The notes beneath the pieces are model-generated. The model was not told the origin of the DNA. It did no database searches and saw only the letters and a list, made by a program, of their open reading frames with translations. Shown here in pieces: positions 1-51,946 of a DNA stretch of 51,946 nucleotides. Source of the stretch: Guillardia theta CCMP2712 (taxonomy: Eukaryota > Protista > Cryptophyta). The stretch is from the NCBI RefSeq assembly GCF_000315625.1, contig NW_005434568.1, forward strand, positions 58,989 to 110,934. Reading direction: 5' to 3'. Each line of letters opens with the position of its first letter. Position 1 is the first letter of the stretch. Made by a program: the position numbers and the translations under genes.

Positions 1-40
1 CATCTCTTCATTTCTTTTCTCTCACCTCTCACATTGCCAG

Positions 41-435
41 AGGGTTCGCCAGAGAGTTTCTCAAGGACCTGGAGAGAGCAGACCCGACCACGGTGATTCT
101 CCTGCTCTTCCTTTCGCTTTTCCTCTTGCTACGGCTCCCACTCCTGTTTCTACTGCAATTCATCCCTCCTCCTCCTCCTGCACCTCCTCCTGCTCCTCCT
201 CCTTCTCCACTTCCTCCTCCGCCGCCGCCGCCGCCGCCTGACCGTCTCCTCCAGGGTCCTCAACATCATCCGCAGCGGCGAGATGGTGTCGGCGCGCGAG
301 ACGTTCCGCATGCCATCGCAGGGCAAGTGTGAGAGGTGCGGCTACATCAGCAGCCAGCGCCTCTGCAAGGCTTGTCTCCTCCTCGACGACCTCGATGCCA
401 AGAGGAAGGCGGCCATGATAGCCTACGAGACTTGA
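41..435 (+). CDS. CTU1: Cytoplasmic tRNA 2-thiolation protein 1, last two exons (gene begins before window)
   Basis: Exons ~41-92 and ~256-435 give [26 protein letters not shown]...[22 protein letters not shown], the conserved CTU1/Ncs6 C-terminus with CxxC...CxxC zinc ribbon. Stop TGA 433-435. The junction is one base off canonical (see findings). Confidence 0.9.
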
Positions 436-539
436 GGGTGGCATGTAGCCTTATGAGCCTCTCCAAGTTCCCAAGTGCCGAGCAGGCTCGGAGCCCGGCA
501 AGGCTGTCCGAGTCCGATCTAGTATGCAAGTCGACCGCC

Positions 540-880
540 TAGTCACAGTAAACCGCAGTATTGCTCACTGAGGCCGGACGAAGCTCACTGAGGCCGGACT
601 CGCCGCCGATCGGACGGCGTACGGTACGGGCCCGGGTATGATGATCATGCGCCGGACTCGAACTTGAAGACCTCGGACCCCCCGCCGCCCCCGGGGCCGG
701 GCAGTGCCGCCGTACCGTACGGTAGCGGCCTCGGCTTCCGGTCCCGGCCGGGACTCGGGAGTCACGGTAGTACCGGGCGGCCGATGCAGTACGGCCCGGC
801 GGTGACGAAGTACTCAGGCCATCACTATACATGATGGCTACCGTCATTGGGTACCGCAGAAGATGGAAGACCTCAAGTTG
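540..880. promoter_or_regulatory. GC-rich palindromic intergenic island 1
   Basis: CpG-dense non-coding tract: direct repeat GCTCACTGAGGCCGGAC (563, 583), AACTTGAA (661), palindrome TACCGTACGGTA (713-724), TCAAGTT (873). Regulatory role inferred. Confidence 0.5.
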
Positions 881-1248
881 TGAGTACCGCGGATGCTGGT
901 AGAAATTTTTTTTTCATTTATTTCCCAAGGGGTGGGGTATGACTAGTAGAAAGGGTGGGCATAAATGGAGGGGTATCTTGAAACACTACCCACCTTTTAA
1001 CTTGGTTTCATGTGTTTAGTAGGTAGGTGCTTCAGATATTTATCCCAACATCTAGGTGGGTACTCCTGTACATGAGGGGGTAGAGGTGATAGAATTCCAG
1101 TGAGAAGGGGTAGGGGTCACCTCGCGGGGGTGTAGAGTGGACTAGACCAGAACCTGCGATTAAGAGGAGGATAGGTAGGGTACTACTTTTTCTGGTACCG
1201 GTACTTTTACTATTGAAATACCCCGCCATATCCTAGAGTGTCCACGGT

Positions 1249-1262
1249 GGGGTATATACCCC
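1249..1262 (+). promoter_or_regulatory. TATA-like element inside perfect palindrome GGGGTATATACCCC
   Basis: 14-bp palindrome ~60 bp upstream of the V-ATPase G ATG, at the end of a GGGT-rich array. Confidence 0.55.
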
Positions 1263-1317
1263 TACCCATTCTTGAATGCGCAACCCCCTAGGCAAGGAGA
1301 GCAGCGGAGCGGCGAGA

Positions 1318-2475
1318 ATGTCCAACCAGCAGGGGATCGATCGGCTGTTGCAGGCGGAGCAGGAAGCGACGGAGACCGTGCAGCGAGCGAGGAAGGGTAA
1401 GACGATGGTGCTCGCTTGCCTGCTGCGTTGACAGTTGTACATGCTCGAGATGTTGTGAGGGATGGAGAGGAGTGTTCTTTGAGAGCTGCTTTCATAATGT
1501 CTGGGGTGTAAGTCGTGCATGTCAATGCTTGAAGTTGTGAATGTTGCGTGCATTGTTGCCTGGTGTTTATGATTCTGTGAAACATGAGAACAGTTGTTGC
1601 TGCGTTCACACCATTGAAGTGCTGATGAAAGACTAATGAAAACTCTGATGGCGCACCTGATGCAAAGTTGACGCAAGTCCAGTGCGGTGCATCTTTCATC
1701 CGCTGCTCATGATGATGATTTTTCTTGATTTTTCTTGATTTCATTTCTTCATGGAGTATCTGTATAAATCGAAAATGTGTCGTTCCCGTAATCCTTGCAC
1801 GTTTGATATGTGGCAATGAGAAAACAATCATGTTTGTGGATTTCTGTTGTTGGTAGAGGTGTAGCGTTGCGACAAGAAGCCATGCTATGTCGAGTGTCGT
1901 TGTATGTTGTTTGCCATGTTGAATATAGAAGTGTTGTACAAGCATGCTTTGTCTCTGAGCATGCGAGTGAATGGACAACGCGGCATCTTCTTACATGATT
2001 GCCTACAGCCAAGGCCGCTCGTATCAAGCAGGCCCGCGATGAGGCAGCGGAGGAGATTAACAAGTACAGACAGCAGCTAGAGATGGAGTACCAGAAGGTT
2101 CAGTCATCGGTGAGACCCTCGCACTCTCCGCCCTCCCCCCTGACGTCGATGCCGCAGGGGATGACCATCTCCGACAAGTCTGCTCGCTTGAACCAGGAGA
2201 CTGAGGGGCAGCTCATGGAGATCCGCAGGAGTGCCGAGGTTCGTTGAGGACAAGGAGGAGGGGAGGGGAAGAGGGAATGAAGAAGATAGGAAGGAGGAGG
2301 AGGGGAGGAGAGGCAGGGGAGAAGGAGATGGCAAGACAGGAGCGGGGGAGGGAGGGCCCCGGCCCGTGAGAAATGCGAGTGGAGGTCTGACTTGTTTGGT
2401 CAGGCGAATCGCGTCAACGTCGTGCGTCAGATCCTGGCGTGGGTCTCGTCGGTAGATACGAACCCTCCCAAGTAG
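1318..2475 (+). CDS. VMA10: V-type H+-ATPase subunit G
   Basis: Four exons (1318-1396, 2009-2109, 2158-2238, 2404-2475), all GT-AG and in frame: MSNQQGIDRLLQAEQEATETVQRARKAKAARIKQARDEAAEEINKYR..., ~110 aa, typical subunit G. AATAAA at 2516. Confidence 0.95.
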
Positions 2476-2663
2476 ATGCGAGTGAGGGATGAAAGCCGGG
2501 CGGGCCTTGGGACGGAATAAACCTTGGCTATAGCGTTTGTGGAAGGAACCGGGACACGATTCTTGCTCTCTTTCTTGTGTTGGTGCTCGCTGCTTGCAAG
2601 GTAACACTGAGAAGCCCTGAGGGCCTGGCTAGAGAGCAGGAGGGCGACAGCTCGTAGCTCCTC

Positions 2664-5600
2664 CTAGGCCTCGGGCACATGGACTGCCAGCAGAGGCATG
2701 TCGATGATCTGAGAGGGAGTGAGCGAGTCGAGGGCAAGAGGAGGAGGACGGACCTTGATGTCGGAGTTGAGATCCATCTTGACGATTCCATCTACAGCAG
2801 GATGGTGAGCGGGAGAAGTCGAAAGTAGAGCAGGTGGGGGATCACAGAAGAGGGGAAAGGCAGGAGGTGGGAGGAGGGTTGATAGTGAGAGGGGAGGATG
2901 CGTTTCCGACCTCTTCCATCGATACCGATGAGCTTTCCTGTGCTCCCCTTGAGCTCTCCCTGCAATCCTTCAGACGAGAGCATCCGAGACAAGAAACTTC
3001 ACCTGTAGGATAATGACGGAAGAGTTCTTCTGCGGCACAACCTGCACTACCACATGAGCTGACCGATCGCATCGTCCTCTCGTCTCCCCCCCAGCTCCGC
3101 TCCGCTTCCCCCACTCCTCTCAGTTCCCAGATCGCCCCGCCATCCGTCTCTCCCCCCACCCCATCCTCCTCTCCACGGGCTCCACCGCTTCGAGGTCCTC
3201 CGCCGGCACCATCTGACAGGCAAGCCAGTCAGTTTGACACTTCGCACGCAGCAGCTGAGTACCGTTGACTGTCCTCCTTGCATCTCGACTTTGCAGTCGG
3301 GGCCCTGCATATCTTTGTCAATGACTCCTCCTCCTCCTCCTCCTCCTCCTCCTCCTCCTCCTCTGTGCCTTCCTTCACTCTTCTTGACCACCCTCTCTCC
3401 CCCCTCGCATCTTCCTCCTCCTCATCCCCCGACCTTGACTTCGACGACGACACCGGTGCGATCGATGAACTCTCCGGACACGATCCGGACTTCAATGCGC
3501 TTGAGGCACCAGTTGGACACCTGCACCAACTTCAGGCGAACCTGCCGGACGAGGAGAAGCATGCAAGACAAAGCCCAACTCCTCTACATGCTCCTCCTCC
3601 TCCTCCTCCTCCTCCACATCCTTCCTTCCTCCTCCTCCCCTCTCCTTCCTCCTCCCCTTTCCATCCGCTTTACCTGCGGTGCAGCTCTGACAGGAAAGTC
3701 TCCTCCTGCAGAATCTGGTCAAACAAGTTGCCGAGGGTGAACTAAGAGGGCAGACCAGGAGTCGCAGGAGTTTGCGGGGTACCCTGGTCGAAGGGAGTTT
3801 GACCTGTCTGCCAGTTGCCCTGGCCGTATCCGTAGGACTGCAAAGAGGAGGGTGAGCAGGCAGAACGAGACGAGGGGGAACAGGGCTGAGGTGAGCTTTG
3901 AGGGCGAAAAGATAGGTTATGTTCCCCGGAGGCGCAAGCAGGAGCACGAGCAGGAGAAGGTGCAGGAGAAGGGTATGAGGGGGAGGGGGAGGTGGAGGTG
4001 GAGGGGGAGGAGCAGCAGCATCAAAAGCAAGGGCAAGGGTCACCGCATAGCCTCCGGGAGTCGATGGAGTGAAGGGACTTGCTCCTTCTCCTGGGGTGGT
4101 TGGGTTGAGAGCTCCAGGCGTCTGAACGTAGTTGCTGCAGACACGTCAAGGGAGGTAATCAGGCACAGGAGATGAGATGAGAGGAGAGGAGAGGAGAGAG
4201 CTGGAATAGCAGCACAGGAGGAAGATATCAACCTGCTGTAACCACCATATGCCGTAGGAGTAGCTGGGGTAGCAGCGGGATGTTCGTAGGGTGAGGCCTG
4301 GGATGAGAGTGAGAGGTGGAGAGGAGAAGGAAATGGTCAGTCTACGTAGGCTCCAGGAGTAGCAGGAGTCCCGGCATCCCATGACTGAGAAAACAGTCAG
4401 CACGAGGTAAAAGAGAGTGAGGGAGGAAAGGAGAGGGAAAAAGAGACAGTTGGAGGCAAGCACGCTAAGGGAGCAAGACTCATGTTGCGCAACGGGTGAA
4501 GGGGAAGCAAGTAGGAGGGGTCAAGCGAGTGTACCGTGCTGTCGTGCATGGGGGTACCAGGAGTGTTGGGATCGAAGAAGTTACGAGGAGTTGAAGGCGT
4601 CCTAGTCTCAATATGTCATTCTCGTCCTCTTTCTCCTCCTCCTCCTCCTCCTCCTCCTCCCTCCCTCCCTCCCTCCCTCCCATCCTCTTCCCCTTCTCCC
4701 CTCATTCGACTTCCGTTCTATCTTCCTCATTTCCTATCCGCACAATCCCTAGCAGCCCATGGTCCTCAGCTCACCCTGGCTCCGCATAAGGGTTCGGCGT
4801 CTGGCTGCCATCGTGAGCAGGAGTGGAAGGAGTCCATGCAGGCGTCTGACTTCCGGCCTGTGTTCCCAGTCTCAGCTCCCGACAGTTCAGCAGGGACCAG
4901 TTCAGCTGGCCTTCACCTGGAAGTGATCGGAGGAGGGAGTCTGCGGGATGGCCATGTGGGAGGGGATAACACGCTTCTCATCTTCACAAGAAGTTAGTTA
5001 GTCTCCTCCTCTCCTTCTCTGGCTGCATTGAGTATAGAACCACATCCTCCTCTTCCTCCTCTCCCCTCCCTCCCTCCTCTTTGGCCTCACCGACGAGATC
5101 GACAACATCCGTCTTCTTCACAGCAACCTGCGCCACCCCTCATCGATCCACAGGTGATAGGTGCTCTGCTCTCTGACCTTCTTGTGAGTCGCATCAAGTT
5201 CAACGCGGCAGATCGCGTCCGTCTCCTCCTTGACAGTTCCCACCTGAGCTCCAGCTCTCACTCCCCTCTCCTCCCCAGACCCTCCTCCCCACCTTCCCCT
5301 TGTCGAAACCTCGGATGATTCGAACTCGCTTCCCCTCCCATGACGCTCCTCGTCCTCTCCCAGCTGCCCTGAAGCCTCCTGGCTGCATCGCACCGGCTCC
5401 TCCCATGCCTCCAGGGAAGCCTCCTCTCCCCGCGTCTCCCATACGGCCAGGGATGAGAGAAGCTGCGCAAGCTCGTCAACCTCAGCGCGAAAGACCCCAG
5501 AGGCTCACCGGCTCCGCCGAGGGTGTTGGTGGGATCGTTTTCCTAGGGGCAGAGGTCAGCTCCAGCAACGCCCCTCACTCCCTTCACCTTGTGCTTACTC

Positions 5601-8205
5601 TGACCCATCAGCACACACTGCCTCGACCTCATCACAAACATTCCTGAAGGTAGTTCCCATCAGTCAACCCTCCGTCCCCTCCCGTCGGCGTCCCCTCCCC
5701 TGCCCATCCTCCTGTCCTCCCGTCCTCACTTCCTCCACTCCCACCTGCATTCTCCATCCTTGCAGGCGAATACAGGAACAGGAAGGCGCGGAAGATGTGG
5801 CGGACAGTTCCTGTCTTGCCCTTCATCGGGCCATCTCCCACGACCCTCACGACGTCTCCCTGTCAGTCCTGCCCGTCAGCTGCAAGTGAAACTCCCAGCT
5901 CCTCCCCACCTGCGCGATCGTCTGCTGCTCCCCGTCAAGAGCAACAGCTGTGGCGCTCTTCTTGTGCGGCTGGACATCAGCAGGGCGGACAGCTCGGATC
6001 TTCCCGTAGTTGTCGAGGACCTGCCAGTCAACATCACAGGCCATCGCTCCTTCCCCCACGCGTCAAACGCACTTGAAGCGTATCCTTCTCCAGCTGAACG
6101 ACTACCCCGACAGAAGGCATCGTCATCGAGGAGGAAGCAGATTCTGCAGGTCAAGCGCATCAGCAGGTCTGTCCGTTGAAGACAAGAGGAAGGACCGAGC
6201 AGGACAAGATCATAGAGGCGGAAAGCGCCGACGACATCCAGGCCCGAGCTCACCTAGAGTGCAGGAGTGAGGGACGCGAGGAGGACTCGCCGAGGAGGCG
6301 AGAGGAGTAGGATAGAAGGAAAGAGGACGGGCGAGATAGATGAAAGAGGAGAAAAGTTACCTCGTTGGTGTCCTGCAGATCGGAAGAGAATACGAGGATT
6401 TCCTCGCGGTTGACGTCGGTCAGGATGTAAATCGTCTCTCCCTCCACTCGAACAACAGTTCCAGTCACTCCTGCTCGTCTGCCATTGACAACCTGCAGTA
6501 GACCATCATGTCTTTGAAGCTCGAGGCAAAGAGAATGAAGAAAGGAGGAAGGAGAAAGGGAGGCAGAGGAAGGAGAAAGGAGGAGGGAGGAAGTAGGCGA
6601 ATCGAACAAGTCCGAGGATACCTTGACATGGTCACCAGCTTCGAAGTATTTCTCGAGCTCTTCCATGTTGAACTCCAATTTCTGCTTGATCGCCTCGTGG
6701 CGCGGCCGAATGATGACCCTCTTGCCGTCTATCGAGTCGACGTCTCCCAGCAAATCTCTCAGCTCTCCTTCCTTCACGCGCACAACATCTCCTTTGTTCA
6801 AGATAACTTTGCGCTTGTGGATAGACGTCAGGTGTGTCATGGATCGGTTCGGGAGCCCGTCCTCAGTCTTGGCGTCTTGTTCAAAGATTTTGAGATCGTC
6901 TAACTCCGGTTGGATGTCACTCCCGAGAGTGAGACTCTGCGAAAGCAAATGTGAAGACAACACAAGGCAACGCAAGCTCGGCTCACCTTGACTGCAAACC
7001 ATTTCTTCACGAATCCTCCGCCGGTGAAGGTAAAATCGCCGTCAACAGTGTAAACGTTGTCTCCAGAGCTCTGGTCTCGATGATTCTCGATTCCCCACCT
7101 GACATATGAGATCAGCATGACTGCACCATCGCACACACATCAAAGCAGCCTACTTGTCAAGATCAGACTCGCCGTAGTTGTCGGGGTTGAAGAGCCTGCG
7201 CGGCGGGATGAACTTTGACCTGCGTTTCTTCGCCTCTGAATCATCGAAGGCGCTGTAGTCGTTGGTGTCAACCCTCGGGACAAGTTTGACTTCCACCTGA
7301 AGACAGCAGGTCAGAGCGGGGACGAGGGAAAGGGACACTCCTCATACCTCATTCCGGTTGTGTTCGACAGCCAGCACTTGCACGATGTCTCCCTTGTACT
7401 TGCCACGTCGGACACGCGCCCAACCACCAGGCTGAGCGCTGAGAGACTTCTTGATGATGACGACGGTGTCTGTCATCTCCTTCACGGGAACAAGCTTCAT
7501 CTTTGTGGCGTAGACTCCTCGAAGGCCGCTGAGAGCCTCCTTGACAAATGCCTCCTTGTACGCCTCGACATAGATGTAGCCGAGAGACTGTTCGTTCCAG
7601 TATGCGCAAGTAATATGAATCGGTTTGCCTTCTTTGGCCAACGTGACAAACTTGTTCATTAGCTGAATCACCAGCGTCTTCTCAGTTCCATTGGCAACTT
7701 TAATACACCACACTTTTGGGTCTTTGGTTGCATCAGGAAGCCTTGCGTTCTTGACGTTCTCGTCGGTGATGCCGTCTAGAGCTTCATCATCATGCATGGC
7801 GCCGCGGTATCTGGCATCAAGATCCTCTTGTGTCAGATCGGCAGTTAAGAAGTCGTGCCTCCTGTAACTGTTGCGCATCTGTGCAGCCATCTTTTCAGCC
7901 TCGTTGTCGCTGAGTTCTTCTTCTCCATCACTATCTTCATCTCTTCGAGATTTCTTTGACTTCTTCCTCTTCTTTCTGTCATCTTCCTCCTCCTCCTCAT
8001 CGTCGTCATCGTCAGCAGCGTCGTCCACGTAGTACGAGCGTGATCGTTTTCCTTTCTTCTTACCTCTCGACTCCTCGCGTTCGTCTTCCTCCTCACTTTC
8101 TTCATCAGCCTCTACCTCCTCGTCTTCGTCGTCGTCCTCTTCTGCGTCTGAGTTCTTCCTGTCCTTGGAAGCACGTCTATCGTCATCACTGTCGGACTCT
8201 ACCAT
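2664..8205 (-). CDS. SPT5: Transcription elongation factor SPT5 (multi-exon)
   Basis: Acidic N-terminus, NGN domain (KVWCIKV...GYIYVEAYKE), KOW motifs (GGWARVRRGKYKGD, KGDVVRVKEGEL, GKRVRIIRGFDKG), TP-rich CTR (TPSTPRNFFDPNTPGTP) and C-terminal KOW (GSTGKLIGIDG/DGIVKMD). Exon 1 is 7348-8205; stop TAG at 2664-2666. Confidence 0.95.
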
Positions 8206-8685
8206 GTTGCGGGTCGAACTGTTTCAAACGTGCATCAGCGATCAAGAAGTGATCAACAATGGTGGAACACTGTACACTTATGAGTGCAACGGCACTTACA
8301 CGACATGAGAACGAGAAACAAGCGATGAGGGTGTGACTCAACCATGATAGGAAAATATCGAGTGATATGTGCGCCATGAAAACAACAGGGCAGACCAGAA
8401 GGAGAAAACAGACGTGTTCAAAGATGAATGAAACGAAAATGGGGAAAGGAAGGTTCTGGAATGGGAGTGATGATGTTTTGTGTGTTGAGGGGAGAAAGAA
8501 GAGGAGAGGGAGCTAGATAAACAAGGCGTAGTAAGGCAGCACGGCAGTATGAGAGTACGAGAGGGAAGTCAGAACAGGAGACGAGGGGTGAAGGAGGGAT
8601 GAGGGAGTGCAAGAGCAGATGTTGAGTAAGGAGTTAAGAGTTAGGAATAGGCCAAGCAGAGGTACTGTGGGGAGATCGGGAGGAA

Positions 8686-8815
8686 GAGACCAAGAAGGGA
8701 GGAGGGAGGAAGTTACAAGAGACCAAGAAGGGAGGAGGGAGGAGGGAGGAAGTTACTAGAGACCAAGAAGGGAGGAGGGAGGAAGTTACTAGAGACCAAG
8801 AAGGGAGGAGGGAGG
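8686..8815. repeat. Tandem repeat, ~33-40 bp unit x4 (AGAGACCAAGAAGGGAGGAGGGAGGAAGTTAC)
   Basis: Directly visible upstream of the SPT5 ATG. Confidence 0.85.
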
Positions 8816-9189
8816 CAGAAGGAGGGAGGGAGAGCATCAGAACGAGGGAAGGAGATCGTGTGGGAGGGAGAGGAGTAGCGTGAGGGGGGGAAGGGAACAT
8901 GGTGGCAGAGCGAGCGAGGATAATGAAGCAACACAGTGGTAGGGTAGTCTTCCAGCTACCGGTGTGTAAATCACCCCTACCACATCTTTGACTGCAATCA
9001 ACAGTACATTTATGGGGTAAGAAGGCCAGACATGCATCGTCAGGGAGGGTACGGTGCTGAGACATGGACCGGGTAGCATACTACCCCACCCTACAAATAA
9101 ACTGAGCAGACGAGGACTCAGGATGAGGGGGTGATGTTTGTAGTACCGGTGCATTGCTAGTCATAACCACCGGTGATAAATATTCCTTC

Positions 9190-9545
9190 CTTGTAAAACT
9201 TCAAGTTCCAAACTCCCGTGAGAGTCACAGAGTCAGCCCGGGCCGCCGCCGCCGGAAACCGCCGGGCCCGGAACCTCCTTTACTCAACTCGGCGTTGCGT
9301 TATATACTTCGGAGCCGGGAACCTGAGCCTCGGAGTACGGGACCGTGAGTGAACGACTCAGTCGAACCGGCGTGGCCCGCCGGTGGCGGCGGCCCGGAGT
9401 CACTGGCAGCCGGCCGGGCCAGGCCAGGCCCCCGGCCCGGGGCCCGGCGCTCAGTGCGGCCCGGCCGGCGGCCGCGGCCCGCCGATGTCACCTTCCGAGT
9501 TCCGAGTTCCGAGACTCACGCCGCGGCGCCGCCCTACGTCGTCCC
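9190..9545. promoter_or_regulatory. GC-rich palindromic intergenic island 2
   Basis: AACTTCAAGTT (9197-9207), many CCGG/GGCC and GAGTCA/GACTCA words; lies between divergent SPT5 and Zn-cluster copy A1. Confidence 0.5.
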
Positions 9546-9765
9546 TATTGTAGCTGTTGCTGTCCTTTCAGTGCGCTTGTGCACAGAGCCACTGACCTGA
9601 GGTGAGGCTCCGGATCAGAGTCATTAGTTGCCTAAACCCCGAGCCGTGGCAAACAGAGCGGGGGCAAATCCCCCTAGACCCCATCCTTGCCCCGGTTCCC
9701 CCAAGAAACACCTTGCAAAGTCCTTTCTTAAAAAGGAAAAAAAAATCCGGGGGGGGGGGGGGGGT

Positions 9766-9882
9766 GAGTAAAACTCTAAAAGTTAAGATCGTGGTACAAA
9801 TTATAATATTATTGACTCTGAAAACCAAACGGTAGTAAGGTTAAAAACCGCCGTGTAACGGCAGGGACAGCTAATCCTACCC
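9766..9882 (+). repeat. Dispersed upstream module, copy 1 (inverted copy at 25404-25547)
   Basis: Blocks TAAAACTCTAAAAGTTAA..TGGTACAAATTAT..TGACT and TAAGGTTAAA..CCGCCG.GTAACG.CA match the reverse complement of 25404-25547. Confidence 0.8.
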
Positions 9883-10089
9883 TATTTCAAATCCTCAAAC
9901 ACGCCACCCCCCAATCCACCTAGAAAGCAGAACAACCCCCCCCCCCCCCCAGAAAAGCAAAATGACAACGCTTCACTACATGACCATTTTTTTTTTCCGA
10001 AACACGGTACGAAATACTCCGAAGCCAGGAGCTAACGAGGGAGGAGCGGAGGAGGGTGGGGGTCATAGGGTCAGTGAGAACGGCGAGCC

Positions 10090-10593
10090 ATGCAGGGCGG
10101 ACTTCTGTCCACGCAGCCTTCGCTCTGTGCTAGCAGCAGCAGCCTCCATGGCTCCTGGTGCTCCCCCCTCGAGGACGCCATCTCCCACATGGTCGTACGG
10201 GCCGATGACCTCCTCTCCTTCATCGACTTCGCCGAGCTTGACGTCGATCTTGACGACCAACACTGCCTGGCAGCTTCGCCAGCGATGCAGGACATGGCAG
10301 TAGCGGCAGCTGCTCGGGAGCTACCGGAGGTCGACGACGCACCAGCCTCCCCAGCCATCGCGGCTGCTCAGCCAGGCGCGGTGGTCCGACCGCAAGAGCT
10401 TGCGCTGGCCGAGGACAAGACAAGGAGGAACTACACCAAACAAGCTTGCTTGGCGTGCAAGCGGAAGAAGCAGAAGTGCGAGGAAGGGAGGCCGTGCCAT
10501 CGCTGCATCAACGGGCTGAGGACATGTACGGACGTGGCACCGCGTCAGCGGAGGAGGCGGAGGGCGTGGGCTCGAGGAGTAACGCAAGGCTAG
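10090..10593 (+). CDS. Small Zn(II)2Cys6 (GAL4-type) transcription factor, copy A1
   Basis: CLACKRKKQKCEEGRPCHRCINGLRTC fits C-x2-C-x6-C-x5-C-x2-C-x6-C; start codon uncertain. Confidence 0.75.
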   Translation: MQGGLLSTQPSLCASSSSLHGSWCSPLEDAISHMVVRADDLLSFIDFAELDVDLDDQHCLAASPAMQDMAVAAAARELPEVDDAPASPAIAAAQPGAVVRPQELALAEDKTRRNYTKQACLACKRKKQKCEEGRPCHRCINGLRTCTDVAPRQRRRRRAWARGVTQG

Positions 10594-11374
10594 CTGCCTT
10601 CATGTTACAGGATAAGAGTAGAAGGAATTGCCGAGAGGAGTATCGAGATGATCGTTTGTGTGGACATCTAGAGGACATCATGGCACTGGAGATGGAGACT
10701 CTAAAAAAAGAATAAATGCATCTTCAGCTTTAAAAGAAAGAATTGTCTGCAGAATTTTCGTGAAAAGAAAGAATTTTCTGCCAAATATCCCACCTTGTTC
10801 ATTGCAGAGGTTGTAAATCTCTGCCCCCTTTTGGTTCAACCATGCAGAAAAGTGACGCACGAGCTTGTTGAATTACTCGGAATGGCAGAAGAGACAATTC
10901 CTTGTCACAATTCGTGTGTGAACGTGTAATCTTGCCCCATGCCCAGCATACAAGGCAACGCCACCGCTTGATTCGCTCAATGGCCCCAACACGGCCTGAT
11001 GGAACCTGACACAGAAACCAAGAAAAAGCCTCTTGCGGCATGAGAATAGCATAATCAAACAGAGTGGGAGAATGTCCCACCATTCATCCTTCTCCCTCCC
11101 TGTCACAGTGTTCTCCTATATTAGTATGCCGCTCGGACTGACCGTCCACAAGGCCAGTGCCGAGATGTGGCATGGAGTGCCAAAGTTGGAGGAGCAGCCA
11201 TCTTCGCAGACTGTCCGATGGCATGCCACGAATTACGTCAACCCGACCTGTAGCATACATCGTCTACAGTTTGTGATTATGTTGTCTTGCACGTTTGCAT
11301 TCGATTCAGGTGCTTACCGATATATCATTCGCGCAACAGCTGGTACATAAGAATGCGACGTTTCCCGACTTGCT

Positions 11375-11460
11375 CGAGGACGAGAGGCCATGCCATCGCT
11401 GCGTCAATGCACACAGGAAGTGCACGGACGACGACACGGAGAGCGTGAAGAGGAGAAGGC
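11375..11460 (+). pseudogene. 3' half of a Zn2Cys6 gene (copy B2, Cys4-Cys6)
   Basis: 83/86 nt identical to the reverse complement of 20593-20678; encodes EDERPCHRCVNAHRKCTDDDTESVKRRR. Confidence 0.85.
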
Positions 11461-12833
11461 ACACAACTAAGTCAATGTCATCGAGAATCTTTAGATTTCA
11501 CAAAGTATAGTATACTGCATGCGAACAATTCTACTTTCAGCTCTCAAGTCCGCATCAATCAACAAAGATGGATGTCAACGACTTTACTGGACGGACATGC
11601 AGTACGAGGGTATATGAATAACGGAAATACGACCGATGCTGTGCACCAGAAACCCTGGGCACCTGCTTTCCAGCTCCACAAGAGAAGAGACATTGCAAAC
11701 GACATTCGAAAGCCATTCAACACAGATCTTTGTTCTCGTCTCTGATTCTCTCGCTCTTTCCTAGAAAGGCGTTGGCGGATTGAGAAAGGATTCTCCAGAA
11801 CGACAGATGGAAGATACCAAGCCAGCTTTCCTCCGGGTAACTCATAGATAGGTTTTGTTGCAAACCTGGGCAATCATGCAAGAAATAACAGCGATGGGGC
11901 TGAAGGACACATTCGAACAGATCTCTTATATTTTAAGTCCCTTGTAGAGACCTGAAACAAGCTGCTTTGACACGCGTTCACTGTGGTCGAGTCATCAATT
12001 GACGGAGAACTGATAGGCAGATTGTGTGAAGTTGCGGGGTTATATGGGACAGCAACGAAAACAAATCGGCTACAGGTATCCCAGACTCTCTTGTTTGTTT
12101 TGATCTTGGTCGAAAAGATACAAACTAATGTGGGACTTGTTCCACAACGTAGCAAGGTGCACAGATTTGTTTATGTATCAGCAGTAGCAAGATAACGTAT
12201 GAGGGGACTGATGTGAGAGAGATGGTGAGGTAACGGGCAGCGCAAGTGGCCGCTCCTGCCCAGGCTTAAATAGTGTCGTAAATGATTTTGGTAATGTACG
12301 GTCAAGCCTCATGCTCGTAGTACTATACCTGTTGTATGTACTGAGTTTACGACTAGCCCCCAGGTCCATCGTACAGGATGCACCCTGCCACGTTGGGCAT
12401 GGTATGCACACAGTCGGTATGTGAGGTATTTCATATAAAACTTCATATTGCCCTTATAGTTTTCGCTATTTCGAAATGATGCTGTTCCATCGTTACAAGT
12501 GCAACGATGTCATGGGTACAACATCACAAACTTCATTAAACCAAGATTTACAAAGAACCTTGTCTGATTCCCTCCTCTTTCTTTTAGTCCATCACTCCAA
12601 GGTCTCATGGAAGTTTAAAAAATCCTACCTTCTCAACTTCCCTCGCTTCGAACAAGAGCACTTGCTCACAACCTTCCAAACAGTAGCAGCAAAGGTCGTT
12701 GTAATCATGAATCGCTTCAACATCGCGGAAAGGCCGACAGGGGCCGGTGACGAGCGAGGGGAAAGCTAGTAAGGCTTGTAGACAGAGGTTGGTGTCTCGT
12801 TCTTGAAGCTCCTCCAGCAGACAGCAGTTACAC

Positions 12834-13412
12834 TCAAATACACAGATCAGCCTCCACCAGAGAAAGATCCCTTTGAGCCCACGCCCTCCGCCTCCTCCGC
12901 TGACGCGGTGCCACGTCCGTACATGTCCTTAGCCCGTTGATGCAGCGATGGCACGGCCTCCCTTCCTCGCACTTCTGCTTCTTCCGCTTGCACGCCAAGC
13001 AAGCTTGTTTGGTGTAGTTCCTCCTTGTCTTGTCCTCGGCCAGCACAAGCTCTTGCGGTCGGACCACCGCGCCTGGCTGAGCAGCCGCGATGGCTGGGGA
13101 GGCTGGTGCGTCGTCGACCTCCGGTAGCTCCCGAGCAGCTGCCGCTACTGCCATGTCCTGCATCGCTGGCGAAGCTGCCAGGCAGTGTTGGTCGTCAAGA
13201 TCGACGTCGAGCTCGGCGAAGTCGATGAAGGAGAGGAGGTCCTCGGCCCGTACGACCATGTGGGAGATGGCGTCCTCGAGGGGGGAGCACCAGGAGCCAT
13301 GGAGGCTGCTGATACTGCTGCTACTGCTACTGCTACTGCTGATGCTGATGAGATCACTAGTGGTGGTGGTGGTTGTGTTGTTATCATTGGTGGTCGTGTA
13401 ATGGCTTAGCAT
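12834..13412 (-). CDS. Small Zn(II)2Cys6 transcription factor, copy A2
   Basis: 192-aa ATG ORF with the same zinc cluster; ~435-bp core nearly identical to copy A1 in inverted orientation. Confidence 0.8.
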   Translation of the reverse strand: MLSHYTTTNDNNTTTTTTSDLISISSSSSSSSSISSLHGSWCSPLEDAISHMVVRAEDLLSFIDFAELDVDLDDQHCLAASPAMQDMAVAAAARELPEVDDAPASPAIAAAQPGAVVRPQELVLAEDKTRRNYTKQACLACKRKKQKCEEGRPCHRCINGLRTCTDVAPRQRRRRRAWAQRDLSLVEADLCI

Positions 13413-16218
13413 GCTCGATCTCCCCGCACAGAATTTTTGCGCAGGCCTTTACTTCCGCCGCCGCCAGCACCCACCCCCTGATCTCCCATCATTCTCCTAT
13501 CCAAGGACCCCTCGATGTTCGGAGTTTTCGAGGTGCACTCGTCCATTGCATCCGAAAAAAACCTTCAAGGCTTGTTACTCACGACTAGTATCATGGTATA
13601 TCCCCGCGACCACCGCACACCCCACTGTTAAAGCTCCCCCTGACGGGTACTCGCAGCTCTCACGCCGGCCATGCCGTTCACAAGGCCATATGCAGGCTCT
13701 AGCAAAATTGGTCTTTTTTTTCTCCTTGGGAAGGGGTTCATATATACACTTCCATTCAGCTACCCCGGTTTTTGCTCTATTACTGGGGGGTAGTGAGACA
13801 GGGATAAAGTAGGGTGGGGTGATTTGAATTATACTGGCGTGGTACCCTGTCCCCCGCCTTACTTTTTGAAGCACTTCATTTTAATTGTTTAGTCAGCGCT
13901 TCAATCGTACACATCTATGTACGGATGAAGTGCCTCTGGTACAGTCTGTACTATTCTTTTAAAGTGGTTTCGACAGGCGTCTCGAATAAGCCTCCACCCT
14001 AGTGACTTCCTTTGTCTGGAGGGGTAGAGGACCGAAAGATTCTCTCATACCCGTGCATTTCACTGTATCACGGTACGTGGGGGTGCTAATGGAAAAGAAG
14101 GCATTTCGATTGCCGTTTGAGCTCACCACGCCAATACCCCCGGTTCCCCTTCATCACCTTTACGAAAGGCGGGGTGGGTAGCTAGCAAAGAATACAAAAC
14201 TACCCTTTGATTCAAGAGTTTGAAATTGGGAAATAGGGGGTAGGGTGCTATCTCCACTCTCCTCTCCCCAAATCCCCCCTCCCTGGGCAAGCAAGAGATG
14301 GCTGCTTGATCCTTCACCCGCATGCAACGACAAGTCATCATGGTGAGAGGCTTCGAATCTATTGCTGCTTGAATGTGGATGAGAATTTAATCGTCTAATG
14401 TATCCATGTAGATAGACTAAGACCTTTTCTTAGTCTCTGACTTTGAAAGAAAGTTTTGAATTCCGCTTCTCTTACATGACTGCATGACAGAGAAAGCTGT
14501 CTAGGAATGAAGATGTCTTTAGAATACATTGAAAAAGATGAATACACCTTTTCTGCTCTCTTATTCGTTGTTTCAAGCATGAGAGCCGTATGTATGAGGA
14601 TTCAGAGAGGAAGTATGGTTTACAATGCTGCACCATCAGTTTGCAAATGAGGTGCTTTCATGCACTCCAATCTTGCAAATATGCTAGAAAAATTCAAGTA
14701 ATTGCAGTTCAGATCCTCAAAAGCAACATCTTCACATTATTTCTGCTTGAGCATGCATTCAAGATGCTCAAGGATCAACATGCTCCACGTAGCTGTGGCG
14801 ACATGGAAAGTCTGTTTCAACCACAGGATGAGAATCCTACAGCAATCAATGTGGCTTACTAGAGCTACAAGCATACATTGTGCATAATTAGGTTTATTTG
14901 CAACTTTTTGATGTATCTCTGCTATGCAGGCACAACGAAGAAACCAATGTGAGGCTTATTGTGCTGACCATTGAACATGTATTTGATGCTACTTGCGGTT
15001 GTCATTGTAATGAGATTATTGCAAAGAATGATACCTCATGAATGTATAAAGATTTCTGCAATCAGATCACTACCACTTTTGATGTCGATCCCAAGCTTAC
15101 AGTGAGTCGGAATGGTCTACAGGGGAAGCGATGTTTTCATCATCATTCAACCCCTGCATGCATTCTGCATTTATGTGAAATGAAAGAAGATACAGAAATG
15201 CTCTTTAGCATGGCCTCGAATGCAAGACTGAGATCACTTTATTTCACAATAGAACAAATAATACATGTGTGCATACTGTGTTGACGGTTCAAATGTCCGA
15301 CATCACAGCTAGATGAACGCTCAAAACTAATCCCACGCATCAAGAAATCAACACACTCTGCAAATCTGAGAAGTGGAGACTCTCGACGGTGTTCAAGGCT
15401 TAAGACGTCTTGATTGCCTCTGGCGGCATCAGTGTTTACATGCAATCAAACATCCTAACTGCAGTAGGCGAAATGCATGCAGAAATCTTGTGAAACAATC
15501 TATGCAATGCTTGATGTCTAATATAACAAGTGAGCTTGACTAATTACGTGGATCTGCAAAATGATGCAATCTCCATCAAACAAATCTTCAAGGCATCGCA
15601 TGTGGAAAATATGCAATTCAAAAATCATTCATCACAGGGAAGTATCTTATGATTATTCTGCCATAAGGTTGGTGTCAAGTCAAAATGACAAGCGATCTCC
15701 TACACTGGATTCAAACCTCATGTTTTCATCATCTTGTTCTTCATAATAACCTTTTGAACCATGGATCTCACAACGCCATTGCTGCACACTGTGTTGTCAC
15801 CGAACGCATCACCACGAACCTAGCGGTCTCAGGTCTCAAACTGTGCTGACTAGAGAGCTTCAAACCTAACAAAGCCTTGCATGCTGAGATCTGATGCTGG
15901 CTACAGCAGCGGATGGTCTTACAGCGGCATCGTTGGAGGAGCAGCTTTGGTGCTACGTGCCGGCGTGTAGGGGAGACATGAGTCGGGCGTGTACGATGTT
16001 GAAAACATTTCAACCCTCTGAAATGAAAGTTAAAATACATGTAAAGGCCTAGCAGAAATGATAACTAAACTGCACTGGTACTCTTTGGAGGTATCTCTTG
16101 CTGCCGTTGAAAACTTGTTTGAATTCACACGCCACCCCAAAAAAAACTTTCTCGAAAAGAAGAGTGGAAATTAACGAAAGGGCTAAAAGTGAACGGCATG
16201 CAGTCATGCCCTACTTTA

Positions 16219-17300
16219 CTCAAAGTTAAGTTGAAAATCAGTACGACCACTAGTCACTCTTGCGGCTATCTCCGAGGCTCCGGCTGGCGGCGGGCCGGCC
16301 AATGCTAGCCGGTCGCTGCCCGAGGCAGACGTGACACCAGGCTGCGTGACTCTCTCGCTTCCCGGTAGTGTTTGCTCAAAGTTAAGTTAAAAATCAGTTT
16401 CCGAGCCTTCACTGTCAGTTATAAAAACATTTTAAACATTACTGTTCAAGGCTTCTCGATACTATGATAACCCGGGCGTTGACCGACTCGGACCGGGCGC
16501 CCCGGCGGCTGCGGGCCGCGCCGAGTCAGGCTGAGTGTCAGTGGTCACTTGTGACTCTGTGACGTCACGGCACGGTAGCCTAGTACTCACTCGGAGCGCG
16601 GCGCGGTGTGACTACCGTACCGTACCGGGCCGCCGCCGTAGCCGGGCTGGGCTCCGCCGCTGTGCCGCGCAGTGACCGTGCCCCTGGCACCGGGTGCCCG
16701 CCGCGATGATCGGAGCCTCACTTGAAACTTCCGACCGGCGGTTCCCGGAGTCCGGAACCGTGTCGAGCCTGACTCAGTCCGAAGCCTAGGCCCGGCGGCC
16801 GGCGGGGCCCGTCACAGTGATTCATTGAACTCCGACCGTACCGTACCTCCAAGGAAAGCCCGGCGTCCGAGTGACCGGTCAACGATGGCTGGGCTCAACG
16901 CGGCTGCCAGCGCGGCTGCCACAGGCTCCGACTTCCGTACGGCTCAGTCATGAGAGCCGGGCTCCCGGAGTCCCGTACTTTCACGGTACGCACGGTTAGC
17001 CGGGGCCTACCTAGTAGCCTCCCGGGTGGCAGGCGCGGCCCTCGGGCCGACAGGCCGGGCTGGGCCGGCCCTCACTGGGTGACCCGGTACGGTAGTACTG
17101 CGGCAGTAGCCTGGGTGGCCGCTGACTCTGTGAGGCGGCCCTCGGGCCGCCCCCCCGGCGGGGGCACGGCCAAGCCCCTCTGGCAGCCTGGCAGGGCCTG
17201 CCAGCCGCTGGCTCAGACTCCGGGAGCCCCCGTCACGGTCCGAGACCGTCCGATCACTGGCACCCGGCTGTCGGCCACACTCAGGGTGACCCCCTGAGTC
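16219..17300. promoter_or_regulatory. GC-rich palindromic intergenic island 3
   Basis: 24-bp direct repeat CTCAAAGTTAAGTT(G/A)AAAATCAGT (16219, 16376), GTGACGTCAC (16560), TGACTCA (16770), several ACCGTACCGTAC and CCGG words. Confidence 0.5.
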
Positions 17301-17488
17301 TGCTAGATCAGCGTGACGTGGCATACAACAACACTCAAAGAGCACTGAAAGACTCTCACCGACCCTTCTACTTGAACTAGTAGCTAAAGAGGCTGACCCT
17401 CAAATATTACTAATAGATTGAGTCCTTCAGTCCATCATACTATTTTCTAGGCTACACGTCGATCCATCCGAAGATCTCCGTTGGACTC

Positions 17489-18412
17489 TCAGTGGATGAT
17501 GTGGTCCGTGCCAACTTCGACGTACGGCCCGGCTCTGGGTAGTTCACTGACTTGTAGGTCATTGACTTGTAGGTCATTAACATGACTTGTAGGTTGACTT
17601 GACTTGTAGGTGATTGACTTGTAGGTGATTGACTTGTAGGTGATTGACGTGTAGGTGATTGACTTGTAGGTGATTGACTTGTAGGTGATTGACTTGTAGG
17701 TGATTGACTTGTAGGTGATTGACTTGTAGGTGATTGACTTGTAGGTGATTGACTTGTAGGTGATTGACTTGTAGTTTTTTTCCATGAGGCTGACAGTTTT
17801 GATCGAACAAGCCAAACTCACTGTCGTGAGTAACAATCGAGTGCTGATTGAGATCGCAGTATTCTGGTACAACTGCAGCATGTCTCTTACGGGCTCGGAG
17901 GGTATCAATACGTTTGTGGCAGGCCATCTGTTCACGGGGCCGAAGAACACACTGATTGAGTACAGCAAGCCGGTCTGTCGACAGCTGCGAGAGTTTGGGT
18001 TCGCAGGCAAGGAGCAATCCGTTTCAAAAGAGCTCGCAAACTCGATACACGAGATCTCGAAACCTTTACATAGCATGCAAGTATGCCGAGCACTATCGAC
18101 CTCGACCGGAATTTCCTGCAACTGGTCGTTGAGTACTTTGATGGTTTCAGCCTTGCTGGCCGTCAGGTCTGCCATCATTCTGTCATACCTCTCAATCTGT
18201 TTGGCCTTGAGCTCCCTGATGATTTTCTCCAGTCTCATGTGCTCCTGTATCTTTCGATCGAGCAGGAAAGTCAAGACCCTAGTATTCCTCTTATCGCCTG
18301 ATCCTCGTGCTTGTTCTGTGAAGAAGTTCTTAAGTTGGATGTAGTCGTTTTCGGGGAGCGTGCAGTACCGCCGAGTAGGCCATCTGCAGGAGCCAAGTCT
18401 GCAGCAACACAA
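17489..18412 (-). CDS. Hypothetical protein with coiled coil and C-terminal (YKSIT)n repeat
   Basis: 307-codon ORF with a protein-like helical segment (KIQEHMRLEKIIRELKAKQIERYDRMMADL); no family recognised; start uncertain. Confidence 0.4.
   Translation of the reverse strand: MCCCRLGSCRWPTRRYCTLPENDYIQLKNFFTEQARGSGDKRNTRVLTFLLDRKIQEHMRLEKIIRELKAKQIERYDRMMADLTASKAETIKVLNDQLQEIPVEVDSARHTCMLCKGFEISCIEFASSFETDCSLPANPNSRSCRQTGLLYSISVFFGPVNRWPATNVLIPSEPVRDMLQLYQNTAISISTRLLLTTVSLACSIKTVSLMEKNYKSITYKSITYKSITYKSITYKSITYKSITYKSITYKSITYTSITYKSITYKSITYKSSQPTSHVNDLQVNDLQVSELPRAGPYVEVGTDHIIH
17548..17774. repeat. 15-bp tandem repeat GACTTGTAGGTGATT, 11 full units plus degenerate flanking units
   Basis: Units start every 15 bp from 17601 to 17766; one variant unit at 17646. 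Confidence 0.95.
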
Positions 18413-19130
18413 GTCAAGTTAGCGCTGCATCGCAAGCATACTAGAGTGGTGGTAAGAGATCCCCCGCAAGGAGTTGGCCATGGCGAGAATGCTACTGCGC
18501 TAGCGGCTGCCAGCACTTGCAAGCCTGAGCCCCTCCTGTGAATCGGCGACGTGATGCTTGCTAGAACGATCGTGCGTAGGGTACAAGACTTGGTATGCTA
18601 CAGCACGGGTGCTGTCGGTGTTGTTGGTAGGATCGGAGGGTGGTAAGAGGACCCCTTTCTGCCCACTCACTCTCGAATCACGGGGGCCTCCAGACTGCAA
18701 ATTACGGGTGCCGCACGGGTACGGCGGAGCAGCTGGGGCCGCATATCACCTGTCAGTCCTCCTCTGACCCCATTCTGCTGATGAAGCGCATCGTTGTTTT
18801 CGGGTCTCTCTCGTTTTTCGAGTTTCACGGTCATTCGGTTGGCTGAGGACACTGCTGCTTTCTCAGTTTCGAATGCTCGAATACCAAGGCAGGTCAGGAT
18901 CCACAGTTTTAGATAGTTCTGTGAGTTTGTCTTGTCTGAACCAAGGTCCCATGGTCCAGATTCGTCATGCGCTATCTACAGCATGCTCCGATGCAGGTCG
19001 GTTGGGATGCACTGTGAATCCGTTGGCGATCCAATGCTTACAAAAAGAACGAGCGATCATCGTGATAGCTCAACGCGCGACAACCTGGCTGTGCCGTGAG
19101 CTCCCAATGTCGGCCCAGTTGGTAGAGGAT

Positions 19131-19416
19131 GCACGTCTGCTTCTTCTGGCGGCATGATACACAAGCTTGCTTGGTGTGTTTGTTGTTTGTGGATCTGTGC
19201 ACGTTCAAAGTCGGCAGAGCTGCTGCTGTCCCTTCCTCCTCTGCCTCACACGCTGGTACCGACGTAGACTCGAACTCAGCGTGCTCGTCGTTGCTGCTCG
19301 GCTCCAGGTCTGCGAAGTCTATGAACGAGGCGAGGTCATGGGGCTCAACGACGATTTCAGAGATGATCAAGGGGGAGAGGAAGCCGGTGGCATTAGTTAT
19401 TTGTATATCACTTATC
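19131..19416 (-). pseudogene. 5' half of a Zn2Cys6 gene (copy B2, up to Cys3), with internal deletions
   Basis: 19212-19365 matches 20798-20951 (1 mismatch) and 19131-19187 matches 20678-20734; homology stops right after CVSCRQKKQTC. Confidence 0.85.
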
Positions 19417-20542
19417 AGAAACAAATACAATGATGGTCATTTGTAGTGAATCATATTGCATTACATCATGCACATTGCATTACATCATGCGAGAATATGA
19501 TTGGTAGTCTACCATATCACAGAGTATCGTTATGACACATTATGCGAACAATTGTCATCGGTAGGCCATCGTAATTTCTGTGCTACTACTATATCAGACA
19601 TTTAGCCATGCTCAAGAGAACACAGTGCCTCGGTATTTGGAAACCATATCGTCTCGTGCTCGTACCGTCTTACCCTGGCAAATGCATGCGGAGGTATACA
19701 TCGCAAATCCGATGTACTTGACACACTTACCTGTGTAAGAGACTTTCTGGCAACGGGCTATCTGTTGATTTGGTCCTGACCTGTCTGCTGCATGTGGCGC
19801 CTGAGCATCACATCAAATGAAACGATTGATAGGACTCCATTTAAAGCCGGCCGCCAGTATTCTATGCAGATCGGATTATTCTTCATGAGATAATGGTCTG
19901 ACATGTCGATGATTGCGGTGCCAGCGTGACTGTGCGTGTTATACACACAACCTTCGAGAACAAGATAGATCACTAGAACAATCAAGAGTTGTGTTCATTA
20001 GTGAAGACAACCAAGCAGGGCAGACTACTGCTGCTCGCTAGGAAGTGAAGCTCTTTCATTGTCACGTGCCGTCTAGGTGTGCGGCTCATCTACCACAAAC
20101 CAGCCTTGTTGTGATGTAAATTCAAATTGTTTGATGTGTGCCTTCAGATACTGTTCATTCAAATATTAGTCGATTTTTCGGATACAGTGCCCATACCCCG
20201 TGAACAAAAAAATGTTCTTATTCCTTGCAGATGGAGTGCAGAAACCACTCTATTACCTTGCAGATCAGGTTGGTAAAATCAAAATCAAAGACATGTCATT
20301 GAAAGAAGAAGTTGTGGTCACGACATGCCATCGAGTCAATTTGATGTTTACAATGCTTCCTCTTGATTACAAAGTCCCTTCACACCTCAGCTTCGTGTTG
20401 ATCATCCACCGAGAGGCTTACAACAAGTGCATCCCTTGAAAAGTTGACCCGTATTCTTCTCTTCCCATACGTCATCGTCAACCCAGTGATCAGCAACAAA
20501 GCCTAACAATAGCGCTCTCTTTCTGCGAATTGCTGAAACCTG

Positions 20543-21085
20543 TCAGCTCAAACTACTAGGTGCATGGTTCAAACCCTCAGCAGGATCGTCAAGCCTTCTC
20601 CTCTTCAAGCTCTCCGTGTCGTCGTCCGTGCACTTCCTGTGTGCATTGATGCAGCGATGGCATGGCCTCCCGTCCTCGCACTTCTGCTTCTTCTGGCGGC
20701 ATGATACACAAGCTTGCTTGGTGTGTTTGTTGTTCTTCACAAATCTGTACGCTTCAAACCAAGTGATGGCTGGGTCCAGAGTAGTCGCAACGAGGAGCGG
20801 CAGAGCTGCTGCTGTCCCTTCCTCCTCTGCCTCACACGCTGGTACCGACGTAGACTCGAACTCAGCGTGCTCGTCGTTGCTGCTCGGCTCCAGGTCTGCG
20901 AAGTCTATGAACGAGGCGAGGTCATGGGGCTCAACGACGATTTGAGAGATGGCGTCGTCGAGGGAGGAGGCGGAGAGGTTGGACTTGGGGTCGACAGAAG
21001 GTATGCAGTCACCAGGAGGGAGGAGGGTAGGGGAGGAGCAGATCAGGGAGGAGAGGACGCCGGTGACAGGGGGGGAGGCGAGCAT
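20543..21085 (-). CDS. Small Zn(II)2Cys6 transcription factor, copy B1
   Basis: 180-aa ATG ORF with CVSCRQKKQKCEDGRPCHRCINAHRKC; shares the LDDAISQIVVEPHDLASFIDFADLE motif with the A copies. Confidence 0.85.
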   Translation of the reverse strand: MLASPPVTGVLSSLICSSPTLLPPGDCIPSVDPKSNLSASSLDDAISQIVVEPHDLASFIDFADLEPSSNDEHAEFESTSVPACEAEEEGTAAALPLLVATTLDPAITWFEAYRFVKNNKHTKQACVSCRQKKQKCEDGRPCHRCINAHRKCTDDDTESLKRRRLDDPAEGLNHAPSSLS

Positions 21086-21779
21086 TGGAGGCTGCCGGCG
21101 GGGAGGAGGAATTCAGTGCAAAATATCCACACGTTTTTTACCCCGAACACCCTCACTCATTTACAGTACCCACCCTCGTGATACCCCTGATCACACTAGC
21201 AAACACAGTACCTTACTACCCCATTCCCGTTTTCGGGCGGAAGCTTCGCTTTCAAGACCGCATCGGTTGGTGTGAAAGGTGCCGTCGTGGTAGTAAAGTA
21301 CTTGATCCGATGGTAACATGACCTGATGACAGGGGTTGCTCTGTTCCATGTAGGGGTCCATATAAGCAAATCATAGGGGTCCGTAGGAGACATGACAGGG
21401 TCCATTATAATTGAATTTAGATGACCAGCGCTACCTGCTGACTGTCGACTCGTGAACGATAGACAGACCCCCGCATCTACCATGATTTCAAGGGGTCCTG
21501 GCCCAACATGTAGGCAAACTCAGCAGTCACGTTACTCTCGGCATCATGATGTACAACTGCGTAAGTTCCAGGCAAAATGCGGGGGTCCTATATATGAGGC
21601 TGGGACCCACCGGTATTTTTGAGGTAGCATAACGGGGTAGGAAGCCATAAAATGTCGGGAGGGTAGGCTGCACCGTTGAACATAAAGTCCGAACTCAAGG
21701 ACAATCAAAACATCGGCTGCCGGAAATAGAATTTATTACACTGAAAAAAAAAACTTTCAGAAGCAATGACTGTTATCAT

Positions 21780-22980
21780 CAAAGTTGAGTGATCCTTTGA
21801 TCACGAGGACTCCGCCGGGAGACCATCATCGGACTGAGACTGGGCCACATGACTGCGGCCGGGCCAGGTTTTCTAAAAGTTAGTCCAACGTGACATCATG
21901 CCGGGGCCCGGCCGAAACTTGAAACGTAGGGGATTTGACAGTAGTGTACCGTAATTGAAATGATTGCAGGCTTCCGTAGTACCCGTGACCGTACTCAGTA
22001 CTGGACCGGGAGCCGGGCCGGGCCGATCGCCGGGATGGCATCACTGACTCAGTGACTCGGAGTCATCCCGGGATGCCATGATTGACCGCACAGCGCCGCG
22101 CGGCACTGCCGGGCTGATCATCGGATCACTGAGTCACGTGGCCCCGCCCGAACTTACCGTCGGTCACACATACCGTAGTACCGGGCAGTTGAACGGTTTC
22201 CCACCGCTCGCGGTACCTCACTCGTAGTTCATCAATTGGGGTACCTTCTTTGCCAACTTGCCAGTTGATCCGTGGCAGTGGGGGTGGGCTGTCTGGTTTG
22301 AATTTTTGTACGGTACCAGAAATGATTTTTGAGTAATTCAAGTACATAAAAGTTGTTTTTGAGAGACGGGAGTCAAGTTTTAGGATGTATATATGGTACA
22401 AAAGCTCCTGGCAACCCCTCCGAGGCTCTCTGGCAGCGGTTGACCCGAGCCCGGGCCGCCAGTGGGACTCCCGCAACCCGGGTGACCGCCGTAATACCCG
22501 CCGTAGTCCGATCCGACGGTCCGGGACCGTACTCGTTGGCTTTTCAACTCAGTATGCGGGCCGCCTTTGACGGTTGAAAGCCATAGTCGCACCACTGATC
22601 CGAACCGTTCGTCGAGAGACATGCGGCCAAGTTGCACCGGGCGCCGCAGGGCCGCCGCGACTCCCGGAGTCCGATGATCATCCCCGGGCGGGGGCTACCG
22701 TAGTACTCTCACTCCCGGCGGGCCTGGAGGGCCGGGCCCGAGGCCGGGCCGCCCGGGACCGGCGCCGGGCGAACTTGGCAACTTAGTTGGGCTGATCAAT
22801 CATGTTCGGAAACTCATGCAACCTCGCCGGGCCCGGTCACGGTCGAGTCCGATAGTATCACCGCAACTTGGCAACGTAGTACTTCAGTGTGTTCCGATTC
22901 TGACATGCGTAAAAGCTGATAGTACTGTCACTCAGTACTTCAGCTGTAGGCGAGCCCTCAAGGTGGCCAGTCGAAAGCCT
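21780..22980. promoter_or_regulatory. GC-rich palindromic intergenic island 4 (bipartite)
   Basis: AACTTGAA (~21916), odd palindrome TCACTGACTCAGTGA (22041-22055), CATCCCGGGATG (22064-22075), TGAGTCACGTG (22130), AACTTGGCAAC twice. Confidence 0.5.
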
Positions 22981-23642
22981 AGTCACGCGACACTGGTTGG
23001 GTTCTCACTTGCAAGAAAGCCACTTTGATAGACAATGTGAAGCAGAAAACAAAGTTGAAGGAACAAAAGTTTTCCTACTTCTTGCCTTGAGAGAACGTGA
23101 TTTTGTGAAGCTCTTCATCCCTTCTTCCTCCTCTTGTGAAAACTAGGACGAGGGTAGCTAATCTTACTTTACTTTAAATGAGTCTGAGTCGTCACCCATC
23201 GCTTGAGTCACCAACACACGCAAAAATTAGATCTCACGACCGTATGTACAGTGGGCCCGACAACCTGGAGGCGTCTGTTCGCATCATTCACGAAATGTAT
23301 GGTCCAGAAACCAAAAGTGCAGGTCAGACCCAAGTGATGTTTCCTTCCACCTTCAACAAAGGTTGAGGAAAAGTCAGGGGGGTACAAATCCTGAAATAAA
23401 CCGGCCAAGCTTCGACAGTAGCATCCTTTGTTTGCTCCCCTGGCCCCACCCCCTCTGGTCACCGAGCTCGATGTATTGACCCATGGCATGCTTGTGGTTT
23501 CAATCGCAAAACTCCTTTGACGTCTTGTATGGGAAACCTGAGCCGTCAAAGTGGCTGCCGCGCTCGATCATTGAGTGCAAGGAGATCGTGGCAATCAGAT
23601 TGCATGTCCAACCCAGTAAAGACACAACTCTGCCCAGCTGTG

Positions 23643-24450
23643 TCATCGCTGAACCACGTGCTTGAGCGCCTCCTCAAATAGATCATCCATCGACAGCTGT
23701 CTTGACCGAAACTTGAGATGCTGACTGTGTGTAGCACAGTCAGCTGTGCTGGAAGAGATGCCACCATCCCTTGCATCGGCTTCGATGTCACAATCGTCTG
23801 TGCTTTCACAATCGCTGTTTTCTTCGTCATCGTCATCTTGCTCTTCATCCGATTCGAACTCTGATATTTCATCTTCTCCTGCAATTCTCTGCGTGCACAA
23901 GAGAAGGTGACATGTCAGCTTACAACAAGAGAAACAACTGCAAATAGATCACATCGGGCGGAGCCTCCGTGGACCGTCTTCTGATCCCCCCTGTTCGTTT
24001 GGTAGAGGAGGACGAAACTCCCTCCGAAGGCTCAGATTGGCAAGCCTTCTTCCTCGTTTTCCTCGGCTTTGAGTCCTTTGATCCTCGCGGTCTACCTGGA
24101 AGTCTTGCGCTAGGTTTCCATGTCCGCTCGTGATGCAGGCGCTCCTCCTCAGTCCACAGTACTCTGGTGACATTCCACCATGTCCGACGGTTCCAGATGT
24201 CTCGAATAGCCTTGGCTGTCACGCCGAACTCTTTGGCTACTTCCTCGCTCTTCGCTGTCTTCTTTCTCTTGTCGTTTGTTCGAGTTGAATAGATTGTGAG
24301 GACCATGGCCTTTGTGAGTACCCCCTTGGTCCGGAAATGATCGTTCTCCGTACCATAATGTATTTCTGCAGACCTACAAACCTCTGCATCACTTAAGGTG
24401 CCAGAAGAAATCAAAAGGAAATCTATTCCTTTTGTAATGTCTACATGCAA
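23643..24450 (-). CDS. HTH DNA-binding protein (KAIRDIWNRRTW type) with AT-hook-like motif and acidic tail; 5' end unresolved
   Basis: EVAKEFGVTAKAIRDIWNRRTW helix-turn-helix and PGRPRGSKDSKPR. In-phase 64-nt intron 23889-23952 (GT..CTGAC..CAG) joins an acidic last exon. Confidence 0.75.
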
Positions 24451-25403
24451 ACTTACCTGCTATCAACATCTTGCTGCTGTCCTTGTTCTTCCATGGTTCT
24501 TGTTCTTGACGGATCGCATGCAGTTCATTTTCCTTGGATATCTACAAGCATTGAAACCCCCTCTGAACGTAACTATCTTTTTCTCCATGTATGTTGTGTC
24601 ATTGGCCTGCCAACCTGTCAGCATTCCCAGTCAAATCTCAATCACTCTTGGCTTGTTCAGATTCTTGTTCATGATGGAAGTGGGAATGTCGACACAAAAA
24701 GTACAGCATCAAACAAACTTGGGGTCTTGACATGAAAAAATACAAAAATGAAAATACAATCCAATATACATCTGATCTGTTTGATGGAATTGTCAACTAT
24801 CTGTTTTTGAGTCGCCTATTGAATTATGGACAGCGGGTTTGAGAAAGAAAGATGGATGCAAAATGAAGTGAATGAAGTATGCTGAAAGATTTCAGCAGCA
24901 CAGCTGTAATTCAAGTTCAAGGGTTTGAAATTGACACAGGGAGCACTGGCTCATTGGAAACGCAAGTGCAAATGCAATGAATGTTGTAATCGATGCAGCA
25001 TCTTGAAGGTATGTATTCCTTCTAACGCATGCGGCCCGCACAGACCAAACATGCTGCATGAATCTGCTTGAGGTTGCGAGAGGTTGGCGATAAGGTAAGG
25101 AAAGAGGTGCAAACACTATAAAATGTCAAAATGACGATGGAAGATGTAGAGGCTTGCGATGAGAAACAGAATGATTGAGAGGGTGACGAGACGAGGGAAG
25201 AGATCTTGGGGTATGGCGAGGGATGGCAGAAGAGTGAAGAACAAGAATGCAAGGAGATCAGCCGCATTGTTGCTCCGAAATTGTCCTGACGGAGGAGAGA
25301 AGCGCCCCTGGACAGCGGAAGGGGAAGCAGAACCGGTGGTTGTGAGGAGAAGAAGTGGTGGGTAGTGGGGGCTATGTTAGGGGGTGGGGTCCTGGGGGCT
25401 GTG

Positions 25404-25547
25404 GGGGTAGTCCTTAGTTGTCGTTACGCGGCGGATTTAACCTTAGTCTGATTGTGAGACGTTGTGATATAGGAAAAAAGCAATCGATTTTCCTTCTAAA
25501 ATAAGTCAATAATTTGTACCATGACTTTAACTTTTAGAGTTTTATTC
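25404..25547 (-). repeat. Dispersed upstream module, copy 2
   Basis: Reverse-complement homolog of 9766-9882 with a longer central spacer. Confidence 0.8.
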
Positions 25548-27490
25548 TCTTTTTAATTCATTTTTGGAAGTGTTGGATTAGTAGTGAAACTGAAATGTTT
25601 GCGCAGAACCAGCGCGCTACGGTGTGAGATGTTAGCGCTATGCTGTTGTAGGTGATGTTCCAAGCAAGTACACGCAGGATGAAGAAGGACGTAATACGCA
25701 CGAGGTATTGCATGGTCGAATTACATTACTCATGTTCCAATTACAATGAACACAGGAACAAAGTGAAAATGTACAATACATATCATCACATGTACTGAAT
25801 ATCTGTTGCTAAACTTCATTCCATACACCTCAGCTCAACTCACTTCTACTCAGAACCGTCGTGATGGTGCCTGTCTCGCTTCTTTTACGAATCCATGATG
25901 AACATGAAGCTTGCCCTGCTGTGCTTCCCTGAGAAGGCGGTATCCATTTGTGTTGCTAAATCTTGTCAATCATGCGTCGAGGCGAAGCCAATGATTCATT
26001 GATTGATTGCCATTCTGCAAGTTTACCTCATGAACACCGTTAACCATAGGAGTCCTCACCATGAACACTGACATTCGCATCGCAAGTTCGAATATCAAGT
26101 TCAAACCGCTTTCAGTGCCCTCACGGTCCATGCAGCCTCCAACCCCATTCCTCAAGTTTGAAGGTCGTGACATTCCTGAGCTGCTGAGGCATCAATCCTC
26201 TTGTCTCACAATGGGAAGCACGAGCCACGGGTTGATGTGCACCGAGCATCAGGTCGAATGGTGTTTGACTCAACGTTCATCGCGCGGGGGGAAGGGAGAA
26301 CCTTGAACCCGCAACGGTTGGAGCTAATCCTGTGGGGGTTTTAAAGCACGTCAGCAATCTAGGAAATGGGGGGTGGGTAGTAGTTTGGCTGCCTTATTTT
26401 ACTTGTTGGGACATGGAGAAAAAAACTAAAAACAAAATAGGGAACTGGGAAGGGCTGGCGGACTTGACCGACAGACTTCGCGAGGAACGACAAGCCAGTC
26501 CGTCAGCCAGCTGACGATCAGGATTGAAGGAAAGAGCGGAGGAGTGAACGCAGGATACAAAAAAGGGTCGCGGGCCAGAGCACTGAAAATCAGGCGAAGA
26601 AAATCATCTGATACGGAACGAAGGGCATGAGCATTGTGACACAGCCAAAGCTATGCCGTCGATATCGGTCGAGGATAGAAGACACGGCACTAAGAAGACA
26701 GAAAGAATTAGAGTTGCGCAGTTGTGAGCAACGAACAGCGACAGATGTAATGATGTATTCAAGATGATATGCAGAAGCAAAGTGGAGGAAATCTAGTGCA
26801 ATGCAAGGTAGCTAGCACTACAGGTACATTGGAAACGTGAGGAAAGCAAAACAGAAACTAGAAAACATGAAGGGAAGCAAGCCTGCAAAAGGGTAATGCA
26901 GGAGGCTTGAGCAGGAGACAGACTCATGGAGTGTTGACTTGTGAGATCAACCAATAAGGTGATCAACATCCGACTAACCAAGACAAGGCTGAGACTTGAG
27001 CTTTGACGAGAGATGCGGTAAATCGGGCTGATTAAGATCGACACAGCAATACACAAAGACTGAGCCGCAGAAGAATTGAATCAAAAGTACTGAGGTAGGC
27101 CAAGGATTCATAAACTCGTATCCTGCCTGGCTGTCTTACTTCACTCGGTGCTGTTGTTGGAGTTGAACATGGATGGCAATCGGTTACTGTTAGGCCTTGA
27201 CGTGCTGATGACAGGCTCAGGAGTGCAGAGTCTGGTCAAGATTATGCACGTGCGGTCGTCTCCAGCGACGGGCTCAAAACCAGTCGTTGTAAGCCTTCTT
27301 GTTTCATTGCGCTACAAGACCATCATCAGCGTCACAATTTCGCAGCATGGCTCCTAGTCCACATACTGATTTTGAGTAAAAGTTAAGTTTAAAAGAGTGC
27401 TAACGAGAACCGGCACTGCTGCTCCCCAGGAGTAGAGGCCGACAAAAAGAAGAGGCAGTCACTTGGATTGCAGATGCCTTGATCAGCTTC

Positions 27491-27563
27491 TGGGCTCGCC
27501 GTGGATCGAACACAGGACCTTTAGATCTTCAGTCTAACGCGCTCCCAACTGCGCCACAAACCC
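27491..27563 (-). tRNA. tRNA-Phe (GAA)
   Basis: GGGTTTG-TG-GCGCAGTTGGGAGCGC-G-TTAGACTGAAGATCTAA-AGGTC-CTGTGTTCGATCCACGG-CGAGCCC-A folds into a cloverleaf. TATATA ~32 bp upstream; T5 terminator ~45 nt downstream. Confidence 0.97.
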
Positions 27564-28071
27564 ACTGCCTCGATTGCACCTAGGGTCATTGCAGTATATA
27601 TAGTAGATAGTCAAAGGTGGGGTAGTCGGGGAGGGGTGAGAAGGGGTGGGTCGGCGAGGAGGTGGGGTGGACATGGGGTTTGTGACTTTCCGGCTCCAGT
27701 TTCATGCGTCGTACGGGATCGAACAGAGATCGTGTCCCCTCCTCCTCCTCCTCCTCTTCACTCTCCCTCTCTTGTTGCTCCCTCCTCTACCAACCAGCCT
27801 CTTGCTATGACGACATCTTCCTGTCTTCTCTCCTCCTGGCTTCATTCACTTGATTGGCTGCCTACAAACTATCCTCCTCTGTCTCCTGTGCTCGTTGCAA
27901 CTTGATAGGAGTATGATAGGAATGTCGCCAGCCTTTTGATGCGCTTGTACAATATGCATTCGTCTTTGACTTTCTTTGGATCTGTTGATCGTTACAACAT
28001 TCATGCCTAGTTTTGCCATCATCTCTCCAAAACTCTGTTTGTCCATGACAGTTCACCGTACCAGGCAGGAC

Positions 28072-29050
28072 ATGGCCACCGTGTCGAGTTCGATCTTGCC
28101 TCTAGGGGGGCAGCCGGACTTGTTGCGATTCAACGATGAGGTGCTTGTTGGTCTTCATGTACCAGCCAGGGTTGGGTTGAAAGTTCTGCTTTCGTACCAG
28201 GTTAATGGTCTCAATGTAACAAACATTTTACTGAATTTTCAACATCATCAGGGGATAGTTGAGCTAAAAAATGACAGCATCGGCCATAAATTGACAAGGT
28301 TGAAAGACAACTGTGTCTAAATGTCCTTTTCTTGTTCTTTACCTGCAATCATCCCTTCAAGAAGGGGTTTTATCTCCCGCTATTTGTTAAATGTCGCAAC
28401 TGTCTGCAGTTCCGTGGTGATCGTTGCCTGGTTGTATTGTCGTTTAGTGATCTCTGCGTGGATTCTTGCTCTTCTGTCCTTTATTCCCTACACCCTTTCA
28501 GTCTACTGTCCACCTCTTCCATCCTCACATCCATCTACAACCGAGTATTCCTTTATGAACGTCTGAACATACATCTTCCCTGCATGCACGTGTATGGTGG
28601 GCTTAAACATGAATGTTGTCATCTTTCCTCACTTTTCTTTCCTGTTCTGATCTGTGTTCTGTCTACGCTTTATATGTGATTTTTCCTCAAGAGGACGCAA
28701 TGGATATATCACTCGCGTTCATGAGAATGGCAACGCCTGCATGGTGAAATGGAGCGCCACTGAGAATGAATGCGGCTGGTATCGTGCGGGGGCATACGGA
28801 ACTTACCATCTCAAACTCCATGAAATGGTAACTGTAGGCGCATTTGTCATGGTGCTGACGGTAAAGATGAACTTAGGGAAACAGCGTTGCAGAGGTGGAA
28901 GACAGGAAGAACAGAGTGGAATCGGAGTCGACGATGGACGCTCTCCTGCATGCTTCGAGCAGCGGCAACTTGTAATAGTTTAAACCACCTTAGGTGAGGT
29001 GGAAGCACTGATGCAGACAACTTGTCGTGTTACAGCAAGATTAACATGAT
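28072..29050 (+). CDS. Mib/HERC2-domain protein fragment with ankyrin-like segment (possibly degenerate)
   Basis: GRNGYITRVHENGNACMVKWSATENECGWYRAGAYGTYHLKL resembles the Mib_herc2 pattern (V.W...YR.G..G.Y.L). The next putative exon has ALLHASSSGNL. Full exon chain not resolved. Confidence 0.45.
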
Positions 29051-29303
29051 TCGAATAATTGTTATACGCAATTGTTAAAATCTGTCCAACTACGCTGTCT
29101 TCTCAAGCATTGACGCAAGAGTCACAGAATGAAAGTATTCCTGAATTTCATGAAGAGGCTTTCTGATGCAGGAAATTCATTTCACAACAAAAAATTTAAA
29201 GCTTCACGCCGAAATGGTCAACAGTCCCCTTTACACGCTGACTTGTGTGCTTCTGTGTAAGGAGAAAAGGTCAACGAAAGAAATCAAGCACACCGAGCCT
29301 CAG

Positions 29304-29574
29304 TCAGACCTGTGTGGCTTTGTTGTTCTTCTTGGCAAACTTCTGGTTGCGGATGAACTTGGGGTCCATCTGACAAAACGTCAGTCATGGTGAGAAAAGA
29401 CGGTACGTGCTGCAGTGCCAAGACCAAAGAAAGAGAAGCTAAATGGGAATGAGAACGTGCAGGCAGGCTTACCCCCTTGGTAGAGATCTTAGTGCCAGTT
29501 TTAGGGCGCTTAATTCCATTCCTGTGCGCTTTGTAGTTCTGGTTGTGATTGGTGTGATTCTTGGACTTGGCCAT
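29304..29574 (-). CDS. RPL29: 60S ribosomal protein L29 (eL29)
   Basis: Exons 29473-29574 and 29304-29369: MAKSKNHTNHNQNYKAHRNGIKRPK...KG/MDPKFIRNQKFAKKNN. An acceptor just upstream of the ATG suggests a 5'UTR intron. Confidence 0.97.
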
Positions 29575-30267
29575 CCCTGCTGAACCATATCAGAGAAATA
29601 CAGACAGAACATACATCTCCGCAATCAGATATTGAACACATGTCCATATAAATTCAACTATATGTCCATCCCTGCCTCTGCAGGAGCTCAGCCTAACTTG
29701 CGCTGACTAGTTCTTCGTATCGCTGTTACTAGGTCTCATATGTTCAACTTGCAGGCAAAGGAAAATCATACATGGAGTAAACAACAGTTTGCACGCCAAT
29801 TCATCAAATCCCAAATGTACATCCAAGATTCCGCTTCAAAACAAAATCCCCTCAGAATTTTTCTTACAGTTCCCCTGAGTATGATAGCTGTGGCCATTTT
29901 TGCCATCACAATCAGCCAAAGAATTTTGTGTGTATCATCGTAAATGTGTCTCTCGTAGCATTCATCATATTTGAAACCAGAAATCCAACCATCAAAGCTC
30001 ATGCCATGCAGTCAGGGCTGATTATAGGAACGCATGCGGTTCCAACAACAGCACAACACCTCCAGGCTAATTTGCTTCCCTGCATATCGATATTCTTGAG
30101 CTATCACCGCAACAAAGCAGCAAACAGCTCATAACTTGTGATCAATCTCTTTTCACATCTCTCATCTTCTTCTCTCTCTCGTCGCATGCGGCGCATACAT
30201 CCCTCCTCCTCCTCTCGCCATCTCACCTCCTGCTCGAGCGTGCACGCGGCCAACCTTCTTTTTTTTT

Positions 30268-30432
30268 AAACGGTTAAATCGTAACCGTTTCCCATGACGG
30301 CCCGCCCCGGCAGCCGGAACTTGGGAACTCAGTTGAGTGACCTCGGGCCGCCTCCGGGCTGCTGCGGTGTGCCGGGCCCGCGCACTTGAAGTCCTCAAAG
30401 TTGAGTTAAAGATCAGTACCGTGTGACTTCGA
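30268..30432. promoter_or_regulatory. Short GC-rich island 5 / bidirectional RPL29-SMN promoter
   Basis: 9-bp inverted repeat AAACGGTTA-n5-TAACCGTTT (30268-30290), plus AACTTGG, ACTTGAAG, AAAGTTGAG and CCGGGCCCG words. Confidence 0.55.
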
Positions 30433-30468
30433 GTGAAGCATCCGTGTGAACGAACCAACTCGATCGGC

Positions 30469-32619
30469 ATGGCTGCACCGGCCGCTAGCTTCGACTGGGA
30501 CGACGCGGAGCTCATGAGAGCATGGGAGGCATCACGACGAACCTACAACGTGAGCAGTACGCAGCCAGTGAAGGGATCTGTGATGAGTTGCTCATATCGT
30601 GATGACATCATGGCATGCTTGACATAGCATGCCTACAATGTTTCTTGTATAGGCTGGAAAAGCTGGAAAGCGGGTGAAAGTTGAGGGATCGAGACAGAGA
30701 AAAATCAATCAGTTGAAATCGTATCAAAGAAGTCAGTTAGTAGATGGATCATTGAGCTCTGTGTTTGCTCCAACAGTGTTAGAACGTGGTTATGATGAGC
30801 CATACCTAGATGTCTCAATGCTGATTTTGCTCGCTGAAGATGTGTTGCCTTCACTGCTTGCAATGACATGTCGATCAGGACGAAGAAGCCCTCGAGGAAG
30901 AAGAGGCCCTGCTGTACCCAGAAGAGGAGGAGGAATATGAAGGGGACGAGGAAGAGGCGGCCAAGGTCGGCGAGCAGGAGAGGACAGTCGAGACTTGGGC
31001 AGGGGCTGTGAATGGATATCAGGTAAGACATCTGTGCTGCGAATCTTTCATCCTCTCAACGTTCGTCGCTGACCTCGCGAGCGTCGGCAACATCCTCTCG
31101 TCCGTCTCTTGTCCGGCTCACTCCTGCCTGCAGGAGTCAGCTTCCTACCCTGCACCGCACATGGCAACTGAGATGAGCTGGTGCCGGCTGCCCTCTGTGT
31201 TCTCCTCTCACCAGAGCTCCGATCCTCCAGGGCCAACACCTACCCAGGAGCCCACACCATGCCTCCTCCTACCGGCTATCCTCCCATGCCCTCTTACCCC
31301 CCAGCCTTTCCTCCTTATCCCTCCTACCCCTACTCTCCATACTCGATTCCTCCTCCCTACATGCACGAGCTTGCCCTTCAGCAGGATGCCTACTACAGGC
31401 GAGCATGCCGGAGCTGCTGCATGTGGATGAGGCTCACGAAGTTTACAGGGCACCTGCGTCCTTTCACGCGCAGGAGAGTCAAGCTCGGGGAGGAGGGAGG
31501 AGAGGAGCGGCAGGTTTGCTCAGCACCATGCGTGTGCTCGACGTTAACGTTCCGTTGTGCTCCCAGCAGCAGCTCAGCATGGAGGATACGAAACAATGGA
31601 GCAGGCCAACTTGAACGGGAGGGCAGCGGATGATGAGGGAGAAACATCCACGGAAGGATCCGGTAGTAGAAACCTTAGAGAATGAAGAGGAATGCTTGCG
31701 AAGTTTTCGAACTGAGTGTCTTGCTTGCCAGGCGTGAAGTTCTATGAAGATGGAGTCCCTCTCACAAAGAGGGAGGTCGAAGAACAAGCGTACCCCGGTG
31801 ATTTCACTCGTTCCCCTACACAGCTCCTCCTCAATCCCTTCGCCTCCCAATTTGCTCTTCCGCCACTCTCCTTGGCCAACGGTTTCGTCAATCCTCTTGT
31901 CCTTGCTTGTTCTTGCGCTCTTGGTTACCGACTAAGGAGAATTTGTTCTGATGCCTCAGAATTTCTCGACACCTCGATACCTCAAGATAGACCGCATGCC
32001 AGGTCATTCAGCCTCCATGTTCCACTTCCTCTTTTGCTCTTCCGCTCTCCTCCATCCATTCATTCCTCAATATTTCTTCATTTCCCTTCCTTTTTCCGTC
32101 ATCTTGCTATTCAGGAAAAATCTTCGGAAAACGTATTCTCCCCCTGGTATGGCGCGTTCGAAAGGTAACGAGGTTTCCTGCAGCCTGCTCGTCTGATCCC
32201 TACCTCCCTGCACTCCCCCAACCTGACCTCCCTCACGTCATCCACTTTCAGCAGGCCCTGTCGATGTGCCTCTGCCTCCTGTAGTCGACGATGAGGACGA
32301 GGACTTGTCTAACCTCCTGCTTGCATGGTACGCCTGTTGCACTCTGCCACTATCCCACTTCCTGTCCCTTATCCGAACTCGGCAATTCGCAATCCCTCGC
32401 AGCTTTCTCGAACATTCTCAACCCTGCTCTCCATCATACCACTACCGCTCCCCTCACCTCTCCCGGTCTTTCCCTCATCGTGTCTCAGGTACTACACGGG
32501 CTTCTACACCGCCAAATATCAGGTGCTCTCCTTCCTGCAGCATCCGATCCGCTCCTCGCGGTGACACAGGGCAGATGAGGAGGAGCAAAACATACAGCTC
32601 GGGGTCAGGCGAGCCATGA
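30469..32619 (+). CDS. SMN: Survival motor neuron (SMN) homolog
   Basis: N-terminal Gemin2-binding motif (FDWDDAELMRAW), Pro/Tyr-rich middle, C-terminal YG box split by an intron (DEDLSNLLLAW/YYTGFYTAKYQ). Internal exons approximate. Confidence 0.85.
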
Positions 32620-32991
32620 GAAAATCGAGAAGCGAGGGAGGGAGAGAGAGAGGAGGAAGGAGGGGACTGGGAGGAGGCTCTGCTGGAACCATCCTGGGTA
32701 TTTGACGGAAAGGTGAGGGTGGGTTGTGGGAGGCGCAGGGCGGACCAGCTGAAGCAGTAGTAAATACTTCTTGGCTTGTCTGATCTGCATTCCGATCGAG
32801 TCGTTTCACATTGAGAAGCCCAAGGACGACTTCTTCTCATCCGCCGAGTTGGACGAGGCAGACTGTCACGAATTTGAGTCATGCCGCGCCATGCCAACCG
32901 ATACCTCCCTCTTTCTCCTCTCCATCTTCCTCTCCCTCTCGATCTCTCACTCTCCTTCTCCCCTCCCTGATTCTATCCTTCACCCTCGCGC

Positions 32992-34910
32992 CTAGCTGCT
33001 GCCAAATCCTCCCTCCTCTACCTTCGCAAAGTCCGTCGCAGCGTCCATTGTTAGCTCATCCTCCGTGAGTAGGCGCGCAACCTTTGCAAGCTGCTGGTGA
33101 GGAGGTGGACAGGGCAAGACAGGGCAGGACAGGGCAGGACAGGACGGTAGAGAAGGGGAGGGGAGGAGAGAACAGCACAGCACAGGGCAGGAGCAAGGGG
33201 AACGAGGCACTGGTTACCTTGGGGCTGATGGTGAAAGTATTGCAGCCCCGAGCAGCGAGCACGGCAAGCTTGTGAAGACTTGAGCGGTGGCGTTGAAGCA
33301 AGTCAAATCTCACCTGGTCCGCGTCGCGGATGGAGGCGACGAGTACTCTTGTCTTGGAACGCATCCCATCGACGATCTTCGTGGCCGTTATGCCGTTACA
33401 TGTCAAGCCTCAAGTCAGATCTCACCTTCTGCATGTCGACAACAGATTGCATCCCATCCCTTCCTGCATCGTTCATCCTTCCAAGATAAGGAGCCACGTA
33501 CTCGGCTCCTGCACTGACGCTCGTGATGACCTGTAAGATATTCCATGAGGGTAAGGCGGTTCGGCTAGAAGGCACGGAACTGAAGACAAGAGAAGGAAAA
33601 GAGACAGGAAAGGGAAGCAAGCAGAGAAGGAGGAGGAGGCAGCAGACTCAAAAGAATGACCCCGAAACTATGAACAGCAAGGGAGTAGAGTTGAGGAGGC
33701 AACCTGATGAGGACTGTAGCAGGCAGTTGTACACACTCGGATCCCCAAGTTTGACATCATGCTTGCTGCTTCGATTCCCGCGAACGTGAGAGGAACTTTG
33801 ACGACAACACGAGAGTCGAGGTTCGCCAGCCGAATCCCGTTGTCAACCAGCTCGTCGACCTGCACAGCACGGTCATTTCTAACTCCCAGCTGACTTGCGA
33901 TCGACCTTGGTCCCCCACGTCTGGCACATGAACTCCTTGGAGCCCAAGGCAAAAGCTGTTGCTGCAAGATCTTGGAGCGCGTGATGCGAGCAAGGCACTT
34001 TCGCACGTTCCAGCTAAAAGAGTCAACCTCAAATCATGTTGAGGACAAGAAGAATGGCGGAGTCGAAAGGTAGCCGGGTGCAGGATCGGGAGGAACAACC
34101 CGTCGGATGAGGGAAGCGAGGATAGAGCAGGGAGCGTTTCACTGACCAGCAAGGGATTAGTCGTGACGCCATAGAAGATGCCGAGGGGTAGGAGTTCCGC
34201 CATTTCGTTCAAGTTTGCGGTGTCCAGGAACAGGCGGCAATCACCCTGTCACAATGGTGAGCTCAGCCATGCGTGATCCTCTTCTCCACCTTCTTCTCCG
34301 TCATTGATGGAGCCGGAACGTCGAGCGTGTGCTGATAGAAACAAGTCGGTCAGCAAGCATCGCAAGAAAATCCGTGAAAATGAGAGGCCGGGCGGGTCAG
34401 TTCAAACACAGGGTTGCGGATCAGGGAAGGAGAAATGATTGTTAATTTTCTCGAGGATAAGATAACATTTGATAGGAAGAGGTGCGCATGATCTCAAGGA
34501 CGGCATGCTGTCACTTCACCTGCTTCCATAGAGACACCTTGTCCTTGGCTGCAGCAGACTTGCTCGATGATGCTGGCATCGTCCACTGAGTGACAGGTCG
34601 TTTTGTTGGCAGAGGATGATCCTCTTGGTCTCCGTTCATCGGAGTGCTGCATCGAATTCTCGTCTTGCCCATGTCAGTCTTGCGGCGACCGGCTTGGCCC
34701 AGCGCAACATTCCTAGCGAGCAGGGACGAGGACAAGGAACTGAAACACAACCTGATGGCATGAACAGCGTCAGGGTACCGAGAAGGAGGGACATGGCATA
34801 CAGAGGTACCGGCCTGAAGCAGGTGTCTTAAGTTCAGCATGTGAGAGGCTCACTGCCCATGCCGCCAAGTTCACAGCCATCGTCAACCAAGCCAGCCGCA
34901 TTCCTGCCAT
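32992..34910 (-). CDS. Transaldolase-superfamily class I aldolase (FSA/TalC type) with N-terminal targeting sequence
   Basis: FLDTANL, GVTTNPLL, VVVKVPLT (Schiff-base Lys), YVAPYLGRMND, VLVASIR, TFTISP motifs across exons. Putative exon 1 (34854-34910) is MAGMRLAWLTMAVNLAAWA. Confidence 0.85.
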
Positions 34911-35099
34911 CTTACGCCTCTTCCTCAAGGGTACTCCCACTCTGACCACCCACCTTCAATATTCCATGAAATGTAACTATACTATACCGGTAGTCATGGT
35001 ATGATGACACTACCCTACCCTATCTTCTCGATTATGGAATTCCGCTGAAGCTTTGGCGTGATCGGATTTCAAGAGCTCATAACCGGTTTAATAAGGTCA

Positions 35100-35350
35100 G
35101 GCTCTCTTCAGGCTTGGCCAGGACTTTTATTCCTTAGGCCCCCGGCCGGGCGGCCCGCCGGGCGGCCCGACCGACCGAGCCGCCAGCGGGGCGGGCAACG
35201 GGTACTCAAGGGCCTCCAGCGACTCCCTTGAACTTGAACATATTTTAAAACTGGAAGGGAGAGGATTCAGAATTTGAAGTCGCAAACAACGGAACCAGCT
35301 CTGAAATTTGAAACTTTGAAACTCGCGGGAGTCGTCAAGCTTTGTGAAGG
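35100..35350. promoter_or_regulatory. GC-rich island 6
   Basis: CCGGCCGGGCGGCCCGCCGGGCGGCCCG core, TTGAACTTGAAC (~35228) and GAAACTTTGAAAC; between divergent aldolase and ODC genes. Confidence 0.5.
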
Positions 35351-36748
35351 ACGTACCAGCGTACCCGTCCGTTGAATGCGGATCCTTGGTCTTCGGGGTG
35401 GGTAAGGGTAGTTTATGATGAGGGGTGGGTGATGAGAGTTGGAGCTAGCACAGACACGAGGGGTGGGGCATGTACGGAGAAATTTGAAAAGGAAACACTA
35501 TGAAAATGGGGGTAGGGGTCACTTCTACAGCAGGAGATCCGCCATTTGTAGGGTGGGGTGGGATGATCGATTGTTGGGGGTGGTATCCGGCTTTACTCCC
35601 TCTCTCAGGTGATATATGGACGAAAAGGAGGACCCTGGGTGGATTCCTGGGTAAAGAAGGGGTGGAAAGGTGATCGGGTAAGGTTGAAAGGTCGATGGTA
35701 CTACTACCTGCCAGCACAGTGGAATGGTGGGGCGGATGGGCTAAGTGAGGTGAAAAAGGTGGGTAGGGTGAGTCAAAAAAGGGGTAGGGGTGCTACTAGC
35801 ACGATCTCCAAACTTTTATTCCCCAAGTTTGGTGACATCCTGATCAGAGCTTCAATCAAGTTTCAACAGATGACAAGATAATTTGAAGCTGGTTCCCAAA
35901 ATTCGACTGAACATTTTGAAGTATTTTCATTACTGGGGCGGACCTGGATCCTATCATTTTATTCCCCAAGTGAACTACCCTACCCATCAAGGTACCCTCT
36001 ACTGGGTCTTAAAATTCAACCCCACCCCCTATATTTCCCGATAGTTTGTGGACACCCCCGGGGAGTTGCTCGCGTAAAAGAAATTCGAGTACCCCTAGCG
36101 TCAACAACCAGCGCAGCCGCACGGTCGGAATGGCATAGGGCACAAGGTACACATTTTCATAAGTAAAGCTATAGCTTGCTTCCTGGCAGGATATACTGCA
36201 AGGGAGCTTTTGTTGGGGGACAGAAGAAGGATTACCCCCCTACCCCAAGAATCAGTACTCCCCTGCACGGGCTGTTTTTTTGTCACCCCTTCTTCCTTGA
36301 TCCCATCAAACCCTACCCCAAAATATCTTACCCCTACCTACCCTCCGCGTCGATTGGGGTTCTGAACCCTACCCTATCTGATATTCCCCAAATCAACAAA
36401 ACCGCCCCAGAGGGGGGAGTCCAGTACCCCACCCCGATCAGGACACCCTACCCTTACTCCAACACCCCTACCCCCTAGAACTCTCACCCCCACCCCACGT
36501 GCGTCACCGATTGCGTCCTGAGTCTTCCCCCCAAATCCCTTCATCCCCTCCCCCCCCGCCTCCGCCGCTGTTTCCTCCTTCCCCCGTCTTCTTCCCCCAC
36601 TTCGCGTTTGCTCCCGGCACTTCACCCTCCTCCTCATTAAAAGCCAAGCTCCCCTGCCTTCTGCTCCAGCACACTCCCGCTCGCTTCTTTGTCCTGCACA
36701 TCTTTCCTCCCTCGGAACTCCTTGTTTGATATTCCACGTACCTTTGAA

Positions 36749-38269
36749 ATGGATCAAATCATCACCTCCAACATAGAACAGATGAACATCGTTGCCATCG
36801 ACGAGATCGAAGCGATCTCCGAGACCATCATCACGCCTCAGCAAGTCTTCGAGGAAACCATCCCCGTTGCTGTCATTCAGAAATCTGCCCCCGCGGAAGA
36901 AATCATCACATGCGACGATGATTGGGGCGTTTCCAAGTTTGTTTACTCGAACAGCATTGATGGAATCTTAGCTGAAAACAAAGTCCGTGTGCTGCCGGCT
37001 GGCTACAACACCGCTGAGCTCATTCTCGACATCTCCGCGGAGTCTGAGGAGCAGGATCCTTTCTACATTGTTGATCTCACTACCGTTCTCACCAAGCTCG
37101 ATGACTGGAAGACTCTCATGCCCCGCGTGAAGCCATTCTATGCCATGAAGTGCAACAACGATGGTATCATCTGCAAGATGCTTTGCGATGCTGGGTGCGG
37201 ATTTGACTGCGCCTCCAAGGCGGAGATTGAGGCTGCGCTTCAGTTTGGCGTCTTGCCCGATCACATCATCTATGCCAACCCCTGCAAGCAGGAGAGCATG
37301 CTGCGCTATGCTCGCTCAGTGGGAGTCAAGAAGATGACCGCGGACAATGTTGAGGAGCTACACAAGATTGCGAATTGCTTCCCTGAAGCCAAAGTCGTCC
37401 TTCGCATTGCTGTCGATGATTCCAAGTCCGTCTGCCGTTTCAACTCAAAGTTCGGTGCTGCGCAGCACGAATGGGATGTCCTCCTGAGGACCGCCAAGGC
37501 TCTCGACCTTGATGTTGCAGGCTTCAGCTTCCATGTTGGCTCAGGATGCGGAGATCTCAAGCCCTTCGCCGACGCAGTGGCTGCAGCCAGGGACGCCTTC
37601 GACCAAGCTGAGGCTTACGGATTTTCCCCTTCCATCCTGGACTGTGGTGGAGGGTTTCCCGGGACCAATGACGGGGCCTTCTCTTTCCACGAGGTCGCCA
37701 GCACGATCTCGAATGCCATCGACCATTTCTTCCCCCCGTCTTGTGGAGTTCAGATCATCGCTGAACCCGGCAGGTACATGGTAGCAGCAAGTCACACCTA
37801 CTCAGTGTCTGTCATCGCCAAGAGGCAGCTCACAGCAGCACAGCTAGCTGATAGTGCGGCGATCGAATCCTTCGGATCGCGCAGCGATAAGGATCACGAT
37901 GGGGCTCACGATTCTGGCTTCAAGAAGGCAGAAGAGGTACGGGACTCCAACACGCCCGAAGTAGCTCTATACATCAACGACGGATGTTACGGCTCCTTCA
38001 ACTGCATCGTGTTCGACCATGCCATCATCACTCCCAAGGTCCTCGGAACCAAGTCTGCCCTTCCCTTCGATACGCCGTCCAAGCTCTTCGGACCCACTTG
38101 CGACAGCATCGACGTGGTCATGCCTTGCACTCTCCTTCCCCAGCTTGATATCGGCGACTGGATCTGGTTCCCCAACATGGGCGCTTATACTCGCTGCGCG
38201 GCGTCTCGCTTCAACGGCCAGGGAGCCTTCAACATCCATTACGTTTGGGCTGGAGTGCCGTCCAAGTAG
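36749..38269 (+). CDS. ODC1: Ornithine decarboxylase (fold III PLP enzyme), single exon, 506 aa
   Basis: PFYAMKCN (PLP lysine), GFDCASKAEI, IIYANPCK, SFHVGSG, LDCGGGFPG, IIAEPGRY, NDGCYGSF, FGPTCDSID (catalytic Cys) and NMGAYT all intact. First in-frame ATG at 36749. Confidence 0.95.
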   Translation: MDQIITSNIEQMNIVAIDEIEAISETIITPQQVFEETIPVAVIQKSAPAEEIITCDDDWGVSKFVYSNSIDGILAENKVRVLPAGYNTAELILDISAESEEQDPFYIVDLTTVLTKLDDWKTLMPRVKPFYAMKCNNDGIICKMLCDAGCGFDCASKAEIEAALQFGVLPDHIIYANPCKQESMLRYARSVGVKKMTADNVEELHKIANCFPEAKVVLRIAVDDSKSVCRFNSKFGAAQHEWDVLLRTAKALDLDVAGFSFHVGSGCGDLKPFADAVAAARDAFDQAEAYGFSPSILDCGGGFPGTNDGAFSFHEVASTISNAIDHFFPPSCGVQIIAEPGRYMVAASHTYSVSVIAKRQLTAAQLADSAAIESFGSRSDKDHDGAHDSGFKKAEEVRDSNTPEVALYINDGCYGSFNCIVFDHAIITPKVLGTKSALPFDTPSKLFGPTCDSIDVVMPCTLLPQLDIGDWIWFPNMGAYTRCAASRFNGQGAFNIHYVWAGVPSK

Positions 38270-38431
38270 ATAACATCCTGTGATGATACCCTAGTAATAA
38301 AAATGCCTTTCAAACTCGTTTTATTGTGTGTCTGGAGACTAAATGATTGGCAGCAGAAGGTATGGATGTAGTAATAAGGAAGATTGTGCATGATTGGTAA
38401 TAGATGTGTTCCTTTTTTAACAGTTTTACTG

Positions 38432-39376
38432 TCATCCGATGCTGTCTTTCTGAAATTGTAGCTTAAAAGCACGGAGCAATCCTTGATATTCGCCGTTCAC
38501 TATCCCACCATACTGCAGCAGAGATAATGTGAGAATCACAATGCTGGCCTTAAGGCACCCACCTTCTGATCCATTTTCAGGTATTTCAGCACGGACCCTG
38601 AATTTCTTTGCAATGCAAACGCGATTTCCCTGCATCTGGTTGGAAGAAACTGGTCAGTAAGACAAGAAACAAAGCTCGCATAAGCGCACCCGTCTTTCTC
38701 TATGTCGTTGCCTGAGATGTCAAGCTTCGTGAGTGACATATTGAATTGGAGTGCGTTGGCGAGGTAACGGGCCCCTTGATAGCCGATACTCTCATTCACC
38801 AACCCCAAAGTCTTTAAGTTGGTGTTGGCAGCGAGCGCAGCTGAAATAGTCATACACCCTCCATCCCTTATGTCATTGCCATCAAGAAACAATGTCGAGA
38901 TGTCCTGCAACGACTTCGCCAGGTATTTCCCTCCCGACACCCCGAGAAAGCAGTTTCGGATGTGCACTGTGCTCAGACTGCTGGCAGCCTGGTAGTGCTT
39001 GATGATGTCGATCACATCTGAGCCGTTGGTCGGCTCATTCTGCCATGTGATGGCCACGACCACCCCCCGCTGCAGTGCCTCCTGCGTGGTAGCCTCCTTT
39101 AGGGTGCCGGGTACGATTACCCGCACGACTCCTGATCCGTCTTCCTTGGGAGGGAAACTCTCGACCACCCACTGCACAGCGAGTCAGTGCGAACATGCAA
39201 CGCATGCGAGCCGTGACCTCGGGGAAGTTCTGGGATGAGATGATGCCTGTCAGCTTTTCACACCGCATTGGGCGCTTCCCGCTTTGAATCGCGTTGAACA
39301 GTTGGACCGAAGTCATGGCTTCTGTCTCGCCGTTCTCACCCTTTCTTGCACCTGACAGCACGGTGAGCCTTGGCAT
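38432..39376 (-). CDS. Leucine-rich repeat protein (RNI-like/NLRC3-type repeats)
   Basis: LFLDGNDIRDGG, LKTLGLVNESIGYQGARYLANAL, LTKLDISGNDIEKDG; four exons join in phase. Confidence 0.8.
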
Positions 39377-39553
39377 GAAACAGGTAGCTCTGTGAAGACA
39401 CTAGTTTCCAGGGGTACTCTGAGCCCCCCCTTTTTTAAACCCCCCCCCTAGGGTTAGGTTAGGATGTTTTTTTGGTGGAAAGTGTATGTATCTTTATAAC
39501 CCTGTTTTATTTTTTTTTTAGATAAATACGCCGGAGAAATTTATATTATTTTA

Positions 39554-40358
39554 ANNNNNNNNNNNNNNNNNNNNNNNNNNNNNNNNNNNNNNNNNNNNNN
39601 NNNNNNNNNNNNNNNNNNNNNNNNNNNNNNNNNNNNNNNNNNNNNNNNNNNNNNNNNNNNNNNNNNNNNNNNNNNNNNNNNNNNNNNNNNNNNNNNNNNN
39701 NNNNNNNNNNNNNNNNNNNNNNNNNNNNNNNNNNNNNNNNNNNNNNNNNNNNNNNNNNNNNNNNNNNNNNNNNNNNNNNNNNNNNNNNNNNNNNNNNNNN
39801 NNNNNNNNNNNNNNNNNNNNNNNNNNNNNNNNNNNNNNNNNNNNNNNNNNNNNNNNNNNNNNNNNNNNNNNNNNNNNNNNNNNNNNNNNNNNNNNNNNNN
39901 NNNNNNNNNNNNNNNNNNNNNNNNNNNNNNNNNNNNNNNNNNNNNNNNNNNNNNNNNNNNNNNNNNNNNNNNNNNNNNNNNNNNNNNNNNNNNNNNNNNN
40001 NNNNNNNNNNNNNNNNNNNNNNNNNNNNNNNNNNNNNNNNNNNNNNNNNNNNNNNNNNNNNNNNNNNNNNNNNNNNNNNNNNNNNNNNNNNNNNNNNNNN
40101 NNNNNNNNNNNNNNNNNNNNNNNNNNNNNNNNNNNNNNNNNNNNNNNNNNNNNNNNNNNNNNNNNNNNNNNNNNNNNNNNNNNNNNNNNNNNNNNNNNNN
40201 NNNNNNNNNNNNNNNNNNNNNNNNNNNNNNNNNNNNNNNNNNNNNNNNNNNNNNNNNNNNNNNNNNNNNNNNNNNNNNNNNNNNNNNNNNNNNNNNNNNN
40301 NNNNNNNNNNNNNNNNNNNNNNNNNNNNNNNNNNNNNNNNNNNNNNNNNNNNNNNNNN
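39554..40358. other. Assembly gap (N run) with low-quality homopolymer-rich flanks (~39420-39553, 40359-40705)
   Basis: Run of N bordered by poly-G/C/A/T tracts. Confidence 0.99.
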
Positions 40359-41049
40359 GGGGGGGGAAAAATTTTTTTGCCCCCCCCCTTCCAAAAGGGG
40401 TTTTTGGGGGAAAAATTAAAACCCCTGGGGGCGCGGGGTCTTTGGGGAAAATTTTTGGGGAAAAAAAAAAAACCCTTTTAAATTTTTTCCCCCCCCCAAT
40501 GGGGGGCTTCCCCCCTTTTTAAAAACGGGGGTAAAAAAATGGGGGCAAAAATTAAAGGGTTTTTTTTTTTCCCGTTTTTTCCCCCCCTTTTTTTGCCCCC
40601 TAAAAAGCACGGGGGGGCCCTTGGCAAAAAAAAAAAAAAATTTTTGGGAAAAACAAATTTTCAGAGGGTATTTTGAGCCCCCCCCCCCCCCCCCCCCCCT
40701 CCCCCACCGTACAGCCATAGATTGTATCATGTGGGAACATGAGGAATACTTGGTACTCGAGATTAATAGTTTGCAAAAAGGTTGATGCCTCTCAGTAACA
40801 TTTCTCTATGAGAAACTTCTTCTTCACAAACAGCGCCTGAAACATTCGATCTTCTCAACGTCATGAAGCCCAAGTTGAAACCCATCACTCGTCGATGGTT
40901 TGCGCTTTGTACAATTTGTTTGTTATGCACTTACAGCATTTGAACGTTTATCGTCTTCGTGCTCACATGACTTCCCTCCCTCCCTCCCTTCCTCCCTCCC
41001 TCCCTCCCTCCTCCCTCCCTCCCTCCTCCCTCCTCCCCTCCAATCATGT

Positions 41050-41475
41050 CACGGCCGTTGATCCTGACAGTGGCCCTCATCCCCTGATGTCCCGGACCGT
41101 ACTGAACTTGCCGCAGCGCCCGGCGCGGCGCCCGGGCCCCGGTGAACGTCCGATCCAGGTCCGTAATCCGATCAGAGTCGCCGGAGCGGCCTTCAACCTT
41201 CACTGAGTCAGTCGGACGCCAGCTGACTCTGCCCGGCCGCGGCGGCCGGGCGTTCGTGAGTCCGACCGTTCCGGGACTGAGAGTCGGAGGCCGGGCCGCC
41301 GGCCGGGCTCGGCTGCCAGAACGTCGGACTCCAAACGTCACGGACGTCAACCGCCCGGGCCCGGGCGGCGGTCCCAGCGGCGACTGAGTCACAGTGACCC
41401 GTCACGGCGGCCGTCCGATCACCCGGGGCCGCACTCAGCGGCAGCGGCGCCGCTCGCGAGTCGGCGGCTGCGGCT
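41050..41475. promoter_or_regulatory. GC-rich palindromic island 7
   Basis: TGAGTCA (41204, 41385), perfect 18-bp palindrome CCGCCCGGGCCCGGGCGG (41351-41368), CCGTAC, GAACTTG, CCGATC; upstream of DOP1. Confidence 0.5.
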
Positions 41476-41883
41476 GGAGTGAATTGGTTGAGTACCACAC
41501 ATGAGGGCAGACCAGAGAAGCCACGGCATTTGTATGCAGTGCTGTATGCAGTGAGGGATGGGGTTGGGGAACTGAAGGAGGACAGAGGGTAGAGGGAAGC
41601 AGCTTGTTCTTGCCCTTCGAACCATCCTCTGATCGCCTTTGAGTGTCTATGAGCCATGGTGAACGTGAATGACTCCTGTCGTGATTCAACGAGATTTGTG
41701 ACCTCTGTGCTAATGGTGATCGTGGTTCATGGGAGCTGATCGCATGCTCTTCAAGGTATGAGATGTCTTGTCCTTGAGAGCAGGTAGCTTGCTGGGATCA
41801 TCTCGCATCGACAGCTGCTCTGATTGTTTGCCCCGCACTGCTTCGAGGCTGGTCCTGTTCTACGGCAGGAACTAGTTTCGCAA

Positions 41884-44186
41884 ATGGCTGATCGGGAGGT
41901 TGAAGAGCTCAGCAAGCAGTTTCCCAAGTTCAAGTCGTTCGCAACTGAAGTAGAGAACTGCCTGTCGCTCTTTGAGAGGTCCAAGGAATGGTCGGACTAC
42001 GTCAGCGCGCTCTCCCGACTCATCAAGGTCCTTCAACGACATGATTTCAACGACGTCGGCAAGATGGGGAGCCTTTCAGTGATCCCGGACAAGGCGCTGG
42101 TTGCGAGGAGGCTGGCTCAGTGTACGAACTCCATCCTCCCCAGTGGAGTCCACAGGAAAGCCCTCGATGCTTACCGCGTCCTCCTGACGAGGATCGGGCC
42201 CTCGCAGCTGGCGGTAGACCTGGTGCTGTGGAGCTCAGGGCTCTTCTCTCTCTTTCCACATGCCAACACCGAGTGCAAGAACATCCAGCTCCGTCTCATC
42301 GTTGACTTCTACATCCCTCTAGGCATGAACTTGGTCCCCTGCTTGGAGGGCCTTGTTATGTCCCTCCTCCCCGGGATTGAGGACGAGGCGGCCGCCTTCT
42401 ACTCTGACACAGCCGCTTGCTTGGACCTCGTGAAGCACGCGACCTCTACCGAGCATTTCTTCAAGGCTCTCTGGTGGCTGCTGGGAAGCAGCGCCAACGT
42501 GCGCCTCCCGCTCCTCGCGCTGCTCAACCGCCAGATGAGCAGGATGGGGGGGGTCAAGGCAGCTGGGGTGATGCCGAGCAAGGAGGTAGTGTTCCGGGGG
42601 CTGTCGGTGTCTCTAGAGGACTCTTCGATTCTAGTTCAACGAGGACTGCTGGACCTGGTCATTTCTCACTTCCCTCACGCCAGCGAGGACGTCGGGTTCA
42701 GCTCGCAGGATTGGCTTCTCCTCACCCGAACAGCTCTGCGACTGTACGCAAGGAGAGATATGTCGCTCACCCGCCGGCTCCATACCTGGTTCATGCCGGC
42801 AGTGGAGGAGGAGGAGGCTGCTGAAGAGGAGGAGATGAGTAAGAGGAGGAAAAATATCTTGATGGAAGCTGTCTCTTCGCTCCTCTGCGAGGGTTATACC
42901 GACACGCTGGGAGCGACGCTTCCTTTCCGCGTGATCCGCTCGCTCATGGAGAAAGTGGAGCTGCGCGAGACGATACCTCAACAGCTCGGAGTTCCCATTC
43001 TCCGGGCAATATGCGATGCAAAACTGCAGGAAGGAGGAGGGGAAGGAGGAGGAGGAGGAGGAGGCGGTAGCGGAGGAGTGGGAGGTGGTATTGGAGGAGG
43101 CGATGTGCTTGACCACCCGGGACCTTCCAACAAGGATCACAGGAGAGAGAGGTTCCATTTCGCTGCTTCTACCCTGAGAGAGCTCGATCCTCGTATCATT
43201 TGGGCCACGTTATTCAATCACCTGCTAACTATGTGGCATGCTTCTCTGAAGGTCGTTCTCTCCTTCCCTCCCTCCCTCCCTCCCTCCTCCTTTCCTTCTT
43301 ACCATGTTGCAGCCCTTCTTGGCTACATCTCCCAATTTCTTCCTTTCACGCTTGCAATCTCTTTCTTTCTTCCATTATCTTCCATTACTGCCCCTTCCCC
43401 TCCAACGTCCCGACTGACCTGCTGTGCACAGGAGAACAAACGCAGCGATGAGTTTGTCCATGTCATCGAGCTAGTCGAGCTCTTTCTCCTTGAGTTCGTG
43501 AGCAAGACTTCCGCGAATGTGCAGTACGAGGAGGAGGAGGACGTCGATCCTCTTGCCCTTGCCCTCCGTGTGCTGGGGGATCTGAGCGGTGCTGCTTCCG
43601 CTGAAGCTCTGAGTATCCTCCGACATGATCGCCGTCTCCTCCTCCCTGATGTCTTGCTCTCTTCCATATCCCGTATCAATGCCGTGCTAACGTGCCTGAT
43701 CCAACTTGCAAGCAGCCTTCAGTTCAACAAGGACGCGGTAGGAGAGCGATGGGAGTTTCTGTCGGACAGCTTGTGCAGAGGAGGGAGGGGAAAGGGGAGC
43801 GAGGAGGCATCTTCTTTATATCCGATCGAGAACATCTGCAGAGTCTTGTGGTCCATGGTGCAGATCATAATACGCTATGAAAGGGGCAAGGAAAGCATCA
43901 AACTGCACATCCGAGGAGGAGGCGAACTTTTCAAGACTTTCCGTATTTCCATACAGCTGATCGTTTCCCTGCTCTGCGTCCTTTTCAGCATGGCAAAGAC
44001 AGACTTCATCCTGAGTCTGACCCAGGAGGGACAAGGAGAGCGTGAGAGACAGGGCAGAGTGACTTATGAGAATGTAACGACGGAAGAAGGGGGAAAAGAG
44101 CAAGCACCAGCGGAGGAAACAGCAAGTGAAAGAGTAGAGATGGTCACCGAAGGCCAACCTGTAGGATCCAAACCAGAAGGTGGAGA

Positions 44187-44221
<35 letters not shown>

Positions 44222-47200
44222 AGGCGAAGGTTCAGCTGAATTGGCTTCGAAGTCTCTTCTCCTGCTGCAGCATCGGCAACGCTGCGATCTCCTGCATGGG
44301 CATCAAGGCGCTGCTCGACCTCCGTGACCTCGTGGGTCACGACCGGGTGGTCATGCGATGGCCCGTGTGCGGAACAAACGACTGGACGGGGCTGGCAGGG
44401 ATGCTGTGGGCGGCGCTGGAGGATGAGACGGCGGCAGCAGTTGCTGCGAGGCTGTTCCTTCGGATTCACGGGATCGATGGCAGGTGAGATGAGATGTGGG
44501 GAGATGGGGAGAGTTTGAATTCAGTGAGGAAAGAGTAAGACTAGGGAGGGAGGGAGAGAGGGAGGGAGGGAGGGAGGGAGGGAGGGAGGGAGGGAGGGAG
44601 GGAGGGAGGGAGGGAGGGGCGGAAGCAAGACGTGACAGCAGAGGAGTTAGTCTGGACTCTTCTTTTTCGTGTGTTTCTCTTGTATCTGGTTCCTTACCAA
44701 GTTGTTCTGCTGCAGATCTTGCCGCACTGTCCTCTCGAATGCACTACTGGGGGAGGGGGAGATGGATGGTGCGAGGAAAGGAGGGAAGCAGAGGAGGGGG
44801 GGATTCCAGCAGAAGCTGTTGGGAAGTGATTTTCAGCTCGGCTTTGGGATGGAGGACGATGGTGTGGAGAGGAAGCAGATGGCGAGGTTGAGAGGCTACG
44901 CGCGATTCAGCAAGCTGTGGAGCTCAGCGGGAAGGAGCGAGTACTCAGCGGAGCAGAGGAGCGCGCTCGGCCACGGCCTCCTGCTGGCTGTAGAAGCTCT
45001 TAGCGACCCAGATCAGAGCATGCAGCTCGCGGCGCGCTCGTTCCTGCTGGGAGCGATCCACGAGACGGAGAGGGTACTTGATCCCCTGCTCTCTGTCCTC
45101 CTCGCCGTCGGAGAGTCGACCAAGGAGCCGCTGGACGCAAAGCGCATCACCCACATGCTAGGCAGGCTCACTTGCCTCGTCTCCTGTACCTACGAGGTCC
45201 TCGTGCGGGGGAGGAGCGGGGAGGGAGGAGGAGGAGGTGCTGCCTCCACCCCGATATCTCAGCACATTGCCCAGCTGGATGCGAACTGGGTCAAGCTCAT
45301 CTCTCGCTCGGTCCAGCTGTCGACCGCAGAGCCCAGCTGGGAAGTGGGCGTTTCACCCCCAGGGACCCCGCAAAGTCGAGGGCTGCTGAGCAGCTGGGGA
45401 GGGACGAGGACGGGGAGTGCCGGCCGGCAGAGGCAGCCGGCGACCCCCAACGAAGTTTGGATGAGGCAGCAGGAGCAGAGCATGTCGCTGTTCCTGCCCC
45501 TCCCCCCGTCGTGCGACTATCTCTCAGCCATGGTGATGATCGCCGCTCGCTTCCTCTCCGCTGGGTTCCGCTGGCTGGCGCACGGGGAGGCAGCGGCGCT
45601 GAGGAGTGAAGCTGCAGACTTCATCATGAGCATCCTGCAGGCAGAGACGGACGGGGAGCAGCTGCTGAGGCTGACGCGCATGATCGCGCTCCCAGTCCTC
45701 GTGCAGATGCAGGAGGCGCTGAGGGAGGATGACTGTACGACCCAAGTGAAGCTCCTAGAGCTTCTTGCCGTCATCCTTGCCAAGACAGACGGTATCCTCC
45801 TCCAGGTATCCTCGCACGAGAGCCCCGTCCTCCAGCCACAGGGCTCCTCCTCCTCCTCCTCCTCCTTGGACTCCCTCGGCGTTGCTCGGCAGGTCTTCCT
45901 GCGCTGCGTGCTGGCGGGACTGGAGCACGAGCATCCCCTGGACTCAGTGGCTAGCGACCACTGGCTCTCCTTCACCGTGAGCTGCATCCCCTTCCGACGG
46001 GTGCAGGACAAGCTGGAGCTGTTCCTCATCCCTGTCCTGACTTCGCTCTGCAAGAGGATCGTCCACCGATGCCCCTGCTCGTACGAGGACGAGGCGGCGC
46101 ACGAGGCGTTGTCGCTGCTCAAGGGAGTGTCTGTGGTGTTCAAGAGGAGCCTTGCGAGCAGGGAGGGAGGGAAACTTTCCTCGTCCTCCTGGCAGCTAGC
46201 AGGCGCGGTCAAGGGGCATGGCAGCGGAAGGAAGGATCCTGACATGAATCAGCAGCACAGCAGCCGCAGCTCAAGAAAGATGCTGGACATCTCTCTGTGG
46301 GGGAACGGCTTCTTCTCCTCCTCCCAGGAGGAGAGTACTCCTGTTCCTACCGATGCCTCCTTTGACGTGCTCCTGAAGCTGCTGTCTCCTCCTGGCTGGA
46401 TCCCTGGTACCTATCTGCTGCTCCTCGATCCCTCCGTTCACGCTTCCTACTACCCTCTCCCCTCCTCTCCCCTCCTCTCCCCTTATCTTCGTCCCCTCTC
46501 CCTGGCCTTGGACTCCTTCTGACTTTCGTCTCCCTCCTGCAGAGTCAGCAGGGACTTCTTCAGTGATGGGAGCGCTGCTCGGAGCATGGGGGGAGGGAGT
46601 TGAGGAGGAGGGAGGAGGGAGCGGCGCCTCTCTGTATGCTCACTTCAGCCTCGGGGCTCCTGAGTTGTTCGCGGATCTTTGGACTGACAGTAATGAGATG
46701 GGATGGGAGTTCAATACGATGGAAGAGGAGGGGGAGAGGGAGGGGATTAACGATCATGATGCTGATGATGATGTTAATGACCATGAAGAGGAGACAAGAG
46801 ATGAGTGATACGTGATGGAGGAGGAGGAGGAGGAGGCAAGATGAGGGAACAGCAGGAGGAGGAGGAGGAGGAGGAGGCGGCGGCGGATAGCTGATTGGGT
46901 TCTGATGTCATCGATGACGATACAGGCAATCAGGAGGAGGAAGAATGATATATCGCAGCGTCTCAAGTACAGCGAGTCCAGGTTTCCTTTCCATCTCCAT
47001 CCTTTAGGCGCCCTTGAGTTTGATTCTCCTCCTCCTCCTCCTCCTCCTCATTTCGCGCTCTCCTCCCTTATCCTCATTGTCTGGCCTTCATCGTCTTTCT
47101 TAGAGACTGATCACCAACCAGCGTTCTTTTCTTCCTGCAATTTCATCTGGCAAGGAGGACAGGAACAGTCGACCCTCTCCTCAAAGCGATGGTATCGACA

Positions 47201-48650
47201 GATTCGTTATCTTTTCTCCGTCCTTTCTCTTCCCTCCTCTCCATTTCCCCCTGTTCTCTCTCCTCCTCTCTCCTCTCTCCTCCTTTCTCCTCTCTCCTCC
47301 TCTCTCCTCTCTCCTCCTCTCTCCTCTCTCCTCCTCTCTCCTCCATCTCACCCACTCCTTCTCAAACCCCGTCCCAACCTCTCTCGCCACTGCTCTTTGT
47401 TCTCTGCTTTGTTCCTCTCATACTCATTACCTCCGTTCACCTGCCTGCCCTGCCCCTTCTCTTCTTTTCTCCCTCTCCTCCTCCTCTCCATCACTCAGCT
47501 GCTCTTCCCGTTTCTCTAGCCTTTGTCCTCCTCTCCATCATTGTACTCCTTGACGTCTTCTGATGATATTCTAGCCCACCATCACCAGCGCAATGAAGGA
47601 AGCTGTAGGAGGCACCAACGACCCGCACGTCATCCTCGACATTCTTATCGGTAAGGGCAACAAAACATGTCAACCCCAACAGAAAGTTGTGCAAGTCATG
47701 AACTACGTCCCTATTTTGATATGTGAACATCCCGAAATGAGTTTTGACATGTAACTCTTGTTCTTCGCTGCTTTCTTCTCATGTCTTGGATGCATTTGCT
47801 CACTGCTCTCCTCAGTGTTGAATCGCTACATCTGCAAATGCCCCTCGCTCATCGAGCGGACGCGAGAAAAATCTCAACTGCAGGATTGCATACAGGTGCG
47901 AATGAAATGGAGAAGGAGCAAGGACAGGAGAGAGAGGAGAAGGAAGAGGTGGACGAAAAGGAAGAGGAGGAGGAAAAAATAGGAAGGAGTCGAGAGAGAG
48001 AGGAAGATAGGTGAAGGGGGGGAGAGGAGGAGGGGGAGGGAAGAGAAGAGGGAGGAGAGAGGTGAGAGGAAGGATTGCGATGAGCTCACGAGCATTGTTT
48101 TAGAACGTCGTTATCGCTTGTCTCAACTTGACAAACATCTCCTCCGATTTCAACTTCTCTTCCTCGAACTCAGCTTCTAAGTATGTCCCCACCTCCTCCT
48201 TTTCCCCTCATAACAATTTTCTCCTCCTCTCCTCTCCTTGTTTTTTACATTCCATTTCTTGCACCTTCAACTCCGCTCCCCTGTCCTGACCTCTCCCTTC
48301 TCCTCTCCCTCCTCTTCTCCTTTCCTTTCCCTTCTCTTCTCCTTTCCTCTCCCTTCTCTTCTCCTATCAACTCCTTATTCCTCCTCTCTTCTCTGCTTGA
48401 CGTCTTACTGTATTCCTTCATCAGCTTCCTCAAAGGCTCTTCCTCGATCTCCCTCAGCCTCATCCCTAGCGGCAGTTTCCTCTCCCGCATGGCGAGCAGC
48501 GGAGAAATTTTCTCCGACGAGCTCGTGGGCAGGCGACCAGCGCTCGATGACACGATGAACGAGCAGCTTCTGGATGCGAGGAAGAGGATAAGTTTGCGCG
48601 CCTTGCGGGTCAGTGACTATTCAGTCCCGCTCCTCCTGTTCCTGCCTCTG

Positions 48651-48688
<38 letters not shown>

Positions 48689-51343
48689 TTCATCTGAACT
48701 CTCTCAGCGGCCCTCCTTCCCCTTCGCATCGCTCCTCCTCTCTTCCTCCCTTGCTCCTCCTCCCTCTCTCCCTCTTGTTATTCCTTCACCTTGATGAGCC
48801 GCTTCAGGATCTCGGCGATCACCTCGCGCATCTGCTGGAGGAAGGATGGAGGGAGAGCGAGGATGGGGTCGGAGTCGTGCGATCCCACCGAGATGGTCTA
48901 TCCCTCCTCATGTCCAAGGTGATGCTTTATCCCCTCCCAGTCCTCCTCCTCGCCATGCTCTCCTGCTCCTTCCCGTCCTTGTCGTCCTTCTCTTCCTTCT
49001 CCTCCTCCTCCTGGTCCATCTGGTCCTGCTTGCTGCCCTCTTTGCCTTTGTCTGTGTCCTCATTTCCGCCGCTATCGCCTTCATCATTCCCTCAATCCTG
49101 CTCTTTCTCCGCCTTATTCATCCTCTTCCTCGTGTTCACTCGCTTACCGTCTACTTCAGGTCGTCGATACCCTCAAGCTTATCATCCGCTCTCGCTCCAC
49201 CGCGACCTCCCTCGTCCCTCATGCTCTGCAGGCAATCCGCGTCCTCTCCTCCCTCCAGCACCCCATGTTCGTGCGGCTCTGGAGGAAGGACGTCATTGAG
49301 CTCTTCAACGACCCAGCCTTCTTTCAGATGGGCGTCAGCAGCGAGGACTGGTGCATGCTTGTTGACGTTGTCATGGCGCAGGAGGAGGGAGCCTTCGCAG
49401 AGCTCCTCTCCTCCTCCCCTGGAGCACATGCCGGGGCCTCCAACATGCTCTATGGGATGAATGGTGAGAGACGAGGAACGCGCAAGCTGATCTTCTTGCC
49501 TTCCCTACCCTTCCTCCCTCCTGCTCCTGCTCCTGCTCCTATCATCATCGTCATTATCATCGTTAGCAGCAGCATCATCTAATCCTCACCTTGCCCTCTT
49601 CCTCTCCTCTTCGTCCTCTGCATTCTGTGCCCTCCTTCACGCGACCTTCTCTTTCAATTAGTGCTCCTCCTCTCACTCTGCTCACATCTCCTCCTCTTCC
49701 TGTTTCCGCTCACTCGCTTCTCAGTCCTCATCACGGGCATAGAGGGCAAGTACCGGCAGCATTCCGACTACATCAAGCGCCTTGGCTTCATCCTGTTGGC
49801 TGGGGAGGTCGACCAGTACCTCCTCTCCCTCCCTCAGATCCTTGAACGCCTTGTCGATGCCCTGCGGTTGCCTCCCGGACCAGGCTTGGGACAGGTGAGG
49901 GCAGGAGGAGCAGGAGGAGGGGGAAGAGGGGGAAAGGGAGGAGGATGAAGGTGAAGGGGAAGGGGAGGAGGAGTGTCCTAACGAGGAAGGGCAATGACGG
50001 TGGGAGAGCAGGTGTACAGGCAGGTATTTCTCTGCAAGCGTGTCCTCCTCGTCCGCCTCTCCTCCCGCAACCTCGTCTCCTTCTGGCCCATCGTCCTCTC
50101 AGAGCTCATGCGCATTCTCCGTCAAGGGAGGAGCGACTCTCCGCTGGACTCTCAGCTGGACCCTGCCGTTCCCTTCGCCGCCCTTAAGTTCCTCGACCTC
50201 GCTGCTGTCCTCCAGCCCGAGGAGTTCCAGGCCATGCAGTGGGGCTTCTTCTCCAGCGTCTCCCAGCTCGACCCCAGCTGGAACTCACGTAGCTCGTTCC
50301 CCTTTGAGCCGCTGGCGGTCTCCATCGCTAAGCTCGCGGGGGGGGAGGAGAAGCAGGAGGAGGGGAAGGCAGAGGAGGGAGAGGAGGGTGCAGCTAAGAA
50401 CAAGGAGGAAGAGAGACATCTGGAAGAGCAGAAGGAGCCGAGCGAGCTCAGACGACCAGTACTGGAGCAGCTGACGGTCACGACAAGGGAGGAGCTGATA
50501 AGAGCTGCCAAGACCTTGGTGGCGGTAGGAGGAGGAGGAGGAGGAGGGAGGCAGGAGGAGAGGTTGGTTGCGGGGAAGAAGAGGAGGTAGAGAAGGAGGA
50601 GCTGGTGCTGAAGCTTGGGCAGGCGCAGGGTCGGGTGATGAAGAGCAAGCGGGCGGACGTGGAGTACATAGTGAAGCAGCTGAGGGAGGAGCACGATGAC
50701 TTCCTCTGCGACCGCAGGACGTTCATGGATCAAATCGATCGCATGCCCGAGAGGACAGAGGAGAGCGAGGTTGAGCCGGAGGTCGGCTACGTGTTCCCCG
50801 ACAGAGAGGAGGAGGAGACGGTCAAAGGGGCAAGAGCTCATGAAGCAGGGGCGAGAGGTGAAGGAGAGAGAGGGAGGGGAGTTGAAGTGGAGAGGGAGGA
50901 GCTCAAGGCAGTTGGAGACAGAGAGGTAGAGGAGGAGGCAGGAAGAGGTGCAGGAGGTCGCTCGTTGTTTTCCTGGAAACTTTCGGCGAGGTCGAGGAGC
51001 CGGCGGGACTTGAGGATGCGGCGGCGGTAGGAGGAGGCGGGGGAAGGCACTGCTGACACGTTGGCCTCCAGGTGCAGGAAGAAACCAAGGAGGAAGGAGA
51101 GGAGGAGGAGATCACGGAGAGGATCAAGATGCTATCGACCGTGTTCTCCAACGGAGTGCCGGAGGCAGCGAGCGAGGAAGGGAGGAGGGTGGAGAGTCTT
51201 CTGTACGAGGACACGGTAGAAGAGCAGCACTTGCCGCCGATCGCGGAGGGCAGCGTGAGAGACGTGGAGGAGGAGCAGGAGAAGCGGGAGCTGGAGCTGG
51301 AGCTGGAGCTCCCGCAGCCGCAGGAGGAGGAGGAGGAGGAGGA

Positions 51344-51386
<43 letters not shown>

Positions 51387-51935
51387 CAGGACGCGGAGCA
51401 GGAGCAGGAGCAGGAGCAGAGAGGAATAGGCAAGAAGGAAGATACAGTGGCTCGATTGCAAGGCATCGGTGTTGGAGAAAGAAGAAGCTTGGAAACTGCT
51501 GGAGGGCAGCACGAAAGAAATGACAGCGGTGAGTGTGCGAGGGAGGGAGGGAGGGAGGCAGGCAGGGGAGGCAGGGAGGGGAGGGGAGGCGAGGCAGGGA
51601 GGCAGGGAGGCAGGGAGGCAGGGAGGGAGGGAGGGAGGGAGGGAGGGAGGGAGGAGGGAGTGATATTTTTTTGGTGCAGTGGGGAGCGATGGGTCAACTT
51701 TTAAGGATTGCATCGAATGAGATAACGCAAAGAAAGTCTCCACCACTCCTGCCGCTGCTCTTCCTTGTTTCTATCTTAACGTCCACCTTGCCTGCTCTTG
51801 CTCCTTTCGTCCTTGCCAGTGCGTTCCTTTAAGTTTGACCTCCTGCTCGCTTCAGCACCTGATCTCTGTCAAGAACAGTGCAAGAGAAAAGGAGCAAGAA
51901 AGCAGCAGCAGCAGCAGAACTTGGATTGGGTTTGA
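41884..51935 (+). CDS. DOP1: Dopey / DOP1 leucine-zipper-like membrane trafficking protein (multi-exon; 3' end tentative)
   Basis: Dopey_N (FERSKEWSDYVSALSRLIKVL...RRLAQCTNSILPSGVHRKALDAY) and C-terminal conserved block (QVFLCKRVLLVRLSSRNLVSFWPIVLSEL...LKFLDL...FQAMQWGF). The acidic/polyQ tail needs a 1-nt correction near 50547. Confidence 0.9.
44543..44619. repeat. (GGGA)n microsatellite in a DOP1 intron
   Basis: Directly visible; related (GGGA/GGCA)n tract at 51539-51660 and (CCCT)n at 40973-41040. Confidence 0.9.
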
Positions 51936-51946
51936 GGTTGGAAGAG

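Follow-up and report, generated by a model that had tools for sequence, protein, structure and literature searches.

CpG-dense intergenic islands with a common palindromic vocabulary in Guillardia theta as probable bidirectional promoter cores

The window, a stretch of 51,946 nucleotides, matches scaffold JH993070.1 of Guillardia theta CCMP2712 at 100% identity, N gap included. This gap of 804 N (39555-40358) is identical in the public assembly, and its flanks (~39420-39554 and 40359-40705) are homopolymer-ridden and of low quality. Gene calls are those of the JGI annotation; the window encodes three small Zn2Cys6 genes. A first-pass annotation had placed seven non-coding islands in this stretch. 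Composition analysis finds all seven, GC- and CpG-rich, where they had been drawn, and none of them contains the gap, the nearest being island 7, which starts 692 nt to its right. As the gap lies between island 7 and the adjacent LRR gene, only the left neighbor of island 7 is uncertain.

Island 1 (493-880, first drawn as 540-880; GC 0.65, CpG observed-to-expected ratio (o/e) 1.15) carries 22 G/C-only words and six GTACGG. Its intergenic interval is tandem, with a CTU1-like gene on the left (plus strand, stop at 434) and the V-ATPase G gene on the right (plus strand, JGI CDS from 1318). Island 2 (9190-9545; GC 0.71, CpG o/e 1.13), with 38 G/C-only words in 246 bp, separates the divergent SPT5 gene (minus strand, ATG at 8205) and a Zn2Cys6 gene of 167 aa (plus strand, ATG at 10090). 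Island 3 (16219-17300; GC 0.66) comprises 40 G/C-only words, five GAGTCA and eight GTACGG, arranged in a small block (~16260-16350) and a main block (~16460-17300), between which lies an AT-rich spacer containing a TATAAA. It is an orphan: no annotated gene start adjoins it on either side. On the right, a minus-strand gene faces it with its 3' end (17489), and on the left, 2.8-3 kb separate it from the nearest annotated start, the ORFs on that side being devoid of any Pfam domain. Island 4 (21780-22980; GC 0.585, CpG o/e 1.03) consists of sub-islands at 21814-22186 and 22449-22836, with 260 bp of AT-rich spacer between them. The minus-strand gene downstream of it (ATG at 21085) is of the Zn2Cys6 type, with a Zn_clus domain, and the ORFs to the right of the island have no Pfam domain. 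Island 5 (30268-30432), with a G/C-word core at ~30298-30380, sits between the ribosomal protein L29e gene (minus strand) and a plus-strand gene with its ATG at 30470; with the borders first assigned to it, its final ~40 nt are already 5' UTR. Island 6 (35100-35350; G/C-word core 35138-35170) is found between the transaldolase (minus strand, exons to ~34868-34906) and ornithine decarboxylase (plus strand, ATG ~36749) genes. Lastly, island 7 (41050-41475; GC 0.725, CpG o/e 1.16), with 32 G/C-only words, lies upstream of Dopey (plus strand, ATG ~41884), its left neighbor beyond the gap being the LRR gene (minus strand, ATG at 39316).

The seven islands have a GC content of 0.57-0.73, against 0.53 for the window, a CpG density of 7.6-15.3 per 100 bp, and a CpG o/e of 0.92-1.16, against 0.73 for the whole window and ~0.70 for the bulk outside islands. 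Pooled, the CpG o/e is 1.05 inside and 0.70 outside, where TpG/CpA is 1.12; TpA is not depleted in the islands. The pair of values outside is an indirect hint that the bulk may be CpG-methylated. The value of 0.70 outside amounts to a mild depletion only. Under the Gardiner-Garden and Frommer definition (≥200 bp long, GC ≥0.50, CpG o/e ≥0.60), six of the seven classify as CpG islands, island 5 spanning 165 bp in its first-pass borders; as the bulk genome (GC 0.53, o/e 0.70) almost passes as well, these sequence criteria barely discriminate, and the o/e contrast of 1.05 with 0.70 is the meaningful figure. A caller built from six G/C-only hexamers (CCGGGC, CGGGCC, CCCGGC, CGGCCC, CCGGCC, CGGCCG) marks exactly the seven islands in the window, island 4 as its two halves, plus one trivial spot at 2358-2506 (7 words) within the V-ATPase G gene, in its last exon or 3' UTR.

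The islands use a reserved vocabulary. The islands exceed other sequence 100-375 times in their density of GGCCCGG, CCCGGGC and similar G/C-only words, and still 12-35 times when GC-matched DNA serves as the reference. The words on which the first-pass annotation had based the class were compared with 500 dinucleotide shuffles: AACTTGA is observed 6 times against 0.18 expected (z 13), GAGTCA 17 times against 1.25 (z 14), TGACTCA 5 times against 0.19 (z 11), and CCGTAC/GTACGG 19 times against 3.0 (z 9), ACTTGA falling within the same group (z = 9-14). CCGG (z 10), GGCC (z 8), TGATCA (z 8) and CCGATC (z 4) are also enriched in these shuffles, and bare CGATC is not. The assignment of these motifs to AP-1/bZIP, SBP and Zn2Cys6 factors is putative and drawn from motif resemblance, the related observation being the three small Zn2Cys6 genes of the window.

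The class extends beyond the window, as had been proposed. The G/C-word caller alone identifies seven further islands on scaffolds JH993155.1 and JH993007.1 (L003 and L004), bringing the set to 14. In these independent islands, GAGTCA is enriched 4.9 fold (P = 3e-4), GTACGG 10 fold (P = 2e-6) and ACTTGA 4.2 fold (P = 3e-4), whereas the enrichment of TGATCA is not replicated.

The islands are also dense in palindromes and short repeats. The four palindromes initially listed (713-724, 22041-22055, 22064-22075 and 41351-41368) read exactly as described, and others occur at 22053-22065 in island 4 and 41231-41251 in island 7. Palindromes of at least 10 nt number 62 in the seven islands against 11.3 in shuffles (5.5-fold), at 16.2 per kb compared with 1.7 per kb outside. 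Over the 14 islands the count is 114, where a Markov-3 model expects 46.6 and Markov-4 or Markov-5 models ~81, so the majority of the excess is due to the vocabulary itself. Exact AP-1 and CRE cores with extended palindromic flanks are found, for example, at 22041-22055, 41202-41212 and 16559-16568. Local direct repeats are in excess as well, with 98 against 13.8 for k = 8 and 12 against 0.1 for k = 12.

Recombination hotspots sit at promoters in many eukaryotes devoid of PRDM9. The promoter location of the islands, their strong excess of short local direct repeats and the many micro tandem duplications within them would suit an origin as by-products of GC-biased gene conversion at such hotspots, combined with replication slippage; these processes would render open chromatin rich in GC and in repeats, and the words would be functionless. 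We consider this improbable. The G/C runs are not random, since CCGG, GGCC and GTAC are over-represented 2.2-2.8 times in the islands while GCGC and CGCG stand at ~0.5; the A/T-containing words GAGTCA, GTACGG and ACTTGA are co-enriched, again on the other scaffolds; and GGCC, a word free of CpG, is under-represented outside islands (o/e 0.48). Moreover, such a process would account for the origin of the islands and not for their location-specific use, and is compatible with a promoter function.

The islands had been described as sharing words and no alignable sequence, and this description holds. All-against-all blastn of the seven islands reports no inter-island alignment longer than 26 nt, which argues against a repeat family, and a blastn search against the whole window returns matches within the same island only. 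A match between islands 3 and 5, 24 nt long and 92% identical, falls on an element of ~25 nt starting with TCAAAGTTRAGT (30395-30420, plus strand), the sole alignable piece common to several islands. Further copies, all on the plus strand, are located at 16220, 16376 and 21779, and a 12-mer of the element has 5 matches against 0.27 expected. In island 5, it would lie at the plus-strand transcript start, as judged from an RNA contig start. The copies that border islands 3 and 4 on the left point inward, which fits poorly with a simple role as a start-site element. This element, common to islands 3, 4 and 5, is what speaks for the islands being a decayed transposon, satellite or other repeat family, or else unrecognized exons or non-coding RNA genes. 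That reading is largely refuted and we give it very little credence. An interspersed repeat or transposon family is rejected for lack of a consensus alignment in blastn, and a satellite or tandem array since TRF returns just micro-arrays of 2-4 copies within islands. No ORF of at least 120 aa lies wholly inside an island, no Rfam family matching at its gathering score and no tRNA is found in any of them (the only match in the window being a tRNA-Phe at 27490-27564, outside the islands), and RNA contigs lack islands 3, 5 and 6. The seven islands are confirmed as real and as a single discrete class, recognized by a common vocabulary rather than by alignable sequence.

The islands avoid genes and associate with gene 5' ends. 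Annotated gene ranges hold just 76 of the 6689 island bases while covering 49% of the sequence, in agreement with the initial statement that the islands are non-coding and interrupt no gene. Over the three scaffolds, islands occupy 8/8 divergent, 3/4 tandem and 1/9 convergent intergenic intervals (Fisher p = 0.0004); in other words, 11 of the 12 intervals with a 5' end have an island, against one of the nine convergent ones. The exception is L003 13238-14752, a tandem interval with a 5' end and no island. Seen from the islands, annotated 5' ends flank 11 of the 14; a number of annotated ATGs are 0.4-1.4 kb away from the edge of their island. Four islands of the window had been assigned to divergent genes, and the count is right (islands 2, 5, 6 and 7); the gene start on one side attributed to the other three does not hold for island 3. 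Likewise, the intervals between islands are 4.8-8.6 kb, as claimed (~5-9 kb), except that this "punctuation" is the spacing of gene pairs and not an independent periodic element.

The three orphans without an adjacent annotated start are island 3, L003 1516-2068 and L003 7476-8031, the second lying in a convergent interval and beginning right after the COG5 stop codon. Such orphans at gene 3' ends would be the clearest candidates for a chromosome-level function, as replication origins, insulator or boundary elements, or terminator-promoter modules. Island 1, island 3 and L003 1516-2068 begin ~5-190 nt from the stop of a gene transcribed toward them, and islands 3 and 4, at more than 1 kb, exceed what a minimal promoter such as island 5 would need. 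However, adjacent 5' ends fully explain most islands, and the orphans border extended regions without gene calls, in which the JGI annotation may have missed genes. A chromosome-level function beyond that of promoters seems improbable to us.

RNA evidence covers islands 3, 5 and 6, and all three are absent from the RNA assemblies. Around island 5, spliced RNA contigs of three runs reach 30199-30233 from the left and resume at 30394-30449 on the right, where introns read GT..AG on the plus strand. The plus-strand first exon begins at or before 30449, and probably near 30394 according to depth arithmetic in X4 (39.4/141.7 x 200, ~56 nt); the transcript ending at 30233 would be on the minus strand, following the L29e annotation rather than a splice junction. 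Island 5 thus separates the start points of two transcripts ~160 bp apart, that is, divergent starts less than 1 kb from each other as in a bidirectional promoter, the left strand being taken from the L29e annotation; islands 2, 6 and 7, judged from ATG positions, are candidates for the same arrangement. At island 6, the RNA contig depth is 0 across 35050-35849 in X2, X4 and X6, and the transaldolase exons stop near 34906, with introns on this side reading CT..AC and hence on the minus strand. The core of island 3 (16400-17300) yields 0.00 of the sampled words in ten RNA-type runs, compared with 0.69-0.94 in DNA runs. The islands coincide with transcription start regions at the resolution of RNA contig ends, which border islands 5 and 6, and of annotated 5' ends, which adjoin most of the class.

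Taken together, we regard it as likely that the islands are untranscribed, factor-site-dense and mostly bidirectional Pol II promoter cores of the G. theta nuclear genome. Among the roles proposed in the first-pass annotation, that of a CpG-island analogue or multi-factor hub fits the placement at gene 5' ends and the untranscribed gaps between transcript starts. Its remark that no functional description of such elements was known agrees with our literature search, which found no description of such islands. An island would be a block of 150-1200 bp that combines three components: strings of G/C-only words made from CC/GG blocks (CCGG, GGCC, GGCCCGG); short, often palindromic words resembling sites of dimeric factors, such as TGA(C/G)TCA, other GAGTC inverted repeats, the GTAC-core CCGTACGG, and GTGACGTCAC; and gene-proximal edges with A/T-richer ACTTGAA and TCAAAGTT elements, where transcripts would begin. 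Transcription would start at the edges and run outward, leaving the island itself silent. The composition, the reserved vocabulary, its recurrence on other scaffolds, the avoidance of gene ranges, the link to 5' ends and the lack of the islands in RNA assemblies are observed; the binding of factors, the depletion of nucleosomes, the methylation status and the exact starts are inferred. With CpG at its expected frequency inside and depleted outside, they behave like vertebrate CpG or non-methylated islands, and may either escape CpG decay or be continually rebuilt. The excess of local direct repeats and palindromes suggests that micro-duplication and slippage made the islands grow in site-sized units, which would explain a common vocabulary without a common sequence.

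A bolder possibility, which we hold to be unlikely, is that a genuine CpG-island system arose independently in G. theta, with a reserved sequence code, duplicated words, dedicated readers and promoter/boundary modules. If so, GGCCCGG, GAGTC and GTACGG would be kept out of the remaining genome and gathered into islands by micro-duplication, to be recognized by readers, for instance bZIP dimers alongside Zn2Cys6 proteins that read CGG or proteins of the CXXC type. The islands, including the orphans at gene 3' ends, would then be generic two-way promoter and boundary modules.

Considered as promoter cores, the islands can be compared with several known systems. Like vertebrate CpG or non-methylated islands, they are discrete GC-rich blocks of a few hundred bp with the expected CpG frequency in a CpG-depleted bulk, located at gene 5' ends, often bidirectional, with orphan members and no common sequence. 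They differ in that G. theta is a cryptophyte alga, compared here by sequence, with only mild bulk depletion (0.70); in a restricted vocabulary that favors CC/GG-block words and disfavors GCGC/CGCG; in their richness in GAGTC and GTAC palindromes with undepleted TpA; and in their apparently untranscribed core, whereas start sites fall inside the island in vertebrates. The bidirectional promoters and nucleosome-depleted regions of compact genomes, as in yeast-type divergent promoters, likewise present a short untranscribed gap between divergent starts (~160 bp at island 5) and an intergenic block that also abuts upstream gene 3' ends in tandem layouts, but in yeast these regions are rich in A/T and carry poly(dA:dT) and sites of general regulatory factors, whereas the G. 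theta islands are G/C-rich and some exceed 1 kb. Homotypic and heterotypic clusters of bZIP sites, comprising AP-1 TGA(C/G)TCA, CRE TGACGTCA and Maf-type extended palindromes, would have their counterpart in the exact AP-1 and CRE cores of the islands, a likeness drawn from motifs, with GAGTC half-sites at several spacings in G. theta. The sponge Amphimedon has convergently acquired a vertebrate-like methylome with CpG-rich unmethylated promoters outside vertebrates; there the methylome was measured, while the G. theta islands are recognized by their sequence footprint, and both would be independent origins of CpG-island-like promoters. Overall, the G. theta islands resemble vertebrate CpG islands, but their repertoire of short palindromic words is unusually limited.

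Seven GC- and CpG-rich non-coding islands occur in the window, at 540-880 (island 1), 9190-9545 (island 2), 16219-17300 (island 3), 21780-22980 (island 4), 30268-30432 (island 5), 35100-35350 (island 6), and 41050-41475 (island 7). The composition analysis confirms these positions, which were proposed by the first-pass annotation (GC 0.57-0.73 and CpG observed/expected ratio 0.92-1.16, against 0.53 and 0.73 for the whole window). The CpG ratio is 1.05 in the islands and 0.70 in the rest, TpG and CpA are at 0.89 and 0.85 as compared with 1.12 and 1.13, and TpA is at 1.01 as compared with 0.55. CCGG (2.56 versus 0.43), GGCC (2.18 versus 0.48), and GTAC (2.81 versus 0.73) are all favored in the islands, while GCGC and CGCG remain at ~0.5 in both compartments. 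A de novo k-mer count reports G/C-only words as the top island words, 100-375 fold enriched per base: CCGGGC is found 52 times in islands and 5 times outside, GGCCCGG 26 times and once, and CCCGGGC 15 times and never. Runs of such letters of at least 8 nt, in which doublets and triplets of a single letter are preferred, cover 23% of the island bases. The islands could simply be GC-rich DNA, but G/C-only words are 12-35 times commoner in island than in non-island windows of equal GC content, and this comparison, together with the contrast between CCGG/GGCC and GCGC/CGCG, rules out GC content alone. The vocabulary is therefore specific. Moreover, a map of six hexamers (CCGGGC, CGGGCC, CCCGGC, CGGCCC, CCGGCC, and CGGCCG) picks out exactly the seven islands and one trivial spot in the 3' region of V-ATPase G. 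The island class is real.

The mixed words singled out at first reading are also enriched over 500 dinucleotide shuffles, with z values of 13 for AACTTGA, 14 for GAGTCA, 11 for TGACTCA, 9 for GTACGG, 10 for CCGG, 8 for GGCC, and 8 for TGATCA; the bare CGATC is not enriched in the islands in this test. The view that the islands share a vocabulary and no sequence is correct, as the longest match in an all-against-all blastn comparison spans 26 nt, and a repeat family or a satellite is ruled out by blastn and TRF. The sole alignable piece between islands is TCAAAGTTRAGT plus ~13 nt (5 matches versus 0.27 expected); its island 5 copy lies at the inferred transcript start, and its copies at islands 3 and 4 point into the islands. 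ORF lists, Rfam, a tRNA scan, and RNA contigs rule out coding exons and RNA genes, and the G. theta spliced-leader sequence (PMC5619915) has no match at up to 3 mismatches. The four palindromes cited by the first-pass annotation are exact. In total, 62 palindromes of at least 10 nt are found in the window islands versus 11.3 in shuffles, that is 16.2 per kb as compared with 1.7 per kb outside. Over 14 islands, including seven from other scaffolds, their number (114) is 2.4 times that of a Markov-3 model and only ~1.4 times that of Markov-4 or Markov-5 models, so that the palindromy largely stems from the words and, for the most part, does not constitute a separate higher-order feature. Short direct repeats within 60 nt are in excess in the islands (98 versus 13.8 for k = 8, and 12 versus 0.1 for k = 12), which suggests that islands grow by micro-duplication.

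Two other scaffolds were reached via two paralogous ODC genes, each providing a 21-kb annotated locus (L003, JH993155.1; L004, JH993007.1). The six G/C hexamers alone identify seven further islands there. The A/T-containing words had no part in this calling, and are enriched in these islands as well: GAGTCA 4.9 fold (P 3e-4), GTACGG 10 fold (P 2e-6), ACTTGA 4.2 fold (P 3e-4), and GTCAC 5.1 fold. TGATCA does not occur in any of the seven L003/L004 islands. Of note, a third ubiquitin repeat directly precedes the annotated start codon of the L003 di-ubiquitin gene (L006 2773-3001, equivalent to L003 upstream of 15213), and this gene probably encodes a longer polyubiquitin than annotated. Environmental cryptophyte contigs (L007-L010) carry the same polyubiquitin with little upstream sequence. 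At the ODC locus of Baffinella frigidus (L005, 21% N), the G/C-word clusters are accounted for by one tandem satellite plus one local duplication, and do not follow the island grammar. A satellite-like tandem array of GGGTCGGGAAATGATGAATC units near this ODC gene (L005 18400-19150) is unrelated to the G. theta island grammar.

Regarding the neighboring genes, all are taken from JGI calls except for the CTU1-like C-terminus ending at 434, which is our own reading. Island 1 lies between the 3' end of this CTU1-like gene (+) and V-ATPase G (+), island 2 between SPT5 (-) and a 167-aa Zn2Cys6 gene (+, ORF at 10090), island 5 between ribosomal protein L29e (-) and a 105-aa gene (+), and island 6 between transaldolase (-) and ODC (+). 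Island 7 precedes Dopey (+), its left neighbor, an LRR gene (-), being uncertain due to an intervening assembly gap. Island 4 has a Zn2Cys6 gene (-) on its left and no gene given on its right, and island 3 has no start within 2.8 kb on its left and, on its right, a minus-strand gene whose 3' end is at 17489; both comprise two blocks separated by an AT-rich spacer, and exceed 1 kb in total. Over the three scaffolds, an island occupies 8/8 divergent, 3/4 tandem, and 1/9 convergent intervals, one tandem interval with a 5' end having none. The contrast between 5'-end-containing and convergent intervals (Fisher p = 0.0004) is somewhat inflated, as the latter are shorter. Only 76 of 6689 island bases fall inside gene ranges, which make up 49% of the sequence. 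The 5-9 kb spacing proposed as a feature of its own does not stand: it is that of gene pairs. Three islands have no annotated start beside them, namely island 3, L003 7476-8031, and L003 1516-2068, the last of which is a typical island that occupies a convergent interval and begins directly behind the stop codon of COG5. These three may point to genes missing from the annotation or have a different function. The ORFs of the unannotated 13.4-16.2 kb and 23-29.2 kb segments did not return any hit reaching the Pfam threshold, the sub-threshold one being DUF7769 (PF24964, E = 0.005, 17 bits versus a cut-off of 27); a DAAP1 hit on a 19.0-19.4 kb ORF is also below the Pfam cut-off. GGGTA and GGGGTGGG words form clusters directly outside the gene-facing island edges (window 929-1263 and 35395-35676, L003 8078-8412, L004 12674-12749), mostly sense to the downstream gene, and in opposite orientation left of island 2.

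Contigs of three RNA-type runs were aligned to 29850-35849; they are spliced and hence represent RNA. Beside island 5, the L29e-side contigs end at 30199, 30219, and 30233, while the first exon of the plus-strand 105-aa gene starts at 30449 in run X6 (ATG 30470, donor 30549) and, by depth arithmetic, would start at ~30394 in run X4. Two starts ~160 bp apart thus lie on either side of the island 5 G/C-word core. The transaldolase introns read CT..AC, indicating the minus strand, and the contigs stop at ~34868-34906; depth is zero over 35050-35849, island 6 included, in all three runs. For the island 3 core (16400-17300), sampled words score 0.00 in ten RNA-type runs and 0.69-0.94 in DNA runs, the Dopey region scoring 0.64-0.76 in the same RNA-type runs. 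Islands 3, 5, and 6 therefore appear to be untranscribed gaps, bounded at islands 5 and 6 by probable transcript starts. The raw RNA-seq run X23 yielded only 15 aligned reads on 29850-35849. The L29e-region contigs (29574-30233) extend ~660 nt past the annotated CDS to the island 5 edge, which corresponds either to a leader of unusual length or to an upstream exon or gene missing from the annotation. One RNA joint (31393-31444, 50 nt skipped) exhibits TA..TT ends, all others being GT..AG; given its 6 ambiguous letters, either a shifted alignment or a non-canonical intron may underlie it.

The window is G. theta nuclear DNA, 100% identical to scaffold JH993070.1 of GCA_000315625.1 over 26782-48269 and 90-20593 (scaffold positions ~58990-110935). 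Its 804-N gap (39555-40358) is that of the public assembly and lies between islands 6 and 7, touching neither. The gap flanks (~39420-39554 and 40359-40705) contain stretched homopolymers resembling low-quality read ends, and the ORF spanning the gap (39546-40394) is an artefact. Among named proteins, GUITHDRAFT_78760 (G. theta CCMP2712) and a protein from Hanusia phi are closest to the ODC ORF (36749-38266). Within 36689-38269, the frame is open from the ATG at 36749 for 506 aa, along the full length of which the Hanusia phi orthologue aligns with 92% identity; as GUITHDRAFT_78760 comprises only 469 aa, this JGI model is probably incomplete or includes a spurious intron. The window carries three small Zn2Cys6 genes, two within an inverted duplication of 99.1% identity (10137-10573, plus; 12875-13311, minus) and the third at 20543-21085. 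Smaller duplicated pieces link 19212-19365 to 20798-20951, 11375-11460 to 20593-20678 (inverted), and 19131-19187 to 20678-20734. A 15-nt tandem repeat (17548-17774, 14.7 copies, 92% matches) lies within the minus-strand ORF 17489-18412 and, if translated, would yield a repeated pentapeptide. A tRNA-Phe(GAA) gene (27490-27564, minus) is reported by Rfam (60.7 bits) and ARAGORN in the otherwise unannotated 23-29 kb segment.

According to the best-supported reading, the islands represent promoter cores, most of which are bidirectional. Such cores would consist of dense clusters of palindromic candidate factor sites in CpG-rich, CC/GG-block DNA, and transcription would start at their A/T-richer edges, at or near ACTTGAA and TCAAAGTT elements. 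Exact AP-1 and CRE cores are present in the islands, the factor assignments being resemblances only. The suggestion of CpG-island analogues or factor hubs fits the data, the spacing being set aside as that of gene pairs. A literature search returned no study describing promoters, CpG islands, or the methylome of G. theta, and the class is apparently undescribed in cryptophytes. Its restricted vocabulary provides a sequence handle, since the six-hexamer caller finds islands; it could serve to annotate G. theta promoters along with genes absent from the annotation, and could guide promoter choice for transformation constructs. Combined with existing G. theta ChIP-seq data, probably those of bioRxiv 10.1101/2025.03.17.643675, this handle also allows tests of the origin and the reading of CpG-rich islands in non-animal lineages. 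Because of the CpG contrast between islands and rest, they can be regarded as analogues of vertebrate CpG islands. CpG-island-like promoters with sharp borders are a textbook feature of vertebrates and are rare elsewhere. If confirmed in a cryptophyte, they would represent a convergent promoter architecture and, if methylome and ChIP data agree, a genuine, convergently evolved CpG-island system that uses a reserved code.
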